Source: a phage. Taken from it: 46,713 nt of DNA. The position numbers were made by a program, and so were the translations under genes. The notes below the pieces were generated by a model that saw only the letters and a program-made list of their open reading frames with translations, was not told where the DNA came from and did not search any database. Of the stretch, positions 1-46,713 are shown in pieces (positions within the stretch are counted from its first letter, which is position 1; every line of letters starts with the position of its first letter). The stretch lies in the sequence record PZ379183.1. One strand, 5' to 3'.

Positions 1-40
1 TTTCATCTTAACGAAGAGCAACCAATCAGGAGTAACGAAT

Positions 41-562
41 ATGTCAGAACATAAAGAAGCAGTAAGTTTGGGTGAAATCATTCGATACATGGCGAGTCAG
101 GCGCTCAAGTCAGAAGACAAAGTGTGCACAGTCCCTGTGACCATGATTGCTCGTCAATACTTCGGCATGAGTCGTGAGACGTTCGTATCGCTAAGTGGTG
201 AGGAGTTTCTACCTGGTGGTGAATACCACATGCCAAAACTAAAAGCGTCATACGTTTCAAACACCGTAAGCCGAATGCCTGAGATTAAGGCGGCTGACGT
301 GCGCTCAAGGTTCTCACTTAGTTTTACCGACTTTGAGGGCGAGAGTGAGACATACTGCGCATCACTTAGCCTGGTTCCTGGCGCTGTAAAATCCGGCTCA
401 AGAAGCAAAGCAGAGCAAGAGAAGGAGGGGGCTACCATTGAAAGGTTCAAGGCTCGATTGTTGAAACTATCACCAAGCGTCGCTGGTCTTGAAGGTGATG
501 AACTTAAGGGTGCAGTATCAATGATTAACGCATACCAAGAAATGATTAAGGAGACTAAATAG
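41..562 (+). CDS. hypothetical protein (173 aa)
   Basis: Long ORF with GGAG-type RBS a few nt upstream; no recognisable motifs. Confidence 0.5.
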   Translation: MSEHKEAVSLGEIIRYMASQALKSEDKVCTVPVTMIARQYFGMSRETFVSLSGEEFLPGGEYHMPKLKASYVSNTVSRMPEIKAADVRSRFSLSFTDFEGESETYCASLSLVPGAVKSGSRSKAEQEKEGATIERFKARLLKLSPSVAGLEGDELKGAVSMINAYQEMIKETK

Positions 563-564
563 TG

Positions 565-588
565 GGTATGGTAGTCTACTACCATACC
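565..588. repeat. 24-bp near-perfect palindrome (GGTATGGTAGT-CT-ACTACCATACC)
   Basis: Inverted repeat arms of 11 nt read directly from sequence just after the stop of ORF 41..562; no T-tract follows. Confidence 0.6.
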
Positions 589-670
589 ATCCGCGGTACA
601 GTGAGGATGAGGATGAGGTTGGGGTGGCTATGGATTTATATCGGAAAGCTAAATTACTACTGAATGGAAA

Positions 671-687
671 TAGCACTTTTTGCCTAA
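671..687 (+). promoter_or_regulatory. TAGCAC-N5-GCTAA motif copy (variant TAGCACTTTTTGCCTAA)
   Basis: Motif followed by CATAAT-like element and CATCGAAACGA leader before ATG at 751. Confidence 0.5.
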
Positions 688-750
688 CGCAATAATGCCA
701 TGGATGGCATAATTATCTCATCGAAACGAGAGGCACAAAGGAAAACGAAA

Positions 751-939
751 ATGGCTAAGCGCATCACTAAAGAACTTAAAGTCCTGAATAAAGAAAACGT
801 AATCACCATCCTGACAATGTTCGGATACAACGAAGAGTCAGCGATTGCAAAGGTTGAGGCTGGTTACGATGTTGCAGTACGTAGTATGCCGGAAGCAACC
901 TCAAAAGGTATCGCCGACTTCCTGGCTACCTGCTACTGA
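751..939 (+). CDS. hypothetical small protein
   Basis: ORF track 700..939, start moved to internal ATG preceded by AAGGAAAACGAAA RBS-like leader. Confidence 0.4.
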   Translation: MAKRITKELKVLNKENVITILTMFGYNEESAIAKVEAGYDVAVRSMPEATSKGIADFLATCY

Positions 940-994
940 GTTATCTTACAAGGCATCTCGCGGGGTGCCTCAATAAGACAACTGGAGAAACAGC

Positions 995-1180
995 ATGAAA
1001 ACTAAAATGGTACATAAGAGCGAAGTTAAGATTGGCGATACTGTTATCCATCGTGGCTATCTTAGAACTGTAAATGCCAACACTTTTAGTAAGGATGAGT
1101 TTATGGGACTACTTCTTTGGGGCGACTCCTACCGGCTTGGGCAGGAGATGGTTGAAGTCATAATTGATGTTAAGTTTTGA
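995..1180 (+). CDS. hypothetical small protein (61 aa)
   Basis: ORF with GGAG RBS; stop immediately followed by TAGCAC motif. Confidence 0.4.
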   Translation: MKTKMVHKSEVKIGDTVIHRGYLRTVNANTFSKDEFMGLLLWGDSYRLGQEMVEVIIDVKF

Positions 1181-1182
1181 AT

Positions 1183-1198
1183 AGCACGAATTGCTAAA
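1183..1198 (+). promoter_or_regulatory. TAGCAC-N5-GCTAA motif copy (TAGCACGAATTGCTAA)
   Basis: Exact consensus copy directly after stop of 995..1180, followed by TATAGT-like element. Confidence 0.5.
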
Positions 1199-1253
1199 CC
1201 TTCCGCAAGGCCATTTGATATAGTGGCCTTATTGAAGCAAAGCAAAAGAGGAT

Positions 1254-1487
1254 GTGATGGAAAGGAGCAAATATGAAAGAGAGATTATCGGGCTTAATGG
1301 CGAGCGTGCTATTGTTGATGTGTATCGCACGCTATCAGCGTTCAACGTTACAGACCCGGCGTGTCAGCATGCAATTAAAAAGCTTCTATGCATGGGTTTG
1401 CGAGGCCACAAGGACGTAATTACTGACCTTGATGACGCAATAGACTCACTGAACAAGATGAAAACTTACCTGGAACAAACGAAATGA
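1254..1487 (+). CDS. hypothetical protein (77 aa)
   Basis: ORF with AAAGGAG RBS. Confidence 0.5.
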   Translation: MMERSKYEREIIGLNGERAIVDVYRTLSAFNVTDPACQHAIKKLLCMGLRGHKDVITDLDDAIDSLNKMKTYLEQTK

Positions 1488-1717
1488 TTACAATTAACCT
1501 GTCAGAGAAAGATGCAGCAATCCTTAAATCGATCATAATGAAGCCGATGTACTCTACGCTCACCTTTGAGCAGATGCGTGTCGTAAAAGAGACTAGCGCG
1601 CAAATCAACAATCAGCAGTTCGACGTATCAGACTTCGAGTCATCTCGCCAGTACGAAGCTCTAAGCATCCAGAATGCTGGCTACCTCACTAACTGGGATA
1701 AGGCGACAAAGAAATGA
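1484..1717 (+). CDS. hypothetical protein (77 aa)
   Basis: ATGA start/stop overlap with upstream ORF (translational coupling). Confidence 0.5.
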   Translation: MITINLSEKDAAILKSIIMKPMYSTLTFEQMRVVKETSAQINNQQFDVSDFESSRQYEALSIQNAGYLTNWDKATKK

Positions 1718-1866
1718 TTTATTACGTTCACACATACTATACGGGAAAATTCAACAGCGTTAAGCATATTCGGGCTTATGAGTGTTACGAAGATGCAAAA
1801 TCTCAGCTGGACGTTCTTGGAGGGGGTGTTGAGTGTTATGTTCTTCGTGATGAAATCGGTGAATAG
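1714..1866 (+). CDS. hypothetical small protein (~50 aa)
   Basis: ATGA overlap with upstream ORF; stop TAG is the first triplet of the next TAGCAT motif. Confidence 0.35.
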   Translation: MIYYVHTYYTGKFNSVKHIRAYECYEDAKSQLDVLGGGVECYVLRDEIGE

Positions 1867-1879
1867 CATGAATTGCTAA
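1864..1879 (+). promoter_or_regulatory. TAGCAC-N5-GCTAA motif copy (TAGCATGAATTGCTAA) plus ~60-bp conserved leader
   Basis: Motif followed by CCGGAGAAATCCGG hairpin and CATAAT; near-identical 60-bp copy at 40758-40820. Confidence 0.5.
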
Positions 1880-1937
1880 ACAATTGCCGGAGAAATCCGG
1901 CATAATTACCACATCGACAACGAGATGGAGTATAGAT

Positions 1938-2150
1938 ATGAAAATTAAAATTATCGACGTGAACTACATACCAGAAGAAGGCGTTCTGACACTTGAAGAA
2001 TGCGGGTTTAAGGTTGGTGACGTATTAGAAGTAACCGGTCGGTTCGGGTGTGGTAGCTTATCAGCTCGAGCGATTCGTGATACTGAGTTAGTATCAATAG
2101 GACAGATGGTTAGTTTTGAAGAAGGCGAGTACAAGGTGGTCGAAGAATGA
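1938..2150 (+). CDS. hypothetical protein (70 aa)
   Basis: ORF track 1884..2150; start placed at internal ATG with GGAG RBS because 5' part overlaps conserved leader. Confidence 0.45.
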   Translation: MKIKIIDVNYIPEEGVLTLEECGFKVGDVLEVTGRFGCGSLSARAIRDTELVSIGQMVSFEEGEYKVVEE

Positions 2151-2326
2151 AATTACAGCAAAGTAACCCTAAGCTCCAGGCTAACAACTTCGATGGTTAC
2201 ACAACATTTATCATCGCCCAGGCTTTCGGTTTGCATGATGAACCTAAGGTTCATACTATCCACTTAAATGAAGAGCAAGCTCGAGAACTGGCTTTCGAGA
2301 TTCTTGATCAATTGAATAAAATTTAA
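2147..2326 (+). CDS. hypothetical small protein (59 aa)
   Basis: ATGA overlap with upstream ORF; uninterrupted frame read manually. Confidence 0.35.
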   Translation: MKLQQSNPKLQANNFDGYTTFIIAQAFGLHDEPKVHTIHLNEEQARELAFEILDQLNKI

Positions 2327-2336
2327 GGTTTATAAA

Positions 2337-2759
2337 ATGAAATTAAGCAAATCTCAAAGGGAAGAGTTGAAGGGCAAGTTCGGTGGTCGCTGCGCTTATT
2401 GTGGGTGTGAACTACCTGAGAAAGGCTGGCATGCTGACCATGTTGAACCGGTGCTACGTAAATCTGAGGTATGCATGAAGTCAGCGGAGAAAGGAACTTT
2501 CAAGCTGAAGGCGACAGGTGAGTTTAATCGACCACAAGCTGATCGAATGGAAAACCTTTACCCTGCATGTGCTCCATGCAACCTCATGAAAACTTGCTAT
2601 TCCCTTGAAATGTTCAGGGAACAGGTGTCTCTTCAAGTCGCTCGCGGGCGTAAGAGCAGCATGAATTTTCGCACGGCAGAGCGGTTCGGCCTCATCTCCA
2701 TAGTTGAGGATCCAGTTGTTTTCTGGTTTGAGAAGTTTGAGCAAATTAACAAAATCTGA
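2337..2759 (+). CDS. HNH-family endonuclease
   Basis: Cys pairs CAYCGC and CAPCN flanking H-x-D-H-V-E-P and conserved Asn, typical HNH zinc-finger nuclease signature. Confidence 0.6.
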   Translation: MKLSKSQREELKGKFGGRCAYCGCELPEKGWHADHVEPVLRKSEVCMKSAEKGTFKLKATGEFNRPQADRMENLYPACAPCNLMKTCYSLEMFREQVSLQVARGRKSSMNFRTAERFGLISIVEDPVVFWFEKFEQINKI

Positions 2760-2769
2760 GGATAGAGAA

Positions 2770-2904
2770 ATGCATACTGGGTTAGTGATGGGTGAAGTTC
2801 TGGTTGAAGCATTGCCATGGTTACTCTGGTCATTGGGCTTCATGATTATTTACATGATTTCAGCAGCCGTAGATGACGCTAAAAGCGATCCTAACGAACA
2901 ATAA
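2770..2904 (+). CDS. small hydrophobic (membrane) protein
   Basis: Internal ATG of ORF 2704..2904 with GGATAGAGAA RBS; translation dominated by one hydrophobic stretch. Confidence 0.3.
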   Translation: MHTGLVMGEVLVEALPWLLWSLGFMIIYMISAAVDDAKSDPNEQ

Positions 2905-2922
2905 TTTAAAAGAGGTGATTAC

Positions 2923-3084
2923 ATGATTAAGATCGTATTCATTGGTGAGGATGATTATATGGCTTGTTTGAAGCATGGTGACGTATTCTATGCAGAGCCT
3001 AGCGAAGATGGCAATGGGTACTTCATTAAAAACAAGCACGATGAGGAGCTTTACATAGCAAACCACGAGGCTCTTGTTTACTAA
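2923..3084 (+). CDS. hypothetical small protein (53 aa)
   Basis: GAGGTG RBS then ATG; stop overlaps next ATG. Confidence 0.35.
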   Translation: MIKIVFIGEDDYMACLKHGDVFYAEPSEDGNGYFIKNKHDEELYIANHEALVY

Positions 3085-3224
3085 TGGATAACTACGAAAC
3101 ACCAAGCCAGTGGGCTAAACGGATGATGGATGAGGCTAAGACTGGCGAGGTTGCCATGATGTACTTCGAGCTAATGAATCTATGGAAAGAGCGTGAAGAT
3201 AAAATGGATAGCACGAATTGCTAA
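3084..3224 (+). CDS. hypothetical small protein ending in -DSTNC
   Basis: Frame checked manually; last codons are encoded by the TAGCACGAATTGCTAA motif itself. Confidence 0.35.
   Translation: MDNYETPSQWAKRMMDEAKTGEVAMMYFELMNLWKEREDKMDSTNC
3209..3224 (+). promoter_or_regulatory. TAGCAC-N5-GCTAA motif copy
   Basis: Exact consensus copy, followed by CCATATAAT and CATCAAACAACGAAGAG leader before ATG 3284. Confidence 0.5.
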
Positions 3225-3283
3225 ACATGACAGGCATGGATGCCATATAATTAACCCATCAAACAACGAAGAGAGATAGAGAT

Positions 3284-3421
3284 ATGAAACGAATGAGATG
3301 GTTCCCTTACGAATTTGAATTCATTGATGACTTGATTTACTTCCACGAAAAACAAGGTACCGAATTCATTTGCGATGGTGATAATCGCGAAGTCTCATGG
3401 ATGCAGGAGGATGATGAATAA
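3284..3421 (+). CDS. hypothetical small protein (45 aa)
   Basis: ATG after GAGAGATAGAGAT leader; stop overlaps next ATG. Confidence 0.35.
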   Translation: MKRMRWFPYEFEFIDDLIYFHEKQGTEFICDGDNREVSWMQEDDE

Positions 3422-3657
3422 TGTTCGGATTAAACGACGCATACTTTAACGCAGTCAAGCGCCAGGCTGATAAGCTGAATGAAGAGTACGGCAAACTTGG
3501 CGCAAAGAAGAAAGATGATAAGGTAGTGGCAGCGCTGATTACTCAAGTGTGGGGGCCGGTTTCGACACTAATTGCTCGAGACAAATTTGTGTGGATTGCT
3601 GGTTATAGAAAATGTCGCGTAGGCCATGATCAGAATGGGAATAGCCTTTATGAATAA
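3421..3657 (+). CDS. hypothetical protein (78 aa)
   Basis: ORF with GGAGGATGATGAATAATG context. Confidence 0.45.
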   Translation: MFGLNDAYFNAVKRQADKLNEEYGKLGAKKKDDKVVAALITQVWGPVSTLIARDKFVWIAGYRKCRVGHDQNGNSLYE

Positions 3658-3841
3658 TAAAGAAATCAATCACAAGCATCGCTACGTTTACGTGTTCACA
3701 TCAAATATTAACGATTTTGACATTAAAGCGCTAAACGACAAGTACCATGAGTCAACAAAACAAAGTCTATTTGTTGGTGAAAGCTGTTCATTCTACGAGT
3801 GCAAAGATTGTGGCAAGATGCTTATAACTGAGGAGTTTTGA
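3650..3841 (+). CDS. hypothetical small protein with C-x-x-C pair
   Basis: Internal ATG of ORF 3626..3841 overlapping upstream stop; CKDCGK motif near C-terminus. Confidence 0.4.
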   Translation: MNNKEINHKHRYVYVFTSNINDFDIKALNDKYHESTKQSLFVGESCSFYECKDCGKMLITEEF

Positions 3842-4038
3842 TGAATAAAATTATTAAGAAAGGCGATGCTATCAAGTGCACAAAGGCGGTATCTGATGAC
3901 TTCATGGATGGATGCGATTACCAGGTCGAAAAGGTATCGAAGACTGGCCACGTATTCTGCTACAGCGATAATGGCGAATTGGTGAGCATTGACTACCCGT
4001 ATGACCAGAATTATGGGAAATTCGAAAGAGTAAGTTGA
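3838..4038 (+). CDS. hypothetical protein (66 aa)
   Basis: ATGA overlap with upstream ORF. Confidence 0.45.
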   Translation: MMNKIIKKGDAIKCTKAVSDDFMDGCDYQVEKVSKTGHVFCYSDNGELVSIDYPYDQNYGKFERVS

Positions 4039-4226
4039 CACATCTAACCCTGACTGGTACATTAACAACTGTAGACAGACGAGGCCACCAAGTGGCAACG
4101 GCGCACGGAGCGCAACACAAAGTCCATAGCTCACTAAGCAGCGTATATGGCGAAATCGGTCGAGAAACTCGACGCTGGAAGCGTAACCAGCAATCCTTCA
4201 ATAGCGCAATCGCTACTCAAGGATTT

Positions 4227-4299
4227 GTTCTGCTGGCGTAACAGGATAACGCAAAGACCTCCTAAGTCTTAGTTACTGGTTCGAGTCCAGTGCGGAACA
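4227..4299 (+). tRNA. tRNA-Arg (anticodon CCU)
   Basis: Manual cloverleaf fold: 7-bp acceptor stem GTTCTGC/GCGGAAC (one G-U), U8, D-stem GCGT/ACGC with GG in D-loop, anticodon stem AAGAC/GTCTT, loop CUCCUAA (U33, anticodon CCU, A37), T-arm ACTGG-TTCGAGT-CCAGT, discriminator A followed by encoded CCA. Confidence 0.85.
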
Positions 4300-4333
4300 C
4301 CAAATTAAGAAACCAATAATCCTGGGGGATTAA

Positions 4334-4546
4334 ATGAAAAAAGTAACAATCATCGTAAAAGATATTGAAAGCGGCACTTCCCAAAAATTCAACGCAACAC
4401 TTGACCGTGAACATAAATGCTTAAAGGGTGTGATTGGCGGGGTTTCAGTTAGCGCGGATATTAAAGGCTATCTCGAGCTTGAAAGAGAAACTCAAAACTA
4501 TAGCAATCAGAGCGGGAAGATAAAAAATGCAGCTCTGGGATGTTAA
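4334..4546 (+). CDS. hypothetical protein (70 aa)
   Basis: ORF with GGGGGATTAAATG RBS directly after the tRNA. Confidence 0.45.
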   Translation: MKKVTIIVKDIESGTSQKFNATLDREHKCLKGVIGGVSVSADIKGYLELERETQNYSNQSGKIKNAALGC

Positions 4547-4715
4547 GCTTTCAATCCGATTAATGGGTCGTAGTTGCAAAAGTTGCACTCAAGAATTTAT
4601 CGCGTCGGTTACTGCTAAGTCCTCAGAGGAAGCAGTAGCGAAAGTTAAGGTAATGTCTGGTGCCGACCCGGATTACCACAAATTCCTAGTAGCTTACGTT
4701 CGTGAGCGAAAGTAA
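4527..4715 (+). CDS. hypothetical protein (62 aa)
   Basis: ORF overlapping the end of the previous one; start uncertain. Confidence 0.3.
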   Translation: MQLWDVKLSIRLMGRSCKSCTQEFIASVTAKSSEEAVAKVKVMSGADPDYHKFLVAYVRERK

Positions 4716-4768
4716 AAGAAGTTCTACTCTCTGTTTGTTTCATATCTCTCGTTGTTGTTCGATACTTC

Positions 4769-4792
4769 GCCCTCTTCTTGAGGGCTTTTTTT
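4769..4792 (+). terminator. rho-independent terminator
   Basis: GCCCTC-TTCTT-GAGGGC hairpin followed by T7 tract. Confidence 0.7.
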
Positions 4793-4839
4793 CGTTTGCT
4801 ATATGATATAATGCATCTCTAAACAAAGGAGGTAACAAA

Positions 4840-5364
4840 ATGAAAGACGAAAACTTCACCAGTCAGGCGCAAGAAAAGGTCCGCTCTGGCAACTTTAAAG
4901 CCATGTACAATAAAAAGTACTCAGACATTACAACGCTAGCCAAAAACCGAAGCATGACACCCGAACAGCTATTTGAATTCGCCGTGAAATACTTCTCATG
5001 GGCTGAGAACCAGGCAATCAAGGCAATCGAGACAGCCAGCTTCCAGGGTGTGGTAAAAGAGAGCCTGGTGCACAAACCACGAGTCTTCACGCTAACCGGA
5101 TTCTGCCTTTACTGCGGTGTCACCCATAGCGCCATCGAGAAATGGAGGAAGTCGGCTGGTTATGATGAGGTGATTGCGTTCATTGATTCCGTGATTCGCG
5201 AGCAGAAATACCAGCTTGCAGCATCTGGCATCATTAACCCTGGCATGATTTCCAAAGAGCTTGGAATCGACAAGCCGCAGGAGATTACCATCAGCAACAA
5301 CTCTTCAGCTAACGACGTCGATACGATGAAGGAAGCGCTGGAGTCTGTGATTAGTAAGCTGTAA
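4840..5364 (+). CDS. terminase small subunit (putative)
   Basis: AAGGAGG RBS; 174-aa ORF immediately upstream of the large terminase gene; assignment by position. Confidence 0.5.
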   Translation: MKDENFTSQAQEKVRSGNFKAMYNKKYSDITTLAKNRSMTPEQLFEFAVKYFSWAENQAIKAIETASFQGVVKESLVHKPRVFTLTGFCLYCGVTHSAIEKWRKSAGYDEVIAFIDSVIREQKYQLAASGIINPGMISKELGIDKPQEITISNNSSANDVDTMKEALESVISKL

Positions 5365-5380
5365 TAGTTTGGAGAGTAGG

Positions 5381-6952
5381 ATGAGTGAAACATTAGTATG
5401 GGAAGAAATGACGCCAGCAGAAAAGATGGCAGTTAAGGCTATATCCACTCATAGTTTCGAGGGATTCTTGCGGGTGTGGTTCCAACTTACCCAGGGCGAG
5501 CGATACATCCCTAACTGGCATCACAAATACCTGTGTCGAATCATTGACGAGATTATCGCTGGTGAGCGCAAGGACACAATCATTAACATCGCTCCAGGAA
5601 GTGGAAAAACAGAGATAGCTTCAATTCACTTCCCGGCCTACTCGATGGTTAAGCTAAAGAAGGTCAGGAACCTGAACATCTCGTTTGCCGACTCACTTGT
5701 TAAGCGTAACTCCAAGCGAGTTCGGGACCTGATTAAGTCTGTTGAGTTCCAGGAGTTATTCCCATGCAAGTTCGGTACGTGCAAGGATGATGAGCTTCAA
5801 GTTCTGGATGAGTCTGGTAAGGTTCGGTTTGAGTCAATATCTAAGGCTGCTGGAGGCCAAATAACCGGCGCAAGGGGTGGATATATAACGGATTCATATA
5901 GCGGAGCGGTTCTGTTAGATGATTTTGACAAACCAGCCGACATGCTTTCTGCTGTTTTTCGCGCTAACAATCACGTGATGCTAAAGAATACAATACGCTC
6001 TCGTAGGGCGAGCTCCGTAAAAGGAAAGGCGACGCCGATTATCTCTATCCAACAGCGCCTTCATGTGAATGATAGTACGTGGTTCATGATGAATGGCGGT
6101 ATGGGTATTAGCTTCGACTTGATTAAGATACCGGCGCTCGTAACTGAGGATTACGTCGACACGCTTCCTGACTGGATTAAGCGGCAATTCATTGATGACG
6201 TTCTATCAAGCGAATATATTGAGCGTGATGGTGTTAGGTACTATAGCTATTTCCCTGGCAAGGAATCTGTTCACGACCTAGTTGCAATGTGGGATTCTGA
6301 TAGCTATACATTCCTTAGCCAGTATCAGCAAGAACCAGTAGCACTTGGCGGCAACCTGATTAACGTAGACTGGCTTCAACGCATTAGCGACACTCTGCGA
6401 CCGCCAGCTAAGTACGATTACAGGTTTATGGTCCTTGATACTGCGATGACAACCAAAAGTTACAGCGACTTTAGCGTCATGCAGCTATGGGGTTATAAGG
6501 ATGGGAAGATTTATCTGCTTGACCAGCGGCGCGGTAAATTTGAAGCTCCTGAGCTCGAGGCTGAGTTATTGGATTTCGAGAAGATGGCTAGGGCATCCAA
6601 TCAGATAGATGGCATCCTTCGTAAAATCATCATCGAGAAGAAAGCCTCTGGTATTGGCCTGATTCAATCAGCCGGAAGGGTTATGCGAACGCCTATCGAG
6701 CCGTACGTTCCGGATAACGATAAGCTGACTCGCGTAATGAGTGCATTGCCGCAGATTAAAGCTGGTAACGTAATCCTTCCGGAGTCTGCTACTTGGCTTA
6801 ATGGCTTGCTAACGGAGATTGCGGCATTCACGGCAGATGATTCACATGTTCACGATGACCAGATAGACTGTTTGACAATGGCCGTAAACCTGGTACTGAA
6901 CATTGCAGAAGACCCTAAATCGAGGATGATGCGCCTCGCTGGCATCAAATAG
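5381..6952 (+). CDS. terminase large subunit
   Basis: ORF track 5369..6952; start at ATG after GGAGAG; Walker A-like GSGKTE near the N-terminus and C-terminal acidic nuclease-like region; position before portal. Confidence 0.85.
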   Translation: MSETLVWEEMTPAEKMAVKAISTHSFEGFLRVWFQLTQGERYIPNWHHKYLCRIIDEIIAGERKDTIINIAPGSGKTEIASIHFPAYSMVKLKKVRNLNISFADSLVKRNSKRVRDLIKSVEFQELFPCKFGTCKDDELQVLDESGKVRFESISKAAGGQITGARGGYITDSYSGAVLLDDFDKPADMLSAVFRANNHVMLKNTIRSRRASSVKGKATPIISIQQRLHVNDSTWFMMNGGMGISFDLIKIPALVTEDYVDTLPDWIKRQFIDDVLSSEYIERDGVRYYSYFPGKESVHDLVAMWDSDSYTFLSQYQQEPVALGGNLINVDWLQRISDTLRPPAKYDYRFMVLDTAMTTKSYSDFSVMQLWGYKDGKIYLLDQRRGKFEAPELEAELLDFEKMARASNQIDGILRKIIIEKKASGIGLIQSAGRVMRTPIEPYVPDNDKLTRVMSALPQIKAGNVILPESATWLNGLLTEIAAFTADDSHVHDDQIDCLTMAVNLVLNIAEDPKSRMMRLAGIK

Positions 6953-6965
6953 CACGTTTTGCTAA
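6950..6965 (+). promoter_or_regulatory. TAGCAC-N5-GCTAA motif copy (TAGCACGTTTTGCTAA)
   Basis: The TAG is the terminase stop codon; followed by GGATGGCTTATAGT and ACGAGAGGAG leader. Confidence 0.5.
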
Positions 6966-7021
6966 AGACGTGCCGCCAAGGATGGCTTATAGTTACTTCA
7001 CGCAAACGAGAGGAGTAAAAA

Positions 7022-7375
7022 ATGAAAGCAGTATTTAAAGGGTATAAAAAATATGGTTATTTTGAATTTACCGTTGGTAAGATTTATGACTTATCAAGAA
7101 CGTCTGAAAGTAATAATGAATACGTCAAAGTTAAGGATGATAAAGGCTATGTGGGCGTAATTAATCTTAGTGTTTATGATTTCGAAGTTATAGAGCCTAC
7201 CGATTTTGTCGTTAAAGGTGATAATTTTAAAGTTGAAAAGGCTGGGATTAAATACTTCATCAACAAAGACATAGTAACTAAAGAGGCATTTTATGAAGTC
7301 AGAAGGGAGGTTCGCCAGTTAACACTTAATGGAGTGAAAACATCATCAATCAAGTTCGAAGTAAAATTCGAGTAA
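7022..7375 (+). CDS. hypothetical Lys-rich protein (117 aa), moron-like insertion
   Basis: AT-rich ORF with its own upstream motif and downstream terminator, inserted between terminase and portal. Confidence 0.5.
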   Translation: MKAVFKGYKKYGYFEFTVGKIYDLSRTSESNNEYVKVKDDKGYVGVINLSVYDFEVIEPTDFVVKGDNFKVEKAGIKYFINKDIVTKEAFYEVRREVRQLTLNGVKTSSIKFEVKFE

Positions 7376-7397
7376 CCATAAAAGCTATGCTAAACTA

Positions 7398-7418
7398 AGC
7401 CCCTAAATGGGGCTTTTT
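7398..7418 (+). terminator. rho-independent terminator
   Basis: AGCCCC-TAAAT-GGGGCT hairpin followed by T5. Confidence 0.7.
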
Positions 7419-7433
7419 ATTGGAGCAAATAAA

Positions 7434-8711
7434 ATGGTAAAAGCAGATTCATACGCCACGCAATTTCTTGGTGGCTCCAGTGATGGTAGCGAGATTTACG
7501 GGCACTTTGGCAACACGTATCTTACACCTCCTTTCGCTGATTCACTGTACGCATCAAACTCAATTGTACGCCGCATCGTCGACACCATACCGGAGACAGC
7601 AATCGCCGCAGGTTTCCATATCGATGGTATTGATGACGAAGGTGAATTCTGGTCCAGGTGGGATTACCTGAAGGTTAACGAGTCAATCTCTGACGCATGG
7701 TCATGGGCGAGGTTATTTGGCGGCTCTGCAATTGTGGCTATCGCTAAGGACAATCGTGCGCTAACTAGCCCGGTACGTGAAGGCGCGGAACTTGAATCAC
7801 TTCGCGTTTATGAGCGTAGCCAGGTAAGAGTTCAGACTAAGGAGGAAAACCCTCGCAATGTGCGATTCGGTAAGCCATTAACGTACCGCATCACGCCAGA
7901 AGGTGGCGCCATGTTTTATGATGTGCACTACTCGCGAGTTCACATTATGGATGGCGAGAAGATTCCTAGTTCATTGCGTCGCGGTAATGACGGGTGGGGT
8001 GCTAGCGTTCTGGTTCCTGACCTGCTTGAATCAATCAAGGATTATCAGACGTGTGAGAAACTGGCAACTCAGTTATTGCGCCGCAAGCAGCAGGCGGTGT
8101 GGAAGGCTAAAGGCCTTGCTGAACTGTGTGACGACGCGGAAGGTTTTGGTGCGGCCAGGTTGAGGCTTGCCCAGGTTGATGATAACTCTGGCGTTGGTCG
8201 CGCGATTGGTATCGACGCTGAAGCTGAAGAGTACAGCGTTCTTAACTCGGATATTGGTGGGATTGATGGATTCCTCGATAAGAAGTTCGACAGAATTGTT
8301 GCTCTGAGCGGTATCCATGAAATCATTCTCAAAGGTCGTAACGTTGGCGGGTTATCATCTAGCCAAAACACAGCGCTAGAGACATTCCATAAGTTGATTG
8401 ACCGCAAGCGTAACGAAGAGCTACTTCCAGTTCTTGGGTTCTTAATCCCGTTCGTCACAACCGAGCAAGAATGGTCAGTTGAGTTTAACCCTCTAGCTCA
8501 GGAATCGAAGAAAGACCGCGCTGAAGTACTGAAGAATAACGTTGATTCAATTACTGCTCTTATCACTAACGGCGTGATGGATGCAGACGAAGCACGAGAT
8601 ACCTTGCGCGCATTAGCCCCTGAGGTTAAGATTGGTGAAGGTTCAATTGAGACAGAGGTAACAATCAATGAAACCAGTGAAGACCCGCTGGAAGTACCCG
8701 CAGACAATTGA
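7434..8711 (+). CDS. portal protein
   Basis: ORF track 7407..8711, start moved to ATG after GGAG RBS because 7407 lies in the terminator hairpin; size and position after terminase. Confidence 0.75.
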   Translation: MVKADSYATQFLGGSSDGSEIYGHFGNTYLTPPFADSLYASNSIVRRIVDTIPETAIAAGFHIDGIDDEGEFWSRWDYLKVNESISDAWSWARLFGGSAIVAIAKDNRALTSPVREGAELESLRVYERSQVRVQTKEENPRNVRFGKPLTYRITPEGGAMFYDVHYSRVHIMDGEKIPSSLRRGNDGWGASVLVPDLLESIKDYQTCEKLATQLLRRKQQAVWKAKGLAELCDDAEGFGAARLRLAQVDDNSGVGRAIGIDAEAEEYSVLNSDIGGIDGFLDKKFDRIVALSGIHEIILKGRNVGGLSSSQNTALETFHKLIDRKRNEELLPVLGFLIPFVTTEQEWSVEFNPLAQESKKDRAEVLKNNVDSITALITNGVMDADEARDTLRALAPEVKIGEGSIETEVTINETSEDPLEVPADN

Positions 8712-9396
8712 GAATCAGGTAAACCGCAACCTTAGCGTTGCGGTAACTGAGCTAATATCTGCAATGAAAGAATCAGCTACGCGGCTTAAGATTGACACTG
8801 CCGAGGAGCTAGAGCAGGAAGATAATTATCTCGACGCAATCATAGCAGCGCTTATAGCTTCTGTTGTAGCTACACTTCCGGCAATTGGAGCGTCAATATA
8901 CAGGTATAATTCATCGCAGTTTCTTGTGCTGGCAATCAAGACTGGTGGCGGCTCGGTCCAGTCAGTTATGGACTTGAGACTTAACGGTATAAATGGAGAT
9001 GAAGATTGGTATCAGCCGGATTTAAACCAGTGGCTTTACACATCAAATAAGTCCGTTGAAAAGTTACTCAACAATATCAAGGACGACTTTATTCAGTCTG
9101 CATCAATCATACAGAGTGGTGACTACCTTAAGATTAACGAAAGGTACAAGATTTACCGCAAGAGAACTGCTAATATAGCCTCAGGCATCACGTCCAGTAT
9201 TAACTCTACGTTCATGCGCAGGAGGCTAGAGGATGCTGGTGTTACACATTACATTTGGCACGGCATGCTTGATGAAAGGGAGCGAATGACCCATTTCAAG
9301 AAAGAGGGCCTAAGCTTCAGGTTGGGCGGTAACGATCTCTTCCCTGGTCAGGAATACGGCTGTCGTTGTTGGGCTGTGCCGGATTGGGAGTCATAA
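8668..9396 (+). CDS. head morphogenesis / minor capsid protein (putative)
   Basis: Overlaps portal 3' end in another frame with GAGG RBS; position typical of SPP1 gp7/Mu F-like genes. Confidence 0.5.
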   Translation: MKPVKTRWKYPQTIENQVNRNLSVAVTELISAMKESATRLKIDTAEELEQEDNYLDAIIAALIASVVATLPAIGASIYRYNSSQFLVLAIKTGGGSVQSVMDLRLNGINGDEDWYQPDLNQWLYTSNKSVEKLLNNIKDDFIQSASIIQSGDYLKINERYKIYRKRTANIASGITSSINSTFMRRRLEDAGVTHYIWHGMLDERERMTHFKKEGLSFRLGGNDLFPGQEYGCRCWAVPDWES

Positions 9397-9444
9397 CATG
9401 AGGATGAAAGATGAATTCGATGGATTTTAGTGAGGAGAATTGGG

Positions 9445-10551
9445 ATGTATAAGAATCGCTTTGATACAGCAACATTCAAAGCCACCATTGACGAGAATGG
9501 TTTTCTCGTCGATACGCCAGTAGTAGCAAGGGTTGGTGTGCAGGTTTATTTCACAGAGGATGGTTCGACTGTTCGAGAGTTCAGGCCAGCAGAAGAAGTC
9601 TTCAAAGAGGAGTCGCTAGCCAGTTACCAGGGTAAGCCAATGACTCTTGACCACGTCTTTGTAAACTCCGATAACGCTAAAGACGTAGTGGTCGGCTCGG
9701 TAACTGGTAAAGCTGAGGCTCTAGGAAGTACGGTAATTGCGCCAATTGTCGTATACTCTCAAGAAGCTATTGACGAGGCTCGCTCAGGTAACGCTAAGGA
9801 ATTATCTGTAGGTTACTCGGCAGTTCTTGATGAAACTCCAGGTTGGGGCGACCCGGCAACTGGTAAGTACATTCTTAGGACTGACAACACGCAGGGTTTG
9901 GATATACCCCCTGACTGGCAAGAGTTCGACGCAATCCAGAGAGACATTAAGGTAAACCATTTAGCTATGGTCTTCAGGGGTAGGGCTGGAATTGCTAAGC
10001 TAAATATGGACGGGCAGCAAGAAAACCCGTATACTGACAACGTTGATTTAAATACTAAGGAAAACAAAATGACAGTTAAGATTAAGATTGACTCTGTTGA
10101 AGTTGAGGTGTCTAAAGAGGTTGCAGACCACATCTCCAAAATTAACTCCGCTGTTGAAGCACAGAAAGCTAAGGTTGATTCCATCGAAGCTGAGCGTGAC
10201 GCACTGAAAGCCAAAGTAGACGCAATGCCCGCTGAAATCGAGAAAGCAGTCAAAGCTGCCAAAGCTGACGCTGAAGCACTTGCCGCTCTGGTTACTGTAG
10301 CCACTGAAGCTGGTGTTAAGACTGATGGCCTGGATGCTAAAGGCATTAAGGTATTATACGTTAAAGAAGTTTCCGGCCTTGATGTTTCCGAGAAGTCCGA
10401 CGCATACATCGATGCAGCGTTCGACATTGCCAAAGATTCTGATAAAATGGCTGAAGTTCGCAAGGCAACCGCAGCTTCCGACAAATCTGATGCTGCCGAC
10501 GCACCTAAGAAATTAGACCCGCGCGCTCGTTTAGCAAAAATTAAAAAGTAA
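9445..10551 (+). CDS. scaffolding protein, possibly fused to prohead protease domain
   Basis: C-terminal half is Ala/Lys/Glu-rich coiled-coil-like (KAKVDSIEAERDALKAKVDAMPAEIEKAVKAAKADAEALAAL); start at ATG after GAGGAGAA RBS. Confidence 0.5.
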   Translation: MYKNRFDTATFKATIDENGFLVDTPVVARVGVQVYFTEDGSTVREFRPAEEVFKEESLASYQGKPMTLDHVFVNSDNAKDVVVGSVTGKAEALGSTVIAPIVVYSQEAIDEARSGNAKELSVGYSAVLDETPGWGDPATGKYILRTDNTQGLDIPPDWQEFDAIQRDIKVNHLAMVFRGRAGIAKLNMDGQQENPYTDNVDLNTKENKMTVKIKIDSVEVEVSKEVADHISKINSAVEAQKAKVDSIEAERDALKAKVDAMPAEIEKAVKAAKADAEALAALVTVATEAGVKTDGLDAKGIKVLYVKEVSGLDVSEKSDAYIDAAFDIAKDSDKMAEVRKATAASDKSDAADAPKKLDPRARLAKIKK

Positions 10552-10562
10552 GGAGATAGATA

Positions 10563-11093
10563 ATGGCAATTCGTTCTGTAGCACTGGCAGGTATGGTGGC
10601 TGATACTTCCCTGTACAATATCGATGGCGCTTGTGTAGTTGACGGTACTGCCGCCACACGTATCCCTGTTGGCACATTCGTGGGTGTTAGCACCGCTCAG
10701 CCTGTAGATGGTCACAAGGTTGTCGCCCTTCCAGCCGTATCAGGGACTGCAATTAAACCTTACGGTGTTGTTGTTCGTTCTCACTACGAGACTCCGGATG
10801 GTCAGGCTCGCGGCCTTGAAGCAGTTAACATCATGACCTCTGGCCGTATTTGGGTTCGCACCACTCTGTCTGCGGCTCCGGCATTTGGCGATAAAGTTTA
10901 CGTAAATGCTTCTGGTGTTGTGACAGCTAAAGCAGCTACTAAAACTTGGGAAACTGGTTACAAGTTCGCTGGTGGTTTCCTTTCTGGTTACGCTCCCGGA
11001 AGCGACCATATCAAGCAAGGTGAGAGCTACGACGGCGCTCTGGTTGAAGTTCAATTGATTCAATCCGCAGATTCGGTATTAGCTACTGCTTAA
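10563..11093 (+). CDS. capsid-associated protein (decoration or minor capsid, putative)
   Basis: AAGGAGA RBS; Gly/Ala/Val-rich 176-aa ORF between scaffold and major capsid, followed by strong terminator. Confidence 0.35.
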   Translation: MAIRSVALAGMVADTSLYNIDGACVVDGTAATRIPVGTFVGVSTAQPVDGHKVVALPAVSGTAIKPYGVVVRSHYETPDGQARGLEAVNIMTSGRIWVRTTLSAAPAFGDKVYVNASGVVTAKAATKTWETGYKFAGGFLSGYAPGSDHIKQGESYDGALVEVQLIQSADSVLATA

Positions 11094-11115
11094 CAATATT
11101 TGAATGCATGAATAA

Positions 11116-11136
11116 GCCTCCTTCGGGAGGTTTTTT
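11116..11136 (+). terminator. rho-independent terminator
   Basis: GCCTCC-TTCG-GGAGG hairpin followed by T6. Confidence 0.8.
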
Positions 11137-11178
11137 GTGTCTTTTGCCATCCAGATTTAAGCCTCATGTATGATGCTA

Positions 11179-11206
11179 TTGTAACAACCACAAAGTCGTG
11201 TATAAT
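11179..11206 (+). promoter_or_regulatory. sigma70-like promoter with extended -10 (TTGTAA-16-TGTATAAT)
   Basis: TTGTAA, 16-nt spacer ending in TG, then TATAAT, about 40 nt upstream of the major capsid ATG. Confidence 0.55.
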
Positions 11207-11244
11207 TGACTCGTACATACCTAACTGAAAAGGAATAAACAAGA

Positions 11245-12186
11245 ATGGCCATTAAATTTGATGCAGAACAAGCAAAAATCACCGCTCACCTTGAGCAAAT
11301 GGGTGTAGATAAAGCTGATGCTGCTGGTATCTGGACCGTCAAGCAGTTGACCGCCAACCTGGCGCGTGCGTACGAAGCAGAATATCCGGAAAACTCCGTA
11401 GTTAATATCTTCCCAGTAACTAACGAAATCCCGGCCCATGCAAAGTATTTTGAGTACCCTGAGTTTGACGGAACGGCAATCGCACAGATTATCGCTGATT
11501 ACTCTGATGACCTTCCGCTGGTTGATGCGTTCATGACCGAGAAGCAAGGCAAAGTTTTCCGTTTTGGTAACGCGTTCCTGATTTCCACCGACGAAATCAA
11601 AGCTGGCGCAGCAACTGGTCAGTCACTGTCAGCTCGTAAACAGGCTTTGGCTTTTGAAGCTCATGACAACCTGCTCGATAAACTGGTATGGTCTGGCTCT
11701 GCACCGCACGGCATTCCTGGCGTATTCAATGCGCCGAACGTTAACCAGGTTGTTGCTGGTACTTGGAACTCCGCGGCTGCTGCTATGACTGATATCACAG
11801 CGCTTATCGATGCTATCGAAACAGCTACCAATGGTGCTCACACCGCGACTGATATCCTGCTGCCTGCTTCCGCTCGCCGCCTGATGCAAGAACTGGTGCC
11901 GAACACCTCTATCAGCTACGCGCAGTTGTTTGCAACCAATAACTCCGGCATCACTCTGCGTTATCTGCAATTCCTGGATAACTACGACGGTGCTGGTGGC
12001 AAAGCTGCACTGGCATTTGAAAAAAATCCGCTCAACCTGAGTATTGAGATTCCGGAAGTGACGAACGTGCTACCTGGCCAGCCGAAGGATTTGCATTTCA
12101 AGTACCCGGTAACCTCTAAAGCGACGGGCTTGATCATCTATAGGCCGCTAACTGTATCAGTACTGAAGGGCATTACCTACGCCTAA
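11245..12186 (+). CDS. major capsid protein
   Basis: AAGGAATAAACAAGAATG start; 313-aa ORF flanked by a strong promoter and two terminators, typical of the most highly expressed structural gene. Confidence 0.75.
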   Translation: MAIKFDAEQAKITAHLEQMGVDKADAAGIWTVKQLTANLARAYEAEYPENSVVNIFPVTNEIPAHAKYFEYPEFDGTAIAQIIADYSDDLPLVDAFMTEKQGKVFRFGNAFLISTDEIKAGAATGQSLSARKQALAFEAHDNLLDKLVWSGSAPHGIPGVFNAPNVNQVVAGTWNSAAAAMTDITALIDAIETATNGAHTATDILLPASARRLMQELVPNTSISYAQLFATNNSGITLRYLQFLDNYDGAGGKAALAFEKNPLNLSIEIPEVTNVLPGQPKDLHFKYPVTSKATGLIIYRPLTVSVLKGITYA

Positions 12187-12193
12187 TAAATCG

Positions 12194-12215
12194 CCCTCTA
12201 CGGAGGGTTTTTTTT
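12194..12215 (+). terminator. rho-independent terminator
   Basis: CCCTC-TACG-GAGGG hairpin followed by T8. Confidence 0.8.
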
Positions 12216-12279
12216 CGCCTGTACCAAAATGATATGATGGGTTATAATCAACCATCAATTAATAAAAGGAGAGCAATAA

Positions 12280-12525
12280 ATGATTCGTTTAGAACACACT
12301 GGCGCGTGCATGATTACCTTTCGTGGAGTGAATTACATGCCAGGTGAATTCATTGAGGTTGAGGAAATCAACGCTGGACTTAAAAGCCTCATTGCAGAAG
12401 GTCGCTTGCAGGTTGATGGAGACGCGAAGGCAACCAAAGAGATTATCGCAGAGGTTAAATCAAAATCTAAGCGCAAAGAACCGAAGACCATTGACGAAGC
12501 TCAGACTGGTCAGGAATATAAATAA
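12280..12525 (+). CDS. hypothetical protein (81 aa)
   Basis: AAAGGAGAGCAATAAATG RBS; bracketed by terminators on both sides. Confidence 0.45.
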   Translation: MIRLEHTGACMITFRGVNYMPGEFIEVEEINAGLKSLIAEGRLQVDGDAKATKEIIAEVKSKSKRKEPKTIDEAQTGQEYK

Positions 12526-12531
12526 CCAAAT

Positions 12532-12553
12532 GGGCGCTTAGGCGTCCGTTTTT
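12532..12553 (+). terminator. rho-independent terminator
   Basis: GGGCGC-TTAG-GCGTCC hairpin followed by GTTTTT. Confidence 0.6.
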
Positions 12554-12566
12554 GTATGGAGGTTTT

Positions 12567-12962
12567 ATGAACGAACAAGCATTAGCCTTTATGAAGTCGC
12601 TGGTTCCTGCTCTTAAGAATATTCCAGATGAAACGCTGGACGTATGGCTTGAGTTAGCTAAGCTATACATCTGCACCAGTAAGTTTGGTGATGATGCTTA
12701 TAAAGCGCTGTCGCTATACACTCTGCACATTGCCTTTCTTGATGGCGCGCTTAAGCAGAATGAGTCGCTGGATGATTATGGCAAGAAGGTGGCAAGTTAC
12801 TCCCTGAGCGGTGAATTTTCTATCAGCTATGAATCCACCTCGCAAACTCAATCATCATTGACAGCTACGCCGTGGGGCCGACTTTACTGGAATCTCCTGC
12901 GCAAGAAAGGCGGCGGATTTGGCTTGATTACGTCCGCTGGGCGTGAGTGCGGTTGCCAATGA
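12567..12962 (+). CDS. head-tail connector / head completion protein (putative)
   Basis: ORF track 12552..12962, start at ATG after GGAGG; position in head-tail joining block. Confidence 0.45.
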   Translation: MNEQALAFMKSLVPALKNIPDETLDVWLELAKLYICTSKFGDDAYKALSLYTLHIAFLDGALKQNESLDDYGKKVASYSLSGEFSISYESTSQTQSSLTATPWGRLYWNLLRKKGGGFGLITSAGRECGCQ

Positions 12963-13330
12963 ATTACTCCCAAGTAGAATCATTAATGCGCACGGGCATC
13001 AATATCTTTAGTGATGGCGATGGTACATTCACGATGAATACTGGTAAAGGTGGTGTCGAAATTGTTGACGGCGTTGAGGTTCCTGTAGCTGGCGGCACTG
13101 CATTAATCAAGGGGCTGGTGAGGGAGATTAAAACCAGAGATATTGATGGCGAATATATCCAGTTTGGTGACAAGCGTGGAATTTTCACTTCTGAAGTCCC
13201 AATCTTGCAGGGCTACAGGATTATAGTTGAAGATGAAACTTACACTGTAGTCGACCCGAGGCCAGTCAAACCAACAGGAACTATAGTGGCTTACAGACCA
13301 ATTCTAAGGAGGGTTGCTACCTATGGCTAG
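12959..13330 (+). CDS. head-tail joining protein (putative)
   Basis: ATGA overlap with upstream gene; position. Confidence 0.4.
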   Translation: MNYSQVESLMRTGINIFSDGDGTFTMNTGKGGVEIVDGVEVPVAGGTALIKGLVREIKTRDIDGEYIQFGDKRGIFTSEVPILQGYRIIVEDETYTVVDPRPVKPTGTIVAYRPILRRVATYG

Positions 13331-13760
13331 AAATATTGGTGGGTTGGCTACATTTACGAATAGTATTGCTGATTGGATTGATAGAGCTGATGATAACTTC
13401 TCTGATATTGTTTCTGGCACTGTAATTAAGGCTGCTAACGCCATCGTTGATTTATCGCCTGTTGATACTGGTAGGTTTAAGGCTAACTGGCAGATTACAG
13501 CGAACTCCCCAGCCGCTCAGTCTCTGAATGATTACGACAAAACAGGTGGAGATACAAAAAGGTATCTGGCAAGGCAAGCTCGAGCTGTGGCTAATTCACC
13601 AGCGACAAAGGTTATCTACATAACTAACAGGCTTGATTACGCCTCTGACCTTGAGTATGGAGCGTCACGACAAGCTCCAGCAGGTGTCCTTGGCGTTGTG
13701 AATATCAGGTTAGGAAGATACTTCGAAGAGGCAGTTGCCGAAGCAAGGAGTAAAAGATAA
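13323..13760 (+). CDS. neck / tail completion protein (putative)
   Basis: ATG after AAGGAGGG RBS; position. Confidence 0.4.
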   Translation: MARNIGGLATFTNSIADWIDRADDNFSDIVSGTVIKAANAIVDLSPVDTGRFKANWQITANSPAAQSLNDYDKTGGDTKRYLARQARAVANSPATKVIYITNRLDYASDLEYGASRQAPAGVLGVVNIRLGRYFEEAVAEARSKR

Positions 13761-14158
13761 TGCAGTATGAGCTATCCTTAGCAGCAAGGAGGTTTGTGAC
13801 TGATTTGGTTGAAACGTTTCCAGTCAGGTATCCAATTTCCTATGAAAACGTAGCCTTCTCTCCTCCCAATAATGGTGGTATGTGGCTGAAATACGATTAC
13901 ACAGAGGCAGATACCGTAACCTACAGCCTGAGTCGCAAGTGTAAGTACTATGTTGGCATGGTTCAGGTATCCGTCTTTTTCTCACCAGGTGATGGTGTCG
14001 ACAGTGCAAGGAGATTAGCGAATCAATTGGCAGAATCAATGCTTGATGGTACAATGCTTGACACAGGCTACATTTATAAGGGCGGAGTAGTTCACCCAGT
14101 CGTGAAGTCAAAATCTGGCTGGTTTATTCCAGTTCGTTTCTATGTTCGTCTTGACTAA
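13760..14158 (+). CDS. tail terminator / tail-to-head joining protein (putative)
   Basis: AAGGAG RBS; position immediately before major tail region. Confidence 0.4.
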   Translation: MQYELSLAARRFVTDLVETFPVRYPISYENVAFSPPNNGGMWLKYDYTEADTVTYSLSRKCKYYVGMVQVSVFFSPGDGVDSARRLANQLAESMLDGTMLDTGYIYKGGVVHPVVKSKSGWFIPVRFYVRLD

Positions 14159-14168
14159 AAGGTTGCAA

Positions 14169-14651
14169 ATGAAAGAGTTCTTGAATTCTCTTTACGATTA
14201 TCGTGATGGTCAAATCTTTAAAAAAGGAAAAGGCAATCCTGCTGGTTATGGTTCTAGTAACGGATACGTAAAGACTTACGTATCAAAGACTGGTAAGATG
14301 TATATCCACAGGATTGTTTGGACGATGCATAATGGAGATATTCCTGAAGGCATGCAAATTGATCACTTAAACGGAAATCGAAGTGATAATCGCATTGAGA
14401 ATTTAAGGTGTGTTACTGCAACTGAAAATAGAAGGAATCAAGGCACTAGAAAACGTTCATTCCCAGGCGTTAATGGTGTAAACTACAATAATCGTGATAA
14501 CCTTTGGCATGCGATGATATCAGATAATGGCAAGAAAATTAGTCTTGGTCACTATAAGAGTTTCATATCCGCATGCGAAGCAAGAATTGTTGCTGAGGTA
14601 TCACTTGGTTATCACATAAATCACGCAAGCCGAGAAAGGCACGTATCTTAA
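14169..14651 (+). CDS. HNH homing endonuclease
   Basis: YIHRIVW...IDHLNGNRSDNRIENLR signature; paralogous to ORF 33821..34300; inserted inside the tail gene block. Confidence 0.75.
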   Translation: MKEFLNSLYDYRDGQIFKKGKGNPAGYGSSNGYVKTYVSKTGKMYIHRIVWTMHNGDIPEGMQIDHLNGNRSDNRIENLRCVTATENRRNQGTRKRSFPGVNGVNYNNRDNLWHAMISDNGKKISLGHYKSFISACEARIVAEVSLGYHINHASRERHVS

Positions 14652-14655
14652 GTCA

Positions 14656-15333
14656 TTGATTTGGAGGTGTATTATTGCTCATTTATCAAACGGCACTCAG
14701 GTCTTCGTAGAAGGCACTAGGGGAGCTGCTATCGACGTAACTGCAATTTCCAATGCTGTTACTCCTGTTTTAACTTTGTCCAGCGTTGCCGATATTGCAC
14801 GCGGTGATTACCTGCTATTTACCAGCTCAGCTTCGACCCTGCTGGCTGATAAGCAAGTTCGCGTTACCGAGGTATCTGGTTCAACCGTAACTGTTGAAGG
14901 TATTGATACCTCCAACACCACTAAGTTACCAGCTGGCTTAACTGGTGAAGTTGTTAAGATTCTTACTTGGTTTGAAGTTCCTTGTGTTCAGGACGTATCC
15001 ACTGATGGCGGCGAACAGCAGTTCGTTAACTTCCAGTGTTTATCTGATGATCGTGAGCAGCAGATTCCAACTTATAAGTCTGCGGTAACCAACACCTACA
15101 CGTTTGCGCACGAATACACCAACCCGGTATATCCGATTCTGCGTAACTATGACGAAGCTGGTACTGTTGTTGCTATTCGTCTGTTCGTACCTCGAGCTAG
15201 CGAGATGCGTCTCCAGTCTGGCACTATCGCTTTCAACGACACCCCAAGCATTGGTGTTAACGAAATCGAAACGGTATCCATCGCGGTATCTATCCGTGGT
15301 AGGTTGAGTTCTGTAGCTTCTGAACTGTCATAA
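14656..15333 (+). CDS. major tail protein (putative)
   Basis: 225-aa Thr/Val/Ser-rich ORF followed by strong terminator and preceding chaperone genes; start codon uncertain (TTG at 14656 or in-frame ATT after GGAGGTG). Confidence 0.55.
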   Translation: MIWRCIIAHLSNGTQVFVEGTRGAAIDVTAISNAVTPVLTLSSVADIARGDYLLFTSSASTLLADKQVRVTEVSGSTVTVEGIDTSNTTKLPAGLTGEVVKILTWFEVPCVQDVSTDGGEQQFVNFQCLSDDREQQIPTYKSAVTNTYTFAHEYTNPVYPILRNYDEAGTVVAIRLFVPRASEMRLQSGTIAFNDTPSIGVNEIETVSIAVSIRGRLSSVASELS

Positions 15334-15340
15334 ATATAAA

Positions 15341-15360
15341 CCCTCTTCGGAGGGTTTTTT
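15341..15360 (+). terminator. rho-independent terminator
   Basis: CCCTC-TTCG-GAGGG hairpin followed by T6. Confidence 0.8.
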
Positions 15361-15365
15361 ATTGA

Positions 15366-15382
15366 TAGCACTTTTTGTTAAA
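15366..15382 (+). promoter_or_regulatory. TAGCAC-N5-GCTAA motif copy (variant TAGCACTTTTTGTTAAAG)
   Basis: Followed by TGTATAGT and CATTCATCGAAACGAAA leader before ATG 15442. Confidence 0.5.
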
Positions 15383-15441
15383 GACCAAATCGCGGATTGC
15401 TGTATAGTTCATTCATCGAAACGAAATGAGATATTAGTGAA

Positions 15442-15690
15442 ATGAACAACGTTAAAAACATCATCAAACTTGCTGCTGCTCTTGGTGCTTTCTACCTGGC
15501 AATTCAGATTGTTAACCCAACTGGTGGCGAAACCGCAAACTCTGATGCAATAAAGTATGAACATGAATTTAATAGTGCATACTCGCATTGTGAAAAAGTA
15601 GCTGGCGATAAGACAAACCAGATTCTGCACTATGGTCGTGAAGTGTGCACCGAAGTTGCTCACAACATTGTAAAAAACGAATCAAAGTAA
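15442..15690 (+). CDS. small secreted/periplasmic protein (signal peptide, 2 Cys)
   Basis: N-terminal MNNVKNIIKLAAALGAFYLAIQIV hydrophobic signal-like segment; own motif-type promoter; inserted between major tail and chaperone genes. Confidence 0.45.
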   Translation: MNNVKNIIKLAAALGAFYLAIQIVNPTGGETANSDAIKYEHEFNSAYSHCEKVAGDKTNQILHYGREVCTEVAHNIVKNESK

Positions 15691-15725
15691 TATAATCATT
15701 CAACACAAACAAAGGAGATAACGAG

Positions 15726-16040
15726 ATGGCAAAATTTAAACTTTCACTTAAGGCGCTGCCTGACTTTAAACTTCCGGTTAAGTTTCAGTTAGCGAATGGT
15801 GAAGATGCAGAGGTGGTACTAACAGTTAAGCACAAGAAATCATCTGAACTTCAGGAGATTCTTAATCGTGAAAACTTCAGCACTAAAGAATTGATTAACG
15901 AAATCTGCTCTGACTGGGATTTAGAAGAACCATTTACCGATGAGAACGTAGATGAGTTTGCCAACCTTTTCCCTGGTGCCGTTCCATCACTGATGGATAG
16001 CTACATGAAAGCGCTAGCAGGTCAGCGAGTAAAAAACTAA
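15726..16040 (+). CDS. tail assembly chaperone (G-like)
   Basis: GGAGATAACGAGATG start; acidic 104-aa ORF immediately upstream of tape measure; ends at slippery heptamer. Confidence 0.6.
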   Translation: MAKFKLSLKALPDFKLPVKFQLANGEDAEVVLTVKHKKSSELQEILNRENFSTKELINEICSDWDLEEPFTDENVDEFANLFPGAVPSLMDSYMKALAGQRVKN

Positions 16041-16354
16041 AACGCGCAGTATACTTACAATACCAGTCACCGCCAACGGATGCTGAACTCGAAGCTATCG
16101 GAATGAAACGTTCCGATTATGAAGGTGATGAGCCTGAAGAGTTATACTTCGATGAAACAATGATGCAAAGCTGGGATGTGTACTGTGCCATGTCAACTCA
16201 ATGGCGAGTAGGGGCTTGCGGTGCCACAGGCCTTGATTATAATTGCCTTCCATTCTTGTTCAAAGTCTATAAAATAGATGATGACGAAATGGTACTTAAC
16301 GACATCAGAATACTTGAGGGTAAAGCCTTAGATATGATGAACGCCAAGAAATAG
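15726..16354 (+). CDS. tail assembly chaperone GT-like fusion via programmed -1 frameshift
   Basis: Slippery heptamer A-AAA-AAC at 16031-16037 in frame of upstream ORF; -1 frame is open from 16037 through ORF 16103..16354 with no stop (checked codon by codon). Confidence 0.55.
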
Positions 16355-16377
16355 CCATCCTTCGGGGTGGCTTTTTT
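16354..16377 (+). terminator. rho-independent terminator
   Basis: GCCATCC-TTCG-GGGTGGC hairpin followed by T6. Confidence 0.65.
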
Positions 16378-16391
16378 ATTATGGAGACAAC

Positions 16392-19373
16392 ATGGCAACT
16401 AACGAAATTGCTGGTATCACGCTAGCCGTCGACGTAGCTCAGGTCGATAAGGGTACGCAATCCTTACAGAAATTCAGGCAAGCAAACGAGCAAGCTGCAA
16501 CAGGCATTAATAGCTTCGTCAACGCCGAACTTGTAGCCAAGACTCAAGCAAGGGACACTGCAAGGCAGCTTGAGGAGCAGCGCAAATCTTTCGCATCACT
16601 TCAGCAAGCCATAGACCCAACCGCTGCTAAATTCCTGAAGTTGCAGAAAGCAGCAACAGATTTGGACAAAGCATTTGAATCCGGGATAGTTCCTGATGAT
16701 GAATTCTTCAGGCTTGGCTCTGTTATTGAAACTCAAATCAATAAGCTAAACAGGTCTAAAGCCGCTCTTAGCGAAGAAGGCAGGGCTGCACTACAGGCAT
16801 CAATAGATAAAGAGAAAGCAACAACAGCAGCGCAAAAGTTCATTCAATCTCTTGAGAACGAGGCGAATGCAGCAAGCCTGACAAGGACTGAACTTCTTCA
16901 GCTTAAGGCTGCTCAGCTAGGAGTTGGTGACCAGGCTGCACCGATTATCGACAGGATTGGAAAGGCTGCCGAGGCATCTGCGGTACAATTGCAGAAGCAA
17001 AGCTCCGCTTTTGTTAAGTCTGGGCTTAGTGCCGGTCAATACAAGCAAGCAATTCGACAGCTTCCAGCGCAGATTACAGATATCGGAACCTCTCTAGCTG
17101 GTGGTATCCCAATCTGGCTAATTGCAATTCAGCAGGGTGGGCAGATTAAGGATAGCTTTGGTGGTATTGCTAACACCGCAAGGTTCGCACTGGCAGCCAT
17201 TAACCCATTAACGGCAGTTGTTGGGACTTTGGGCTTGGCCCTCGGCGCTCTTGGTGTTGCTGCTTATCAGGCTGACAAGAACACTCGCGGACTAGCATCA
17301 ACGATAACATTGGTTGGCAACTCAACTATCACGTCGACAGCGCAGATAAATCAGGTTGTTGATGGAATTGAGAGTTCAACACTAGCCACGCGCGGACTTA
17401 TCCAGGAGATAGCTAACAGCCTGGTAGCAAACGGTAATCTGACTCTTACGCAGATAGATAAGATAACCAAGGCGACAGCACAATGGGCAACTGTAACATC
17501 AACAGACTCGAAAACTATTCTTGGATACTTTGATCAGATTACAAAGGACCCAATTCAAGGTCTGATTGCACTCGATAAGCAGTTCAACTTCCTTCAGTCT
17601 GGGCAATTGAAATACATTGAGAATATCAGGAAGACGGCTGGAGAAACAGAGGCTGTAACCGCAGCTACTGAGCTATTCGCTAACGTTATGGAAAACAGGC
17701 TAGCAGACGTAGCACTAAGCCTTAACCCTCTTGAGAGCGCATGGAATAGCTTCAGGAAGTTTGTAAGTGAGATTTGGGATGATATAAGCAAAAGGACGCT
17801 TGGGGCGCTTAACTTAATAACTGACGTTGTTGCTGGGACTATTGAGCAGATAAGGTCGTTAATAAACTCCGGTGATATCCTATTGGGCGAGTTTGCAATA
17901 GCAGCAACCAAGACACTTCAGTCAATACCTGGACTTGGCGATTTAGGCAATGAAGCAATCGCTGAGCAGCAAAAGATTGTTGATGCAGCTAAGAAGCAAA
18001 ATGAGGAGTTAGCAAAAAGCATAGCTGAGCGAGATGCGAGAATCAGGAAGGGTGAGCTTGGTTATGTCGAGAACAACAATAACACCAACCTTAGCGGCAA
18101 TAATGCATCAACCGATAAGGAGTTTGCAGCAAGGAAGAAGGCTCTTGCCGATGAGTATGATGCGATAAAGAAAGCAAGGAGTGAGAGGAAAAAGGCTGTA
18201 AAAGAAGAAAGTGATTTAACTTTATCTTATGAATCTGGCGTTCTTGCACTTCAGGCTCAGTTAAAGGTCTTACAAGAGCACAGAACGATAAATGATGTAA
18301 TAAGCAATGAAAGAAAGCAGTTATTCCAGGAAGAAGCGAAGTTTGCAATACTTGAACAAAGACAAGCGGATGGTACGCTTACAAAATCACAGGCTAAGCT
18401 ACTTGCGCAGAAGAATATCATTCTTGAACAGGCTAAACAGAAGGCTGAACTTGGTGACCAGATTGTGCTTCAGGAGAGGTCAAACAAGTTACTTGATGAC
18501 AACCTTAAGAAGACAATACAGATTACCAATGAGGCGAAGAATGTTTCACTTGCTGCGGGTCTATCCGAAAGGGAGCGGCAAAGGGCAGGAGAACTTCAGG
18601 CGCTAGAGTCCAATCAGGTAAACAAGGGTGGCTCTGTAAATGATGTTGATTTCCAAAATCTGCTGGAAGCAAGAAAAGAATACTACAGGCAGGAAGATAA
18701 CCTAAGGTCAGACTGGCAAGCTGGTGTAACTTCAACGCTTGCTGACTTAACTGAGAAGTACACTGACTTCAACCAAATTGCTAAGGATTTGACTGTCGCA
18801 GCTTTTGATGGAATTACCGACCAGATTACAAACCTTGTAACCACTGGAGAGACTAATTTCAGGGAGTTCACGGCAAACATACTGAAAATGATTGCGAAAA
18901 TTGCAACTCAGCTACTTTTGGTAAAGGCTATTGAATCTACAATTAAGAGCTTTGGTGGTGACACTGGAGCAGGTAGTGCCTTTGAGTCAATAAAGTCAGC
19001 AATTGGCTTTGCTGGTGGCGGCTACACTGGAGACGGCGGGAAGTATCAACCTGCTGGAACTGTGCACCGCGGTGAGTTTGTATTCACAAAAGAAGCTACA
19101 AGCAGGATTGGCGTTAAGAACCTGTACAAGCTAATGCGAGGTTATGCAAATGGCGGCGCTGTTGGTGGGCCCTCTGGCTATGCTAATGGTGGAGTTGTTG
19201 GTGGCACGAATGTCAGTGTTGGCGGCGTGACGGTTAACGTAAACTCTGGAATTGGTGGCGGAAATGATGCTAAGGCGATAGAATCTGGAGTCAAGGTTAT
19301 CGTTGCTGAGGAAATCAGCAAGTCATTCCAGCAGGGCGGAAGAGCCTTTGCTTATCTGAGGGGTTACAACTAA
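16392..19373 (+). CDS. tail tape measure protein
   Basis: 993-aa ORF, Ala/Gln/Leu-rich helical repeats with Gly-rich C-terminal region; position after chaperones. Confidence 0.85.
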   Translation: MATNEIAGITLAVDVAQVDKGTQSLQKFRQANEQAATGINSFVNAELVAKTQARDTARQLEEQRKSFASLQQAIDPTAAKFLKLQKAATDLDKAFESGIVPDDEFFRLGSVIETQINKLNRSKAALSEEGRAALQASIDKEKATTAAQKFIQSLENEANAASLTRTELLQLKAAQLGVGDQAAPIIDRIGKAAEASAVQLQKQSSAFVKSGLSAGQYKQAIRQLPAQITDIGTSLAGGIPIWLIAIQQGGQIKDSFGGIANTARFALAAINPLTAVVGTLGLALGALGVAAYQADKNTRGLASTITLVGNSTITSTAQINQVVDGIESSTLATRGLIQEIANSLVANGNLTLTQIDKITKATAQWATVTSTDSKTILGYFDQITKDPIQGLIALDKQFNFLQSGQLKYIENIRKTAGETEAVTAATELFANVMENRLADVALSLNPLESAWNSFRKFVSEIWDDISKRTLGALNLITDVVAGTIEQIRSLINSGDILLGEFAIAATKTLQSIPGLGDLGNEAIAEQQKIVDAAKKQNEELAKSIAERDARIRKGELGYVENNNNTNLSGNNASTDKEFAARKKALADEYDAIKKARSERKKAVKEESDLTLSYESGVLALQAQLKVLQEHRTINDVISNERKQLFQEEAKFAILEQRQADGTLTKSQAKLLAQKNIILEQAKQKAELGDQIVLQERSNKLLDDNLKKTIQITNEAKNVSLAAGLSERERQRAGELQALESNQVNKGGSVNDVDFQNLLEARKEYYRQEDNLRSDWQAGVTSTLADLTEKYTDFNQIAKDLTVAAFDGITDQITNLVTTGETNFREFTANILKMIAKIATQLLLVKAIESTIKSFGGDTGAGSAFESIKSAIGFAGGGYTGDGGKYQPAGTVHRGEFVFTKEATSRIGVKNLYKLMRGYANGGAVGGPSGYANGGVVGGTNVSVGGVTVNVNSGIGGGNDAKAIESGVKVIVAEEISKSFQQGGRAFAYLRGYN

Positions 19374-19404
19374 TTAACGGGGCTTCGGCCCCTAAGGATT
19401 TTAA

Positions 19405-19755
19405 ATGGCATTGCAAACATTTAACTGGTGCTTGAACGTTCTCAACGGTGGATCATTATTTAGTAACAAGAACAACGTTAGAATTGTATCCTTTGGCAAC
19501 GGCTTTGAACAAAGGGGTACTGGAGGATACAGGACAAACAAAAGGACGTATACGGTTAGCTACGTTGGTCGTGAGTGGGAGGCAGTAATGAACTTCTGCT
19601 TTGATCACATTGTAAAACCTTTCGCATGGACTACGCCACAGGGTGAATTAAAGCTGTTTGTTATTCAGCAGGATAGTATCAGCGTCACTCCTAGCACAAA
19701 AGAAGTCCAGACTGTTAGCATGCAATTTACTGAAGTTTTTACTTCAATGAGTTAA
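19405..19755 (+). CDS. minor tail protein (lambda gpM-like, putative)
   Basis: 116-aa ORF directly after tape measure; order M-L-K-I-J as in lambda-like tails. Confidence 0.55.
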   Translation: MALQTFNWCLNVLNGGSLFSNKNNVRIVSFGNGFEQRGTGGYRTNKRTYTVSYVGREWEAVMNFCFDHIVKPFAWTTPQGELKLFVIQQDSISVTPSTKEVQTVSMQFTEVFTSMS

Positions 19756-19759
19756 ACTA

Positions 19760-19782
19760 AGGCCCATAGAGGGCCTTTTTTA
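19760..19782 (+). terminator. rho-independent terminator / attenuator
   Basis: AGGCCC-ATAGA-GGGCCT hairpin followed by T6. Confidence 0.7.
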
Positions 19783-19793
19783 TTGGAGAGAAT

Positions 19794-20549
19794 ATGGCAA
19801 GTTTAAAGTTTGAAAACCAGCTTCAATCACTTTTTCCTGGTGAAGTGGTTACGCTTATTGAGGTTGACGGAAGTAAATTCGGGGCAAGGGTTTACAGGTT
19901 TCATGGGGAGAACATCTCATACACGCCTGAAGAAATCATGCAAGCCCAAGCGTCCGGCCAGCCACTACCATCCAAGACAATCACTTTCCGTGGAGAAGAG
20001 TATGGAGCCAGGCCTTTCGGTATTAGCGGCATTAATCTTACTTCTGACGGCAAAGCAAACAAGCTCACGCTAATTTTATCAAACGTAGACCAGGCTGTTT
20101 CCGCGCTAATACGTCAGTATAATGGCATGGTTAAGGCTAAGGTGACAATTTGGGTTACTATCAGGGATAATATCAATGAGGACGGCAGCATTGCAGATGG
20201 TGATTATCGTAAGATGGTTTACTTTATTGAGCGTCCAAAGCAGGTTGACTACAAAACTGCCTCTTTTGAGTTATCTAGCCCAATTGATATGGATGGCATT
20301 TATATTCCAGCGAGGTTAGTCCAGTCAGTATGCTACTTCGCTTCCCGTGGCTGGTATCGTAGTGGTAACGGTTGTGATTATGCCGGGAATCGATACTTTG
20401 ATAAAGACAATAATCCGGTTGATGACCCTGGCCTGGATTTCTGCGCCGGAACTGTTGATGCATGTAAGTTAAGGTTTGGTGAAAACAACCAGCTATCATT
20501 TGGAGGTTGTGCCTCTGCTAGCTTGCAAGCCAAGAATAACCAGAACTAA
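19794..20549 (+). CDS. minor tail protein (lambda gpL-like)
   Basis: C-terminal cysteine cluster (C-x-Y-F...G-C-D-Y...F-C-A-G-T-V-D-A-C) like the Fe-S cysteines of gpL-family proteins; position. Confidence 0.65.
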   Translation: MASLKFENQLQSLFPGEVVTLIEVDGSKFGARVYRFHGENISYTPEEIMQAQASGQPLPSKTITFRGEEYGARPFGISGINLTSDGKANKLTLILSNVDQAVSALIRQYNGMVKAKVTIWVTIRDNINEDGSIADGDYRKMVYFIERPKQVDYKTASFELSSPIDMDGIYIPARLVQSVCYFASRGWYRSGNGCDYAGNRYFDKDNNPVDDPGLDFCAGTVDACKLRFGENNQLSFGGCASASLQAKNNQN

Positions 20550-20559
20550 GGAGTATAAA

Positions 20560-21318
20560 ATGCTTACACCAAAAGTTAAACTAGAAATCATGCGCCACGC
20601 AAAAGAGGATTACCCAAACGAGTGCTGCGGCGTAGTCACCCAAAAAGGCATGGCACAAAAATACCATAGAATCACCAACGCATCGAAAGACCCTGAAAAT
20701 GAGTTCATTCTTGACGCCAGTGAGTACATGAATATTGTCTTTAATCTTGGCTACAGCGAGTCAATTGTTTACGTAGCTCACTCACACACTGGAGATGGTG
20801 CAACTACAAGGCCTAGCCCGGCAGACATATGCAGTTGCAATGAGTGCGAGATTCCATATGTCATCGTTAGTTACCCGGAAGGAGATCTGCGAATCCTTGA
20901 ACCAGTTGATATGCCGCTAGCAGGAAGACCGTGGGGTTTGGGTAGCTTCGATTGCTGGGGATTGATAATGTCATTCCACGCAAAGCACGGCGTCAAACTG
21001 GCTGACTACCGCGTTAATTACCCATGGTGGAACAAGGAGTATGGAGAAAATATCTATGATGACAACTGGATTAAGGAAGGATTTGAGCTAGTCGAAACTG
21101 ATGATATTCCAGTTGGCTCCATGATTATGATGCAGATTCAAAGTGAGGCCACAAACCACGCAGGAATCTACATTGGAGACAATAAGTTCTTGCACCATCT
21201 TTACGGCAAGATGAGTAAAGTGGATACCTATAGTGATTACTGGCGTGAGCGTACCGTTCGAATCGTTCGCCACAAAGATTTACCAGAAGGAGCAAATTAC
21301 AATGCAGAGACTGATTAA
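20560..21318 (+). CDS. tail assembly protein (lambda gpK-like; MPN/JAB plus NlpC/P60-like domains)
   Basis: ECCGVV...HSHTG JAB/MPN-type metal motif and downstream Cys/His residues; AAGGAG RBS. Confidence 0.7.
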   Translation: MLTPKVKLEIMRHAKEDYPNECCGVVTQKGMAQKYHRITNASKDPENEFILDASEYMNIVFNLGYSESIVYVAHSHTGDGATTRPSPADICSCNECEIPYVIVSYPEGDLRILEPVDMPLAGRPWGLGSFDCWGLIMSFHAKHGVKLADYRVNYPWWNKEYGENIYDDNWIKEGFELVETDDIPVGSMIMMQIQSEATNHAGIYIGDNKFLHHLYGKMSKVDTYSDYWRERTVRIVRHKDLPEGANYNAETD

Positions 21319-21877
21319 GGTTAAGCTGGGCTTGTCACTTGGCAGAAGGTACGGGAAAGTCCATGAGTTGTGCGTGGAGTCTGTACCGGAAGCACTTCGA
21401 GCATTATCGGTAAACATTCCAGCATTTAAAGAGTTCATGCAAAGCCATGCTGGACAAAGGACTAGGTTCGCAATATTTGCTGACGGGAAGAACCTTAATG
21501 AACATCGTATCAAGGATTTTAAGGCAGTTGGTGAGATTCGTATTATGCCAATACCTCAAGGAAGAAAAAGCGGAGGGTTATTCCAGACAGTACTAGGTGC
21601 GGCGCTCATTGGTGCTAGCTTCTTCCTTACTGGTGGTATTGCAACCGCTGTTCTTGGTGCTGGTATCTCACTAGCTGCTGGCGGTGTAGCTCAGTTACTT
21701 TCCCCACAAGCAACTGGATTAAAGACGCAGGAGTCTGCGCAAAACAGGGCTTCATACGCATTCGGGTCGGCTGTTAACACTGTAGCTGCTGGATACCCAA
21801 TATGTTTGCCATACGGTTATCGAAGTGTTGGCGGCTCTGTATTTAGTGCTGGGAGTTACTCAGAAGATATCGCTTAA
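21302..21877 (+). CDS. tail assembly protein (lambda gpI-like, putative)
   Basis: Internal in-frame ATG of ORF 21233..21877; Gly/Ala-rich hydrophobic C-terminal region; position between K-like and J-like genes. Confidence 0.55.
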   Translation: MQRLIKVKLGLSLGRRYGKVHELCVESVPEALRALSVNIPAFKEFMQSHAGQRTRFAIFADGKNLNEHRIKDFKAVGEIRIMPIPQGRKSGGLFQTVLGAALIGASFFLTGGIATAVLGAGISLAAGGVAQLLSPQATGLKTQESAQNRASYAFGSAVNTVAAGYPICLPYGYRSVGGSVFSAGSYSEDIA

Positions 21878-21883
21878 ATTAAG

Positions 21884-21905
21884 ACCCGCCTAGTGCGGGT
21901 TTTTT
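21884..21905 (+). terminator. rho-independent terminator
   Basis: ACCCGC-CTAGT-GCGGGT hairpin followed by T5. Confidence 0.7.
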
Positions 21906-21917
21906 ATTTAGTGTAGA

Positions 21918-24900
21918 ATGGCACAAATGGTCAAAACAAATGCGGAGCTATGTGATATGGCGGAAGAAATTAAGATTTATGGAAGTAAGGGCGGACAGCC
22001 AAAGCAGCACCAACCTGTAGAGCAGCCTGATAACCTGATATCCGTAAACAAGGTTAAGGTTTTGCTAGCTGTTTCTGATGGTGAGGTTGATAGCTCATTC
22101 TCCCTAAAGGACCTTTACCTTGCTGACGTTCCTGTACAGAACCAGAATGGCACATACAACTACGAGGGTGTAACGGCAGAGTTTCGCCCTGGCACACAGA
22201 GTCAGGATTACATTGCCGGGCTAGAGGGTGCTAACTCGGAAGTGCAAGTGAACAGGGAGATTAAAAACTCAACTCCTTACATCATTGCTGTTAATAACAC
22301 CCAGCTATCAGCGATTAGGGTTAAGCTGTTTTGGCCTCGTCTGATTAATCAGGAAAGTAACGGAGATCTTAACGGTACCACTTGCGAGTATGCGATTGAC
22401 CTGTCCGTTGATGGCGCTACATACACTGAGTACACGCGCGGAGTAGCTAATGGCAAGACAACTAGCGGGTACGACAGAAGTATCAGGGTTAACCTTCCTG
22501 CTGAGTTCTCGAGTGCGTTGGTGAGGGTTCGTAAGATCACGGCAGATTCAGAAAGTTCGACGCTGGTTAACAATATGCAAATTACGACCTATCAGGAAGT
22601 AATTGATGCGAAATTCCGCTACCCACTTACAGCGCTGGTTTACGTTGAGTTCAGTTCTGACCTCTTCCCTAACGGAATCCCGACGATTTCAATCAAGAAG
22701 AAGTGGAAGTTGATTCGCGTTCCAACTAACTACAACCCAGAGACAAGGACTTACAGCGGAACCTGGAACGGCACCTTTAAGATGGCGTATTCCAATAACC
22801 CGGCGTGGGTTCTTTACGACTTGGTGACGAATCAGCGTTACGGACTTGACCAGCGAGAGCTTGGCATTACTATTGATAAGTGGGGTCTGTATGAGGCGGC
22901 GCAATTCTGTGACCAGATGGTTCCAGATGGTAAGGGTGGAGTTGAGCCGCGCTACCTGTGTGATGTTGTCATTCAGCAGAAAGTTGAAGCATATCAGGTA
23001 ATCCGTGATATTTGCTCTATCTTCCGTGGGCTGACATTCTATGACGGCGAGCAGATAGGGATTGTTGTCGATAAGCCGCGTCAACCATCGTACGTATTCA
23101 CCAATGACAACGTTGTTGATGGATTGTTCAACCGTACATTTGGTAGCGATAAGTCACTTTACACGGTTGCCAACGTTCAGTTTGATGACGTTGAAAACTC
23201 ATACCAACAGGATGTTGAGCCAGTATTCGAGTTAGAGGCAACAAGGCGTTTTGGTTACAACCCGGTCGACCTTACAGCTATTGGATGTACTCGCAGGAGT
23301 GAGGCAAACCGCCGCGGGCGCTGGTTATTAAAGACGAACATTCGCAGCGAGACTATTAGTTTCACTACTGGTCTGGAAGGTATGATTCCAATGATTGGTG
23401 AGGTTATTGCAGTTAATGACCAGGCATGGTCTAGCAACTACACCCTTAACCTTTCTGGTCGTATCGAGTCAGTAAGTGGGTTGCAAGTTTTTGTGCCATT
23501 TAAGATTGATGCTACTGCTGGCGACAGGATTCTAATAAACAAGCCTGATGGAATGCCGGAGTACAGGACCATTGCATCTGTATCTGAAGATGGTATGACG
23601 CTGCAACTTAATACAGCGTTTAGCTTTACTCCTCAGCCTGACACAGTATTTGCGATTGATAAGGAAAATCTTGCTCTTCAGCAATATGTTGTGACCGGTA
23701 TTCAAAAAGCAGACAGCGATGGAGATGATGCGTTTGGTTACACGATTACCGCAGTTGAGTACGACCCGAACAAATACGACGAGATTGATTACGGCGTAAA
23801 CATTCAGGACAGGCCAACTTCAATCGTGGAGCCAGATACATTACTGGCACCCGAGAATGTTCAGGTTAGCAGTTACAGTAAGGTTGTTCAGGGTTTATCA
23901 GTTGAGACAATGGTAATCACGTGGGACAAGGTTCAGTACGCGAAAACCTACACGGTACAGTGGCGCAAGGAGAACGGAAACTGGATTAACGTGCCGCGCA
24001 CAGCAAGCACAGAGGTTGATATTGAAGGTATCTATGCCGGAATTTACCAGGTTCGCGTAAGGGCCGTTTCTGATACTGAAAACGTATCCGCATGGTCTGA
24101 CATTGTTTCAGTAAGCCTCACAGGCAAGATTGGGACCCCTTCTTCACCTACAGTAATCACCGCTTCAGATGATGAAATATTCGGCATTAGGGTTAAGTGG
24201 GGATTTCCTGAAAACTCAGCCGATACGTCATACACTGAATTGCAGCAAGTAGCCGACAATGGTGATGGTACTTATACACCAGAGAATGCTAGCCTTCTGA
24301 CTCTGGTGCCTTACCCGAGTTACGAGTACTGGCATACTACACTTCCTGCTGGAAAGGTCATCTGGTACAGGGCGCGACTGATTGACAAGATTGGTAACGT
24401 CTCACCATGGACTGATTTTGTAAGGGGTATGGCAAGCGATGATGTGTCGTCAATCATTGGTGATATTAAGGTTGATATAGAAAACTCAGATGGGTTCAAG
24501 TATCTCCAACAGAATGCCATTGAGTCAAACGGAGCTATTCAGGCGCAAGCGGAATCAATAATTGAGAACGCCCTGGCTAATGATGGTGACGTGCGTAGAA
24601 TGACGAAGGAAAACGGCAAGAGGAAGGCCGAATTTGTTCAGGCTGTGAATCTTATCGCCGATGAAGAAAGGGCTCGCGTAGAGGCTCTGACGCAGCTTAA
24701 GGCGCAGATTGATGATGAGATTGTAGCTTCATTGACAAGGATTGATACGGCGCTAGCGGAAGAGACGCAAGCAAGGACCACTGCGGACACTGCTTTATCT
24801 GCAAGGCTAGGTGATAATGAGGCTGCGTTAAATGAGAAGTTGGACACTTACGTTACTGCCGATTCAATTGGTGCTCAGTACGGGATTAAACTTGGCCTCA

Positions 24901-25343
24901 AATACAATGGCGTTGAGTACAGTTCTGGCATGAGTATGGAGCTAACTGGTTCTGATGGCAATGTTCGTAGTCAGGTCATCTTTGATGCTAACAGGTTAGC
25001 AATCAGTAACGGCATTAGCTCTGGATCCGGTCAGTGGTCATTGCCTTTCGTAGTTGAAGGTAATCAGGTATTCATTCAAAGCGCAGTGATTCAGGATGGT
25101 TCAATCACTAACGCGAAGATTGGTAACCGGATTCAATCTAATAACTACGTGGCTGGTTCTCAGGGTTGGGCCATTGATAAGTCAGGCAGTGCGGAACTTA
25201 ACAATGCAACTGTAAGGGGTAGTCTGTACGCAAGTAACGGCAACTTTGCGTTTAACGGAACCAACAACACTGTTCAGATTAACAATAATGGAATTACAGT
25301 TAATTTACCGAATGGTGGAAGGGTTGTAGTTGGAGTGTGGTAA
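21918..25343 (+). CDS. tail tip / central fibre protein (lambda gpJ-like host specificity protein)
   Basis: 1141-aa ORF at the end of the tail module; length and position as for J-family proteins. Confidence 0.8.
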   Translation: MAQMVKTNAELCDMAEEIKIYGSKGGQPKQHQPVEQPDNLISVNKVKVLLAVSDGEVDSSFSLKDLYLADVPVQNQNGTYNYEGVTAEFRPGTQSQDYIAGLEGANSEVQVNREIKNSTPYIIAVNNTQLSAIRVKLFWPRLINQESNGDLNGTTCEYAIDLSVDGATYTEYTRGVANGKTTSGYDRSIRVNLPAEFSSALVRVRKITADSESSTLVNNMQITTYQEVIDAKFRYPLTALVYVEFSSDLFPNGIPTISIKKKWKLIRVPTNYNPETRTYSGTWNGTFKMAYSNNPAWVLYDLVTNQRYGLDQRELGITIDKWGLYEAAQFCDQMVPDGKGGVEPRYLCDVVIQQKVEAYQVIRDICSIFRGLTFYDGEQIGIVVDKPRQPSYVFTNDNVVDGLFNRTFGSDKSLYTVANVQFDDVENSYQQDVEPVFELEATRRFGYNPVDLTAIGCTRRSEANRRGRWLLKTNIRSETISFTTGLEGMIPMIGEVIAVNDQAWSSNYTLNLSGRIESVSGLQVFVPFKIDATAGDRILINKPDGMPEYRTIASVSEDGMTLQLNTAFSFTPQPDTVFAIDKENLALQQYVVTGIQKADSDGDDAFGYTITAVEYDPNKYDEIDYGVNIQDRPTSIVEPDTLLAPENVQVSSYSKVVQGLSVETMVITWDKVQYAKTYTVQWRKENGNWINVPRTASTEVDIEGIYAGIYQVRVRAVSDTENVSAWSDIVSVSLTGKIGTPSSPTVITASDDEIFGIRVKWGFPENSADTSYTELQQVADNGDGTYTPENASLLTLVPYPSYEYWHTTLPAGKVIWYRARLIDKIGNVSPWTDFVRGMASDDVSSIIGDIKVDIENSDGFKYLQQNAIESNGAIQAQAESIIENALANDGDVRRMTKENGKRKAEFVQAVNLIADEERARVEALTQLKAQIDDEIVASLTRIDTALAEETQARTTADTALSARLGDNEAALNEKLDTYVTADSIGAQYGIKLGLKYNGVEYSSGMSMELTGSDGNVRSQVIFDANRLAISNGISSGSGQWSLPFVVEGNQVFIQSAVIQDGSITNAKIGNRIQSNNYVAGSQGWAIDKSGSAELNNATVRGSLYASNGNFAFNGTNNTVQINNNGITVNLPNGGRVVVGVW

Positions 25344-25350
25344 ATGATTA

Positions 25351-25375
25351 GGCCCCTTTCGGGGCCTTTTCTTTT
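25351..25375. terminator. terminator hairpin between convergent genes
   Basis: GGCCCC-TTTC-GGGGCC hairpin followed by TTTTCTTTT. Confidence 0.7.
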
Positions 25376-26345
25376 AGTAGAAGTTTGGTATGAATGGTAG
25401 AGCCATTGATATGTTTGTGTCGAATGGGAATTGGGCCCCCGTCTGCGTTGAGTAGTTCCCTATCACAGTGCCTGGAACTGCCCTTACGGCACCACCAGAC
25501 ATGCATATTCCCTTGTACCTTAAGTTGTTATACCCTCCAGTAACTCTTGTTGTAGCGCCGCACCTGAGCAGTGGGAAGAACCCTCCATTTATTGACTGGA
25601 AACCATTGGTTATTTGTATAAAGCCACCAAGCACGAACGGTCGCCTGACGCTTGAAAAAACAATCTGTCCAGAACTATTAGACATTGTGAGTCCTGGGCC
25701 AGCTACTGGAGGGTCATTCCTGAATATCACTAACTGTACGTAAGTACTTGCTGCAACGTCATCTATGCCGCTGTAGTTTATGTTGCGGCACCAAATTGTA
25801 TTACCGTCGCTCTCCAGAGAAACGTTTGGGTTATCCCATTTACCAAATGGAATCCCACTGACTGGTAGTGAGGCGGCGCCGTTAACCTGTATTCCACCAA
25901 CCCATGCCGCAGACATTAACCGCGAATTGCTTGAAATTGCCAAAAAGTCAGTTGAGTTCTCAACCAGTATTCCTGGGCTTGATGAAGACGAGGCTGGGAG
26001 TATTTCAAAGCAATTTCCAGCAAAGTCAATTATACGACCTCTTGCGCCATTGAAGTCACTAAGCGTTATCCTGCCAGTTCCGTCATTTACCTTCTGGAAC
26101 CCGTTCATATAATAAACTTCAGGTACAACATCATAAGCGTCAACGTGCACAGCCTTTGTTGGAAGGCAGAATGCTGTTGAGCCTGGGGACATGGTTAAAC
26201 CAAAATCCCATGATGATGCTGGCGTCGAAAGTCCATTGGTATTTATTGAGCCAGTCACAGCGGGCGCTCTTAATCCTGCCGTTATTTCCATAGGTGGCCT
26301 TCCATCATTAAGGTCAATCAATATTCCTTGAGGCATTATTTCCAC
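25374..26345 (-). CDS. putative receptor-binding / tail fibre-associated protein
   Basis: 323-aa Gly/Ser/Asn/Thr-rich ORF convergent with the J-like gene and co-oriented with the lipoprotein gene; function inferred from context only. Confidence 0.35.
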
Positions 26346-26581
26346 TCCTTAGACCCATGGTCAGCAACAGAGCCACCGTAACCGCCGCCAGCCTTGCTCT
26401 CAATACCAGCGTATCGCACATCAACTTCACCAGACGGTACAACCACACCATTTTCCCATTTAGCCACGCACACGCCGTTTGCTTGCGTTGCACACCATCC
26501 GTCAGGACGCGGAGCAGAAGAACAACCCACCATCATGATTGCTGCTGCTGCGATGATTGAAAGTTTGATTAAGTTAGTCAT
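26336..26581 (-). CDS. small lipoprotein, Cor/Llp-like superinfection-exclusion candidate
   Basis: N-terminal signal peptide with lipobox-like MVGC, mature part ~60 aa with Cys pair; AAGGAATACGAAAATG start with own motif-type promoter. Confidence 0.55.
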
Positions 26582-26649
26582 TTTCGTATTCCTTAGAAGG
26601 TGTGTTTCGTTTCAATGGAGTAATGATATCTCATCCTTGAGATTTGTCT

Positions 26650-26665
26650 TTAGCAATTGGTGCTA
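26650..26665 (-). promoter_or_regulatory. TAGCAC-N5-GCTAA motif copy (minus strand, TAGCACCAATTGCTAA)
   Basis: Encodes the C-terminal STNC and stop of the methyltransferase; followed on the minus strand by GATATC-type element and CATTGAAACGAAACACA leader. Confidence 0.5.
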
Positions 26666-27339
26666 TTTGCAATGAAGACGGCTTTTGCAAAACCGCGAGG
26701 AGTTAGGCTGCGAATTACCTTTGTCTTATTGCTCTTCCCGCCTAGCTTCTTGTATTGGTCAGAGAATCCACCGTTAACGTCCACTGGAATTGCCTCTGGC
26801 CATTTAAACCCATTGCCATACCAAATGCATGTCTTCTTGGGATATGCGTCTTTTGGCTTTATTAGGTCGCTAAAAAACGGGTGTAAATCATCTTCCGGCA
26901 AATAGCCTCCGTATTCATATGGGTGGAAGGTGTTATCAGGTTTTCGCCAAAGTGATGACAGTACGCTGATTGGGTTCTCGATCATGTATGGTACTCCGTA
27001 TTTTTCAGCAAGATTAAAAGCAATCTTGCACGTCTCCGCAGCTTCAATTTGGAAGTTAGGGTTAGCTATACACTTGCGTTCAAAGTGTCTTGATCCGCTC
27101 ACGGCTAAGTCAGTGCATGGAGGGAACGCCATTATAAAATCAGGTTTCACATCAAAATCGAAGTCAGCATCTATCCATGCGTTAACGTATGTGATGTTCT
27201 CATGCTCAACCTTTGCATTTAAGTCACTGTAGCTGCCGTGGTCAGACTCATCAAAGTTGAAACAGTAGCAAGTGTGGCCAGCTTCAGCCCAATCCTTTAC
27301 CGCCAGACCAGAACCATCAAATAAAGACCAGATAACCAT
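26650..27339 (-). CDS. DNA (cytosine-5) methyltransferase (putative, short)
   Basis: N-terminal SLFDGSG (SAM-binding motif I), FPPC (Pro-Cys catalytic motif) and IENP (ENV-like motif) in C5-MTase order. Confidence 0.55.
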   Translation of the reverse strand: MVIWSLFDGSGLAVKDWAEAGHTCYCFNFDESDHGSYSDLNAKVEHENITYVNAWIDADFDFDVKPDFIMAFPPCTDLAVSGSRHFERKCIANPNFQIEAAETCKIAFNLAEKYGVPYMIENPISVLSSLWRKPDNTFHPYEYGGYLPEDDLHPFFSDLIKPKDAYPKKTCIWYGNGFKWPEAIPVDVNGGFSDQYKKLGGKSNKTKVIRSLTPRGFAKAVFIANSTNC

Positions 27340-27397
27340 TTTAAAATTCTCTCTCGTTGTTTGTGTTGCTAACTATACCCGGTTTTGCGGATCAGTT

Positions 27398-27413
27398 TTA
27401 GCAATTAGTGCTA
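27398..27413 (-). promoter_or_regulatory. TAGCAC-N5-GCTAA motif copy (minus strand)
   Basis: TAGCACTAATTGCTAA on minus strand about 60 nt upstream of the methyltransferase start. Confidence 0.45.
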
Positions 27414-27439
27414 TGTTTACGCGTAACCGATGTAACTCG

Positions 27440-27720
27440 ATGTATGCAATCTCATCCGCGAAAAATGATATACGCAATGTTACGCCAATTTACGCATTGG
27501 TTACATTAAAATATATATATATATCAACCTTTTACTCTTATTATTATTATTATATATATTACTATGTATATCATGTAACTGCTCTTATGGAGTGTTTCGG
27601 TTATAATTTTAATATCATGTGGATTTATACAGTATTGCGCGGTAGCTATACCAATGCACCCTCAGCAATAAATGATATACATGATATACGCACTATTTAC
27701 ATTGAGCTATAGCTTGGCTC
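27440..27720. repeat. AT-rich iteron and microsatellite region
   Basis: TACGC repeated three times at 10-bp spacing (27474-27500), GATATACGCA copies at 27466 and 27681, (AT)n and (TTA)5 tracts; 85-bp segment 27491-27575 duplicated at 46416-46500. Confidence 0.7.
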
Positions 27721-27883
27721 AGGTACCAAAAAACGTAACTAGTTCCAATGTACACACGGAATTACAAGAATTCACGCGTAAACTTAAATCAACGATTGGC
27801 GAAACCAATTGGACTGGGTGCGGCGCTGAATATATAGTTAAACCATCGAAAGCAAGCAAGCAAGCAAACAGAGAGATACAGAA

Positions 27884-28078
27884 ATGACCTACTACATTAT
27901 CAAAGAGAAAAACAACCCACTGTTCGGAGACTGCTACTTTGGTGGCCCAGCTGGATACACTACCAACAAATCTGAAGCCGACCAATTCGAGACAAAGGAA
28001 GAGGCCAAGGAGTTGCTGACCGGGTACTTCACTGAGGAAGATTTGAAAACAGTTAAGATTGTTAAAATTAAGGATTGA
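27884..28078 (+). CDS. hypothetical protein (64 aa)
   Basis: GAGAGATACAGAAATG start; first gene of the recombination operon. Confidence 0.45.
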   Translation: MTYYIIKEKNNPLFGDCYFGGPAGYTTNKSEADQFETKEEAKELLTGYFTEEDLKTVKIVKIKD

Positions 28079-28081
28079 ACC

Positions 28082-29053
28082 ATGACATTTAAAGTTTATA
28101 CGAACGACGAGCTAACAAATGAATCCTATCACGAAGAGCAAGACCATATCTCTGGCTCTTCACTGGCTGAGATTCTTGCTACCTCACCAGCTAAATGGAA
28201 GTTTAAGCAGCGCAATAACTCTAGCGCAGCACTTAAATTTGGCACACTAAGTCACTGCATGATGCTAGAGCGCGAGGTATTTGACTCAACATACATGCGA
28301 GCTACTGACTTTGACGAAGTGGAAGGATTGATTACTAGCCAAACGGCTTTATCCGCAGCGCTTAAAAAAGTTGGAGTTTCAGGCACGTCAGGGAAGGGAT
28401 ATAGCGAGCTCGTGGAGATGATGTATAAATCTGGTGAGGATTGGCCTGTTAAATGGTTAATTGAGCAGCAGGAGAGCGCTGAGGCGTTAATTAGTGGCAA
28501 AGAGCTCGTTACTGCGAAAGATTACGATAAGGTAATCTCAATGCGCGAGGTTCTTACTAATATCCCAGCTTACGATGCGATTATTAACTCACCAACAGCA
28601 CAGAAAGAGCTATCAATCTTTGGTGAGATTCTTGGGTGTGGTGTTAAGGTTAGGCTTGATCACGTGGATGTTGTTGATGGCGTGGTTTTCATTACTGACT
28701 ACAAGACGACGGCGGACGCAAGCCCGAGAGGATTTGGCAAGTCAGCTTATGACCATGGATACCTGTGCAAAATGAGCCTTCAGCGTGACTTGTTCGTGAA
28801 GGCATTTAACGAGAAGCGTAAGGTTGTGGTTCGACTTCTGGCGCAGGAAAAAACGGAGCCTTACTTACCAATGAGCTACACGCTTACAGATGAACAGCTT
28901 CGCATTGGTCGTTTACAATATTGTGAGGCACTAGCAACATACAAACAGTGCAAGGAGCTTGATGTATGGCCTGGGTATAGCAATGGGATTACAGAGCAAG
29001 ATTTGATGATTCCTGAGTGGGTAAGTAAGCAGTATCAAGAACTTCTAAAATAG
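28082..29053 (+). CDS. PD-(D/E)XK exonuclease (YqaJ/RecE/lambda Exo-like)
   Basis: VRLDHVDVVDGVVFITDYKT region resembles the Asp...Asp/Glu-x-Lys nuclease core; adjacent to the annealing protein gene. Confidence 0.6.
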   Translation: MTFKVYTNDELTNESYHEEQDHISGSSLAEILATSPAKWKFKQRNNSSAALKFGTLSHCMMLEREVFDSTYMRATDFDEVEGLITSQTALSAALKKVGVSGTSGKGYSELVEMMYKSGEDWPVKWLIEQQESAEALISGKELVTAKDYDKVISMREVLTNIPAYDAIINSPTAQKELSIFGEILGCGVKVRLDHVDVVDGVVFITDYKTTADASPRGFGKSAYDHGYLCKMSLQRDLFVKAFNEKRKVVVRLLAQEKTEPYLPMSYTLTDEQLRIGRLQYCEALATYKQCKELDVWPGYSNGITEQDLMIPEWVSKQYQELLK

Positions 29054-29066
29054 CACTAATTGCTAA
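29051..29066 (+). promoter_or_regulatory. TAGCAC-N5-GCTAA motif copy (TAGCACTAATTGCTAA)
   Basis: The TAG is the exonuclease stop codon; followed by GGTATGAT and ACGAAAGAGAG leader. Confidence 0.5.
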
Positions 29067-29123
29067 AGACAAAATCAAAAGGTGAGGTATGATTGCCCCA
29101 CTTAAACGAAAGAGAGATAGTTA

Positions 29124-29774
29124 ATGAAAACTTCAGATCAAAACAAGCAAGTATTGAAGGCTTTATTTGAGGCCAAATCAAAGTTTGCAAAGGCTGAAAA
29201 GTCAAAGCAGAACTCGCACCTAAAGAACAGGTACGCCACCCTGGAAGACGTACTGGCGGCTGTAGAGCCTGGCCTTGCAGATAGCGGCCTGGTCATGTTT
29301 CAAGGCATGATTGATGATGAAGCCACAACTAGAATTAAGGTTGAAACAACTGTCTATCATGCAGAATCTGGAGAGTGGGTCAGCTTCCTGACAATCGTCC
29401 CAATCAGCAAGCAAGATGCTCAAGGTTACGGCTCATCACTTACATATGCTCGCCGTTATGCAATTACAGCGGCATTAGGATTGAGCCAGGCAGATGATGA
29501 TGGTCAGCTTGCAGTTAAGGGTATCAACTCATTTAAGAAAGATTTAGCTAAGTGCAACACTCTTGATGACCTGCGTGATGTATACAAAGAAGCCAAGCAG
29601 TCTCTTGATTCAGCTGGTTGGCTGGTGATTGAACCTCACATCATTGAGCGTAAGGCAGAAATTCAGGCTAATGCAACTAACGGCTTCAATCCTGCAAAAC
29701 CTAAACAGGTTGCACAAAAGTCTGTTCAAGAAGAAAAAGTTGAAGTACAATCTCAAGAAATCGACACATTCTAA
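29124..29774 (+). CDS. Erf-like single-strand annealing protein
   Basis: SSLTYARRYAITAALGL segment typical of ERF-superfamily annealing proteins; position between exonuclease and SSB. Confidence 0.7.
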   Translation: MKTSDQNKQVLKALFEAKSKFAKAEKSKQNSHLKNRYATLEDVLAAVEPGLADSGLVMFQGMIDDEATTRIKVETTVYHAESGEWVSFLTIVPISKQDAQGYGSSLTYARRYAITAALGLSQADDDGQLAVKGINSFKKDLAKCNTLDDLRDVYKEAKQSLDSAGWLVIEPHIIERKAEIQANATNGFNPAKPKQVAQKSVQEEKVEVQSQEIDTF

Positions 29775-29814
29775 TTTAACGGGGCTGCGGCCCCAACATT
29801 AAGAGAGAAAGAAA

Positions 29815-30252
29815 ATGAGTCATGTAATCACTGGTGTTATCCGTCGCGCTCCGTTCACTAAAGAAGGTCAGAATGCAAATGGCAGTTGGAAGATGTACGC
29901 GGTTGATTTAAGTGAGCGTTACAAGGATAAAGATGGTCAATCTCAGTATAGCAACTATCGTGCCGTCTTCTTCGCAAAGGAATCAATGCTTACATGGTAT
30001 AACGAAGCGTTTCAGGAAGGGAAGATTGTTAGCGTAAGTTGTGAGACGTTAGCATTAGATGTTCGAGATAAAGATGGCAAGACTTACATAACAATTAACA
30101 TGAACAATCCTCGTCTTGAGTTTAGTCAGCGTGGTGAGGGTGCACAGCAACATAAAAATACAGAGCAACAACAGCGCCATCAACCGCAACATCAACAGCA
30201 ACAACAACAACAACAACAGCAAAACACATTCGACGGAGATATTCCATTCTGA
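29815..30252 (+). CDS. single-stranded DNA-binding protein (SSB) with poly-Gln linker
   Basis: OB-fold-like N-terminal domain, Gln-rich linker, acidic C-terminal tail FDGDIPF matching the canonical SSB D-D-D-I-P-F tip. Confidence 0.8.
   Translation: MSHVITGVIRRAPFTKEGQNANGSWKMYAVDLSERYKDKDGQSQYSNYRAVFFAKESMLTWYNEAFQEGKIVSVSCETLALDVRDKDGKTYITINMNNPRLEFSQRGEGAQQHKNTEQQQRHQPQHQQQQQQQQQQNTFDGDIPF
30163..30225 (+). repeat. CAA/CAG trinucleotide repeat (poly-Gln coding)
   Basis: Runs of CAA and CAG codons inside the SSB linker. Confidence 0.8.
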
Positions 30253-30260
30253 TAAAAGAT

Positions 30261-30285
30261 AAAGCCCCTTTCGGGGCTTTTTTTT
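30261..30285. terminator. bidirectional rho-independent terminator
   Basis: AAAGCCCC-TTTC-GGGGCTTT hairpin flanked by A-tract upstream and T8 downstream, between convergent SSB and tail fibre genes. Confidence 0.8.
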
Positions 30286-32815
30286 ATGCAAGAGAAACTC
30301 TTGAGTTTGCAAATATCAAGGCGTCCCTTTGATTATCAAATTTTACAACAAAATAATCAGCAAGGCTTAATACCATACCAGTTAATCCATTGAGGTTAAT
30401 GTTAAGGTTTGCAACGCCAGAAACCGAAGCCTTACCAACGCCAAATGTATGAACCCACTTACCAGCTTCTGTGAATACAGTTCCTAATGATGCGCTACCA
30501 AAAATGTTTATAATACCATCAGCACCGCCTTGAATCCTGTTTGCAGAAATACCCCAAGCATACCATTTGCCGGAAGTTATATTAAAGCCACCATTTATCA
30601 ATTCGTACTGAGCCGCACCAGCCAATTCGTAGTATCCAGATGATTGCGAGTGTATACCCCTTGTATCAGAACCTTCACTTGCCGACCCTGTTCCACCAAA
30701 GTTGTTCCCACCAGTACCAAAAGGCCTCCTGACTAAAACAGTTCCGGAATCGGGATTAAAAACTCGACCCTTAGTAACATATCCTCTAACAGATAGGTTT
30801 GAAGTGCCAGTTATCTTGGCTGTCTGTGATACCAGCGACTCAACTATAACGTTTGATGTTGAAGATCCATTCAGGTATGCATCCTTAGCAAAAATAATAC
30901 TGTTCGAATCAAGAGAGAAACTTTGGTGCCCATCAGCGTTATCAAACCTGCACCCATAAGTTACAAGGTTTGAATTTGATAACTCAATGTTATTAATATA
31001 AGAATGCTCAGCAAAGAAAACGGACGTATCGATGAGCTTCAAAACCCTTGGGAGTTCAGCTCCCTCACCTACGTTAATTGCCCCACCAGTTGCTATCGCT
31101 TCAAACCATACGTTAGACAATCCGCAAGGTGATGTTGGGCAATCTCCAGGTTTATTCTTTAACCTTATACCGCCGCCAGCAGAGGCCTCCATTATTGAAT
31201 CCCTAATCCACCACCCACCAATTCCTCCAGCACCAGGGTTCGTTGCGCTACTTGTGCTTGTCGCATCTAGCATTACTGAATATTGAGAGATTGTATCTGA
31301 GTGGTATCCGTATAAAGTGTCCGCTCCTATATGCATTTTGTCATGAGCTTTTGCTCTATACCCGTAATTCGCATTTCTAACACTTACGTTTCTGTAGGTA
31401 TTTCCAATGTTGCCAGCGTTTTTACGTATACCAACATCAATGTCGCTGAAGTACAGCCTATCCATCACAATCCTGCCAGCATAAGGGTCATTCGGGAATT
31501 GAAAGCCGTTATTACCTTGTATTGCAGTACCTGTAAACTGCAAATCCGATAAATGCTTTTGCCTCCAGTGAGGAACCGATAGCGTTGAGGTGAGTCCGGT
31601 TTCAAAAGGTTTAACACTTATTACGGTATTATATCCAGAGCCTGATATGTTCCTGCCAGCAAAGGAGTAGTTATTACTCTCATAAGTTCCCGGACTTATA
31701 ACTACCGACCCGCCATCGCCAGCGGCTTTTATTGCTGAAGATATTGAGCCGCTATAGCTTGATGTGCTTTTTGAATCTGTATTTAAAATTGATGACACCT
31801 CACCCTTTGAGTAAACATCAAGGTTGGTTCTTGCCACGGACTTATCTGCAATGTCTGAAAGATTCAATGATTTTTGAAACGTCTCGGATTTTGAATAAAC
31901 ATCAATCAAATCCCTAACCCTTGATGAGCTTGCTCCTCCACTTATACCTCCTGATGGAATTGATAAAATCTCCCTTGTATAAAACGTTCTTACTGAGTTT
32001 GACACTGAGTATCTAATAGATAAGTTATAGTAGTTTGCATTTGATGTTGTTGCTGATGATAAAAGCAACTCTCCAGTTCCTGCTGTAACAATCTTGCACT
32101 CAATTACATAATCAAGACTAGCACCGGCACTTGATATAAGGTCATTTACACTAGAAGGAGTGTTTACCATTGCTGACTTTGACACTAAAACTTTTGAGCC
32201 GTTTTTAAATGCGTAAGTTTGCCAATCAAATGAGGTAGCTCTAATTGCTACTGAGTTTGCTATATTGTAAGATGCAAGCGTTGCTAATGTTCCGGCGTCA
32301 CCAGCATTATTAATTGCGCTAATAGTAGCATCGCGTGCCTCTGTCGTAGCGTCTCTTGCTGAGGCGGCTGCACTCGCACTTTCAGCGGCAGCGATCTGAC
32401 TAGCTAGCGCCTCAGCAGCCCCAGTGGTTGATTGGGTTGCAAGCTGCTCGAAGCGAGGCCAATCGAAAGTATCTTGCCCGATAAATTGCAGTAGACTTTC
32501 AATAGAAGTCTCTTTTGACTGGTAGTAACGCAATGTTTCCGCAACATCCTGCGCCAACCCCTGAACAGTAATTCCATCATGAGCAAGAATTGCGTAACCA
32601 GTACCAGCGGGAACAGTTTCAGAACTTGGATTATAAACATTAACCTGAGTATCGCTGATGATTTCAGAGATGGTGTAAATTTTCAGAGGGCTGGTTTTGA
32701 AAATGATAGTAGCACCTACACGAATCAGTGTAAGAGGTGCTTTCCATGTAGTACCTACGCCAGTAACCTCGCCATTTGAGGCTAGTGATGCTGTTCCTAA
32801 GTCATAAATTGCCAT
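30284..32815 (-). CDS. tail fibre / tailspike protein
   Basis: 843-aa ORF; Ala-rich coiled N-terminal segment then long Ser/Gly/Asn/Thr-rich region consistent with beta-helix fibre; located apart from the J-like gene on the opposite strand. Confidence 0.6.
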   Translation of the reverse strand: MAIYDLGTASLASNGEVTGVGTTWKAPLTLIRVGATIIFKTSPLKIYTISEIISDTQVNVYNPSSETVPAGTGYAILAHDGITVQGLAQDVAETLRYYQSKETSIESLLQFIGQDTFDWPRFEQLATQSTTGAAEALASQIAAAESASAAASARDATTEARDATISAINNAGDAGTLATLASYNIANSVAIRATSFDWQTYAFKNGSKVLVSKSAMVNTPSSVNDLISSAGASLDYVIECKIVTAGTGELLLSSATTSNANYYNLSIRYSVSNSVRTFYTREILSIPSGGISGGASSSRVRDLIDVYSKSETFQKSLNLSDIADKSVARTNLDVYSKGEVSSILNTDSKSTSSYSGSISSAIKAAGDGGSVVISPGTYESNNYSFAGRNISGSGYNTVISVKPFETGLTSTLSVPHWRQKHLSDLQFTGTAIQGNNGFQFPNDPYAGRIVMDRLYFSDIDVGIRKNAGNIGNTYRNVSVRNANYGYRAKAHDKMHIGADTLYGYHSDTISQYSVMLDATSTSSATNPGAGGIGGWWIRDSIMEASAGGGIRLKNKPGDCPTSPCGLSNVWFEAIATGGAINVGEGAELPRVLKLIDTSVFFAEHSYINNIELSNSNLVTYGCRFDNADGHQSFSLDSNSIIFAKDAYLNGSSTSNVIVESLVSQTAKITGTSNLSVRGYVTKGRVFNPDSGTVLVRRPFGTGGNNFGGTGSASEGSDTRGIHSQSSGYYELAGAAQYELINGGFNITSGKWYAWGISANRIQGGADGIINIFGSASLGTVFTEAGKWVHTFGVGKASVSGVANLNINLNGLTGMVLSLADYFVVKFDNQRDALIFANSRVSLA

Positions 32816-32837
32816 TGTAAAGTCTCCATTTGTAAAG

Positions 32838-32853
32838 TAGCACTAATTGCCAA
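32838..32853 (+). promoter_or_regulatory. TAGCAC-N5-GCTAA motif copy (variant TAGCACTAATTGCCAA)
   Basis: Between primase stop and tail fibre start; plus orientation although flanking genes are minus. Confidence 0.4.
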
Positions 32854-32880
32854 AATTCATTCTACCATCTTTCAGGCAAT

Positions 32881-32900
32881 AAAAAACCTCCCGAAGGAGG
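32881..32900 (-). terminator. rho-independent terminator (minus strand)
   Basis: CCTCC-CGAA-GGAGG hairpin preceded on plus strand by A6 (T-tract on minus strand), right after primase stop. Confidence 0.7.
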
Positions 32901-33824
32901 TTAGTTTAGCAAGTCGTTTGCTTTGTACACTTTCTTTCGTATGCCTGTTTTAAATGACTCACCGTCATTAGGAACTACAACATCAACACCCCTATCGTCA
33001 GCAACAGCGAGTATATCGCTATCAGAATCACGGCAAGCAATTCTGAACTTCCTTGACTTGTCGCGGTGGATAACCATCTCCATATTGTAACAGGAGAAAG
33101 CAACAAACACTTCGCGCCCACCAGTAGCAAGGTGAACACGTATGCCATCAATATAATTGTCAACAACATAAGTATAACTATCATCCAGCTTAGAACCAAT
33201 AACGGAAACAGAATCACGAGTGTAATCACCAGCAAGGAACTTAACATTTGAATCCTCATCAATAAACATTACGTTACAGAACTCATCACTAAGCCCATCT
33301 TCATAAACCATCGAACAAGGGATTGCGTGAATCATTGAACAATTTTTAGCTATACCAACATCAAAACCAAACTCGTCATAAATACCCTCGTATGTCGTGA
33401 GTGGACTAGATTCAACTCGCTGAGTCCTCTCCATGACCTCAAGAACTTTCTTGTGGTCTACTTGAGCGCAAATTTTATAACGCTGCGTTCTTGATGCTTG
33501 CTTGTTTGCTTTAACTATAACCTCAATTGGTATTAAGTTCAGCCAGTCACCAAGCAAATTTACTGAATCAGCGAAGGACAATCCAGTGCACTTCATGACC
33601 CATCCTATACCGGAGTCACTTCCGCATTTCGAACAAACTGCCGCGCCATTTCCTTTTTCACTGCCTATTTCGTCGGTAAATCTGAATCTGTCAGTGCCAA
33701 AGCAGTATGGGCATGGTCCGTGCTTCTTACTTAGGTGTCTATCATTCCAACCAAGTTCCTTTGCATAAAATGATTTCCACAATCCGGCCATCTTAGGTAT
33801 AACTTCATTCTTATCGTAATTCAT
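32901..33824 (-). CDS. DNA primase (zinc-finger primase, putative)
   Basis: N-terminal zinc ribbon C-P-Y-C...C-S-K-C followed by acidic catalytic-like region; upstream of helicase in the replication block. Confidence 0.65.
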   Translation of the reverse strand: MNYDKNEVIPKMAGLWKSFYAKELGWNDRHLSKKHGPCPYCFGTDRFRFTDEIGSEKGNGAAVCSKCGSDSGIGWVMKCTGLSFADSVNLLGDWLNLIPIEVIVKANKQASRTQRYKICAQVDHKKVLEVMERTQRVESSPLTTYEGIYDEFGFDVGIAKNCSMIHAIPCSMVYEDGLSDEFCNVMFIDEDSNVKFLAGDYTRDSVSVIGSKLDDSYTYVVDNYIDGIRVHLATGGREVFVAFSCYNMEMVIHRDKSRKFRIACRDSDSDILAVADDRGVDVVVPNDGESFKTGIRKKVYKANDLLN

Positions 33825-34300
33825 TTGCTTAACCCGTGATTTTCGTGAAAGTTGTATTTTCCCTCTGCTTCAATTCTTACTTTATACGCCCGCTCTGGAG
33901 TATCGAAGTTCCCAAGGTGTAGCTGCTTGCCGTCAACCTTGATGTGAGCCTTAAATTTTCCGTGATTTAGCTTTGCCACTCCACAATAACCAGTTGTTGA
34001 TAAAACGCTAAGCTTGCAATTTCTTGAGTTACCTTGATTTGTTGTTACTCTTAGGTTTTCTATTCTGTTATCTAATTTGTTATGGTTTATATGATCAATG
34101 TAGTCGCCATTTTGAAGTTCTCCATTAAACATCTCCCACACAACTCTATGTACATAAGTCCTAAAGCCATTAACAGACACTTTGTAATAGCCAGATGTAG
34201 ATAGTGAGTTGCACTCATCGCCAACCTTAACACGTCTTGCAGTGCTAATCTTCCAATGCAATTTGCCATCTACATAGTAAAAATAATCATGCCAGTTCAT
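33821..34300 (-). CDS. HNH homing endonuclease
   Basis: YVHRVVW...IDHINHNKLDNRIENLR signature; paralogue of 14169..14651. Confidence 0.75.
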   Translation of the reverse strand: MNWHDYFYYVDGKLHWKISTARRVKVGDECNSLSTSGYYKVSVNGFRTYVHRVVWEMFNGELQNGDYIDHINHNKLDNRIENLRVTTNQGNSRNCKLSVLSTTGYCGVAKLNHGKFKAHIKVDGKQLHLGNFDTPERAYKVRIEAEGKYNFHENHGLSK

Positions 34301-34351
34301 TTTCTTCTCTCCAATAAAAAAGGATGTACCGATTATGGCACATCCAATTAT

Positions 34352-34825
34352 TTACTCTTTAGCTTTTCGTGCGGCTTCGTTGGCAATCTTATTCTTGCGC
34401 CACGGTCGACAAGGTGGCTTTGTTGCTAGTTCAGCCTCAGTAACCACGCGTAGCATGTGGCGCTTCTTGCATCTAAGCGTCAGAGGCTTACCGTTACCGT
34501 CAAATTGCAGGTCTGGTCGGCAGAAAGTAGCTCGGAACCCTCCCTTATTTCTCTTGTACGCATTATGTGCTCGCTGGGCGCCTCGAGCCGAAATCATACC
34601 GCGATCAAACCATTGTTCTACAGTCTGGTGAGATACATTTAACTGCTTGGCGATATTGGCCTTCGTGCCGTAGAAGTCAAGAACCATCTCCAGACGAGCT
34701 CTTAGCCCAGCCTTTACTTCATCTTTCAATACGTAGTAGCCTGACGGTCGTTTGCGCTGTTTCTTGTCTTGCGTGCGGATGGTTCCGTTATTGCCGTTGA
34801 TAGTTCGCTTGTCAATTTCACACAT
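34352..34825 (-). CDS. Cro/YdaS-like HTH DNA-binding protein (putative regulator)
   Basis: GTKANIAKQLNVSHQTVEQWF helix-turn-helix segment, basic C-terminal region; first gene of a minus-strand operon from a divergent control region. Confidence 0.4.
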   Translation of the reverse strand: MCEIDKRTINGNNGTIRTQDKKQRKRPSGYYVLKDEVKAGLRARLEMVLDFYGTKANIAKQLNVSHQTVEQWFDRGMISARGAQRAHNAYKRNKGGFRATFCRPDLQFDGNGKPLTLRCKKRHMLRVVTEAELATKPPCRPWRKNKIANEAARKAKE

Positions 34826-34848
34826 CTCATTACCTCAATAGCATTTTT

Positions 34849-34864
34849 TGTTAAACAATAGGGT
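34849..34864 (+). promoter_or_regulatory. TAGCAC-N5-GCTAA motif copy (variant TAGCATTTTTTGTTAA)
   Basis: In the divergent intergenic region between the HTH gene and the helicase gene. Confidence 0.4.
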
Positions 34865-34921
34865 CGATAGTTGTTATTATACAGCAATGCAACGAACTAA
34901 CAAAATGTCGGGATATTTAAA

Positions 34922-36916
34922 ATGCTTCCAGTAGAGCGCTTAGTAGCCAACTTCGATCAAGAGAAGATTAAGCAGATTCAGAGAGATTACCAGTTTGGAG
35001 AAATCACTCCTTACCCATTCCAGTGTGTGACATTTGATGCAATTGGGAAGGCTATTGGAAAGTACGAGGCCCCATTCATCGCAGACCTGTCTGTATCTGC
35101 TGGTAAGACAATTATTCTTGCCATGATTGGAAAGCGCATGGAACAGCTTGGGCTTCCTTACATGGTGCTTTCTCGCCAGTCAGAAATTATCAGCCAGAAC
35201 GCTGAAGAGCTTCGTAACTTCGGCATCCGTAATAGCGTCTATTGCGCTGGCCTTAACGTTAAATCAGTTTACTACCCAACCATAGTGGCTAGTGAGGGCA
35301 CGGCTGCTAACGGCTTGTTTAAGGGCCTTGGTGACTATGTTCCTGCCGTTATTGCGATAGATGAATGTCATATGGTTGACCATATGGATATCGTAGAAGC
35401 TGAAGAGAACGAGGAAACATTCGAGCAGATGAGCACGAAGAAGGGTGAGATGGTTTTCAAGGATGGAGTGAATACCGGATTGCTCGGAACTGGTCGTGCG
35501 CAGTACACGCTAATCATTACTGAGATGAAGAGACGCTGCAAAGAGAAGTATGGTCGCGAACTACGCATCTTCGGTTTGACTGGCAGCCCGTACCGTAACA
35601 ACGACCACATTGTAGTTAGTAACCCAAATGTCCGTGGATTCTGGCGCAAAACTGTAATGCAAGTGCCAACCAGCTACCTTGTTGACTTGGGGTTCGTTGT
35701 TCCTACTGTCTACGGTGAAGTTGGTGATTTGGGCTACGACCTTAGTGAGTTCACTCCTGATGGAAGTGATGGGGTTAAGGACTTCAGCAAGAAAGAAATG
35801 GATGCGATGGCTGCAAAGATTCACGAAAACCAAACGATGACACAAAAGATAATGGGATTTGCTGCTAAGTTTATGGAAACAAGGAATGCTGCATTGGTAA
35901 CTTGCGCTGGCAAACAGCATTGCGAGGAGGCGGCAGCCGCACTTCCAGAAGGTGTTACTTGGGCGATAGTTACCAACTCCACTGGTGAGAAGAAGCGTAG
36001 AGAGATACTTGAGAAGGCAGCCAACGGAGAATATAAGTTCATATTTCAGATTGGTTGCCTCACAACTGGCGTAAACTGCCCCCCGTGGGATACAAGCATT
36101 ATCCTGAGGAAGGTTGGTAGCATTACTCTACTCATTCAGTTGCTTGGTCGTGGTATGCGTATCCTTAAGAAGAAGCACAAAGAAGCTGGAATGGTAAAAG
36201 ATGACCATGTTGTTCTTGATTTTGCTGGAACGCTTGATGATATGGCTGAACTTTACTTCGACCCAATTATAGAAGAGGTACAAGACCAGAAATTTAGGTC
36301 AGCAAGAAAGCGTGGTGATAAGCCAAGAATCTGTCCGGCATGCTCTTATGTGAACTCTCAATTAGCCAGGCGCTGCAATAACGTAATTGACTGGAAGCGC
36401 TGTGAGCACTTCTTTCAGTTTAGACTGTGTGAAGATATAGCGGACCCACAGACCAAAGCTATCATTAAGAAAGGATGCGGTGAGAAGAATGATATTGCAG
36501 CTAAGAATTGCAGATGCTGTGGTGAGATGCTCATAGACCCGAATGCTAAGTTATCAGGAAAAATGTATCGTAAGGGGGACTGGTTGCGAGTTTATGACTT
36601 CAAGATTGGGTTAACAAAGAACCAGTCAGGGATCGTTGCTTCATATGAGGTAATGGCTCATAGTGGAGATAAGTTCCGAGCTTATGAAACATTCTTCCCG
36701 GAGTCAGACCATCGTGTTTGTTCTGTCAAATGGAAGGCGTTTTGCTCAACTCACATCGAGAACAGGACTGAGGCTTTTAGGATTGGCAGATTGCGTAATG
36801 CTAAAATGATTATGACAAATGCACATCTTTTCCGTGCGCCGCTAAGGATTACGCACCGCAAGAATCAGAAGTCGCAAGATATTATCGCCAACAAATCATT
36901 TACGATGGAGGATTGA
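34922..36916 (+). CDS. ATP-dependent DNA helicase (superfamily 2, DEAD/DEAH-like)
   Basis: Walker A-like SAGKT, DECH box (AIDECHMVD), later helicase-type motifs and a C-terminal Cys-rich zinc-finger region. Confidence 0.75.
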   Translation: MLPVERLVANFDQEKIKQIQRDYQFGEITPYPFQCVTFDAIGKAIGKYEAPFIADLSVSAGKTIILAMIGKRMEQLGLPYMVLSRQSEIISQNAEELRNFGIRNSVYCAGLNVKSVYYPTIVASEGTAANGLFKGLGDYVPAVIAIDECHMVDHMDIVEAEENEETFEQMSTKKGEMVFKDGVNTGLLGTGRAQYTLIITEMKRRCKEKYGRELRIFGLTGSPYRNNDHIVVSNPNVRGFWRKTVMQVPTSYLVDLGFVVPTVYGEVGDLGYDLSEFTPDGSDGVKDFSKKEMDAMAAKIHENQTMTQKIMGFAAKFMETRNAALVTCAGKQHCEEAAAALPEGVTWAIVTNSTGEKKRREILEKAANGEYKFIFQIGCLTTGVNCPPWDTSIILRKVGSITLLIQLLGRGMRILKKKHKEAGMVKDDHVVLDFAGTLDDMAELYFDPIIEEVQDQKFRSARKRGDKPRICPACSYVNSQLARRCNNVIDWKRCEHFFQFRLCEDIADPQTKAIIKKGCGEKNDIAAKNCRCCGEMLIDPNAKLSGKMYRKGDWLRVYDFKIGLTKNQSGIVASYEVMAHSGDKFRAYETFFPESDHRVCSVKWKAFCSTHIENRTEAFRIGRLRNAKMIMTNAHLFRAPLRITHRKNQKSQDIIANKSFTMED

Positions 36917-36917
36917 T

Positions 36918-37337
36918 ATGAAAATCACAGACAAAGGTGATTACCTCGAGTTCTATGGCGGACCGGTGAAGTCATGCCCAAAGGAAGACGATGAACAAAT
37001 CTTCTGCTCTGATTGGGTGAAATACAACTATCCGCAGATTGTTTACTGGCACACGATTAACGAAAATAAAAAGAGCATTGGTCAAGCAAGAAAAGACCAA
37101 GCCAAGGGGCTTCTCAAAGGTGTGTCAGACTGCTTATTTCTGATACCTGAGTCATTGCGTGGCGGTTATCCATTTGGCGCCATAGAGTTAAAGAGGGCTG
37201 GTAAAACGCAAGCAAGCCCAGTTAGCAATGAGCAAAAGTCATTCCTAAAAAGCGTAAGGGAATCAGGCGGTTTCGCAGCGGTGGCTTATGGAAGAGAGGG
37301 TTTTCTTGCGGCATTCGCAGAGATGATAAGAAAATAG
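36918..37337 (+). CDS. VRR-NUC-type nuclease (putative)
   Basis: Small PD-(D/E)XK-like core with D...E-L-K (GAIELKRAG); translationally coupled to helicase (stop/start overlap). Confidence 0.5.
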   Translation: MKITDKGDYLEFYGGPVKSCPKEDDEQIFCSDWVKYNYPQIVYWHTINENKKSIGQARKDQAKGLLKGVSDCLFLIPESLRGGYPFGAIELKRAGKTQASPVSNEQKSFLKSVRESGGFAAVAYGREGFLAAFAEMIRK

Positions 37338-37350
37338 CACGAATTGCTAA
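37335..37350 (+). promoter_or_regulatory. TAGCAC-N5-GCTAA motif copy
   Basis: The TAG is the stop codon of 36918..37337; followed by TGTATTAT (extended -10-like) and CATCGAAACGAAACACA leader. Confidence 0.5.
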
Positions 37351-37415
37351 AGACGAATTGGTGAGTTGGTGTATTATCAACTCATCGAAACGAAACACAC
37401 AAAGAGAGAAAGAAA

Positions 37416-37610
37416 ATGGCTACTATCTATACTGGTAAATTCTACGAATCACGCAAGACTGGCTACATCTACGAGATGCAAGTAACTGAAGATGGTTATG
37501 TTTTGGTTGACATTGAAGACTGCACATATGCATTCGAAGTTAGCCCAACTTACAGATATGATCTGGAAACTGTTAAAAACGAATTCGGCGAAAAATTTGA
37601 TGAGGTATAA
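37416..37610 (+). CDS. hypothetical protein (64 aa)
   Basis: GAGAGAAAGAAAATG start after conserved leader. Confidence 0.45.
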   Translation: MATIYTGKFYESRKTGYIYEMQVTEDGYVLVDIEDCTYAFEVSPTYRYDLETVKNEFGEKFDEV

Positions 37611-37615
37611 GAGTA

Positions 37616-37837
37616 ATGGCAATTTTAACATTTGACAAACAATGGGAACTATTTCAGGCAATGGGGGTTCAGGAGCTACACAATGCTGGTTATAAAGGTG
37701 ACTCATGGTTTTTAGCAGGATGCCTTGATTACAGCTTTGAAGAAGATTACTTGCGAACGGACATCGAAACATGGCGCGAACGCATGGTTGCAGACATTGC
37801 GGAAATGAAAAAAGATTGCCCGGAGGATTTTGAATAA
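37616..37837 (+). CDS. hypothetical protein (73 aa)
   Basis: ORF with AAGAGTAATG start. Confidence 0.45.
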   Translation: MAILTFDKQWELFQAMGVQELHNAGYKGDSWFLAGCLDYSFEEDYLRTDIETWRERMVADIAEMKKDCPEDFE

Positions 37838-37958
37838 TGAAAATCGTAGATAAGGAGATGTTTAGGATTGCCCAACATTTTACTGAGTTTGCAGTTGAGT
37901 TTCAATCAGAAGAGCATTGGATGTGTGCGCGTGAATACCTGAAATTGGCATACGGCTT

Positions 37959-38201
37959 ATGATAGTTGAAACAGGACGGGCCGCAGTCTGGGCCCACTGC
38001 GCAGAGGCTGGCATTCAGGACGACATTAAGATGATATCTAAGTACTTCGATATAAAAGATATCAGTGTCATCTTCAACGGTAAGTTTACGTACATGGATG
38101 AAAGGCCGCGCAAGTATGTCAGTGTTAAACCTGGCGTCACGATAAACACGAATGAGTTCCTGAAAGAACAGGGATTCAAATTTAAGATAACGAAGGTTTA
38201 G
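37959..38201 (+). CDS. hypothetical protein (80 aa)
   Basis: ORF in operon context. Confidence 0.4.
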   Translation: MIVETGRAAVWAHCAEAGIQDDIKMISKYFDIKDISVIFNGKFTYMDERPRKYVSVKPGVTINTNEFLKEQGFKFKITKV

Positions 38202-38203
38202 TT

Positions 38204-38455
38204 ATGTTGGGATTAGATTTTCAGCCTGGGCATTATGACTTAGTACATGGTAGTAGTGGGAATAAGTTTAGAGCAATCCCTATTTCTGACTGGTTTCCTC
38301 CTGACTACGTAGATGTTAATGCGAAGACTAAAGATGGCAAGTGGGTACAGATTTATTATTCACCATCATGTGGAAACCTGTGCATGACTGACCTGGACAA
38401 GAAATTAGCAATTTGTGCTACTTTGTTGGACTTTTGGTTGAAAGAGGTTGAATGA
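38204..38455 (+). CDS. hypothetical protein (83 aa)
   Basis: ORF in operon context. Confidence 0.4.
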   Translation: MLGLDFQPGHYDLVHGSSGNKFRAIPISDWFPPDYVDVNAKTKDGKWVQIYYSPSCGNLCMTDLDKKLAICATLLDFWLKEVE

Positions 38456-38536
38456 AATATGTAGCCCTAGTAGCATTAGCACCACTGGTTAGCTTTACTA
38501 TCTTATATTTTATCGTGATGAACTAAGGACTTAAAA

Positions 38537-39670
38537 ATGGCAGCAGCAAAAATTACCACCGAGCAGTTGATCGAAGAACTGAAAAACGGCCTGACTAACA
38601 AGGCGATTGCAGAGAAGTACGGAATGAACATTCGAAACGTTGAGCTTCGTCGTAGCAAGTTGGCTAAGAGTGGGGTTGGGCATGGTAATGAAGGCATCAA
38701 GAAGCTAGTTCCTGATGGCTATCTTGTTAAAGGCACTTCAACAATGATTGATGCGGATGGTAATGAGAAGCTTCGCTGGGTTAAAACTTCCATCGACGAA
38801 CAGAAACAAGAAGAGATGCTTCAGCAGATTGTTCAGGCGCTTACAGATGAGCTCCCTCGAGAGACTCCGAAACCACTCAGTGAATCAAGCTATGAGGACA
38901 CCTTGAGCCTCTACCCCGTGTTTGATATGCATATTGGCGCAATGGCTCACCATGCAGAGTGTGGGGAGAACTACAGTACAGAAATTGCAGAGCGAGTGCT
39001 TAACCAATACTTTGATTATGCAGTTGCTAAGGCCCCGAATTCATCAAAAGCCGTATTACTGATTGGTGGAGACTTCCTTCACTCGGATGGAATGGAAGCT
39101 GTAACTCCAACCAGCAAGCACGTACTTGATCAAGATAGCCGTTATCATAAACTTGTCTACGTAGCTGTTCGTGCAACTCGCCGCGCCGTCAGTAAGATGC
39201 TTGACAAGCATAAAGAGGTTGAGGTTCAGATTATACCAGGCAACCACGACCTTTCTGGGATGATTTGGCTTCGAGCTGCAATGGCTGCCTTCTACATGGA
39301 TGAGCCTCGTGTAAATGTTGATGCCTCACCAGCCGCTCTTCACGTGACGGAGTTTGGTAAAACATTGTTGGGTTACTGCCATGGTCATGAATTGCGAAAG
39401 CCTGACACTCGTCTTTCAACTCTTGCGCGCGACCATCGCAAAGCATTTGGTAATGCTGAATACGTTTATACACATAGTGGCCATTATCATCATCAGACGG
39501 TTACTGAGGGTAATCTTGGAATTGATGAGTCACACGGTCAGTTGGGTGCTAAAGATGCGTACAGCGCAAACGGAGGGTATCGCTCTTATCGTCAGGCCTC
39601 AGTAATTATCTATAGCTCAGAGTACGGTGAAGTTGGTCGATTCACTTGCCGACCTGAAATGTTTAAGTAA
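38537..39670 (+). CDS. calcineurin-like metallophosphoesterase with N-terminal HTH-like domain
   Basis: Ordered motifs D-M-H, GGDFLHSD, GNHD, C-H-G-H, T-H-S-G-H-Y-H-H matching the metallophosphatase signature; N-terminal ~110 aa contain a sigma-region-4-like HTH. Confidence 0.65.
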   Translation: MAAAKITTEQLIEELKNGLTNKAIAEKYGMNIRNVELRRSKLAKSGVGHGNEGIKKLVPDGYLVKGTSTMIDADGNEKLRWVKTSIDEQKQEEMLQQIVQALTDELPRETPKPLSESSYEDTLSLYPVFDMHIGAMAHHAECGENYSTEIAERVLNQYFDYAVAKAPNSSKAVLLIGGDFLHSDGMEAVTPTSKHVLDQDSRYHKLVYVAVRATRRAVSKMLDKHKEVEVQIIPGNHDLSGMIWLRAAMAAFYMDEPRVNVDASPAALHVTEFGKTLLGYCHGHELRKPDTRLSTLARDHRKAFGNAEYVYTHSGHYHHQTVTEGNLGIDESHGQLGAKDAYSANGGYRSYRQASVIIYSSEYGEVGRFTCRPEMFK

Positions 39671-39686
39671 TAGCATTTTTTGTTAA
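39671..39686 (+). promoter_or_regulatory. TAGCAC-N5-GCTAA motif copy (variant TAGCATTTTTTGTTAA) plus hairpin
   Basis: Directly after the phosphoesterase stop; followed by GCCTCAAAGGATTGAGGC hairpin. Confidence 0.4.
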
Positions 39687-39743
39687 TAAAGCCTCAAAGG
39701 ATTGAGGCAAAATGAATAAACGATAACGAGATGAGGAGTTGTA

Positions 39744-40217
39744 ATGATTTACGTGTTTGATATTGATGGAACTATTGCTAACAATGAACATAGAAGCCAC
39801 CTCTTACCATCTAGTGACCTTCACTTGACTTCAAGTTGGAGTGATTACAATAGAGCCTGTTCTGGAGATTCACCGATAATTCCAATGATAAACATGATGA
39901 ATGCGTTAGCTGAGTTATCGCCAGTTTACATCATGACTTCAAGAAGTGACGAAGTCGAATGTATGACGCTTGAATGGCTTCAGTATAATAATATTAATTA
40001 TGATGGAATATATATGAGGAGTAGATTGGATAACAGAAATGACTATATCATTAAAGAGATGTGGCTAAATGATTTGTGTAATGGTGACAAAGCAAGTGTG
40101 ATAATCTTTGAGGATAATCCTAATGTTATCAGTCACCTAAGGAATTGCGGATATACTGTAATGTCAGTTTGTGAATATAAAGAATTACCAAAAGACTGCG
40201 AATCTCACGGAGAATAA
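39744..40217 (+). CDS. HAD-family phosphatase (polynucleotide 3'-phosphatase / nucleotidase-like)
   Basis: N-terminal FDIDGTI motif (DxDGT, nucleophile Asp of HAD phosphatases); AT-rich coding sequence. Confidence 0.55.
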   Translation: MIYVFDIDGTIANNEHRSHLLPSSDLHLTSSWSDYNRACSGDSPIIPMINMMNALAELSPVYIMTSRSDEVECMTLEWLQYNNINYDGIYMRSRLDNRNDYIIKEMWLNDLCNGDKASVIIFEDNPNVISHLRNCGYTVMSVCEYKELPKDCESHGE

Positions 40218-40218
40218 A

Positions 40219-40773
40219 ATGAAAAAGTTAATCATCCTTAATGCACCCCCTGGTGCTGGAAAAGATACAGTTGCAGATATCATTGTTAATCTTGGAATTT
40301 GCAAGGATAAGGTTTCATTCAAGTCACCAATGTTTAATGTTGCAAAAGGAATACTATCAAGCGATGAGTTTGATGAATTTATTAAGAATTACGATGACCG
40401 AGAGTACAAAGAATCACCACATGAATTTCTTGGTGGAATGACGGTTCGTGAATTTATGATTTGGATTAGTGAGTCAGTTATGAAGCCAGTCTTTGGTGAT
40501 GATGTTTTCGGTAAAAGGCTAGCGCAATCACTTGGTGATGGTTGCTATATCTGTGCTGATGGTGGCTTCGCTAGCGAGATTAATACTCTCATTGATTCAG
40601 GGGTTGAAGTTACTTTGATTAGACTTTTTAGGCCTGGCTATACTTTTGATGGAGATAGCCGCTCCTACATTCGCGGTGTCTGCGCAAGAGAAATTGACGT
40701 TCATGTTGTAGATGGTGATATTGATGGAACCTCTGCTTTGGTAATGCACGTAATAAATAGCACGAATTGCTAA
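40219..40773 (+). CDS. P-loop kinase (polynucleotide kinase or dNMP kinase-like)
   Basis: Walker A LNAPPGAGKDT at N-terminus; ATG 2 nt after the HAD stop with GGAG RBS; ends in -INSTNC encoded by motif. Confidence 0.55.
   Translation: MKKLIILNAPPGAGKDTVADIIVNLGICKDKVSFKSPMFNVAKGILSSDEFDEFIKNYDDREYKESPHEFLGGMTVREFMIWISESVMKPVFGDDVFGKRLAQSLGDGCYICADGGFASEINTLIDSGVEVTLIRLFRPGYTFDGDSRSYIRGVCAREIDVHVVDGDIDGTSALVMHVINSTNC
40758..40773 (+). promoter_or_regulatory. TAGCAC-N5-GCTAA motif copy plus ~60-bp conserved leader
   Basis: Exact consensus; following 60 nt nearly identical to 1864-1925, including CCGGAGTAATCCGG hairpin and CATAAT. Confidence 0.5.
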
Positions 40774-40831
40774 ACAATCGCCGGAGTAATCCGGCATAAT
40801 TACTACATCGAAAACAACAGAGGATTCAAAA

Positions 40832-41005
40832 ATGACTAAATTATACTGCGTTAAAAACAACTCAAAGACACTGCCGTTCACCGAAAACCAGCCGTACAGC
40901 GCAGAGTCTCTAGGTGACGGTTACTACAAAGTTTACGGTGACGATATGACTCACATCCTTGCGCCGATTGATGGCTCTTTGGTGGAATTTATTATCGCAG
41001 ATTAA
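40832..41005 (+). CDS. hypothetical small protein (57 aa)
   Basis: ATG after AGAGGATTCAAAA leader; frame read manually; followed by terminator. Confidence 0.35.
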   Translation: MTKLYCVKNNSKTLPFTENQPYSAESLGDGYYKVYGDDMTHILAPIDGSLVEFIIAD

Positions 41006-41031
41006 CACATCAAAAACATAGATTTGCATGC

Positions 41032-41058
41032 GGGGGGCCTTTTGGCTCCCCTTTTTTT
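41032..41058 (+). terminator. rho-independent terminator
   Basis: GGGGGCC-TTTT-GGCTCCC hairpin followed by T7. Confidence 0.75.
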
Positions 41059-41110
41059 GCTTATAATTTGCCACCGCCTAATGTATGATATTTGCACTAT
41101 GTATTGACAA
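41059..41110 (+). promoter_or_regulatory. candidate promoter region of lysis cassette
   Basis: TATAAT at 41062-41067 and TTGACA at 41104-41109 are both present, but no pair with canonical spacing was found. Confidence 0.25.
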
Positions 41111-41132
41111 ATTAGGATTTAAAGGTGATCAC

Positions 41133-41348
41133 ATGAGGGAAGTAATTAACGCCGCCACGGCATCAACCGGCGGAGCCGCTGTAACTGGTGCCGCAACTGG
41201 TCAAATGACTATAGCAATAATCAGCCTTGTGGCTCTTGTTGTTTTCGGGCTGTGGGGAGCATATTGGAAGTTTAAGGACAGTCAGGCAATCAGGAAGGCT
41301 CTAGAGTCGGGTGATTTAAAGACAGCTATCAATATTAGGAGTAAGTAA
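41133..41348 (+). CDS. holin (pinholin-like, putative)
   Basis: Internal ATG of ORF 41085..41348 with AAAGGTGA RBS; Gly/Ala-rich weakly hydrophobic N-terminal segment plus one strong TM segment and charged C-terminus; immediately upstream of endolysin. Confidence 0.55.
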   Translation: MREVINAATASTGGAAVTGAATGQMTIAIISLVALVVFGLWGAYWKFKDSQAIRKALESGDLKTAINIRSK

Positions 41349-41833
41349 TGAAGCAGAAGCTGGTAATTAGTGCAGCGACGGCTGTGGCAATATACATCGC
41401 AGCGCCGATTATTGAGCTAGTAGAAGGTGTGGAATACAAGCCTTACATGGACATTGCAGGCATTCCTACGGTTTGTTCAGGTATCACTGGTCCTGATGTG
41501 GTGTGGGGTAAAAAGTACAGTGCAAGGGAGTGCAGGAACTTACTGGAGAAACACATCCAGATTCATGGAAAGTATGTGCAGGATGCAGTAACTTACCCAA
41601 TCTCTCCACAGACAAGGGCGGCGTTAATCAGCTTTAGCTACAACGTTGGTGGCGCTGCAATGAGGAAGTCAACGGCAGTAAGGCTGATTAATCAGGGCAA
41701 GATTGAAGAGGGTTGTAATGCTCTCGCCTCCTGGAATAAAGCTCGAGTAAATGGCAAGCTAAAAGTTGTTAAAGGCCTCGTCAACAGGCGCAACGAGGAG
41801 ATTAAATTATGCTTAAGTGGGGTGGGTAAATGA
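41348..41833 (+). CDS. endolysin, GH24 lysozyme with SAR-type N-terminal signal-anchor
   Basis: N-terminal Ala/Ile-rich segment (LVISAATAVAIYIAAPI) followed by the catalytic Glu context IIELVEGVEYKPYMD...G-I-P-T, resembling SAR lysozymes such as P1 Lyz. Confidence 0.75.
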   Translation: MKQKLVISAATAVAIYIAAPIIELVEGVEYKPYMDIAGIPTVCSGITGPDVVWGKKYSARECRNLLEKHIQIHGKYVQDAVTYPISPQTRAALISFSYNVGGAAMRKSTAVRLINQGKIEEGCNALASWNKARVNGKLKVVKGLVNRRNEEIKLCLSGVGK

Positions 41834-42216
41834 AGGCTGCGTTAATTGCTGCGGTAATTATACTTTCTGGTTGCTCGGCAACATCTGCGCTGACCGGGTT
41901 GATTGGTAGTAGGCCAGAGATTAGCGCTCAAGCAGGTGCGGAGAATAACAAGGTTGGAGTGGGGATAACTAATAAGGTTGATTCAAGTTCCAGCGCAAAG
42001 GCTGAAGTGAAGAACTCTAAGGTTGACACTCTTGATAGTTCAAGCGGTAAAAAGACTTCTGATAACTCAATCAAGGCATCAACAATCACGGCTGAGAAGA
42101 TTGAAATCACCAACAATGATTCGTCTGCAATCCCGTGGATTGGGAGTGGAATCATGTTTTGCGTCATCATCATTCTGCTCTTAATGATATTCAGGAAAAA
42201 CAAAAAAGCCCCGTAA
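41830..42216 (+). CDS. unimolecular spanin (u-spanin, T1 gp11-like)
   Basis: N-terminal lipoprotein signal with lipobox LSGC and a C-terminal transmembrane segment (IPWIGSGIMFCVIIILLLMIF); immediately after endolysin. Confidence 0.65.
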   Translation: MKAALIAAVIILSGCSATSALTGLIGSRPEISAQAGAENNKVGVGITNKVDSSSSAKAEVKNSKVDTLDSSSGKKTSDNSIKASTITAEKIEITNNDSSAIPWIGSGIMFCVIIILLLMIFRKNKKAP

Positions 42217-42229
42217 TGGGGCTATTTTT
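42202..42229. terminator. bidirectional rho-independent terminator
   Basis: AGCCCC-GTAAT-GGGGCT hairpin flanked by A6 and T5 tracts between convergent operons. Confidence 0.75.
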
Positions 42230-42563
42230 ATGCAAACAATTCGTCATCACTCATGTTGGCTATGTTCATCATCTCACTGACGTAATCACTGGACCTACCT
42301 TCAAGGCTCATGAATTCAAACTGAAATGGTCGCTTAATTGAACCCTTACACCAGTACACTCCATTAACTCCATCAAGATACCCAGCCGTAAGCATTCTCG
42401 CCATAAACTCCTTCGAGCAACTTGAGGCAAAATACCTTTCATCAACCCCGGCAGCCTTGGCCATCCTTGCGCAATCCTTGTGCTTATAGATGAATCTTGC
42501 CAGGTGCTGGCGGTTGAAGTTCTTGTATCCTTCGCAGAAATTATACAGGTCGAGCAGGTACAT
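42228..42563 (-). CDS. hypothetical protein (111 aa)
   Basis: Last gene of the minus-strand right-end operon. Confidence 0.45.
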   Translation of the reverse strand: MYLLDLYNFCEGYKNFNRQHLARFIYKHKDCARMAKAAGVDERYFASSCSKEFMARMLTAGYLDGVNGVYWCKGSIKRPFQFEFMSLEGRSSDYVSEMMNIANMSDDELFA

Positions 42564-42566
42564 AAA

Positions 42567-44165
42567 TTACCCCAGCAATCGTGGATTAATGTAAATTTTA
42601 TCACCAATCAGGCATGTGTAGTTTTTCTCATCAAGCATAGGAATCAAGTGGTCCTTAATGCGAGTCATAATTCCAGCCTGAGCTTCAAAAGGTTTAACCT
42701 TGCGTGCAGCCTCATACAACGAGCGAACACCAACAACACCTTTACCATTCTTGCCCTGCTTAATCAGGATATCAACCAGCTTGTTCATCTCGGCATTGTC
42801 ACCAGCATGACCAGCAGCACTAGCGGATGATAAATAAGTCTTGCTTAGTTCGTTGAAAATCATAACCGCTTCCTGCATTGTATCCAGTTCAATCTCTCTT
42901 GACTTTTGAGGGCTGGATCCGGCTGGTGAGAACCAGTTACGAATTACGTGCAGAACAGAAGCGATGCGGATTGCTTGCTTATCAAACTTACCAAGAGCAC
43001 CGCGCAACATTGTGTGAGAATACTTGCCACCATCACCAAGATGAGGCTCCATCTCTTGACGAGCGCGGTTAAGGTAACGCATTGATGACGCGCTTACAGT
43101 AAGTTTCACTTCAACTTCATTCATAATCTCATGAACAAGACGGAAATAGTCTGCTTTCAGGCCGCCATCAATAGCCTCATAGGTTGAATCACCATTTTCA
43201 TCAACAAATACACGGTCGCCAAGAAATGATTTTTCACGCACCAGAAGGAAACGCTCAGATACACCAATACCACGCGCACCAGCATTCATAATGGCATTGA
43301 TTGTTTCATCCTGAGCAATTACGGAGATGCATCCCATAGCCACAAAGCTCATGTTATTTTCTGCGTTCGCACGGGCAATTGACACATTACCTGCATCCCA
43401 TGCTTTCAGCACGAGCTCGCTGTTCGTTTTCTTCGAGCCATCACCGTAAGTCATGCCTAACAGTGAGTTGACGCTAGTAGCCTCATCAGAGATTACCGCA
43501 AAATTACCCTGGCGATTGTTGATTCGCGCAAGACCTTCCGGAGTAGTATCGGAGACAGGGAATACTATATCGCATAGCTTCTCGAGCTTCTCCTCTAAAT
43601 CCTCCTTCTCCTCAAAAAGTGAAGCCATTTCAGAAGGTGATTTCTCCTGCTTCATCTCTTTAGCCAGAGCGGACAGTTTAGCCATAATCTTTTTTCGATC
43701 ACGTTTACGTACTTCATTCAACCGCTCAGTCTCAGCAATCATCGGCGCAATTGATAGCGAGTTAATGGCTGATTTACCAGTTGAAGGCGGCTGACTTGTT
43801 ACCACGTACAAAGATGTTGGCTGTTGGGTTCCATGATACTCGACAGTAAAACGCCCAAGCATTGCAGCAGAAACACAACCAAGAAAGTGCATGTAAGCTG
43901 ACGACTCAGGGAACTGAACCGAGCGAGCGATATTAGCCGATAGCTTACCAACAACATCAATATCATTACCGAGTGAGATTACTGGATACTTATCATTACC
44001 TGTATCAATCTCGACAGGTGCTTTCCAGAACGATTGAGACTGTCGATAGCCATTGGCATTAATAGCCACGCGAAGCGGTGGTAGGTTGTCATTGGCAGCG
44101 ATCGCCATAACTTGCTCAACAGATAGTTTATCTTCATTGAAATCAAACATTACTTCTCTCCGCAT
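42567..44165 (-). CDS. P-loop NTPase of unknown function (Walker A and B)
   Basis: Walker A SQPPSTGKS and Walker B-like FAVISDEA; 532 aa; early-type operon position. Confidence 0.5.
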   Translation of the reverse strand: MRREVMFDFNEDKLSVEQVMAIAANDNLPPLRVAINANGYRQSQSFWKAPVEIDTGNDKYPVISLGNDIDVVGKLSANIARSVQFPESSAYMHFLGCVSAAMLGRFTVEYHGTQQPTSLYVVTSQPPSTGKSAINSLSIAPMIAETERLNEVRKRDRKKIMAKLSALAKEMKQEKSPSEMASLFEEKEDLEEKLEKLCDIVFPVSDTTPEGLARINNRQGNFAVISDEATSVNSLLGMTYGDGSKKTNSELVLKAWDAGNVSIARANAENNMSFVAMGCISVIAQDETINAIMNAGARGIGVSERFLLVREKSFLGDRVFVDENGDSTYEAIDGGLKADYFRLVHEIMNEVEVKLTVSASSMRYLNRARQEMEPHLGDGGKYSHTMLRGALGKFDKQAIRIASVLHVIRNWFSPAGSSPQKSREIELDTMQEAVMIFNELSKTYLSSASAAGHAGDNAEMNKLVDILIKQGKNGKGVVGVRSLYEAARKVKPFEAQAGIMTRIKDHLIPMLDEKNYTCLIGDKIYINPRLLG

Positions 44166-44210
44166 TGTTTCTGAGCGGCCATTATATCAATAGCCGCTTA
44201 TAATGCATTA

Positions 44211-44223
44211 TCAATTAGTGCTA
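44211..44223 (-). promoter_or_regulatory. TAGCAC-N5 motif copy (minus strand, variant TAGCACTAATTGA)
   Basis: Followed on minus strand by TTGATATAAT (TG-extended -10-like) upstream of the ATPase gene; also encodes the C-terminal STN-stop of the upstream small ORF. Confidence 0.45.
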
Positions 44224-44381
44224 TTTAGTAAGATGCAATCTATCTTGTAGTAGTCAAAGTGATTTTCTGAAGATATTTCTTTGTTATATTTAAACTCCTG
44301 TGCTTTGAATTCTTCATCGAAAGCGGCAATCACTTCGCTTCCATCATAGTGTGTGCAACCACTTACAATGTATAATTTCAT
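44211..44381 (-). CDS. hypothetical small protein (56 aa) ending in -NSTN
   Basis: Manual translation; ATGA overlap with upstream gene. Confidence 0.35.
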   Translation of the reverse strand: MKLYIVSGCTHYDGSEVIAAFDEEFKAQEFKYNKEISSENHFDYYKIDCILLNSTN

Positions 44382-44767
44382 TTGTATTGAGCCTCAAAGT
44401 GGTAAGTTTCACACAACGTATAAAAGCCAACATCTTCGCTGCGATATAGCTGCCAGGCGTTGCCATCTTCATCGTAAATGTATCCAGCTGACTGACCAAG
44501 TCCGCTATGCATGTTGACCTGGTATCGCTTACCTTCTTTGAAGTCTTTCTTAACGCCAGACTTATGGTTAACCTTTGTGCAGTAAAGAGTTTTGGTTTTA
44601 ATGTATTTTCCACGTTCTTCCAGGTTGATCCATTTGCCGTCTTTTTTGATTTGCTCAAATTCAACTTCCTCAGCGACACCGTTAACCCACTGGTGAATCT
44701 TTTTAACGCGAGCTTTAAATAGCTTGTTGTCGTTGCTAATGAAATTTTTGGTTATCGTAGTAGTCAT
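44378..44767 (-). CDS. hypothetical protein (129 aa), Lys-rich
   Basis: AT-rich ORF in minus-strand operon. Confidence 0.45.
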   Translation of the reverse strand: MTTTITKNFISNDNKLFKARVKKIHQWVNGVAEEVEFEQIKKDGKWINLEERGKYIKTKTLYCTKVNHKSGVKKDFKEGKRYQVNMHSGLGQSAGYIYDEDGNAWQLYRSEDVGFYTLCETYHFEAQYK

Positions 44768-44808
44768 TATTTTAATCTCTTAGTTTTCCACATGAATTTG
44801 TTTGGTAC

Positions 44809-44928
44809 TTATTTGCGCACAATACGCACAACAATCTTATCAAACTTCTGAACTAAACCGTAAATCTTACCATCTAGCGACGCCATGAAAACCGCCTCTT
44901 CCATCTCGTCATAAAAGTTGTCGAACAT
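44809..44928 (-). CDS. hypothetical small protein (~39 aa)
   Basis: Internal ATG of ORF 44809..44994; the 5' part of the track ORF overlaps the conserved motif and leader. Confidence 0.3.
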   Translation of the reverse strand: MFDNFYDEMEEAVFMASLDGKIYGLVQKFDKIVVRIVRK

Positions 44929-44987
44929 GATCTCTTGCTCTCTTTCGTTTCGATGGAGTAAATATACGCCATCCGTGGCGGTGAGTT

Positions 44988-45003
44988 TTAGCAATTAGTG
45001 CTA
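44988..45003 (-). promoter_or_regulatory. TAGCAC-N5-GCTAA motif copy (minus strand)
   Basis: Followed on minus strand by GTATATTT and CCATCGAAACGAAAGAGAG leader. Confidence 0.5.
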
Positions 45004-45152
45004 TTTTTTCTGGCCTTCTCAATTGCCTTCAACATAATCTCGTGAGACTCAAGCAGGTCCTCGTTAAACCAGTCCCCGCAAGGCCAACCCTTTCCGCTGT
45101 AAGCACTAATTATTTCCAGATCGAAATAGTTTATATCAGATGGTAAAAGCAT
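44988..45152 (-). CDS. hypothetical small protein (54 aa) ending in -NSTNC
   Basis: Manual translation on minus strand; C-terminal residues encoded by the motif. Confidence 0.35.
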   Translation of the reverse strand: MLLPSDINYFDLEIISAYSGKGWPCGDWFNEDLLESHEIMLKAIEKARKNSTNC

Positions 45153-45355
45153 TATTCAATCACCTTAAAAGTTGCGATGCCGTGGATGATTACGTAATCA
45201 AGGCATTTAAGCGCCTGGAACGTGTCGTGATGCTTGTGTGGACGTTCGCCGGTAACAAGGCACATATCATCTTTAAACTCGGTAGCGTTGTATTCAGAGC
45301 CCTTATTGAAGGCGTCGTTAAAGTCTTTAATTATGTTAGTGCAAAGAAGTTTCAT
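45152..45355 (-). CDS. hypothetical protein (67 aa)
   Basis: GAGGATTAACATG RBS on minus strand; preferred over the overlapping plus-strand ORF 45140..45394. Confidence 0.45.
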   Translation of the reverse strand: MKLLCTNIIKDFNDAFNKGSEYNATEFKDDMCLVTGERPHKHHDTFQALKCLDYVIIHGIATFKVIE

Positions 45356-45356
45356 G

Positions 45357-45548
45357 TTAATCCTCTAAAATTTCAAAAATCAATCGACGCTTAACAGCGG
45401 CAATAACAAGGCCATTTTCAATGTAGCAGTAAACTGGCTTGAAGTTATCACCAACTACGTAACCATAAATTTCATCATAACTGTAATGCTTTCCACTACT
45501 GAATTCCCAGGTTCCATCATTAAGATTATTTAAGCACTTAACTTTCAT
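45357..45548 (-). CDS. hypothetical protein (~63 aa)
   Basis: Internal ATG of ORF 45357..45602 with AAGGAGCCGAATAATG RBS. Confidence 0.4.
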   Translation of the reverse strand: MKVKCLNNLNDGTWEFSSGKHYSYDEIYGYVVGDNFKPVYCYIENGLVIAAVKRRLIFEILED

Positions 45549-45559
45549 TATTCGGCTCC

Positions 45560-45745
45560 TTACCAGGGTAAACATTCGTCGCAGCCAAGGCCATCGCAGC
45601 ACAGATATTCATCATCTGACTGGAATTGCTTAGCAAGGTCGATATCGATGCGTCCGCGTAAAACCATATCAGTATAGTCACTGTTCAATCCAGTCAGCGC
45701 ACATTCCTGCTTTAATTGCTCAAATGCTTCGTCTTTAAGTTTCAT
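45560..45745 (-). CDS. hypothetical protein (~61 aa) with Cys-rich C-terminus
   Basis: Internal ATG with AAGGTGG RBS; C-terminal CCDGLGCDEC cluster. Confidence 0.4.
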   Translation of the reverse strand: MKLKDEAFEQLKQECALTGLNSDYTDMVLRGRIDIDLAKQFQSDDEYLCCDGLGCDECLPW

Positions 45746-45896
45746 TTTTAAACCACCTTTCTTTAAGAACCTGAACCCAAGACTTTGCATCATCTTCTGT
45801 CATGAAGAAACTTAATTTTGGGTACTTGTGAAACCCTTTTAACTCAACAACCCAATGACCATTACTGTAACTGTAACCAACTGTTTTTTCTGTCAT
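45735..45896 (-). CDS. hypothetical small protein
   Basis: Internal ATG of ORF 45735..46034 with GAGAG RBS; upstream part of the track ORF lies in a structured leader. Confidence 0.3.
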   Translation of the reverse strand: MTEKTVGYSYSNGHWVVELKGFHKYPKLSFFMTEDDAKSWVQVLKERWFKNET

Positions 45897-46137
45897 CACT
45901 GTCATCTCTCTATGTTTTCTTGTTATCGAAATCTCTTCAACGTACTCACTACAACTCGGGATTTTAAACCCGGCCCGGCATCCTATCAAAAGGACCCGCA
46001 AGGCGCTTTGGTGGGTAAGGTAACGCTTCCTCACATTGCGCGGTGTCGTTCACTCTTTTTGGTTCCTTTCGGAAGTGACTCAGAGTCCAGCACCGTTTCG
46101 ATGAATACATAGTAGCAACTTACTAATGATTGTGCAT

Positions 46138-46153
46138 TAGCAAAAAGTGCTAT
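46138..46153 (-). promoter_or_regulatory. TAGCAC-N5-GCTAA motif copy (minus strand, variant TAGCACTTTTTGCTAA)
   Basis: Followed on minus strand by CATCGAAACGG leader toward the right-end operon. Confidence 0.45.
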
Positions 46154-46159
46154 TCGTTG

Positions 46160-46270
46160 GATTTATAGATTGTTGCAGCTATTGCAATGATTCATCTCAT
46201 TATTGCACATATAGCAATATTGCATCGAATGCAATGATGTTTTTGATTGTTGCAGAATTTGCAATGATCG
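46160..46270. repeat. array of TTGCAATGAT direct repeats and TTGCA-based palindromes
   Basis: ATTGTTGCAG-N-TTGCAATGAT at 46160-46185 and 46244-46270; ATTGCACATATAGCAAT and TTGCATCGAATGCAA palindromes between them. Confidence 0.65.
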
Positions 46271-46415
46271 ATGTGGGGTGAATGAATGGTGGATGGACTA
46301 CCATACAAGTTGATTTTGATTCTTGCTGAGCCAATTTGGATATACACGTTATCGAAGTTATGGTGTGTATATGAGGTGCGCTTCCGAAGAATCATACACG
46401 CCTACCACGCTAGAT

Positions 46416-46500
46416 TACGCAATGGTTACATAATAATATCTATATATATCAACCTTTTACTATATTATTATTATTATTATATATATGTATGTATATGGTG
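46416..46500. repeat. second copy of the 85-bp AT-rich element with (TTA)n microsatellite
   Basis: TACGCAATGGTTACATAATAATATCTATATATATCAACCTTTTACT...(TTA)6...TATATAT is near-identical to 27491-27575. Confidence 0.7.
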
Positions 46501-46713
46501 TAGATTGGTCGTATGGATGGGTCGATAGTTTTTCTATGAAAACTACTAATTTTATCTATATAGATACATATGCATACCCCCGGCGAATCCGCGTAAAATC
46601 TTACACAGGGTAATTACACCAGCTATAGCTGGGCTGAGAGGTCAAAAAGCGTAACCAATGCAGATATAAACACAACATAACACTTGATAACGCGTATATT
46701 CATGATACCATGG

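Follow-up and report, generated by a model that had tools for sequence, protein, structure and literature searches.

The window analyzed in this study, that is, the whole stretch of 46,713 nucleotides (PZ379183.1), is the complete 46.7-kb genome of a T1-like (Drexlerviridae) coliphage. The motif TAGCAC-N5-GCTAA recurs throughout this genome: a search allowing at most one mismatch gave 16 matches, where 100 shuffles led to an expectation of 0.80 (sd 0.98, maximum 4), which confirmed the genome-wide family described in the initial annotation. All 17 copies listed there were present in the sequence; 13 of their coordinates stood, and four were shifted (1183 to 1182, 34849 to 34839, 44211 to 44208 and 46138 to 46137). 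The complete downstream module was found in 15 of the 17. The box of the copy at 671 carries a 1-nt insertion, and the AAA is weakened at 39671 and 46137. Two sites were added, namely a module at 34374(-) and an intragenic core at 38405-38420(-), the latter probably non-functional. A supposed degenerate copy at 4201 (TAGCGCAATCGCTAC), 26 nt before the start of the tRNA, fell below the matrix threshold used and does not belong to the family. An earlier publication on TLS, T1 and Rtp had already described the repeat, 21 nt long and intergenic, without an explanation, and the TLS authors posed its function as an open question (PMC11447400). The motif family is not new; the new result is its match to the host MarA/SoxS/Rob site.

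The copies followed the gene order closely. As had been proposed, orientation tracked the downstream gene, with 17 of 19 copies located at gene boundaries and co-oriented with that gene; the exceptions were the orphans at 32838 and 38405-38420. The start codon lay 72-83 nt from the motif start in the modules of the window. Comparison of the ORF list with the module coordinates placed the upstream stop codon within the 16-mer in 8 of the 17 modules.

The anatomy of the module was derived from 92 modules of five related phages (window coordinates are given in Table 1). The box has the asymmetric consensus ATAGCACnWWTTGYTAAA. The TATAAT-like hexamer noted previously was real and in fixed register, starting at motif position 38, that is, 20 nt after the AAA of the box, in 68 of the 92 modules and at positions 37-39 (within 1 nt) in 81, whereas its start was uniform in random windows. 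The hexamer profile over all 92 was T61 A73 T64 A58 A52/G23 T75. G occupied -14 in 65 of the 92 modules; among the 68 with a position-38 hexamer, 50 had this G and 28 the full TG. The CATCGAAACGA element was likewise real and in fixed register; C-A-T-C-G-A-A-A-C-G-A begins 5 nt 3' of the hexamer, and its C-A falls on the predicted -1/+1. Transcription would begin at the A of C-A-TCGAAACGA, and a short A/G-rich leader of approximately 25-35 nt would precede the Shine-Dalgarno sequence and ATG. No -35 hexamer was found in the modules, where the box fills that region; the TTGCTA within the box is separated from the -10 by 22 bp, too far for sigma region 4. Moreover, canonical -35/-10 promoters were not enriched (36 versus 32.7 in shuffles), and just three were reported in TLS (PMC11447400).

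Table 1. Positions of the modules and isolated boxes in the window, with matrix scores and predicted promoter features.
Feature	Span	Strand	Box, score	-10	Predicted +1	Start codon	Remarks
Module 1	670..750	+	ATAGCACTTTTTGCCTAACG, 1-nt insertion; low, 10.6	CATAAT 708-713 with TG	~720 (CATCGAAACGA)	751	PHROG match starts at residue 18 of ORF 700-939
Module 2	1181..1256	+	marbox 17.2	TGaTATAGT 1219-1224	~1231	1257	-10 in loop of covarying hairpin AAGGCCA/TGGCCTT
Module 3	1863..1937	+	marbox 16.0	CATAAT 1901-1906	~1913	1938	box positions 1-3 are upstream stop TAG; hairpin TGCCGGAgaaaTCCGGCA
Module 4	3208..3283	+	marbox 17.2	TATAAT 3246-3251	~3258	3284	
Module 5	6949..7021	+	marbox ATAGCACGTTTTGCTAAAGA, 16.3	TATAGT 6988-6993	~7000	7022	box positions 1-3 are terL stop TAG
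Module 6	15365..15441	+	marbox 16.1	TATAGT 15403-15408	~15415	15442	immediately 3' of canonical terminator 15338-15357
Module 7	26582..26666	-	marbox 17.5	TATCAT 26628-26623	~26616	26581	box positions 14-16 are upstream stop TAA; hairpin ATCTCAaggaTGAGAT
Module 8	27340..27414	-	marbox GCACTAATTGCTAAA, 18.3	TATAGT 27377-27372	~27365	27339	box exactly the host ChIP consensus
Module 9	29050..29123	+	marbox 18.3	TATGAT 29088-29093	~29100	29124	box positions 1-3 are upstream stop TAG; Erf-like recombinase downstream
Module 10	34301..34375	-	GCCGCACGAAAAGCTAAAGA, 14.6	CATAAT 34337-34332 with TG, 20 nt after AAA	34325	34300	added site; box inside 3' end of Cro-like regulator gene; HNH endonuclease downstream; -10 enclosed by GGATGT/ACATCC, then TTTTTT
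Module 11	34838..34921	+	marbox 15.0	TGtTATTAT 34875-34880	~34887	34922	96-bp divergent region, Cro-like regulator gene/helicase gene
Module 12	37334..37415	+	marbox 17.2	TATTAT 37372-37377	~37384	37416	box positions 1-3 are upstream stop TAG; long G.U-containing hairpin across -10
Module 13	39670..39743	+	weakened, …GTTAATAA, 8.6	CAAAAT 39708-39713, poor	39720	39744	hairpin GCCTCAAaggaTTGAGGC; PNK-phosphatase downstream
Module 14	40757..40831	+	marbox 17.2	CATAAT 40795-40800	~40807	40832	box positions 14-16 are upstream stop TAA; hairpin GCCGGAgtaaTCCGGC
Module 15	44151..44224	-	…TTGATAAT, 11.8	TGaTATAAT 44186-44181	~44174	44165 or 44150	box positions 11-13 are upstream stop TGA; -10 in loop of hairpin AGCGGC/GCCGCT; helicase-like gene downstream
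Module 16	44929..45004	-	marbox 18.3	TATATT 44966-44961	~44954	44928	box positions 14-16 are upstream stop TAA; hairpin CGCCAcggaTGGCG
Module 17	46035..46153	-	…GCTAATGC, 11.1	TACTAT 46114-46109 with TG	~46102 (CATCGAAACGG)		first leftward unit; unusually long leader, ~69 nt, then GTG ORF
Orphan marbox	32837..32856	+	17.9	none at +20			antisense to both neighbours (primase, tail fibre); position kept in T1, Rtp, AN_ECEAS
Intragenic core	38405..38420	-	TAGCACAAATTGCTAAT, 11.8	none			no leader

A matrix built solely from the 87 ChIP-seq sites of MarA/SoxS/Rob/RamA in Salmonella (PMC10268841 Table 1) has the consensus GCACTAATTGCTAAA, and three copies in the window are identical to it and score 18.3, the top host site scoring 18.2. 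With the host 75th percentile of matrix scores as the threshold, 17 sites reached it in the window against 0.7 in shuffles. Furthermore, the search of related phages that had been suggested found the element in AN_ECEAS (17 matches), T1 (20), TLS (21), Rtp (14) and Vc1 (12), and the control phage T7 gave 1, on a shuffle background of approximately 0.5-0.7. Position by position, base usage in the phage sites correlated with that in the host sites (r = 0.84), and the phage box shares with MarA and RamA sites the CAC(G/T)-7N-AAA given as their recognition elements (PMC8811837). In the E. coli micF promoter, as read from its sequence, GCACTGAATGTCAAA is followed by 20 nt, TAGAAT, 7 nt and the annotated +1, and the box is centred at -41; the phage modules match it in both the 20-nt spacing between box and -10 and the forward box centred at approximately -41. 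Class II sites are those of forward orientation clustering near -41, and a recognisable -35 is absent from their promoters (PMC10268841; PMC12052159). As read from sequence, the phage box therefore has the class II marbox architecture in sequence, position and orientation. The motif had been called phage-specific, a description that fails because it matches the binding site of host activators in the host class II geometry.

These features suggest that the copies are compact promoter cassettes for sigma-70, built on the class II MarA/SoxS/Rob pattern, a reading to which we assign a probability of roughly 0.6. The earlier proposal of a promoter module that would break up the genome into numerous short transcription units is supported. 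We infer that a monomer of the host MarA/SoxS/Rob family, with its two helix-turn-helix motifs, would bind the box and, as at micF, substitute for the -35 contact in recruiting RNA polymerase. Rob would be the likely activator in the unstressed cell; antibiotic, salicylate or oxidative stress would bring in MarA or SoxS as well. The match to the marbox suggests that most small transcription units of the phage are wired into the host MarA/SoxS/Rob regulon; if so, approximately 17 small units, mostly early or middle, would be tied to the stress and antibiotic-resistance regulon of the host.

Several points weigh against this host-activator reading. Unstressed cells contain little MarA or SoxS, and it would be surprising for a virulent phage to depend on MarA/SoxS/Rob. 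In the absence of inducer, Rob is reportedly sequestered for the most part (PMC10268841), and the literature search found no report of rob, marA or soxS affecting T1-like phages. One module-bearing relative is recorded on Vibrio cholerae, which was counted against the reading, as was the strong box at 32838, an orphan in the wrong orientation. The TG-extended -10 may also work independently of an activator. In addition, the phage box is tighter than the host consensus, with T1, A2, T10, T11 and T14 nearly invariant; this extra invariance yields the 5-bp palindrome and could indicate a second or different binder.

Such a binder might be encoded by the phage, reading the box either to activate transcription or, in the manner of a stoperator, to repress early promoters and so shut them off, with the marbox likeness convergent or exploited to compete with the host factor; we regard this as unlikely. 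The candidates would be an unrecognised small early protein or a dimer of the Cro-like regulator (34352-34825, minus strand; T1 gp23, Rtp52, TLS gp57) on the TAGCA-N5-TGCTA palindrome. Stoperator or enhancer-binding roles were proposed by the TLS authors (PMC11447400), the regulator is found in virtually every member of the Drexlerviridae (825 phage records), the modules at 34839(+) and 34374(-) lie on either side of its gene, and its N-terminal arm DKRTxNGNNGTxRGxDxxxRKRP is invariant; the core of the box has inverted arms, and its T1, A2 and T14 are more nearly invariant than a degenerate marbox requires. The initial annotation had described TAGCA...TGCTA as an inverted repeat, and the 5-bp arms are indeed present; however, the symmetry stops at 5 bp, and A0, C6, A16 and A17 in the flanks, which are the best conserved, have no symmetric partners, so the near-palindrome is probably incidental. 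Nor would a symmetric operator predict strict co-orientation with genes. Moreover, not one residue in the recognition helix of the regulator is kept throughout a set of phages that share an invariant DNA box. Structure models covered two phage proteins, and the fold predicted for the regulator (pLDDT 86.6) is a Cro fold with a single HTH, whereas asymmetric boxes of 20 bp are read by proteins with two HTHs; its best matches were Xfaso1, N15 and P22 Cro, and neither MarA nor Rob was among the 50 structural matches shown. A phmmer search with MarA and SoxS as queries, run at maximum sensitivity on all six-frame ORFs from five phages, gave no homologue (best E-value 0.28), and Pfam scans of 20 window proteins gave no AraC-type domain. 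The DUF7174 protein of the first gene is not AraC-like. The sequence searches could have missed a phage protein that is small, strongly diverged and MarA-like in its fold. With a phage reader, the exact match to the host ChIP consensus and to the micF spacing would have arisen by coincidence.

It is improbable that RNA polymerase alone suffices, with a TG-extended -10 and the box serving as an UP element or as curved DNA for the alpha C-terminal domains. The box does lie at the proximal UP subsite (approximately -46 to -38) with A-tracts on its flanks, and G at -14 is common, but the full TG is present in fewer than half of the modules with a position-38 -10. The established consensus of UP elements is A/T-only, whereas G3, C4, A5, C6 and G12 of the box are invariant, and the invariance of the 18-bp motif across subfamilies argues for recognition by a sequence-specific protein. 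The idea of an "UP enhancer" was raised in the TLS paper (PMC11447400). Very improbable as their main role is that the boxes act as decoys, with the approximately 17-21 consensus marboxes of each genome, their number raised by replication, titrating MarA/SoxS/Rob and blunting the host stress and efflux response while promoter activity is secondary: scores that match or beat the top host sites and conserved orphan boxes without a -10 (e.g., 32838) would fit, but a sponge needs neither the 20-nt register nor co-orientation with genes, and titration is compatible with the class II promoter explanation rather than exclusive of it.

Equally doubtful is the proposal that the element acts in RNA, the TAGCA/UGCUA stem and a second hairpin signalling processing, termination or stabilisation at the junctions of cistrons and the TATAAT-like hexamer being just an AU-rich cleavage site or tail. 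A separate hairpin, missed in the initial annotation, is indeed nested between the box and the -10 or encloses the -10; its sequence is variable and its pairs covary (7 of 11 in one sub-family). The spacer has a mean MFE of -8.8 versus -4.5 kcal/mol for random 37-mers (p ~5e-13), and folding is more favourable for the sense strand than for the antisense (p = 3e-5; G.U pairs 94 versus 60), which shows selection on the hairpin at the RNA level. The T1 RefSeq record labels three such hairpins as terminators, but most of the hairpins have no U-tract behind them, and Rfam gave zero matches for the element. The RNA proposal accounts for the hairpin and not for the box: the hexamer has the sigma-70 signature (A at position 2, T at position 6, upstream TG) in fixed register with the box, and position 13 of the box varies between C and T, a variation that disrupts the stem of the box itself in one third of the copies and speaks against the RNA-processing role once suggested for the motif itself. 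The hairpin can form solely in transcripts reading through from upstream, and it might, very tentatively, serve the upstream unit as a 3'-end or stability element.

The present genome is that of a complete T1-like siphophage of the family Drexlerviridae (46,713 bp, 44% G+C), and its nearest relatives in the phage collection are the Escherichia phages ES and AN_ECEAS, with approximately 91.5% identity across 86% of the right half. The repeat TAGCAC-N5-GCTAA, which the initial annotation had placed at gene boundaries throughout the genome, forms a real family: a genome-wide count returned 16 matches with at most one mismatch, compared with 0.80 expected from shuffled sequences. All of the copies listed in that annotation were found, but four coordinates were wrong by 1-10 nt, and 15 of the 17 carried the complete downstream module, the copy at 32838(+) consisting of the core only. 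The list lacked a module at 34374(-), and an extra copy at 38405-38420(-) was likewise restricted to the core. Moreover, the degenerate copy proposed at 4201 was rejected as a member by a scan with a matrix of host sites and by its position relative to tRNA-Arg, the single tRNA of the window. In the window modules, 72-83 nt separate the start of the motif from the start codon, and in 8 of the 17 the stop codon of the upstream gene falls within the 16-mer.

The re-annotation of phage TLS in 2024 reported 21 copies of aaATAGCACnnnTTGnTAAAA, co-oriented with genes and located about 76 nt upstream of start codons; similar repeats were noted in T1, Rtp and Rogue1, only three sigma-70-like promoters were found in TLS, and the function of the repeat was listed as an open question, with stoperator, enhancer-binding or UP-like roles suggested (PMC11447400). 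The agreement in consensus, co-orientation and start-codon distance identifies this 21-nt intergenic repeat of TLS as the same element as the window motif. The family itself has thus been described previously; that report does not mention the match to the marbox, the -10 fixed at +20, the hairpin nested in the module or the conservation of the leader. Furthermore, a search of related phages showed 21 copies in T1, 19 in TLS, 19 in Rtp and 17 in AN_ECEAS, and the family was also present in the Vibrio phage Vc1. In a scan of IMG/VR, the contigs carrying multiple copies were mostly of approximately 42-52 kb.

Judged on its sequence, the box fits at its conserved positions the marbox, the site of the host activators MarA, SoxS and Rob. 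[quoted passage not shown] Seventeen window sites scored no lower than the 75th percentile of the host sites, compared with 0.70 expected (shuffle maximum 3), and nine reached the 90th percentile, compared with 0.07 expected. T1, TLS, Rtp and AN_ECEAS were enriched in the same manner, and T7, used as a real-genome control, had one site at the 75th percentile and zero at the 90th. Moreover, the positions that vary in the host sites also vary in the phage, and the base frequencies were correlated (r = 0.84). Helices 3 and 6 of MarA and RamA contact the CAC(G/T)-7N-AAA recognition elements (PMC8811837), and the phage box carries GCAC and AAA elements 7 bp apart in an asymmetric marbox of approximately 20 bp. 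An orphan marbox (32837-32856(+), score 17.9) lies between the primase and tail-fibre genes, antisense to both and lacking a -10 at +20; its position is conserved in T1 (34903), Rtp (33763) and AN_ECEAS (24397), and the terminator of the primase gene comes after it.

Anatomy of the module, from 92 modules of five phages stacked without realignment (base counts are out of 92)
Feature	Position	Consensus	Counts
Box	0-17	A-T-A-G-C-A-C-n-W-W-T-T-G-Y-T-A-A-A	position 6: C 82, T 9; position 13: C 56, T 31
G at -14	36		65/92
-10 hexamer	38-43		T61 A73 T64 A58 A52/G23 T75
C-A, predicted -1/+1	49-50		C57, A68
Leader	50 onward	ATCGAAAC…	

The register between the box and the -10 was nearly fixed, with the best hexamer beginning at position 38 in 68 of the 92 modules and at positions 37-39 in 81, and random windows were flat. 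The one hexamer with a TTG, the TTGCTA of the box, is separated from the -10 by 22 bp, a spacer that rules it out as a -35, and the modules are therefore without a usable -35; in addition, canonical -35/-10 pairs were not enriched in the window (36 compared with 32.7 in shuffles). The conserved start, C-A(+1)-TCGAAACGA, is similar to the strong T7 A1 start, cc-A(+1)-TCGAGAGGG, as inspected directly in the T7 sequence, which fits with efficient initiation, or an unstructured leader, being selected for.

In class II promoters of the MarA/SoxS/Rob regulon, the forward box overlaps the -35, is clustered near -41 and is found without a recognizable -35 (PMC10268841, PMC12052159, PMC6900184). Direct inspection of E. 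coli micF showed GCACTGAATGTCAAA, 20 nt, TAGAAT, 7 nt and the annotated first base, and the box is centred at -41. In 68 of the 92 phage modules, AAA and the -10 are likewise separated by 20 nt, identical to E. coli micF, and in all 17 window modules GCAC is the element farther from the -10 and the gene and AAA the nearer one, again as in micF. Furthermore, the phage box overlaps the -35 region and is centred at -40 or -41 relative to the predicted +1. Sequence, orientation, position, the absent -35 and the sigma-70 -10 therefore all agree with class II marbox promoters. Host promoters of the micF type and phage modules share GCAC, 7 nt and AAA and, in the best sites, TTGCTAAA. Unlike the host promoters, the phage modules occur as approximately 17-21 near-consensus copies in one 47-kb virulent genome, often overlap upstream stop codons and have a box tighter than the host consensus; they also carry a covarying hairpin in the spacer or around the -10 and the conserved start and leader CATCGAAACGA. 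The best-supported reading, to which a probability of roughly 0.6 is given, is that the modules constitute a family of class II marbox promoters and are activated by the host proteins MarA, SoxS and Rob. Of its parts, the sigma-70 promoter lacking a -35 is very likely, and recognition of the marbox by a MarA-family protein is probable. The earlier description of the modules as promoters was right in outline, but the element cannot be called phage-specific, as its sequence matches a host activator site. No literature linking marboxes to phage promoters was found, and neither was a transcriptome or TSS map of a T1-like phage.

The simplest reader of the box would be a host factor, and Rob would be the natural candidate without stress; Rob is reported to be largely sequestered without an inducer (PMC10268841). 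Alternatively, a phage protein may read the box; one candidate is the Cro-like regulator, which might bind the palindromic part to bring about a later shut-off. A two-HTH activator of the AraC/XylS type was not detected in the phages by phmmer, Pfam or two AF2 models (Cro-like and weakly RepE-like). At maximum sensitivity, phmmer with MarA and SoxS sequences as queries gave no significant AraC-type match among all six-frame ORFs of five phages (best E-value 0.28), and Pfam gave no AraC-type domain in 20 window proteins. The product of the first gene, a DUF7174 protein, showed a recurrent weak, sub-threshold match to MarA, and was rejected as MarA-like on the basis of AF2 and Foldseek, which showed a non-AraC-like model weakly similar to RepE54. 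The sole conserved "transcriptional regulator" is encoded at 34352-34825(-), with T1 gp23 and Rtp52 as equivalents. Its model is of the single-HTH Cro type (pLDDT 86.6) and resembles the Cro proteins of Xfaso1, N15 and P22; it is not AraC-like, and the protein was rejected as a MarA-like reader. Its recognition helix has zero invariant residues among phages with an invariant box. The regulator and the motif are both universal in the family, Vibrio phage Vc1 included, so that co-occurrence cannot separate them. Two further parts of the regulator, an invariant N-terminal arm predicted to be disordered (DKRTxNGNNGTxRGxDxxxRKRP) and a conserved domain at the C terminus (GFRAxFCRPDLxFDxNGKP), resembled nothing in a PDB search.

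The palindrome could also be taken as a dimeric operator, a reading that is not favoured, as the conserved flanks are asymmetric and the copies strictly co-oriented. The sigma-54 consensus has GG at -24 and GC at -12, 10 bp apart (TGGCAC-N5-TTGC); the motif, TAGCAC-N3-TTGC, has AG for GG and a spacing 2 bp short, and a sigma-54 promoter was rejected. In T4 middle promoters, the box read by MotA has its centre at -30 and lies 11-13 bp (about 12) from the -10, compared with 22 bp for the TTGCTA here, and a MotA-dependent middle promoter was excluded on this spacing. An UP element was excluded since the invariant positions are G and C. T4 middle promoters resemble the modules in lacking a -35 and in combining a sigma-70 -10 with an upstream TTGCT-containing box read by an activator; they differ in that sigma is appropriated by AsiA and MotA, whereas the activator proposed here would be a host protein, and no MotA- or AsiA-like domain was found among the proteins scanned. 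The stoperators of mycobacteriophage L5 are likewise many copies of one asymmetric intergenic site co-oriented with transcription. However, they are bound by the repressor of a temperate phage and have no fixed register to a -10, whereas the window belongs to a virulent phage with a box that corresponds to the site of a host activator.

Most modules contain an inverted repeat of variable sequence, which lies between the box and the -10 or surrounds the -10. A perfect stem of at least 6 bp was present in 47% of modules compared with 7.6% of random windows, and the mean MFE was -8.8 compared with -4.5 kcal/mol (p about 5e-13). The sense strand folded better than the antisense strand (p = 3e-5), with 94 G.U pairs compared with 60. 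Eleven modules from five phages, the one at window 1182 among them, form a sub-family in which the apical loop is the TG-extended -10. In this sub-family, 95.9% of cells were paired (31-53% in slid controls), compensatory double changes occurred in 7 of 11 pairs, and the covariation score was 0.468 compared with 0.173 in shuffles, a score reached by 0 of 500 shuffles. The 3' arm of the nested hairpin extends to about +6, and the hairpin can be formed only by read-through transcripts from upstream or by sense single-stranded DNA. A role as intrinsic terminators was mostly rejected, most copies having no U-tract; within 1-20000, module hairpins were not called as terminators on the sense strand because their tails are not T-rich. 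The exception is 34374(-), with ACATCC followed by TTTTTT, and the T1 RefSeq record annotates three such hairpins as terminators. A search of Rfam matched the tRNA and nothing else. Possible roles are a 3'-end or stability element, or a shield for the AU-rich -10 in polycistronic RNA. HNH endonuclease genes are located at 2337-2759(+) and 33821-34300(-), the latter directly behind module 34374(-), whose -10 sits inside the terminator-like hairpin of the regulator gene.

A second leader type, (A/G)TTGAAGCAA…CCAATCAG(A)GGA right before the start codon, follows -10-in-loop hairpins in several modules of T1, TLS and Vc1, whereas the CATCGAAACGA type predominates in the window. At 40758, the promoter core is that of a different AN_ECEAS site, and the leader and gene are those of the orthologous site, with the exchange joint near CATCGA (window 40746-40850; AN_ECEAS 33375-33480 and 40828-40935). 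Promoter cassettes are exchanged across non-orthologous sites in close relatives, and the modules seem to serve as joints at which small early genes recombine. PeSL (promoter-early stem-loop) cassettes, reportedly described in T4-type phages by Arbiol et al. in 2010, are similar in being repeated intergenic cassettes of promoter and stem-loop that flank small early ORFs and serve as recombination joints. They differ in promoter type, and the stem-loop of the window modules lies inside the promoter.

T1-like phages have puzzled annotators because canonical sigma-70 promoters are nearly absent from their genomes and, to our knowledge, they encode neither an RNA polymerase nor a sigma factor. Reading the modules as class II marbox promoters offers a concrete hypothesis with named proteins (Rob, MarA and SoxS), bases and predicted start sites. 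A broader proposal from the same sequence comparisons is tentative and rated slightly below even: most early and middle units of Drexlerviridae would depend on consensus class II marboxes and be tuned by Rob, MarA and SoxS. Basal expression of the phage transcription units would be set by Rob, and MarA and SoxS would raise expression under antibiotics, salicylate, bile salts or oxidants, so that the infection programme would be tuned by the regulon governing efflux (AcrAB-TolC) and porins. Replicating phage DNA would in turn titrate MarA, SoxS and Rob, and the -10 in the loop of a covarying hairpin would be a novel type of element in which promoter and RNA structure are nested. If true, a classic group of virulent phages would tie its expression to the multiple-antibiotic-resistance and oxidative-stress regulon of the host, with implications for how these phages behave in the bile-rich gut and for whether phages and antibiotics act in synergy or antagonism. 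It would also be relevant to TLS, whose receptor is TolC; the passage of PMC6900184 that cites Zhang et al. 2008 reports activation of TolC by MarA, SoxS and Rob. The modules would moreover offer, ready-made, a graded series of compact promoters that respond to stress.

Several other non-coding sites lie near the genome ends. An array at 46173-46264 consists of four copies of the 15-bp palindrome TTGCA-N5-TGCAA, which start at 46173, 46203 (with one mismatch), 46220 and 46250; it begins 21 bp from the marbox of the leftward module and may be an operator or iteron array. AN_ECEAS has the array too (38448-38539), and T1, TLS, Rtp, Vc1 and T7 lack it. Its neighbour across the permuted end is the gene of the DUF7174 protein with the weakly RepE54-like model. 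Two large AT-rich non-coding regions (27414-27600 and 46330-46500) have in common an element of approximately 150 bp (…TTACGCAaTGGTTACATaAaAATATaTATATATATCAACCTTTTAC…TTATTATTATTATTATATATAT), which may function in packaging, as an origin or as a hub of early promoters. Finally, the rightmost leftward modules, 46035-46102(-) in the window and 45903(-) and 46144(-) in Rtp, either have leaders of unusual length or lack an obvious start codon, and may yield non-coding transcripts; that at 46035-46102(-) is followed, after approximately 69 nt, by a GTG ORF with no family match.

Follow-up and report, generated by a model that had tools for sequence, protein, structure and literature searches.

Positions 3209 to 3224 of the DNA analysed here (46,713 nt from a phage, record PZ379183.1; referred to as the window) hold a short motif that supplies the last codons of a small gene. 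Unrelated genes elsewhere in the window run into copies of the same motif and share with it a C-terminal NSTNC peptide. The locus raises the question of whether this tail is a signal carried by the proteins or a by-product of a DNA element and, in the latter case, what the element is.

Genes that end in or at the motif

The window belongs to a T1-like siphovirus of the Drexlerviridae, subfamily Braunvirinae, and its right-hand 20.7 kb is approximately 91% identical to phages ES and AN_ECEAS. Nine exact copies of TAGCACNAATTGCTAA were found in the 46.7-kb window, with 0 expected from shuffles, and 15 copies when up to two mismatches were allowed (0.22 expected). Degenerate patterns recovered five further copies beyond an earlier strict pattern, at 671(+), 15366(+), 34839(+), 39671(+) and 34374(-). 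The element covers about 20 bp, aAATAGCAC-nnn-TTG(C/T)TAAAa, and heads approximately 17 promoter modules in the window (Table 1). The genes downstream of these modules are non-structural or small, except at 6950 and 15366. An Rfam scan of the window returned one tRNA and nothing else.

The motif as such has already been described, which agrees with what was seen here. A 21-nt direct repeat with the consensus aaATAGCACnnnTTGnTAAAA was reported in 2024 for phage TLS, where 18 intergenic copies (DR1-DR18) precede start codons by about 76 nt; T1, Rtp and Rogue1 have it as well (PMC11447400). Its authors weighed roles as a stoperator, an enhancer or a UP-like element and gave the function as an open question (PMC11447400). 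The window motif has the same sequence and the same orientation to transcription, and the window, likewise from a member of the Drexlerviridae, carries many co-oriented copies at about 76 nt before gene starts. T1 has 17 copies of the element and the Klebsiella phage Sushi (Webervirus) about 15 modules, and the element is shared by T1 (Tunavirinae), TLS (Tempevirinae), the Braunvirinae and Sushi. The TLS paper calls the repeats intergenic and mentions neither their supply of stop codons and C-terminal residues nor a match to the marbox (PMC11447400). The marbox identity is the new part of the present analysis.

The way in which a gene ends at the motif depends on its frame. Frame 0 stops at TAG, frame +2 reads xxT AGC ACN AAT TGC TAA, and the third frame is open (A-x-I/K-A-K). 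Five ORFs to which the first-pass annotation had assigned motif-encoded C-terminal residues were borne out by translation, each ending in -STNC* or, once, in -STN*, and the same was true of the four genes that it had placed on the motif TAG (the 50-aa, terminase large subunit, exonuclease VIII-like and VRR-NUC genes). The single -NSTN* ending, that of 44211..44381(-), meets a TGA one codon earlier because its motif variant reads TTGATAA. Genes in the TAG frame usually have a Lys codon just before the stop, which comes from the flanking AAA, and genes in the third frame need either their own stop just upstream or read-through (..ARKAK..). Since the end of the Cro/CI-like HTH gene uses the third frame, all three frames of the element serve as coding sequence. 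The five tailed ORFs all match PHROG families and are thus real conserved genes; in four of the five, the profile match ends 4-21 residues short of the C-terminus, and in the methyltransferase it reaches residue 227 of 229. GenBank annotation of relatives gives the same stops (AN_ECEAS 32848..33402 and 42061..42201; SU57 39506..40060). AN_ECEAS and SU57 share the stop of the terminase large subunit on the motif TAG; CY1, phiA2-1 and T1 do not.

Table 1. Motif copies in the window, the module that follows positions 3209..3224, and the genes that meet the motif (PWM, position weight matrix trained on MarA sites; -10 and start positions are predicted).
Feature	Position	Strand	Observation
Motif copy TAGCACTTTTTGCCTA	671..686	+	Full module; ATG 751; absent from the first-pass annotation
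61-aa gene, third frame	995..1180	+	Own TGA one base upstream of motif 1182..1197
50-aa gene	1714..1866	+	Stop is the TAG of motif 1864..1879
46-aa gene, PHROG 1312	3084..3224	+	C-terminus -DSTNC*
Motif copy	3209..3224	+	Gives S-T-N-C codons and TAA stop to ORF 3084..3224; MarA PWM 18.3 bits
Module of motif 3209..3224		+	Hairpin GGCATGGATGCC 3233..3244; -10 TATAAT 3246..3251; predicted start A 3258; ATG 3284
Terminase large subunit	5381..6952	+	Stop is the TAG of motif 6950..6965
Motif copy	15366..15381	+	3' of the major tail gene's intrinsic terminator; -10 TATAGT at +37; absent from the first-pass annotation
DNA methyltransferase, PHROG 757	26650..27339	-	C-terminus -ANSTNC*; motif 26650..26665
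Motif copy, consensus marbox	27398..27413	-	Heads the methyltransferase module; -10 TATAGT at +36
Exonuclease VIII-like gene	28082..29053	+	Stop is the TAG of motif 29051..29066 (GCACTAATTGCTAAA, consensus marbox)
Motif copy	32838..32853	+	Without -10 or leader; adjoins terminator
Cro/CI-like HTH gene, T1 ST23 homologue	34352..34825	-	Last codons ..AARKAKE* cross the marbox in the third frame
Marbox	~34359..34374	-	16.4 bits; heads the module of HNH gene 33821..34300(-)
Motif copy	34839..34854	+	Upstream of helicase 34922..36916; absent from the first-pass annotation
VRR-NUC gene	36918..37337	+	Stop is the TAG of motif 37335..37350
Motif copy	38405..38420	-	Antisense within ORF 38204..38455; without module
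377-aa gene	38537..39670	+	Own TAA abuts the TAG of motif 39671..39686 (double stop)
dNMP kinase, PHROG 139	40219..40773	+	C-terminus -INSTNC*; motif 40758..40773
56-aa gene, PHROG 3002, DUF7336	44211..44381	-	C-terminus -NSTN*; motif variant 44208..44223
54-aa gene, PHROG 4548	44988..45152	-	C-terminus -KNSTNC*; motif 44988..45003 (GCACTAATTGCTAAA, published consensus marbox)
Motif copy	46137..46152	-	Module with 19-bp spacing

The tail is translated motif

It had been proposed that a constraint on the DNA imposes common residues on unrelated proteins, and that the tail so formed could act, by chance or by selection, as a tag. The first part of this proposal stood and the second was not supported. 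The codons AAT AGC ACN AAT TGC TAA are wholly motif sequence, and the residues track mutations of the motif. Whether the tail is kept in orthologues where the motif is absent was compared in 120 motif-carrying loci from viral contigs (numbered with L below), to which the whole genomes of T1, AN_ECEAS, phiA2-1, CY1, SU57 and Sushi were added, and it was never kept.

The gene families behave alike in this respect. None of 13 orthologues of the 46-aa gene without a recognisable motif has NSTNC (they end in ..REREDKK*, ..SRGL* and similar), and the AN_ECEAS orthologue, which has a decayed motif copy, ends in -NSTNS*. For the dNMP kinase, the tail was found in AN_ECEAS, SU57, L028 and L125, that is, in some Braunvirinae and one distant phage; the CY1 kinase ends in -NSTNR*, its motif having changed from TTGC to TCGC; L049, L121 and L112 stop at the TAG; and L061, L016 and L116 have neither motif nor tail. 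About a dozen methyltransferase orthologues end in ..ANSK* or ..ANQK* on the motif TAG, the close relative L123 has the tail, L077 has the variant -NSTFC*, and L124, L083 and L046 again lack both. Compared with the TAG-stop orthologues, the arrangement at the window methyltransferase amounts to a difference of 7 nt, which shifts the frame. Orthologues of the 54-aa gene show all three states (tail, TAG stop, no motif), and the motif-less ones are without the tail. Within each gene family, some members have the TAG stop or the gene's own stop in place of the tail.

The upstream genes of 451 unique motif copies were also clustered into 120 families, and the majority end-state of each family was scored. 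The motif TAG was the majority state in 61 of the 120 families and the tail (motif TAA) in 14; an own stop at -3 accounted for 14 families, an own stop at -4 for another 14, and a stop further upstream for 17. The tail occurred in 20 families, and among those with several members just 4 had no other end-state. Compared with random frames, the tail frame was depleted (14 of 103 framed families versus 1/3 expected, p = 4e-6) and the TAG frame was enriched (75 of 103, p = 3e-16). In the window itself, 5 tails among the 12 motif copies that abut a co-oriented upstream gene is the chance level (random frames, p = 0.37). The non-random feature in the window is the motif, not the tail.

The view that NSTNC is a selected tag for degradation, localisation or interaction on a set of early proteins draws on the sharing of the tail by five unrelated proteins of one genome and on its persistence in the dNMP kinase and the 54-aa gene across several Braunvirinae. 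The tail persists, however, precisely where the motif itself has been kept in that frame, every motif-less orthologue has lost the tail, families exchange it for a TAG stop, and its residues shift with motif mutations (STNR, STFC, STNS). The tail is also rarer than random frames predict. Moreover, among the motif bases within the tail codons only the N of ACN varies freely, and because this is a synonymous third position, no protein-level signal belongs to the tail itself. We consider a selected tag extremely unlikely. As in C-terminal degradation tags (tmRNA/ssrA and other C-degrons), a short common peptide ends unrelated proteins. The ssrA tag, however, is attached through trans-translation and has a hydrophobic LAA end, whereas NSTNC is polar and encoded in the genome, follows from a DNA motif and lacks conservation among orthologues. 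No known C-terminal degron, ssrA (..LAA) included, resembles NSTNC.

The tail is thus sporadic, tolerated and bound to motif and frame, which makes it a by-product: NSTNC is what translation of a promoter element yields in one of its three frames, and not a protein signal. On the other hand, the strong excess of TAG-ending genes indicates some selection or bias on how genes meet the motif. This excess may arise because stops within the box are shielded by selection on the promoter. Genes in the third frame would need a stop of their own that is unprotected, and the tail residues may be slightly harmful.

Marbox sequence and predicted class II register of the promoter modules

A module profile was built over 441 unique motif copies. 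The aligned flanks gave the arrangement aAATAGCACgaaTTGCTAAAAc – 18 bp – (G at -14) TATAaT – ..cc.CA – tcgAAAc.AAa – RBS – ATG, a module of about 75 nt that comprises the element, a short hairpin, a -10 hexamer, a CA at the predicted start, the leader CATCGAAACGAAA, an RBS and the ATG. The TAnnnT hexamer lies 18 (17-19) bp past the element; counted from the T of TAG, its predicted start was at +37 in 271 of the 441 copies, and at +36 or +38 in most others. The conserved CA at +48/+49 falls where transcription is expected to start (-1/+1), and a G is conserved at -14. The approximately 17 module-bearing copies in the window are all co-oriented with an RBS and an ATG at about +58 to +84 on the same strand. 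BPROM sigma-70 promoters had been placed at the same modules by the independent annotators of SU57. TTGCTA was tried as a sigma-70 -35 element and rejected, as it lies 22 bp from the -10 and a -35-like hexamer is absent at 16-18 bp.

The hairpin between the box and the predicted start was stronger than in dinucleotide shuffles (mean z-score -2.2, 113 non-redundant modules), and z was below -2 in 54% of the 113 modules versus 3% of random window segments. Free folding gave two classes: 48 modules with a hairpin that finishes immediately ahead of the -10, and 47 with one arm on either side of the hexamer. A single hairpin of fixed register from the box to the start site was rejected, because the register i+j=73 scored 4.0/8 compared with 3.2-3.5 in shifted registers. 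Because the hairpin lies upstream of the module's own start, any effect of it would have to be exerted in read-through RNA or at the DNA level.

The element was then compared with the binding site of the host activators MarA, SoxS and Rob, for which the published site is 5'-GCAHWWWWTGYYAAA-3' (PMC6900184) and the ChIP-seq consensus marbox is 5'-gcactaattgctaaa-3' (PMC5684230). The latter matched at 15 of 15 positions at 27397..27411(-), 29053..29067(+) and 44987..45001(-), and most other copies matched at 14 of 15; the non-identical copies mostly carry one mismatch, at a weakly constrained base. The window copies conform to the full marbox AYnGCACnnWnnRYYAAAYn, its core and its consensus, apart from position 19 (Y), which is usually A in the phage copies. 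The degenerate core and AYnGCACnnWnnRYYAAAY were 10- to 17-fold enriched. A PWM trained solely on 33 E. coli MarA ChIP-seq sites gave the phage copies 13.6-19.1 bits and ranked them at the top of the window; host sites, scored leave-one-out, reached 18.7 bits at best with a median of 10.8. Sites of at least 12 bits numbered 24 in the window and 2.5 in shuffles. The host yneO site, which has the identical 15-mer, is bound by MarA at 0.3 μM (published host-site table).

The variation among copies points the same way. In 246 unique modules selected with only GCA, AA and TAnnnT fixed, several of the variable positions were ones at which the consensus is degenerate: W at +8 was A or T in 244/246, Y at +12 was C or T in 227/246, and Y at 0 was T or C in 240/246. 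Positions +6 and +7 also vary, and GCAC, TTG and TAAA hardly change at all. In 98-99% of copies the n before GCAC is an A, which makes TAG nearly invariant, beyond what the marbox consensus needs. By sequence, the motif is a consensus marbox. No link between the T1 repeat and the marbox or Rob was found in the papers searched, and the marbox reading of the T1-like repeat appears to be new.

In class II promoters, a forward marbox overlaps the -35 region and is centred at -36 to -55 (PMC6900184, PMC12052159). The structural archetype is micF, with the marbox centre at -41.5 and GCAC as the A-site (Rob and SoxS cryo-EM papers). In E. coli K-12 micF, 35 bp separate the G of GCAC from the first T of the -10 hexamer (TAGAAT), and the distance in the phage modules, from the G of GCAC (+2) to the predicted hexamer (+37), is also 35 bp, in agreement with the Rob and SoxS cryo-EM papers. 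Every module has its box forward toward its gene and, with the predicted -10 and start, the box lies over the -35 region, centred near -41 and about 18 bp from the -10. The phage modules therefore share with E. coli class II marbox promoters such as micF the asymmetric consensus, the forward box, the overlap with -35 and the 35-bp distance from GCAC to -10. They differ in that a virulent phage has about 15-20 near-consensus copies per genome, while most host sites are degenerate, and in an extra invariant TA before GCAC, the spacer hairpin and the conserved leader.

Candidate readers of the element

The best overall explanation is that the tail is an in-frame by-product of a promoter element that matches a class II marbox, and we put the probability of this reading at roughly 80%. 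The element being a consensus marbox in class II position, host Rob, which is constitutive, and/or MarA/SoxS would bind it in place of the -35 contact. Activation of sigma-70 RNA polymerase by the bound factor would then serve about 17 non-structural gene promoters. The genes are packed tightly against the modules, and the element carries stops in two frames. Actual use of host Rob, MarA or SoxS at the phage modules seems rather probable from the sequence and spacing, and the remaining probability is divided among a phage regulator, a factor-independent enhancer and a role of the RNA. Rob is an abundant, constitutively made protein; MarA and SoxS are induced by stress. T1-like phages thrive on unstressed laboratory strains, in which MarA and SoxS are low and much of the Rob is reportedly inactive; growth on such strains implies that dependence on the factor may be partial, or that basal promoter activity is good.

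A phage-encoded reader was considered in two ways. No MarA-like protein was found by Pfam in 10 candidate ORFs of the window, and no AraC/MarA-like protein in 1.25 Mb of T1-like DNA by tblastn and HMM. The element could instead be an operator of a phage regulator, such as the Cro/CI-like HTH protein of 34352..34825(-), serving as a stoperator or an activator site, with its likeness to the marbox coincidental or convergent. The partial palindrome TAGCA-N5-TGCTA would suit a dimeric HTH protein, the HTH gene is conserved in the window, T1, SU57 and Sushi, and stoperator and enhancer roles were raised by the TLS authors (PMC11447400). A symmetric dimer operator is nevertheless less likely, because +12 is C or T, with T in about 28% of copies, which breaks the palindrome and suits the Y of the marbox, and because the flanks are asymmetric and the use is strictly one-directional. 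Coincidence would also have to yield three sites that match at 15/15 a consensus derived from host ChIP-seq alone, in a register equal to that of micF. In addition, the HTH matches are below Pfam thresholds, and the element does not change between subfamilies, whereas the HTH proteins of the window and T1 share only 54% identity, which favours a conserved host factor. We regard an operator of a phage regulator as unlikely.

If RNA polymerase read the element without any factor, either as a UP-like site for the alpha C-terminal domain or as a -35 of unusual form, the A-rich 3' part (TAAAA, about -36 to -32) would be accounted for, and the modules have a good -10 with G at -14 that might not need a -35. 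A UP-like element was also suggested by the TLS authors (PMC11447400). However, the 22 bp from TTGCTA to the -10 are beyond sigma-70 region 4 and no -35-like hexamer stands at 16-18 bp; UP elements are A/T tracts and leave unexplained why GCAC, which Rob and MarA contact as the A-site, is invariant at about -47 to -44. This makes factor-independent reading quite improbable. Still less weight goes to an action of the element as RNA, for which the chance appears very slight. On this view, the transcript from upstream would be terminated or processed at a signal made up of the hairpin UAGCA-loop-UGCUA and the next GC hairpin. The C-to-U change at +12 preserves a G.U pair, the T1 record annotates the hairpins after the motif as rho-independent terminators, and a true terminator can directly follow the motif in relatives. 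Yet the hairpin is weak (-3.7 kcal/mol, and -1.3 for the TTGTTA form), compensatory double changes were not seen, unpaired positions (C5, T9, AAA) are as conserved as paired ones, and the constant distance to the -10 hexamer is left unaccounted for.

Two other phage systems bear comparison with the marbox reading. Stoperators are repressor sites of temperate phages and are not tied to a -10 hexamer. Those of mycobacteriophage L5, cited in the TLS paper, resemble the window motif as many short asymmetric sites in one orientation within tight gene-end gaps; unlike them, the functional-looking copies in the window lie at activator distance from a -10, in a virulent phage with no repressor identified. 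T4 middle promoters, which depend on the MotA box and on sigma appropriation by AsiA, have a good -10 and an activator box in place of the -35. The phage modules would be alike in replacing the -35 by an activator box. The MotA box is centred near -30 and read by phage-encoded MotA, whereas the box described here is centred near -41 and matches a host activator site, and a phage homologue of that activator was not found.

For the group as a whole, we find it slightly more credible than its opposite that T1-like phages (Drexlerviridae, including the Klebsiella Webervirus) wire most of their non-structural promoters, about 15-20 per genome, to host MarA/SoxS/Rob (and RamA) by near-perfect class II marboxes, which would double as protected stops and yield NSTNC as a side effect. 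If so, an entire family of virulent phages of enterobacteria would rely on host regulators of stress and antibiotic resistance; therapy against Klebsiella and E. coli makes use of some of these phages. Expression of the phage genes would be tied to mar-type multidrug-resistance mutations and to bile, oxidative and antibiotic stress, and performance of the phages to marR, soxR and ramR resistance mutations and to bile, salicylate and oxidative stress. The elements would also be compact, strong, inducible promoter parts. The element matters more than the tail, and its marbox identity in class II register makes the question of function directly testable. The tail by itself is minor and calls for caution in annotation and proteomics, since four or five residues of several T1-like proteins are dictated by the motif. 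Many more T1-like proteins carry a motif-dictated C-terminal Lys.

Gene ends at the motif

The ends of the upstream genes were compared in 120 families from loci L001-L144, and a strong frame bias was found. The motif TAG was the stop codon in 61 families, versus 14 families carrying the motif-encoded NSTNC tail and 14 with their own stop at -4. The codon directly 5′ of the motif TAG is usually AAA (Lys) and is imposed by the motif, indicating that the C-terminal lysine is likewise dictated by it. In T1, a degenerate copy of the motif, AATAGCATTTTTAGTTAA, supplies the C-terminal -NSIFS* of the 'transcriptional regulator' ST23 (35979..36431, minus strand), indicating that the type phage also has motif-encoded tails.

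A third-frame reading was observed in the window, where the predicted marbox GCACGAAAAGCTAAA, scoring 16.4 bits on the matrix built from 33 E. coli MarA ChIP-seq sites, lies within the final eight codons of a Cro/CI-like HTH gene. This box heads an HNH endonuclease gene; some relatives have no such endonuclease gene, and in those the same box precedes primase.

Hairpin, start region and leader

A short GC-rich hairpin, positioned between the marbox and the predicted transcription start, was present in about 84% of the 113 non-redundant promoter modules, with a mean folding z-score of -2.2. The stem sequences vary while complementarity is kept. Two classes were distinguished: the hairpin either ends directly 5′ of the -10 hexamer or has its arms on both sides of it. 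In the T1 record, the same hairpins are annotated as rho-independent terminators. Between about +48 and +62 from the T of TAG, all modules have a conserved start region with its leader, CATCGAAACGAAA(gagag), which is common to unrelated downstream genes; no Rfam family matched it.

Features of the window (hairpins and start regions are examples)
Feature	Position	Strand	Remark
3′ end of HTH gene, containing predicted marbox	34352..34374	-
HNH endonuclease gene	33821..34300	-
Module hairpin	3233..3244
Module hairpin	1888..1903
Module hairpin	40782..40797
Hairpin, arms flanking -10	1208..1227
Hairpin, arms flanking -10	44176..44197	-
Start region/leader	3257..3271
Start region/leader	37383..37397
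Start region/leader	44941..44955	-
Terminator	15334..15365	+	closes major tail gene
Module-less motif copy	32838..32853	+	18.1 bits; between tail-fibre and primase genes, adjoining terminator
Module-less motif copy	38405..38420	-	14.8 bits; antisense within ORF 38204..38455
tRNA-Arg (CCU)	4227..4302	+	amid small early genes

Terminators and copies without a module

At the 3′ end of the 54-aa gene at 44988..45152 (minus strand), the motif is followed by a promoter module in the window. At the orthologous site in AN_ECEAS, CY1, SU57 and phiA2-1, an intrinsic terminator, AGCCCTTCGGGGCTTTT, comes immediately after the motif instead of a module. This difference between the window and the four relatives suggests that gene cassettes are joined by recombination at the box. 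Behind the major tail gene, the canonical intrinsic terminator AAACCCTCTTCGGAGGGTTTTTT stands immediately 5′ of the marbox copy at 15366, and here terminator and promoter module stand apart with no interleaving. Two other high-scoring motif copies have neither -10 nor leader; either decay of these copies or a role as bare binding sites could account for this.

The window also encodes a tRNA-Arg with anticodon CCU, and SU57 likewise has a tRNA at the equivalent position.

Follow-up and report, generated by a model that had tools for sequence, protein, structure and literature searches.

A tRNA-Arg(CCU) gene of a T1-like Escherichia coli phage likely supplements the decoding of AGG codons

Results

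The window, i.e. the whole 46,713-base stretch of DNA analysed here, represents a T1-like Escherichia coli phage of the family Drexlerviridae, with the Escherichia phages AN_ECEAS (Braunvirinae), IMM-001 and ES as nearest records. PHROGs assignments describe a virulent gene set, comprising terminase subunits, portal, head protease, major head and tail proteins, tape measure and tail fibres, along with Erf/exonuclease, primase, helicases, Dam methylase and endolysin. The sole tRNA detected in the window by ARAGORN is a tRNA-Arg with the anticodon cct at 4227-4302 on the plus strand, consisting of 73 nt and an encoded CCA end. The anticodon (CCT, 4261-4263), identified by ARAGORN as well as by reading of the bases, is located within the loop CTCCTAA (4259-4265) and reads AGG.

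The gene folds into a canonical cloverleaf at 4227-4299, as put forward in the original prediction, and the fold is accepted by ARAGORN and by the Rfam tRNA model. The latter, RF00005, matches 4227-4299 (+) over the full model (positions 1-71/71) with 58.9 bits compared to a gathering score of 29 (E = 2.6e-10), and no non-canonical pairs are flagged. In the ARAGORN drawing, the arms comprise 7/4/5/5 bp with a single wobble, U5-G68, and the variable loop is 4 nt long. Base reading places U8 at 4234, A14 at 4240, G18 G19 at 4244-4245, A20 at 4246, U33 at 4260, C35 at 4262, U36 at 4263, A37 at 4264, the T-loop TTCGAGT at 4280-4286, the discriminator A73 at 4299 and CCA at 4300-4302, so that every invariant listed originally is found; the T-loop UUCGA and A58 are evident from the bases and the drawing alike.

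A homolog set was assembled from TerL-anchored IMG/VR loci and 11 GenBank records, and 16 homologous or analogous tRNAs were aligned. RNAalifold recovers the cloverleaf from this alignment, and compensatory two-sided changes preserve pairing in 15 of the 20 predicted pairs. Support for the cloverleaf is far beyond chance. G18 G19 A20, C35, U36, A37, A38 and the CCA end are invariant across the 16 sequences, while position 73 is either A or G; judging from this alignment, the fold and the identity nucleotides are under purifying selection. The identity set of the E. coli arginyl-tRNA synthetase (ArgRS) comprises A20, C35, U36 or G36, and A or G at position 73. All of these are present in the phage tRNA (A20, C35, U36 and A73), which should consequently be charged by the host enzyme.

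The tRNA is only 63% identical to argW of E. coli K-12, and a blastn search against 5,426 complete E. coli genomes returned no match, so that it is neither a host-derived copy nor a recent capture from the host. Genes of the argW type are frequent integration sites of temperate phages, which then carry a partial copy of the tRNA, and E. coli argW itself is such a site, with the prophage CPS-53 starting inside it. A remnant of such an integration event would be a 3' fragment, but the phage gene is of full length and lacks a counterpart in the E. coli genomes, no integrase is present among the scanned ORFs of the window (PHROGs), and the gene set is of the virulent T1-like type, which together exclude this origin for practical purposes.

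Across phages, the 76-nt tRNA is matched, on the 5' side of the terminase genes, in 114 records with 79-100% identity, nearly all of them Drexlerviridae of Escherichia or Shigella, and a tRNA-Arg is annotated in many of these (e.g. Rogue1, AKS96, AHP24, Sf12, phiEB49, CEB_EC3a and SU57). The two copies with 100% identity are unannotated, with nothing at this position in AN_ECEAS and a 'hypothetical protein' over the tRNA in IMM-001, and the annotation is also missing from several classic records, including Rtp and Jk06; the tRNA gene should be called in these genomes. Niu et al. 2014 reported '1 arginyl-tRNA' for Rogue1-like phages (PMC4070988), one tRNA is listed in papers on UDF157lw and BECP10, and the UCU homolog of SU57 was suggested to facilitate AGA decoding (PMC7718038). 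Hence, both the tRNA gene and the rare-codon idea are already known: members of this tRNA family have been annotated and described in print, and the same rationale was put forward earlier for the UCU homolog. Codon-usage analysis is absent from the papers listing the tRNA (Rogue1-like phages, UDF157lw and BECP10), and for AGG usage in relation to the tRNA in Drexlerviridae, we found nothing in the literature beyond the one-sentence AGA remark for SU57.

The surroundings of the tRNA suggest a short transcription unit. A σ70-type promoter-like site at 4035-4063 (+), consisting of TTGACA, a 17-nt spacer with a TG extension, and TACATT, scores 10/12 plus TG in a consensus scan that overall shows no enrichment over shuffles in the window, and represents the predicted start of the tRNA transcript. 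All related clades have a promoter-like site in the corresponding position, with TTGCAT/TAATAT in UCU-type Braunvirinae, TTGACG/TAGTAT in Rogunavirus and TTGACC/TAGTAT in T1. On the 3' side of the tRNA, the predicted unit contains two small plus-strand ORFs from the ORF list, encoding 70 aa (4334-4546, phrog_16862) and 62 aa (4527-4715, phrog_2919, E = 5e-28), of which the latter is kept directly downstream of the tRNA in most relatives and is annotated there as a DUF3667-domain protein. The predicted end of the unit is an intrinsic-terminator-like hairpin, GCCCTC-TTCTT-GAGGGC followed by T7 (4769-4792, +; terminator scan), just upstream of the small terminase gene TerS (4840-5364, +; phrog_606). 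The position originally assigned to the tRNA, at the end of an early plus-strand block, thereby holds only approximately: the two small ORFs and the intrinsic terminator separate it from TerS. The order of promoter and leader, tRNA, small ORF, TerS and TerL is conserved in Rogue1, AN_ECEAS, CY1, Rtp, ECH1, JeanPiccard and others.

Between the promoter-like site and the tRNA, folding and covariation reveal a non-coding structured leader (4070-4226, +) with the 5' motif UGUAGACAGACGAGG and six plus-strand hairpins, A (4084-4096), B (4101-4113), C (about 4122-4151), D (4159-4174), E (4174-4191, GCUGG-AAGCGUAA-CCAGC) and F (4192-4225). Its minimum free energy is -48.4 kcal/mol (z = -2.8 versus shuffles), and conserved copies are found in about 96 phage records, nearly all without an annotated feature at this position. 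Compensatory changes are detected in hairpins A, C, D and E, with the stem of A present as GCCAC/GUGGC, CCAUC/GAUGG or CUAGC/GCUAG, and the U-G wobbles favour an RNA of the plus strand. Two ORFs, 4035-4241 (TTG start) and 4147-4272, overlap both the leader and the tRNA gene, with hypothetical proteins annotated at this place in two GenBank records; the leader was nevertheless judged non-coding on the basis of indels of 0-110 nt among relatives and of substitutions concentrated as compensatory stem pairs. A pac site is also disfavoured. In the literature, pac is placed at the left genome end of T1-like phages, whereas the T1 copy of the leader is found about 7.6 kb into the genome, and the covarying stems together with the U-G wobbles point to an RNA.

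A covariance model of the 5' part of the leader yields weak matches in about 17 tRNA-less T1-type loci, and these are always syntenic, on the plus strand and 1.1-1.4 kb upstream of TerL. In T1, the promoter (TTGACC-17-TAGTAT) is followed by CGUAGACAGACGAGG with a hairpin, and then by a terminal hairpin, GCCGC-AGACCCGUAA-GCGGC, with the ribosome binding site (RBS) and ATG of a small ORF directly after it. Of 40 loci, 34 contain exactly one hairpin of this kind, with a stem of 5 bp and CGUAA at the end of the loop, in the 2 kb preceding TerL; nine stem variants are seen, and the hairpin always lies just before the tRNA(s) or an RBS. T1 and the other tRNA-less relatives share the promoter-leader layout in a more diverged form, positioned directly before the small ORF. 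Given this shared layout, the tRNA seems to have been inserted into a structured 5' UTR common to the family.

Features common to the leaders across Drexlerviridae subfamilies are a length of about 90-160 nt, the 5' motif (C/U)GUAGAC...GAGG, covarying stems and the terminal 5-bp hairpin. An Rfam search of the leader at permissive thresholds returned only the tRNA and sub-threshold chance matches (sar with E = 0.52, TarA, a CRISPR repeat and SNORD88), and we found no description of the Drexlerviridae leader in the literature. With its conservation across the family and the repeated insertion of tRNAs after its terminal hairpin, the leader could, as a tentative proposal about which we remain doubtful, be an undescribed cis-acting regulatory RNA. 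Its role could be nut- or put-like processive antitermination, which is a candidate because an intrinsic terminator is located between the leader and TerS, or the leader could act as a platform for processing or stability or be bound by a phage protein; it might also drive expression and maturation of the tRNA. If a regulatory role proves true, the leader may be of more interest than the tRNA.

Codon usage was determined for the phage using our own longest-ORF calls of at least 100 aa rather than a curated annotation. In these 11,209 codons, AGG is present at 13.6 per 1000 and is the commonest Arg codon with 28.8% of Arg, compared to 14.6% for AGA and just 2.5% for CGG. The corresponding values for 42 annotated genes of E. 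coli K-12 (14,748 codons) are 0.7 per 1000 and 1.3% of Arg for AGG and 2.3% of Arg for AGA. AGG is therefore rare in the host, as originally stated, and about 20 times as frequent in the phage. Even higher usage is observed in the packaging, head and tail genes (4840-25343, +; 5,667 codons), with AGG at 17.1 per 1000 and 36.7% of Arg and AGA at 11.0% of Arg, and from the codon counts and PHROGs identities these genes are the main predicted clients of the tRNA. Individual AGG counts are 26 of 40 Arg codons in the tape measure, 22/52 in tail fibre J, 16/32 in a second tail fibre and 9/31 in TerL, and seven tandem AGR-AGR pairs are found in the phage, three of them AGG-AGG.

AGG is not uniformly preferred, since it accounts for only 1 of 7 Arg codons in the major head protein, the most abundant virion protein, and for none of 29 in the helicase encoded at 42567-44165 on the minus strand; its share in small ORFs, the calls of which are uncertain, is 15% of Arg. 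This uneven distribution between the morphogenesis block, the small ORFs and the helicase is compatible with a timing function, in which the AGG-rich late genes are translated efficiently only after the phage tRNA has accumulated and the tRNA gates late synthesis, as is the location of the tRNA immediately upstream of the morphogenesis genes with a σ70-like promoter of its own. However, the low AGG content of the major head protein concerns the very product needed most late in infection, and mosaic gene ancestry explains the unevenness equally well, rendering a gating function unlikely.

Related phages provide a comparison of loci with different tRNA content. An IMG/VR pattern scan for the CCU-loop and T-arm gave 120 mostly unrelated phage contigs, and TerL-anchored loci were used instead, 33 of which were analysed using ARAGORN and codon counts, then limited to TerL and about 10 kb downstream. 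AGG constitutes 20.5-33.7% of Arg (AGA 9.5-14.5%) in loci with tRNA-Arg(CCU) (n=7), 7-14% (AGA 18-25%) in those with tRNA-Arg(UCU) at the equivalent site (n=3), and 4.0-12.9% (AGA 2.7-17.6%) in tRNA-less loci including T1 (n=20). The AGG ranges of loci with a CCU tRNA and of tRNA-less loci are entirely separate (Mann-Whitney p = 6e-5, a value that overstates independence because the loci are phylogenetically related). At 18 conserved Arg columns of TerL, AGG is used in 33% (CCU), 11% (UCU) and 3% (no tRNA) of cases. In a separate comparison of the three groups, AGG/(AGG+AGA) amounts to 0.70 (CCU), 0.32 (UCU) and 0.42 (no tRNA). The fractions of AAG, CAG, GGG and TTG as well as GC3 show no difference between the CCU and UCU groups, so that the high AGG content is not explained by a general preference for G-ending codons or by a GC3 bias. 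The codon shift is specific to AGG.

The CCU and UCU tRNAs are 78-82% identical, share one locus and differ by compensatory stem changes, and from these sequence features they are clearly homologous. The association with the anticodon is visible among close relatives, as the TerL of one UCU-type locus (L125) is 90% identical in protein to that of the window, with AGG at 6.9% as opposed to 29.3% in the window. Another locus, L154, belongs to a separate clade and contains a different tRNA-Arg(CCU), 66% identical to that of the window and situated inside a six-tRNA cluster, and its TerL is 57% identical to that of the window and 76-78% to those of tRNA-less relatives. AGG reaches 33% in L154 versus 9-10% in these relatives, and judging from the sequence divergence, L154 is an independent replicate of the link between CCU and AGG. 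Overall, the comparison is a correlational one and comprises perhaps two or three independent contrasts, namely CCU versus UCU in Braunvirinae, Rogunavirinae versus T1-type phages, and L154 versus its relatives.

The site between the leader hairpin and the downstream ORF behaves as a slot, which is empty in some phages, is occupied by one tRNA in others (with four or more body types represented), and accommodates two in L130, where a tRNA-Trp is added, and six in L154. Moreover, the tRNA body in the window is of the Rogunavirus type (97% identical), while leader and TerL are Braunvirinae-like. Both observations would fit a tRNA with no current role, hitch-hiking as a mobile cassette at a recombination-prone site, or alternatively serving a non-decoding purpose as an RNase P processing or punctuation signal. 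Yet, a processing signal would not require all four body types to retain the ArgRS identity nucleotides without variation and to keep their AGR anticodon intact, nor does it predict codon usage that tracks the anticodon, and we regard a tRNA without a decoding role as very unlikely.

Discussion

Based on the gene structure and the comparisons among relatives, we propose that the gene encodes a functional elongator tRNA-Arg(CCU), which raises the supply of AGG decoding for the AGG-rich phage genes; we assign this reading a probability of about 80%. The idea that the phage supplements the decoding capacity of its host, raised in the original prediction, is thus supported at the sequence level, where codon usage tracks both the presence and the anticodon of the tRNA in relatives.

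In the proposed mechanism, host RNA polymerase would transcribe the tRNA from the σ70-type promoter about 165 nt upstream, as part of a transcript that also contains the structured leader and the two small ORFs. The tRNA would then be freed by host RNase P and 3' trimming enzymes, with the CCA end already encoded, and be charged by the host arginyl-tRNA synthetase. In this manner, the phage tRNA would boost an AGG decoder that is very scarce in E. coli, permitting translation of the phage genes with AGG as the commonest Arg codon, especially the tail and packaging genes. We infer transcription from the 4035-4063 site, processing by RNase P and at the 3' end, arginylation, and a fitness benefit for the phage.

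A different function to consider is counter-defence, in which the phage tRNA would stand in for host tRNA-Arg lost to cleavage or depletion by a tRNase of the host or a competitor (e.g. an anticodon nuclease, of the colicin D type or otherwise), instead of serving codon supply in unstressed cells. Colicin D cleaves all Arg isoacceptors, whereas only the rarest isoacceptor type is present on the phage, and codon usage that follows tRNA presence and anticodon (CCU with AGG, UCU with AGA) is not predicted by such a function. The hypothesis has been published for phage tRNAs generally, naming colicin D, which targets tRNA-Arg, among the E. coli enzymes (PMC10264068), and the divergence of the tRNA body from argW could change how well it is recognised by nucleases reading the stems. 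However, under the hypothesis of van den Berg et al. 2023 (PMC10264068), the anticodon loop of the phage tRNA should differ from that of the host isoacceptor at the site of cleavage or close to it. This signature is absent here, as E. coli argW has the same loop, CUCCUAA, and the same neighbouring G39. Taken together, we find counter-defence quite unlikely as an explanation for this gene.

Within the preferred reading of AGG supply, causality may run in either direction, and the tRNA may simply relax selection against AGG. That this may be its main effect is suggested by the low AGG content of the major head protein and the helicase, and by the tRNA-less relatives on the same host. Nor does a Drexlerviridae lifestyle strictly depend on the tRNA, since tRNA-less T1-type phages use the same host with 4-13% AGG.

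Biologically, there is little new in kind, as the carriage of a single rare-codon tRNA by virulent coliphages is a textbook concept. The value of the locus rather lies in the natural series of CCU, UCU and no tRNA in close relatives infecting E. coli K-12, with AGG and AGA usage following, which amounts to a very clean natural experiment and offers a simple test system for the long-debated question of why phages carry tRNAs.

The closest known counterparts are the tRNAs of the Rogue1-like phages (Rogunavirus: Rogue1, AHP24, AHS24, AHP42, AKS96, Sf12 and phiEB49), which share the CCU anticodon and the body type with 92-97% identity, are likewise located upstream of small ORFs and terminase genes, and are accompanied by similarly AGG-rich usage. 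The window differs from Rogunavirus in its Braunvirinae-type leader and in a TerL that is about 90% identical to UCU-type Braunvirinae compared to 78% to Rogunavirus; the same combination of a Rogue-type tRNA in a Braunvirinae-like context is found in CY1/Christensenvirus. The homologous tRNA-Arg(UCU) of Braunvirinae (Rtp, CEB_EC3a, SU57, JeanPiccard and Veterinaerplatzvirus) has the locus, promoter and leader in common with the window tRNA, as well as the proposed rare-codon logic. In contrast, it is 77-78 nt long with extra bases in the D-loop and variable loop, and its phages favour AGA over AGG.

Compared to the host, the phage tRNA shares with E. coli argW the loop CUCCUAA, G18 G19 A20, the 4-nt variable loop, A73 and the encoded CCA, and argW would read AGG too and be charged by the same synthetase, but the two differ in all four stems. 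T4 and T5 are virulent coliphages with codon-compensating tRNAs. In the laboratory, argU/argW are supplied to express AGG/AGA-rich genes in E. coli (PMC4245098). The shared principle of these systems and the phage tRNA described here is the addition of a scarce isoacceptor for codons that are rare in E. coli. Unlike T4 and T5, the window contains a single tRNA in a genome of about 47 kb instead of a cluster, and the sister lineages with an alternative anticodon or no tRNA make the codon link unusually clean here.

The tRNA locus and its structured leader

Between a σ70-like promoter and the tRNA-Arg(CCU) gene (window 4227-4302, + strand) lies a conserved, non-coding structured leader (4070-4226, + strand), the hairpins of which covary. 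No Rfam family matched this leader, and in the approximately 96 phage records that hold it, the leader itself hardly ever carries an annotation. Counterparts were located at 7623-7733 in T1, as well as at 8590-8766 and 8708-8815 in L125 and L132, respectively, two of the TerL-anchored relative loci compared with the window. In relatives without a tRNA at this position, including T1, the leader is syntenic, more diverged, and stops directly at the ribosome-binding site of a small ORF. Of 40 loci, 34 each contained a single copy of the leader's terminal hairpin, which has a variable 5-bp stem and CGUAA at the loop end.

The cargo of the locus varies among Drexlerviridae, the CCU tRNA being one type. 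A tRNA-Arg with the UCU anticodon is present at L125-L127 and L159-L168, and UCU genes at the locus fall into at least three body types (the Rtp, ECH1 and T145P1/BEK3 types). L130 carries a tRNA-Trp and tRNA-Arg pair (8633-8787), and L154 six tRNAs (8322-8969). In the window, a tRNA body of Rogunavirus type is combined with a leader and TerL that are Braunvirinae-like, which suggests that the tRNA cassette has been exchanged by recombination.

Campylobacter phage A110b (MG065688), Pseudomonas phage PsgS01F (PP134917) and 14 'Campylobacter' records closely match the coliphage family of the window, tRNA and leader included. Records with these labels are probably T1-like contaminants or bear wrong host labels.

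Annotation and codon use

The tRNA is present yet unannotated in PP944860 (AN_ECEAS), MF630922 (IMM-001), NC_007603/AM156909 (Rtp), MN158208 (BEK6), MT682706 (FP), MN158207 (BEK3), OQ357823 (CY1), NC_007291 (Jk06), KC579452, NC_042046 and KJ668713. A 'hypothetical protein' CDS is drawn across it in IMM-001, DTL and BEK6. Mechanical ORFs also overlap the tRNA or leader in the window, at 4147-4272 (+), 4035-4241 (+) and 3793-4134 (-), and these are probably not genes.

The AGG share of arginine codons differs strongly from gene to gene, ranging from 0/29 in one helicase (42567-44165, -), 0/18 in a predicted transcriptional regulator (34352-34825, -) and 1/7 in the major head protein (11245-12186, +) to 22/52 in tail fibre J (21918-25343, +), 16/32 in a second tail fibre (30284-32815, -) and 26/40 in the tape measure (16392-19373, +). 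This unevenness could stem from the timing or the level of expression, or from mosaic ancestry.

Neighbouring signals and comparison with related phages

Downstream of the tRNA, a promoter-like site (TTGAGG-18-TATGAT, 4778-4807, +) lies a short way ahead of the small terminase gene TerS, where it coincides in part with the terminator-like hairpin at 4769-4792. The morphogenesis genes may be transcribed anew from this site. An Rfam match to sar RNA at 4581-4636 (-), on the strand opposite the small ORF at 4527-4715, falls below threshold (19.3 bits, gathering score 43; E = 0.52) and most likely reflects chance. For T1-like phages, 21-nt intergenic repeats are described in the TLS paper (PMC11447400). 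ORFs resembling HNH or endonuclease VII-type homing endonucleases are found at 2337-2759 (+) and 33821-34300 (-); AN_ECEAS, the tRNA copy of which is 100% identical, has an additional homing endonuclease between TerS and TerL, unlike the window.

Follow-up and report, generated by a model that had tools for sequence, protein, structure and literature searches.

The terL–portal junction and its accessory gene

The window, a 46,713-nucleotide stretch of phage DNA, comes from a T1-like coliphage of the Drexlerviridae/Braunvirinae, and its terL–portal region is ~96% identical to those of Escherichia phages ES and AN_ECEAS. Between the gene for the terminase large subunit (terL) and the portal gene lies an accessory gene for a 117-residue protein (Table 1), which matches the PHROG 14592 HMM with E = 3.5e-28, residues 1-117 aligning to profile positions 2-116 of 116. 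In the mechanical ORF list the portal gene begins at ATG 7407, within a terminator hairpin; its real start is at 7434, as judged by comparison with relatives and by the RBS ATTGGAG.

Table 1. Features of the terL–portal junction, with the copies of the DR element and two further copies of the gene family (window coordinates unless another record is named).
Feature	Position	Strand	Remark
Terminase large subunit gene (terL), upstream neighbour	5369..6952	+	96% nt identity to terL of Escherichia phage ES
Presence/absence (indel) cassette, approximate extent	6953..7381	+	Alignment with TR3, Rogue1 (empty) and IME542 (HNH endonuclease)
DR direct-repeat element ATAGCACGTTTTGCTAAA	6949..6966	+	Perfect copy of the 18-copy repeat
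Short inverted repeat GCCAAGGATGGC, between DR repeat and -10-like hexamer	6975..6986	+	Kept in most element copies
-10-like hexamer TATAGT	6988..6993	+	23 nt after TTGCTA
RBS GAGGAG of the accessory gene	7010..7015	+	Conserved in the junction alignment
Accessory gene, ATG start, 117 aa, 13.7 kDa, pI 8.9	7022..7375	+	PHROG 14592 member
N-terminal SH3-like small beta-barrel domain, residues 1-58	7022..7195	+	More variable half
Variable-length linker, residues 59-75	7196..7246	+	Indels across the family; low model confidence
C-terminal beta-beta-alpha-beta domain, residues 76-117	7247..7372	+	Conserved; ends in IKFEVKFE
Hairpin and T-run, conserved terL/portal junction terminator	7397..7418	+	T1: annotated terminator at the same junction
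Portal RBS ATTGGAG (7419-7425) and true portal start ATG 7434	7419..7436	+	Alignment of relatives
DR copies	670, 1181, 1863, 3208, 6949, 15365, 29050, 32837, 34838, 37334, 39670, 40757	+	
DR copies	26666, 27414, 38421, 44224, 45004, 46153	-	
Family copies in AugustePiccard/Bas01	MZ501051 piece 3501-3818; record 2803-3165		

The original prediction described this ORF as lower in GC and richer in Lys than its neighbours, and by these measures it is in fact the extreme of the window. Among the 71 window ORFs of at least 50 aa, whose mean GC is 0.431 ± 0.038, it ranks lowest in GC (0.319; z = -2.95) and in GC3 (0.297) and highest in Lys fraction (14.4%). GC in a 300-nt sliding window drops to 0.31 at the ORF versus about 0.47 to either side, and the GC of the flanks is 0.47-0.49. 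Eight other contexts of the family were examined. At six other Drexlerviridae loci the family ORF has a GC of 0.33-0.38 versus 0.44-0.47 in the flanks, and in two ~140-kb phages it is less markedly AT-rich (0.36-0.40 versus 0.41-0.44). Alleles of the Rtp and Jk06 types have a genome-like GC of 0.43-0.44; AT-richness is therefore not a family-wide property.

Upstream of the ORF stands a copy of a direct repeat (DR), ATAGCAC-N3-TTGCTAAA, which occurs 18 times in the window, 10 times in perfect form, compared with 1.7 times in shuffled sequence. Nearly all copies are followed by a TATAAT-like hexamer at fixed spacing, 22-23 nt past TTGCTA; most also have a CATCGAAACGA-type leader and a short hairpin of the GCCAnGGATGGC type, and 15 of the 18 are followed, 73-85 nt downstream, by an RBS and start codon. 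The copy at the accessory gene, with the terL stop codon TAG (6950-6952) inside the repeat, has the same ORF-associated layout: TATAGT, the conserved leader, the RBS and then the ATG at +73. The upstream motif that had been placed at 6950 is thus a perfect DR repeat. No canonical -35 element was found at 17 ± 1 nt from TATAGT, where a sigma-70 scan made no call either. Assignments of the DR element to sigma-54, T4 MotA-box-type or plain sigma-70 promoters were rejected by reasoning from spacing. The element holds a palindrome, TAGCA-N5-TGCTA, centred ~42 nt upstream of the presumed start, a position that, as judged from the spacing, is the geometry of an activator-dependent promoter. A DR motif of the same consensus has been published for TLS, T1, Rtp and Rogue1, and the TLS authors considered a stoperator, an enhancer site or an UP-like element, none of them proven (PMC11447400). 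We regard the DR element as putatively promoter- or enhancer-like.

The genes behind the DR copies of the window encode DUF7421 and DUF7244 proteins, other small early-type products, ERF, a helicase, a PNKP-type phosphatase, a DUF3987 protein and a phage lipoprotein; no canonical virion gene was found behind any of these copies. We infer that the DR element gives the accessory gene independent, non-late expression. The element, -10-like hexamer, leader and RBS would drive the 117-aa ORF directly after the terL stop codon, and transcription would end at the conserved junction terminator, a layout that would give the gene a short transcription unit of its own within the late region.

Several other features of the window were recorded alongside. 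The DR-driven lipoprotein (26336-26581, minus strand; 81 aa) has the lipobox MVGC, matches Pfam PF24052 Phage_lipoprotein (E = 1.8e-39) and is a candidate for receptor blocking or superinfection exclusion. The tail module contains a second cassette-like unit (15365-15690), bounded by the major tail gene on one side and the tail chaperones on the other; it consists of a DR element and an 82-aa ORF (15442-15690, GC 0.40) whose product has an N-terminal hydrophobic segment and no Pfam match. At the corresponding place T1 has a terminator and nothing else. The segments 27482-27577 and 46407-46502 form a 96-nt direct repeat (76% identity) that is extremely AT-rich, with TA/TTA microsatellite-like tracts.

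Downstream of the ORF, the hairpin AAGCCCCTAAATGGGGCTT (7397-7415) with its T-run is one of only four terminator-like sites in 7 kb and, by its sequence, a good candidate for an intrinsic terminator; a scan of 6850-7500 with Rfam returned the terminator hairpin only, below threshold. We aligned the junctions of four carriers (ES, EC3a, Rtp and Jk06), two phages with an empty site (TR3 and Rogue1) and IME542, which has an HNH endonuclease gene there. All aligned junctions, with or without the gene, share the lead-in GATAAACTAG, hairpin, T-run and portal RBS ATTGGAG, and T1 has an annotated terminator within its 54-nt terL-portal gap. The idea that the gene brings its own terminator therefore holds in part: the hairpin and T-run follow and serve the gene, but the same hairpin stands in empty-site phages and in T1. 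Because the junction module is present in all aligned phages, the indel proper amounts to only ~430 bp, comprising the DR element, leader, RBS and ORF, with its left edge inside the terL stop codon. Where the gene is missing (TR3, Rogue1, T1 and many others), just 49-54 nt separate terL from portal; the gene therefore does interrupt a short junction, as had been proposed.

The terL/portal module, TAAACTAAG-hairpin-TTTTTTATTGGAG-ATG, recurs at the empty gpM/gpL junction of the window (19755-19794) and also in T1, and the gpM/gpL site holds a member of the family in other phages. One more copy of the module lies on the minus strand at 34286-34321. These recurring modules match the published terminator-flanked 'transcriptons' of T1-like late regions (PMC11447400), and by their appearance they could be deletion scars or common sites at which cassettes land or are exchanged. 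At gpL/gpK the window has no hairpin; AugustePiccard carries a DR element, ORF, hairpin, T-run and replacement RBS at that junction as a single insertion. Since the terminator is part of the AugustePiccard insertion, a complete unit can travel together.

Distribution and evolution of the family

Gene order in related T1-like phages revealed a presence/absence polymorphism at terL/portal, in line with the original prediction. A junction-spanning search found the cassette in about a quarter of the matching junction records of related Braunvirinae/Rogunavirinae phages (38 of 149), the junction spanning about 1,765-1,822 bp in carriers versus about 1,352-1,364 bp in non-carriers. Across a broader set of 844 phage records with portal homologues, tblastn found the protein in only 29, and the cassette is present in about 5%. 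T1 lacks the gene, which is accordingly far from universal at this position. TR2 and TR3 (87% flank identity) have no cassette and EC3a (75%) has one; Jk06 is a carrier, and Rogue1, phiKP26, C119 and the AHS24 group are not. Presence is therefore discordant with phylogeny. Some host assignments in these records look doubtful: the Pseudomonas phage PsgS01F (PP134917.1), listed together with PQ314493.1 (Escherichia phage UALMA_PCEc3), does not differ from an E. coli phage in length (44,679 bp) or hit statistics, and several MG0656xx 'Campylobacter phage' records contain T1-like coliphage portals (77% aa identity).

Most copies of the family lie between terL and portal, and at least four kinds of site are used in all: terL/portal, gpM/gpL, gpL/gpK and small-gene arrays in ~140-kb phages. 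In the Drexlerviridae, family copies at every site have a perfect DR element with a -10-like hexamer upstream and the same hairpin/RBS module downstream. AugustePiccard/Bas01, a BASEL phage, has two diverged paralogues, one at terL/portal and one at gpL/gpK, a pair that offers a natural system for studying redundancy or specificity. Among the ~140-kb phages, the family member of UPEC06 (Vequintavirinae) adjoins a DNA ligase gene, and that of IMG/VR contig 3300045988_159287 (140.6 kb) sits beside a PolA-like fragment in a small-gene array. The latter copy stands behind a perfect TTGACA-17-TATAAT promoter and is followed directly by a perfect DR element of the Drexlerviridae type. The small-ORF array of this contig (1300-4200) carries an N-domain-like signature, 'G-K-x-Y ... 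DD-x-G ... F-E'. The contig is about as long as three T1-like genomes and may be a chimeric or concatemeric assembly.

When 1.84 billion cluster representatives were searched exhaustively with the family profile, ~26 family clusters at the 50% level were recovered, all of stand-alone proteins that measure 100-140 aa and share the two-part layout; the search gave no fusions and no informative relatives. Four long matches from it were repetitive Ig/lectin proteins and were discarded as compositional.

Sequence change in the gene is rapid and modular. In moderately diverged pairs, dN/dS is 0.34-0.62 for the ORF versus 0.03-0.06 for the adjacent terL and portal segments. The window and ES ORFs differ by six nonsynonymous and no synonymous changes, all within the N-domain. 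Jk06 and Opt-79 have flanks with 96% amino-acid identity, and their ORFs are 39% identical; Sd1 and Opt-79 share an identical C-half and have unrelated N-halves, and ZL19 joins the N-half of Rtp to a Jk06-like C-half. Positions 11, 44, 89 and 111 are multi-state among alleles that are at least 94% identical. Two viable phages have damaged copies: that of phiEB49 is truncated and encodes 68 aa, and that of ACG-M12 has a frameshift after about residue 66. From dN/dS, the allele and domain swaps and the truncations, the gene is real and under selection, fast-evolving, exchanged both as whole alleles and as domains, and losable.

Such a pattern could also be expected of a selfish or decaying passenger, kept because its cassette recombines easily between punctuation sites. 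IME542 provides a parallel case, with an HNH endonuclease gene (NC_048208 piece, 1009-1533) at the identical insertion point, between the terL stop and the junction terminator, and with a DR-like element upstream; the truncated and frameshifted copies and the overall rarity of the gene fit a passenger as well. This reading is nevertheless very improbable: the dN/dS values (0.26-0.62) stay clearly under 1, conservation is strong at both the N- and the C-terminus, the two domains are confidently folded across the ~26 clusters and the protein has no nuclease or recombinase motif.

A predicted two-domain protein and the probable origin of its structural label

No TM segment, signal peptide, lipobox or hydrophobic segment was found in the 117-aa protein, which is predicted to be soluble. 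AlphaFold2 with the family alignment gave a model with a pLDDT of 82.7, in which an SH3-like barrel (residues 1-58) is joined by a low-confidence linker (61-73) to a beta-beta-alpha-beta domain (76-116); the pLDDT of the C-domain modelled alone was 96.3. The N-domain model is a five-stranded barrel that can be superposed on SH3 domains, and for the beta-beta-alpha-beta C-domain no structural neighbour was found. Scans of the protein against Pfam and NCBIfam gave no match and PADLOC defence models none at E <= 1. When profiles of the full family and of the C-domain were run against PDB sequences, only insignificant or designed-protein matches came back, and a BFVD Foldseek search gave only homologues and other uncharacterised small phage proteins. 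Structure prediction and remote homology search, which had been suggested as a check, thus supplied a two-domain fold but nothing specific from the PDB sequence and fold searches. HNH, GIY-YIG and LAGLIDADG nuclease domains were absent in Pfam and NCBIfam, and no similarity to a known anti-defence, defence or exclusion protein emerged from Pfam, NCBIfam, PADLOC or the PDB sequence and fold searches.

Two small phage proteins invite comparison. One is the DUF7244-type beta-barrel protein of ~60 aa, whose member in the window (40832-41005) is DR-driven and small like the accessory protein. A DUF7244 protein reached a Foldseek probability of 1.0; when the family was compared by hhalign with three other small DR-driven proteins of the window, the only match was to the DUF7244 protein, in register with the N-domain but weak (26% probability). 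DUF7244 proteins have no C-terminal domain, whereas the accessory protein has one. Gp54 of phage Bas11 (PDB 9AXB) is the trigger of CapRelSJ46 (PMC11578894). Its 66 aa form one domain of six-stranded topology, unlike the two-domain accessory protein, with which it has no detectable sequence similarity, and it is absent among the PDB sequence matches.

Databases present the family in a different light. RefSeq names Rtp22 (YP_398966), EC3a gp67 (YP_009789313), phiEB49 gp57 and the Jk06 homologue JK_35P 'virion structural protein', and these are true homologues (33-46% identity, same locus); PHROG 14592 is categorised as 'head and packaging'. Taken at face value, these labels would make the accessory protein a minor virion, decoration or assembly protein whose function explains its position in the head block, where most copies of the family lie. 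The homologues are called 'hypothetical' in their original GenBank entries, however, and the earliest structural wording that we found is an unsupported 2005 note on JK06, 'hypothetical minor outer capsid protein', to which the RefSeq/PHROG label seems to trace. No proteomic basis for the label was found in the literature covered, outside which the phiEB49 paper fell. The published virion proteomes of the AHP24 group and of Rogue1 come from phages without the gene and are therefore silent either way on its presence in virions. The cryo-EM model of the T1 virion, with head, cement, portal, neck and tail proteins assigned, contains no such protein (PMC11945409).

The window encodes its actual cement protein elsewhere, as a separate gene (PF22758, 10563-11093), and in Pfam and the PDB the accessory protein matched no known cement or decoration protein by fold or family. 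Phages of the same capsid and tail architecture do not all have the gene (38 of 149 junctions; ~5% of 844 records; T1 without it), and the T1 virion model accounts for head, neck and tail without its product. The damaged copies in viable phages speak against a virion role as well, as do the family members at junctions between tail genes and in the early regions of ~140-kb phages that are unrelated; we consider such a role most improbable. The distribution data contradict the structural label, and the databases appear to mislabel the accessory gene. The comparative evidence instead sides with the original view that this is not a virion-assembly gene: most relatives and T1 lack it, and it is truncated in phages that form plaques.

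A probable mobile accessory cassette and its possible function

Patchy presence, the use of several sites, allele swaps and truncation in viable phages support the earlier suggestion of a moron, and the feature is probably an accessory gene cassette of the moron type, one that is dispensable and moves horizontally. Dispensability for virion production is comparative in nature: most relatives are without the gene, and phiEB49 and ACG-M12 form plaques despite their truncated copies. The cassette would have moved and been exchanged among Drexlerviridae through recombination in the conserved flanking punctuation, on the left the stop codon and DR element and on the right TAAACTAG-hairpin-T6-ATTGGAG; its loss would correspond to a deletion of the motif and the ORF together.

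The product would be a soluble protein of two domains, a variable SH3-like barrel and a conserved beta-beta-alpha-beta domain connected by the linker, and would most likely act by binding another protein inside the infected cell and not in the virion. It might take part in a conflict between phage and host or host defence, a tentative assignment that we favour because of the rapid, modular and allele-swapping evolution of the gene. More speculatively, the family could represent a previously unrecognised, modular counter-defence (or defence-evasion or decoy) protein of enterobacterial phages, in which the fast-evolving SH3-like N-domain would recognise variable host immunity proteins and the invariant C-domain, of a new fold, would provide a common activity. 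Its 'plug-and-play' cassette (DR element, ORF, terminator and replacement RBS) would then hop between transcription-unit boundaries, from Drexlerviridae to unrelated ~140-kb phages.

The same cassette and DR-element evidence would serve equally for a factor of host takeover or superinfection exclusion that stands apart from dedicated defence systems and, for example, inhibits a host housekeeping protein or counters competing phages; the DR-driven genes of the window include a phage lipoprotein of the receptor-blocking kind. We consider this explanation unlikely, although neither of the points against it is decisive: exclusion proteins usually reside in the envelope, whereas this soluble protein has no signal peptide, lipobox or TM segment, and rapid allele turnover and domain swaps are more in keeping with variable targets than with a conserved housekeeping one.

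For the accessory cassette itself, the immediate consequence is a corrected annotation, in that a gene propagated as 'virion structural' or 'minor outer capsid' is optional and mobile. Its 117-aa product is a candidate for accessory-function screens in well-used T1-like and BASEL coliphages, for which natural isogenic-like controls (ES-like versus TR-like phages) and natural domain chimeras exist. The terminator-punctuated boundaries at terL/portal and gpM/gpL appear to be landing or exchange sites for DR-driven cassettes, which could be useful in the engineering of T1-like phages. As a kind of phage gene the cassette is ordinary; it will not surprise a phage genomicist and opens no long-standing question.

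The upstream and downstream signals place the cassette among the known DR repeats and 'transcriptons' of T1-like phages (PMC11447400; Roberts et al. 2004, via that paper). The consensus published there, aaATAGCACnnnTTGnTAAAA, is identical to that found here; as here, the repeats point in the direction of transcription, lie about 76 nt ahead of start codons, and occur in phages whose late region is punctuated by terminators (PMC11447400). The difference is that those papers make no link between the repeats and presence/absence cassettes or the accessory gene.

Lambdoid phages offer the other comparison. The accessory gene resembles their morons in being a single extra gene between genes that are adjacent in relatives, in its promoter-like element, terminator and deviant base composition, and in being patchy and dispensable for virion production. 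The moron concept itself reportedly goes back to Juhala et al. in 2000 and to the phages HK97 and HK022. Unlike the hosts of lambdoid morons, the phage analysed here is virulent, and a lysogenic-conversion rationale therefore does not apply. The cassette also differs in that its upstream element is the T1-family DR motif, whereas lambdoid morons have a plain sigma-70 promoter, in that at terL/portal its terminator pre-exists in the empty alleles, and in that its family uses several landing sites.

Follow-up and report, generated by a model that had tools for sequence, protein, structure and literature searches.

What are three small HNH endonuclease genes doing in one phage genome, one of them wedged into the tail gene block and another set against the primase, and did they arrive as elements that spread between related phages? 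We addressed this question in the full 46,713 nt of sequence record PZ379183.1 (hereafter the window), for which an earlier note, made from the letters alone, had listed three HNH open-reading frames and likened their placement to that of homing endonucleases. All three open-reading frames are present:

2337-2759, + strand: HNH3, a small zinc-finger HNH gene in the early region (PHROG 2118; CxxC...DH...N...CxxCN)
14169-14651, + strand: HNH1, an HNH_3 nuclease with a predicted C-terminal AP2-like domain (Pfam HNH_3, PHROG 99)
33821-34300, - strand: HNH2, an HNH_3 nuclease and paralogue of HNH1 (Pfam HNH_3, PHROG 99)

On the comparisons set out below, these are likely free-standing homing endonuclease genes in a T1-like coliphage of the Braunvirinae. 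Megablast of three parts of the window found its nearest relatives among Escherichia phages of the Drexlerviridae, subfamily Braunvirinae (IMM-001, ES, AN_ECEAS, Rao1, TR1-3, phiA2-1, IME542 and DTL), and by this similarity the window is itself a T1-like coliphage of that subfamily. The same searches returned no GenBank phage matching the window end to end; identity to the relatives swings between ~60% and ~100% along the genome, and a 6 kb Logan contig (SRR8925731) is ~100% identical over the tail region. One short stretch of the window recurs in hundreds of Escherichia and Klebsiella phages with at least 95% identity, and this may be the tRNA-Arg gene (anticodon CCT) found in the early region at 4227-4302. 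The GC content is 44.0% for the genome, 37.7% for HNH1, 38.1% for HNH2 and 46.8%, which is genome-typical, for HNH3. A local phmmer search of all six-frame open-reading frames found no further homologue of HNH1, HNH2 or HNH3 in the window, which rules out a fourth nuclease gene of the same type there, and Pfam scans of ten other mid-sized open-reading frames detected a VRR-NUC protein and no more homing-type nucleases. The VRR-NUC domain nuclease gene (36918-37337) comes directly after the helicase gene and its product is probably a resolvase-type enzyme, separate from the three HNH genes.

HNH1 and HNH2 both match Pfam HNH_3 (PF13392) far above its 24.8-bit cut-off (84 bits, E=4.6e-24, and 65 bits, E=3.8e-18, respectively) and, over their full length, PHROG 99 'HNH endonuclease' (6e-51 and 1e-56). 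Judged by their alignment (39% amino acid identity over 132 aa, E=1e-23) they are distant paralogues, which upholds the paralogy proposed for them; the 'nearly identical core' with which they had been credited holds for the quoted motifs, which are exact or near matches (YIHRIVW/YVHRVVW, IDHLN/IDHIN and DNRIENLR), but not for the whole proteins at that level of identity. Seven residues (H47, D65, H66, N74, N78, N87 and N90) are invariant in 49 aligned homologues, HNH2 among them, and the proteins are full-length in all copies found, with catalytic residues unchanged. In a sequence search the sole significant solved relative of HNH1 was I-HmuI (1u3e, E=1.3e-4), the alignment spanning the catalytic motif. 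We take D65/H66 and N87 of HNH1 to correspond in their roles to the Asp-His and the metal-binding Asn of I-HmuI. A ββα-metal HNH core is characterised by an Asp-His pair, a structural Asn and a metal-binding Asn, all of which can be recognised in the sequences of both HNH1 and HNH2.

In the AlphaFold model of HNH1 (mean pLDDT 91) a β-rich N-terminal part precedes the HNH core, and residues 104-146 form a three-strand sheet with a helix. Foldseek on this model ranked I-HmuI first, followed by AP2 domains (WRINKLED1, PfAP2, TEM1); the AP2 structures matched by the C-terminal fold were 1gcc, 7wq5, 3igm and 7et4, and superposition on AtERF1 (1gcc) gave an rmsd of 1.5 Å over 51 columns. This layout, an HNH core with AP2 fold matches behind it, implies an HNH+AP2 architecture, in which the C-terminal module of HNH1 is, according to the model, a separate AP2-like DNA-binding domain. 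The AP2 match of HNH1 in Pfam was sub-threshold (E=0.002) and the Pfam scan of HNH2 gave no AP2 match; a similar module in HNH2 is suggested by homology, as its C-terminus aligns with that of HNH1. We rejected a longer HNH1 open-reading frame from 14142, which overlaps the upstream gene; the homologues and the gene calls of the near-identical contig start at the ATG at 14169.

The zinc-finger-type signature previously ascribed to HNH3 is likewise there, in the form CxxC...DH...N...CxxCN. The protein matches PHROG 2118 'HNH endonuclease' (7e-55) and scores 21.3 bits against Pfam HNH (PF01844), for which the cut-off is 21.4. A separate DNA-binding domain is not recognisable in it, and a PDB sequence search returned nothing significant (best-noted 4h9d, E=0.44). 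Around the three genes, promoter-like sites were no commoner than in shuffled sequence, so we make no case for promoters of their own, and in the promoter/terminator scan of the same regions the only meaningful-looking hairpins were at 34322-34345 and 15338-15357.

HNH1 lies in the tail block, at what we refer to as site 1, and its surroundings are as follows:

13760-14158, + strand: tail terminator gene, 5' neighbour of HNH1 (PF13554, E=6e-19; homologues annotated tail terminator)
14163-14673, no strand assigned: HNH1 cassette with its 3' untranslated tail, in place of the spacer 'AAAATAT' that empty alleles of the ATG type have there
14674-15333, + strand: tail tube (major tail) gene, 3' neighbour of HNH1 (PF08813, E=5e-66)

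The upstream PF13554 and downstream PF08813 matches bear out the position given for HNH1 between tail terminator and major tail genes. Site 1 is without HNH1 in IMM-001, Rao1, IME542, EC3a, Rtp and others, and junction alignments with the first three of these defined the cassette edges at 14163-14673. In these three empty alleles the sequence after the tail terminator stop reads ...GACTAAAAGGAAAATAT-ATG, the ATG being the tail tube start; in the window HNH1 starts 6 nt after the same AAAGG (14158-14162), which implies that HNH1 has taken over the ribosome-binding site of the upstream gene.

Homologues of HNH1 with 71–99% amino acid identity were found in RobRod40, in phiEB49 (Rogunavirinae) and in five Logan/ENA contigs, and every HNH1-family locus found, in two subfamilies, sits between PF13554 and PF08813 genes. 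As all of them share these two neighbours, the family is strictly site-specific. A search of IMG/VR with the HNH1 protein returned distant relatives only (35–49% identity), which were uninformative on the site. The window HNH1 allele shares ~73% nucleotide identity with the GenBank copies, its sole near-identical copy being in an unannotated Logan contig, and by this comparison it is new relative to GenBank phages. In a metagenomic phage (L034/L035) each flank matches the window at 95–100% identity over more than 1 kb, with only 61–88% identity within 14220-14690; a divergent HNH1 between constant flanks implies that nuclease alleles have been exchanged at an occupied site. Comparison of the HNH1 homologues and their flanks revealed no co-conversion tract at site 1: the nearest homologues show about the same divergence from the window as their flanks, or a greater one, and therefore give no co-conversion signal there.

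At site 2 a different pattern emerged around HNH2 and the primase gene:

32901-33824, - strand: DNA primase, chimeric (PF08273 zinc ribbon at aa 33-73; sliding identity profiles)
33487-~34350, no strand assigned: near-identical 863-bp block of HNH2, the primase 5' 338 bp and ~50 bp upstream
34322-34345, - strand: terminator-like hairpin, flanked by the upstream regulator gene and by HNH2 (terminator annotation in CEB_EC3a)

HNH2 does abut the primase, as had been described, its stop overlapping the ATG of the PF08273 gene as ATGA. Seven GenBank phages (DTL, CEB_EC3a, RobRod40, IME542, TR1, phiA2-1 and AugustePiccard) carry HNH2 at 98.8–99.4% nucleotide identity, always just upstream of the primase, and on this alignment HNH2 is essentially a gene already in GenBank. 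Within the block 33487-~34350 each of the seven carriers differs from the window by 6–12 mismatches, five of which are private to the window, and outside it the mismatch positions and a 50-nt profile show about one mismatch per 3 nt, an identity of ~60–80% (~60–70% in the adjoining primase sequence). Besides the nuclease gene, the block includes the primase zinc ribbon and a short upstream spacer with part of the terminator-like hairpin; in the HNH-free AN_ECEAS the same hairpin stands immediately before the primase. A search with 33400-33820 gave a bimodal result, 93–96% identity in exactly the HNH2 carriers and at most 82% in all others, and HNH2 carriage goes without exception with a single primase 5' allele.

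Site 2 is empty in Rao1, AN_ECEAS, 2725-N35 and Rogue1. The first three share 44–76% identity with the window over 33600-33824, and Rao1 is 76–100% identical to it in the remaining primase; the primase body resembles Rao1 and phiA2-1, and the 5' 338 bp belong to the HNH2 block. The HNH-free Rogue1 (L014, Rogunavirinae) shares 84–94% identity over 33600-33800 and far less elsewhere, from which the dragged primase segment may stem from a Rogue1-like lineage, and the comparison hints that the HNH2 block crossed between subfamilies. In its extent the block looks like a co-conversion tract, as expected for intronless homing. Its left edge is equal in 7/7 comparisons, and thus may mark only the window's own single acquisition.

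HNH3 occupies a third site, where the alignment shows a single insertion:

2329-2761, no strand assigned: 433-bp insertion relative to Rao1, holding HNH3 (alignment with Rao1, AN_ECEAS and IMM-001)

The insertion is edged by TAAGG upstream and by TGAGG at its own end, which would restore a ribosome-binding site for the next gene. The site is empty in Rao1, a shorter HNH3 homologue occupies the same spot in IMM-001, and AN_ECEAS and ES carry a 99% identical copy within a long region of 96–100% identity. Protein homologues of HNH3 are spread over unrelated groups, including RB49-like myoviruses and Vibrio, Acinetobacter and Streptococcus phages. Judged by presence and absence alone, HNH3 is probably a mobile nuclease gene as well, with less support than HNH1 and HNH2; its genome-typical GC content, its Pfam score below the cut-off and the want of a recognisable DNA-binding domain count against it.

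The earlier note had proposed looking for insert-free alleles in related phages and aligning the flanks with them; such alleles were found for all three genes, and the alignments (IMM-001, Rao1, IME542, AN_ECEAS) gave exact insertion boundaries. All three insertions are intergenic with clean junctions, and the genes on either side are uninterrupted and in the same order as in the empty-site relatives. An intron- or intein-encoded origin was rejected, as all three genes lie in intergenic spacers beside intact genes.

Relatives of the window carry HNH genes at further sites, one at the small/large terminase junction (Rao1 gp12, AN_ECEAS) and one between the major capsid and DUF7444 genes (Rao1 gp18, phiEB49 gp51, L033); the window is empty at both, at 5364-5369 and ~12190-12280, respectively. 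Insertion sites in the lineage thus number at least five or six, three of them filled here. In AN_ECEAS (L006, 2959-4451) the helicase gene is split just after an 'AIDEC' motif by a ~650 bp insert, which starts with CLTGDTMITT and encodes LAGLIDADG-like motifs and for these reasons resembles an intein that carries a homing endonuclease of its own. The helicase gene of the window (34922-36916) is unbroken, the intein-like insert being absent, and the two phages are 99–100% identical over 35600-36200, downstream of the point that matches the insert.

These genes are of a kind that is well known, and free-standing HNH genes are routinely annotated in Drexlerviridae. Annotated homologues of HNH2 at the same position are DTL gp54, IME542 gp02 and AugustePiccard bas01_0040, the last of these, from a BASEL phage, as a 'putative homing endonuclease'; RobRod40 CDS0014 and phiEB49 gp45 are also annotated homologues, and both of these phages carry HNH1 homologues at the same position. 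Our literature search found no characterised homing enzyme of T1-like phages. Among known systems, I-HmuI from the SPO1 DNA polymerase intron (PDB 1U3E) shares with HNH1 and HNH2 an HNH_3-type ββα-metal core with D-H...N...N residues, and with HNH1 an elongated form in which a β-rich N-terminal region is followed by the HNH core and then by a DNA-binding module. It differs from both in being group I intron-encoded with a C-terminal helix-turn-helix, whereas HNH1 and HNH2 are free-standing and have a predicted AP2-like sheet-plus-helix. I-HmuI nicks one strand. The Seg and Mob genes of T4 resemble those described here in lying between essential genes, in their presence and absence, and in the flanking donor DNA that goes with them (here 338 bp of primase at site 2), although Seg enzymes are of the GIY-YIG type and Mob enzymes come from a different HNH branch from that of HNH1 and HNH2. 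For Seg and Mob homing has been shown experimentally, whereas here we infer it.

Closer in architecture are the HNH+AP2 proteins, a recognised homing endonuclease family found in phages, cyanobacteria and protists, which includes IPA-HNH of Vibrio phage ICP1 and whose genes mark phage recombination boundaries (Barth, Dunham and Seed 2023, PMC10448857). As in the window, members of this family combine an N-terminal HNH with a C-terminal AP2 domain and are free-standing, beside essential genes and at sequence-exchange boundaries. The ICP1 IPA-HNH has no canonical Pfam HNH_3 match (PMC10448857), in contrast to the strong matches of HNH1 and HNH2, and the host phage lineages, ICP1 and Drexlerviridae, differ. 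Homing endonuclease infestation and gene conversion have been described for E. coli phages generally by the BASEL authors.

Comparative genomics supports a homing endonuclease reading through the empty sites, the site fidelity of HNH1 and the HNH2 block that is near-identical in otherwise divergent phages, and the placement of the genes is in this respect what the earlier note had taken it for. The exchange of HNH1 alleles seen with L034/L035 and the low GC content of HNH1 and HNH2 point the same way. At sites 1 and 2 the gene occurs sporadically but always in one position, and close relatives have empty alleles; a pattern consistent with co-conversion is seen for HNH2 and not for HNH1. Two recombination genes of the window could serve such a process:

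28082-29053, + strand: PDDEXK exonuclease (Pfam PF12684, 9e-22)
29124-29774, + strand: ERF-family annealing protein (Pfam PF04404, 1.5e-27)

In a mixed infection with a gene-free relative, the nuclease would bind an extended recognition sequence close to the vacant insertion point and then presumably nick or cut the DNA of the empty allele. The break would be repaired off the gene-bearing genome, possibly by the phage's own PDDEXK exonuclease and ERF annealing protein, and through the repair the recipient would receive a copy of the nuclease gene with some of the DNA beside it.

Could the same distribution arise with no part played by the nucleases? The three would then be accessory genes shuffled by ordinary homologous or illegitimate recombination, their nuclease irrelevant to the spread or decayed, and the missing co-conversion signal at site 1 would suit this, as would the mosaicism of the window, in which identity to any one relative jumps between ~60 and 100% at many points where there is no nuclease gene. 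Mosaicism of this ordinary sort could in principle yield both the presence/absence patterns and the identity blocks. We nevertheless regard such passive carriage as very improbable, because every copy found is complete and has the invariant catalytic residues, HNH1-family genes in two subfamilies occupy a single site, and the block at site 2 takes in the nuclease gene itself, whose carriage is perfectly linked to the primase 5' allele.

It is likewise highly unlikely that any of the nucleases has become domesticated for a phage function, whether as a terminase-assisting HNH (a role for which HNH3 is the most plausible candidate), a resolvase of the endonuclease VII kind, a weapon directed at competing phages or at satellites, or a regulator that binds DNA through AP2. 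Domesticated homing endonuclease derivatives do occur in ICP1 (PMC10448857), AP2-domain phage proteins with regulatory roles are known in the literature, and HNH3 has homologues in very different phage groups as well as weaker PHROG matches to 'endonuclease VII' families (1e-8, 4e-6). HNH1 and HNH2, however, are dispensable in close relatives and retain a complete nuclease active site. We rejected a terminase-associated HNH of the HK97 gp74 type for HNH3, since the gene is not beside the terminase or portal genes and is absent in Rao1 at the same spot: it ends at 2759, ~2.1 kb from the start of the small terminase gene at 4840, with the tRNA-Arg and several open-reading frames in between. The small terminase, moreover, matches Pfam GP3_package (PF16677). 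T1-like phages package by a headful mechanism for which an HNH helper is not needed, which also counts against a packaging role, and such a role is unlikely for HNH3.

The junction downstream of HNH1 has a further peculiarity, at the start of the tail tube gene:

14663-14676, + strand: GGAGG, TGTATT and ATT at the expected tail tube start, where empty-site relatives have ATG

The tail tube gene of the window has no AUG start; the ATT in its place is preceded by GGAGG, a strong ribosome-binding site, at a 6-nt spacing. This ATT is found in the window and in 8/8 further HNH1-bearing sequences (seven distinct lineages including the window), and an ATG stands at the tail tube start in at least ten HNH-free phages. 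Two phages that are HNH-free at site 1, DTL and MM01, also have the ATT allele, with a spacer homologous to the HNH1 cassette's 3' tail. With seven lineages, ten ATG empty-site phages and two HNH-free ATT phages, the association between ATT and HNH1 carriage gives a Fisher p = 0.0007, in a test that ignores relatedness. The start-codon tally includes the eight loci, all HNH-free, returned by an IMG/VR search with the tail tube protein. The exact ATT-junction pattern occurred in IMG/VR only in DTL and phiEB49, besides two unrelated chance matches, and had no matches in JGI metagenomes; a literature search found nothing on an ATT start in major tail proteins.

Across the ATT loci (window 14656-14676 with L004, L013, L023, L025 and L033-L038), an in-frame TTG lies six codons upstream (window 14656) in most. 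It is absent in phiEB49 and DTL, where no canonical start codon is available for the tail tube gene, and the GenBank records of these two phages call the gene truncated. The N-terminus AHLSNGTQVF is kept despite synonymous codon changes, and as codons 2-8 differ synonymously between alleles, translation must begin at or before the ATT. A functional tie between the HNH1 cassette and this unusual start of an essential gene seems rather unlikely to us. Were there one, the cassette might introduce, or depend on, AUU (or unaided UUG) as the initiation codon of a structural protein made in very large amounts, or tail tube synthesis might be coupled to HNH1 translation, in which case loss of the cassette would be costly. 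Alternatively the ATT allele might be a footprint of the nuclease or of cassette loss, an immunity mark, or the natural target of the nuclease.

For work on these phages, the tail tube gene is easily mis-called in genomes of the ATT type, and the primase gene, which the 863-bp block makes chimeric, should be left out of trees. Our main result is that a known process, the spread of free-standing homing endonuclease genes, likely shapes this phage, and natural donor and recipient pairs for homing tests in T1-like phages are now at hand.

Follow-up and report, generated by a model that had tools for sequence, protein, structure and literature searches.

A short gene in the tail operon of a T1-like phage, which we call ORF82, is real, constrained and lineage-restricted, and it sits in a variable slot that holds other exported cargo in related phages. 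The best explanation overall, in which we place somewhat less than even confidence, is that ORF82 encodes an accessory envelope protein, drawn from a swappable slot of the Braunvirinae tail operon, that excludes superinfecting phages after adsorption; the export of the protein, the formation of a disulfide, the timing of expression and the target we infer. The window, i.e. the whole stretch of 46,713 nucleotides that was analysed (PZ379183.1), is the DNA of a T1-like E. coli siphophage of the Drexlerviridae, subfamily Braunvirinae, close to Christensenvirus. ORF82 (15442..15690, + strand) extends over 82 codons from an ATG to a TAA, and its 82-aa product belongs to PHROG 22925, a family of unknown function.

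ORF82 is a genuine, constrained gene. Pairwise dN/dS among 10 alleles ranges from 0.07 to 0.32 and lies far below 1 even at saturated synonymous sites; calculated by segment it is mostly below 0.7, the shortest segments being noisy and one of them reaching 1.36. Variation is highest at third codon positions (707, 571 and 1351 differences at positions 1, 2 and 3), which matches the + frame and is incompatible with an overlapping antisense ORF. Almost all of the roughly 82 genomes keep the length of 82 aa, and the alignment of 19 family members has 22 invariant columns, including both cysteines, A32, N25-P26-T27, G55 and G65. A chance ORF without function in a long intergenic region, a reading to which we give next to no credence, could point to the weak Shine-Dalgarno-like sequence and to the confinement of homologues to one phage subfamily, but the alignment and the dN/dS values have effectively refuted it. 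The Shine-Dalgarno-like GAGA (15428..15431, + strand), read directly from the sequence, ends 10 nt upstream of the ATG, and the Rtp-like clade has GAGAG at this position.

ORF82 has 39.8% GC, at the 16th percentile of 249-nt windows (mean 44.0%, sd 4.2), and the chaperone genes beside it have 40.6-41.3% GC. The region from 14600 to 16500 is 92-93% identical to phages ES, AN_ECEAS, CY1, Rao1, TR2 and TR3, while its 5' half shows about 80-88% identity to Rtp-like phages. Within it ORF82 is the locally most divergent gene, with 88% identity to ES as opposed to 95-100% for its neighbours. The divergence is concentrated in codons 37-66, where synonymous sites are saturated (pS 0.79) and pN is low, with nearly identical sequence on either side; recombination has moved this centre as an old patch of allelic sequence, and positive selection was rejected on account of the saturated synonymous sites and the low pN/pS. 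The greater conservation of the 5' part of the gene is seen at synonymous sites too and may be merely a recombination boundary.

By tblastn the protein is found in about 82 phage records, all of them E. coli phages of the Braunvirinae (Drexlerviridae) type; two of these records carry other host labels and have the same kind of genome. A word-indexed search of 5.8 billion proteins yielded 8 clusters, all of one family, an exhaustive search with a profile through 1.84 billion representatives yielded one cluster, the ORF82 family itself, and family 22925 was the sole match in PHROGs. No family was found in Pfam at E<=1 or in PADLOC-DB at E<=10, NCBIfam returned no match, a sequence profile search of the PDB gave nothing meaningful, and there was no match in E. 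coli genomes and plasmids. Literature searches on rtp34, ACG-M12, DTL and T1-like proteomes turned up no statement on ORF82. In GenBank it is 'hypothetical', apart from the record of phage ES, where it bears the erroneous label 'exonuclease'. The protein is best placed in a new orphan family of a known category, the small envelope-targeted accessory proteins of phage structural operons.

In the window an HNH endonuclease gene (14142..14651) and the major tail protein gene (PF08813, ending at 15333) lie upstream of ORF82. An intrinsic terminator follows the latter (15338..15363, + strand; stem AAACCCTC/GAGGGTTT, loop TTCG and a T-run), its 8-bp stem being placed at 15338-15357 by the terminator scan, and its sequence is nearly unchanged in the ORF82-type loci L001-L010 and L015-L017, in Rtp and in TR1. 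Downstream stand the two tail assembly chaperone genes (15726..16354, + strand), encoding a PF08748 protein (15726..16040) and a DUF1799 protein (16103..16354), with a terminator at 16353-16372 at their 3' end, and then the tape measure gene (16392..19373). The earlier note on this DNA had thus correctly placed the gene between the major tail protein terminator and the chaperone genes.

In T1, Rogue1, BrunoManser and PeteCarol the gap between tube protein and chaperone genes measures 4-113 nt and contains no ORF, as opposed to 392 nt with ORF82 in the window. Given these empty slots and the retention of a Rogue1-like promoter in front of the chaperone genes, ORF82 and its upstream unit look like an insertion between an old terminator and an old promoter. 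Other phages carry different cargo in the same place. In Rtp, AugustePiccard and TR1 the slot holds a lipoprotein of 126-128 aa with a lipobox (LLAGC, as in rtp34, or LTLTGC) and two further cysteines, behind the same terminator, unit and leader as ORF82. These rtp34-like lipoproteins, which also occur in MM01, resemble the ORF82 product in being exported and in having two cysteines in the mature part, but they are lipid-anchored, longer and unrelated in sequence. An orthology of rtp34 and ORF82 was rejected when tblastn placed rtp34 in the unrelated TR1 lipoprotein family, and kinship between ORF82 and the rtp34-type lipoproteins was likewise dismissed (hhalign probability 0.1). In CY1 an additional 46-aa ORF with two hydrophobic (TM) segments lies between the unit and ORF82, and Rao1, TR2 and TR3 probably have the same type of insertion, judging from a split alignment only. 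The TR1 chaperone is 99% identical to that of the window phage and stands behind different cargo, which indicates that cargo has been exchanged between near-isogenic tail modules. So the locus appears to be a moron-like cargo slot for envelope-targeted proteins. With respect to the moron concept of Juhala and Hendrix (PMC3594210), ORF82 is extra DNA compared with collinear relatives, and it lacks a terminator of its own downstream.

The complete motif and leader that the earlier note had seen in front of ORF82 is a full copy of a repeated promoter-like unit (15365..15424, + strand). In it a 22-nt spacer separates the palindrome TAGCA-N5-TGTTA (15366-15380) from a -10-like TATAGT (15403-15408), and the leader CATCGAAACGA (15414-15424) follows. 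The window phage has 16 copies, on both strands, where 0.45 would be expected by chance, and their consensus reads AATAGCAC-nAA-TTGCTAAA, about 22 nt, a TATAAT-like hexamer and the leader. In related phages the copy before ORF82 has kept its palindrome, -10 element and leader, and its spacer has drifted, a pattern that supports a functional unit, putatively a promoter. It does not have canonical sigma-70 -35/-10 spacing (TTGTTA stands 22 nt from TATAGT, as TTGCTA does from the -10 element in the consensus, where the palindrome TAGCA-N5-TGCTA is centred near -42) and is unlisted in a sigma-70 consensus scan. A sigma-54 reading was rejected by inspection (TAGCAC...TTGCT compared with TGGCAC-N5-TTGC, the spacing being 2 nt too short). 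An Rfam search of 15250-15800 returned nothing near threshold, and the fold of the leader has a z-score of only -1.6.

Other copies of the unit precede virion, replication, recombination, helicase, kinase, methyltransferase and lysis genes as well as the Rtp45-like gene. The unit is the general promoter-like module of the phage and, because its copies stand before genes of so many kinds, carries no timing information. The terminator scan found none between the end of ORF82 (15690) and the start of the chaperone genes (15726), the next being that at 16353-16372; ORF82 therefore appears to be co-transcribed with the chaperone genes up to this point. A sigma-70-like promoter, TTGTAA-17-TATAAT (15668..15696, + strand; 10 of 12 consensus positions), overlaps the ORF82 stop codon and resembles, in sequence and position, the annotated promoter before the Rogue1 chaperone gene; probably it served the chaperone genes as their ancestral promoter. 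In Rtp no promoter for rtp34-rtp35-rtp36 is visible apart from the unit, nor is there a visible one before rtp35. Since no terminator follows ORF82 and no second promoter is visible before rtp35 in Rtp, the unit would drive an ORF82-G-T transcript. The promoter-like element that had been described as the gene's own is thus present, but it would be shared rather than private.

The hydrophobic, signal-peptide-like start of the protein noticed earlier is borne out. The putative export signal comprises residues 1-32 (15442..15537, + strand), with an n-region, MNNVKNIIK (residues 1-9), of net charge +2, an h-region (residues 10-24, LAAALGAFYLAIQIV) that is the sole hydrophobic segment of the protein (Kyte-Doolittle 15-mer mean 2.08; Ala or Gly at 6 of 15 residues), and a c-region, NPTGGETA (residues 25-32), in which an invariant helix-breaking N25-P26-T27 directly follows the hydrophobic core. 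By heuristic criteria these are the features of a Sec-type signal (basic n-region, h-region of 10-15 residues, helix breaker). The core is flanked by basic residues before and acidic residues after it, so that the positive-inside rule predicts an N-in/C-out orientation, and export in this orientation is, by these heuristics, highly probable.

Whether residues 1-32 serve as a cleavable Sec signal peptide or as an N-in/C-out signal anchor is a more even matter, and we give predicted cleavage a one-in-two standing. A32 is invariant at -1 of a putative signal peptidase I site, and at -3 most homologues have A, S or T; residues 30-32 read E-T-A in the window phage, as opposed to A/S/T-x-A followed by N in most alleles, and E at -3 is shared with two other phages. 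Alternative putative sites lie between TGG and E and between ANS and D. Of the earlier description of the protein as secreted, the export-type N-terminus and a likely N-in/C-out topology stand, while processing by signal peptidase is ambiguous.

Residues 33-82 (15538..15687, + strand) are predicted to form a periplasmic helical domain with the invariant residues C50, C69, G55 and G65. Both cysteines had been assigned to the mature part before, and they prove to be invariant in 19 of 19 homologues (codons at 15589-15591 and 15646-15648). The conserved positions 36, 39, 43, 46, 50 and 53 form a heptad-like stripe. An AF2 model has three helices (residues 2-27, 30-54 and 57-81) at a mean pLDDT of 66.8, with values of about 70-79 in the helical domain; Foldseek, run with this model against BFVD and the PDB, returned generic helical hairpins and nothing at E<=0.001. 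In the modelled hairpin C50 and C69 do not lie level with each other along the helices, and an intramolecular disulfide would need a kink or turn at the invariant G65; otherwise pairing might occur between subunits. There is no Cys before residue 50 and no lipobox (L-x-x-C) at the end of the signal, and ORF82 was accordingly rejected as a lipoprotein.

The absence of a lipobox bears on the first of the three roles that the earlier note had put forward, receptor modification, in which ORF82 would mask or modify an outer-membrane receptor as Cor, Llp and Rtp45 do. Rtp45 is a structurally characterised exclusion protein that binds LptDE, and Rtp45, Llp and Cor are small exported proteins of T1/T5-like siphophages with an intramolecular disulfide (bioRxiv 10.1101/2025.07.07.663478). 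The likeness of a small exported two-cysteine protein to mature Rtp45 speaks for such a role, as does the type of promoter-like unit, which stands both before ORF82 and before the Rtp45 orthologue of the window phage. This orthologue (26336..26581, - strand; 81% identity to Rtp45, lipobox MMVGC, PF24052 match at 1.8e-39) adjoins an Rtp44-like receptor-binding protein gene, so the function in question is already encoded. ORF82, on the other hand, has no PF24052 match and is unlinked to the receptor-binding-protein locus, unlike all known cases, and near-identical alleles occur in IME253 and JeanPiccard, which use FepA and LptD as receptors, respectively (PMC8594841). Because it has no lipobox, it would also have no route to the outer membrane. 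Receptor modification is hence the least likely of the three roles, and we consider it very improbable; exclusion at a later step, or defence evasion, is plausible.

The position of ORF82 directly 5' of the tape-measure chaperones, its apparent co-transcription with them and its confinement to a subfamily with a rosette-type tail tip (PMC5816109) would also suit a tail-associated protein. Such a small hydrophobic protein might be a client of the neighbouring chaperones, be loaded together with the tape measure and end up ejected into the envelope, or might act as a Braunvirinae tail assembly factor. What argues against this, and leaves it with very little probability, is the replacement of ORF82 by a bona fide lipoprotein in Rtp, AugustePiccard and TR1: a lipoprotein cannot be part of the virion, and the gene for which it substitutes is therefore unlikely to encode a virion component. 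Moreover TR1 makes do without ORF82 in spite of its 99%-identical chaperones, the N-terminus has the classic charge and hydrophobicity of Sec signals, and the virion proteomes of T1-like phages, which themselves lack ORF82, list no such protein (PMC4070988).

T4 provides a further comparison. Spackle (Sp), Imm and RI of this virulent phage, proteins of 80-100 aa, start with a segment for export or anchoring, have a small domain in the periplasm and act on the envelope of the infected cell; in size, N-terminal segment and predicted periplasmic domain ORF82 resembles them. The likeness does not extend to a profile or fold match, the window phage has no evident tail lysozyme target, and the sp, imm and rI genes lie outside the tail operon, unlike ORF82. 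RI consists of a signal-anchor and a small helical periplasmic domain, and a lysis-timing regulator of this kind, acting on the holin, the unimolecular spanin or the endolysin, is one reading of ORF82, albeit an improbable one. It would account for the similar build, with a weakly hydrophobic N-terminal segment and a helical periplasmic domain of about 50 aa, and for the probable co-expression with tail genes, which would give the right timing; T4 rI is likewise encoded away from the lysis cassette. The lysis cassette of the window phage (41085-42216) is, however, complete and canonical for T1-like phages, with holin, endolysin and a T1-type unimolecular spanin (41830..42216; lipobox and C-terminal TM), and the holin (41085-41348; 71-87 aa) offers no sizeable periplasmic domain to bind. 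Furthermore there is no sequence or profile match to lysis families in Pfam or PHROGs, the alternative cargo of the Rtp type is a lipoprotein of unrelated sequence, and lysis inhibition is not a known trait of the T1 group. ORF82 as a spanin or holin in its own right was rejected, the lysis cassette being complete elsewhere and PHROG 22925 being the only family matched.

An explanation that we rate no higher than lysis timing is that the periplasmic domain binds a host envelope protein or a membrane-bound defence and keeps the infection productive instead of shutting out other phages, the candidate partners being a protease, an energy-transducing complex, Lpt components or the defence itself. 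An exported accessory protein under purifying selection, in a lineage-restricted orphan family and a slot whose other cargo is likewise envelope-targeted, would be expected on this account too, and the conserved N-terminal segment with its small-residue motif A12-x3-A16 would fit a membrane partner. Yet no partner can be named, PADLOC gives no match, nothing so far described is similar, and the conservation of the 5' part, which extends to synonymous sites, perhaps reflects only a recombination boundary.

The closest precedent for an accessory exclusion protein in the tail operon, the reading that we prefer, is the YebO-like gp15 of HK97, a small protein of the inner membrane that blocks genome entry and is the product of a moron located between the genes for chaperone and tape measure (PMC3594210). 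Both ORF82 and gp15 specify small single-TM envelope proteins, are inserted in the tail operon near the chaperone and tape-measure genes, and are accessory and absent in close relatives. They have no sequence relationship, as ORF82 has neither a Pfam nor a YebO match, and ORF82 lies between the tube protein and chaperone genes rather than between chaperone and tape measure. While gp15 has its own terminator, is expressed from the prophage and has bacterial homologues, ORF82 belongs to a virulent phage, has no downstream terminator and yielded no bacterial homologues.

In the mechanism that we envisage, the generic promoter-like unit would restart transcription past the major tail protein terminator, with ORF82 as the first cistron of a short ORF82-G-T transcript. 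The protein would be inserted via Sec with its N-terminus inside, exposing about 50 residues in the periplasm as a small helical domain, and its two invariant cysteines would probably be oxidised there. In the envelope of the infected cell it would stop later phages at a step after receptor binding, namely the tape-measure-mediated crossing of the periplasm and the inner membrane, as with HK97 gp15 or T4 Sp/Imm, and would add to the receptor masking by the Rtp45-like lipoprotein, whose gene lies elsewhere in the genome. Post-adsorption exclusion itself is our best guess, at low confidence; some other role in the envelope may apply instead.

Several observations favour this scheme: the constraint on the gene, with its low dN/dS and third-position excess; its lineage-specific insertion into a slot that is empty in four relatives; a single expression cassette with varied exported cargo (Rtp, AugustePiccard, TR1 and CY1), which the example of TR1 shows to be exchangeable; an N-terminus of the export type, in which a +2 n-region precedes a 15-residue h-region with an acidic flank behind it and an invariant NPT...A; and the two invariant cysteines. 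The distribution across FepA- and LptD-dependent phages is receptor-independent (PMC8594841), the Rtp45 orthologue already provides for exclusion at the level of the receptor, and HK97 gp15 provides the precedent (PMC3594210). Against it stand the searches of Pfam, NCBIfam, PADLOC, PDB sequences and folds, which give no link to any exclusion protein. The carriers are virulent phages, and apparent co-transcription with the chaperone genes points to perhaps late expression, which would be odd for a block of injection. The swap of cargo between the near-identical tails of TR1 and the window phage opposes a tight co-adaptation with the tape measure, the offset cysteines of the AF2 hairpin would require the kink at G65 in a model with a pLDDT of only 67, and the prediction of the signal peptide is heuristic.

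Rtp-like phages, which also serve as models of LptD-targeting phages, are notorious for contaminating E. coli fermentations in industry, and the Rtp45 lipoprotein is their only characterised exclusion factor. If ORF82 does act as an exclusion protein, these phages would have a second envelope effector, one that does not depend on the receptor, and this would account for part of their competitive behaviour. It could also give access to the passage of siphophage DNA through the periplasm and the inner membrane, a step of entry that is poorly understood. Should it have no exclusion or lysis phenotype, it would be one more of the small orphan membrane proteins that are common in phage genomes; as a type of phage accessory gene it is ordinary and no surprise to a specialist. 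Its small size, clear alleles and natural swap variants in near-isogenic phages (the window phage as opposed to TR1 and CY1) make it cheap to test; these swaps, together with a second and already understood exclusion protein in the same genome, render it an easy and reasonably attractive target.

A bolder version, which we hold to be doubtful, is that the slot is a dedicated recombination-prone cassette, bounded by the repeated promoter/leader unit, for the exchange of envelope effectors (ORF82, rtp34-type lipoproteins and the 46-aa two-TM peptide) between virulent T1-like phages, and ORF82 a new periplasmic family that blocks the post-adsorption, tape-measure-mediated transit of the genome; it would then provide a second layer of exclusion, independent of the receptor and complementary to Rtp45. 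PeSL cassettes of T4-type phages, reportedly described by Arbiol et al. in 2010, are said to combine a promoter with stem-loop repeats that mediate the shuffling of small accessory genes. Both there and at the ORF82 slot, repeated terminator-plus-promoter modules flank small non-essential genes that differ between close relatives, although the phage family and the motif are not the same. The positions of the junctions suggest that recombination may have taken place at the units of the ORF82 slot.

The promoter-like unit that precedes the gene for ORF82, the predicted exported two-cysteine protein, is a generic module of this phage. It is found at 16 sites in the window and on both strands, with copies at 1181, 1863, 3208, 6949, 15365, 29050, 34838, 37334, 39670 and 40757 on the + strand and at 26666, 27414, 38421, 44224, 45004 and 46153 on the - strand, and an additional degenerate copy lies at 670. 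The unit consists of a palindrome, TAGCA-N5-TGCTA, followed after about 22 nt by a TATAAT-like hexamer and then by the conserved leader CATCGAAACGA. The TTGCTA of the unit is no normal -35 element because its distance to the -10 hexamer is too great; the palindrome is centred near -42, a typical position for activator sites. The spacer usually contains an inverted repeat, itself variable in sequence, directly against the -10 hexamer (e.g. GCCA-TGGA-TGGC, CTCA-AGGA-TGAG or GCCGGA-GAAA-TCCGGC), and the best stem in the spacers averages 4.29 versus 2.92 +/- 0.21 for shuffled sequences. The predicted hairpin inside the promoter spacer is a covarying one.

The palindrome also occurs, in reversed orientation (TTAACAAAAAGTGCTAT / TTTAGCAATTCGTGCTAT), at the corresponding loci of phages T1 (L011, 1688-1800) and BrunoManser (L013, 1689-1800). 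There it lies 3' of an extended -10 promoter and directly ahead of the ribosome-binding site of the chaperone gene, and it can therefore hold an operator-like position besides the upstream one.

Directly 5' of the real ORF82 start, the leader holds a 3-codon mini-ORF (15426-15437) that reads ATG AGA TAT TAG in the window versus ATG AGA GAT TAA in the Rtp-like clade. The mini-ORF is kept in the ORF82-type and Rtp units that were read and is absent from the TR1 unit; it is probably just an SD-like GAGAG region plus one inserted T. Within the gene itself, divergence peaks at codons 37-66 (15550-15640): in each of the four pairwise comparisons, no other 60-90 nt of the entire 1.7-kb tail segment differ as much. 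Relative to phage ES these codons are saturated at synonymous sites, while the DNA on either side is 95-100% identical. The stretch is a small recombinant allele patch within the gene. The ORF82 homologue of ES (L001, OR466728, 2254-2502) is mislabelled 'exonuclease' in the database, and a spurious overlapping ORF in phage IMM-001 (L017, 1691-1783) carries the erroneous label 'phosphoribosyl-ATP diphosphatase'.

Other relatives carry different cargo in the slot. An rtp34-family lipoprotein of 126-128 aa is encoded there in Rtp (L019, 1201-1587), TR1 (L018, 1554-1934) and AugustePiccard (MZ501051, 12827-13192). Besides its lipobox the protein has two more cysteines; like ORF82 this family is an orphan, and it is confined to phages (14 clusters). 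In phage CY1 (L002, about 2275-2415) an unannotated 46-aa ORF, MILIGMLTAFFYYATGLTFWVSLGAAIGTYFVSALLALIVRALRNR (PHROG 16572), with two hydrophobic segments lies between the promoter-like unit and the ORF82 gene. Its insertion junction falls within the leader motif AAACGAGAG, which suggests that it was inserted via recombination at the repeated leader. Rao1, TR2 and TR3 align in two pieces as CY1 does and probably contain the 46-aa ORF as well.

A known type of exclusion factor is encoded elsewhere in the window (25374..26581, - strand), where the gene for an orthologue of the Rtp45 exclusion lipoprotein (81% identity, lipobox MMVGC, PF24052) lies directly upstream of a receptor-binding protein gene whose product is Rtp44-like (40% identity, DUF6453). 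The pairing makes it probable that the phage uses LptD and carries the known LptDE-directed exclusion lipoprotein.

Between the tail-terminator and major tail protein genes lies an HNH endonuclease gene (14142..14651, + strand; PF13392 and a weak, sub-threshold AP2 match) that is not found at the corresponding position in ES, CY1 and EC3a and looks like a free-standing homing endonuclease insertion of the typical kind. Finally, a 96-nt AT-rich element (repeat family D6) is present in two copies, at 27482-27577 and 46407-46502, that are 76% identical and contain (TA)n and (TTA)n tracts; it could be origin-, pac- or regulatory-related.
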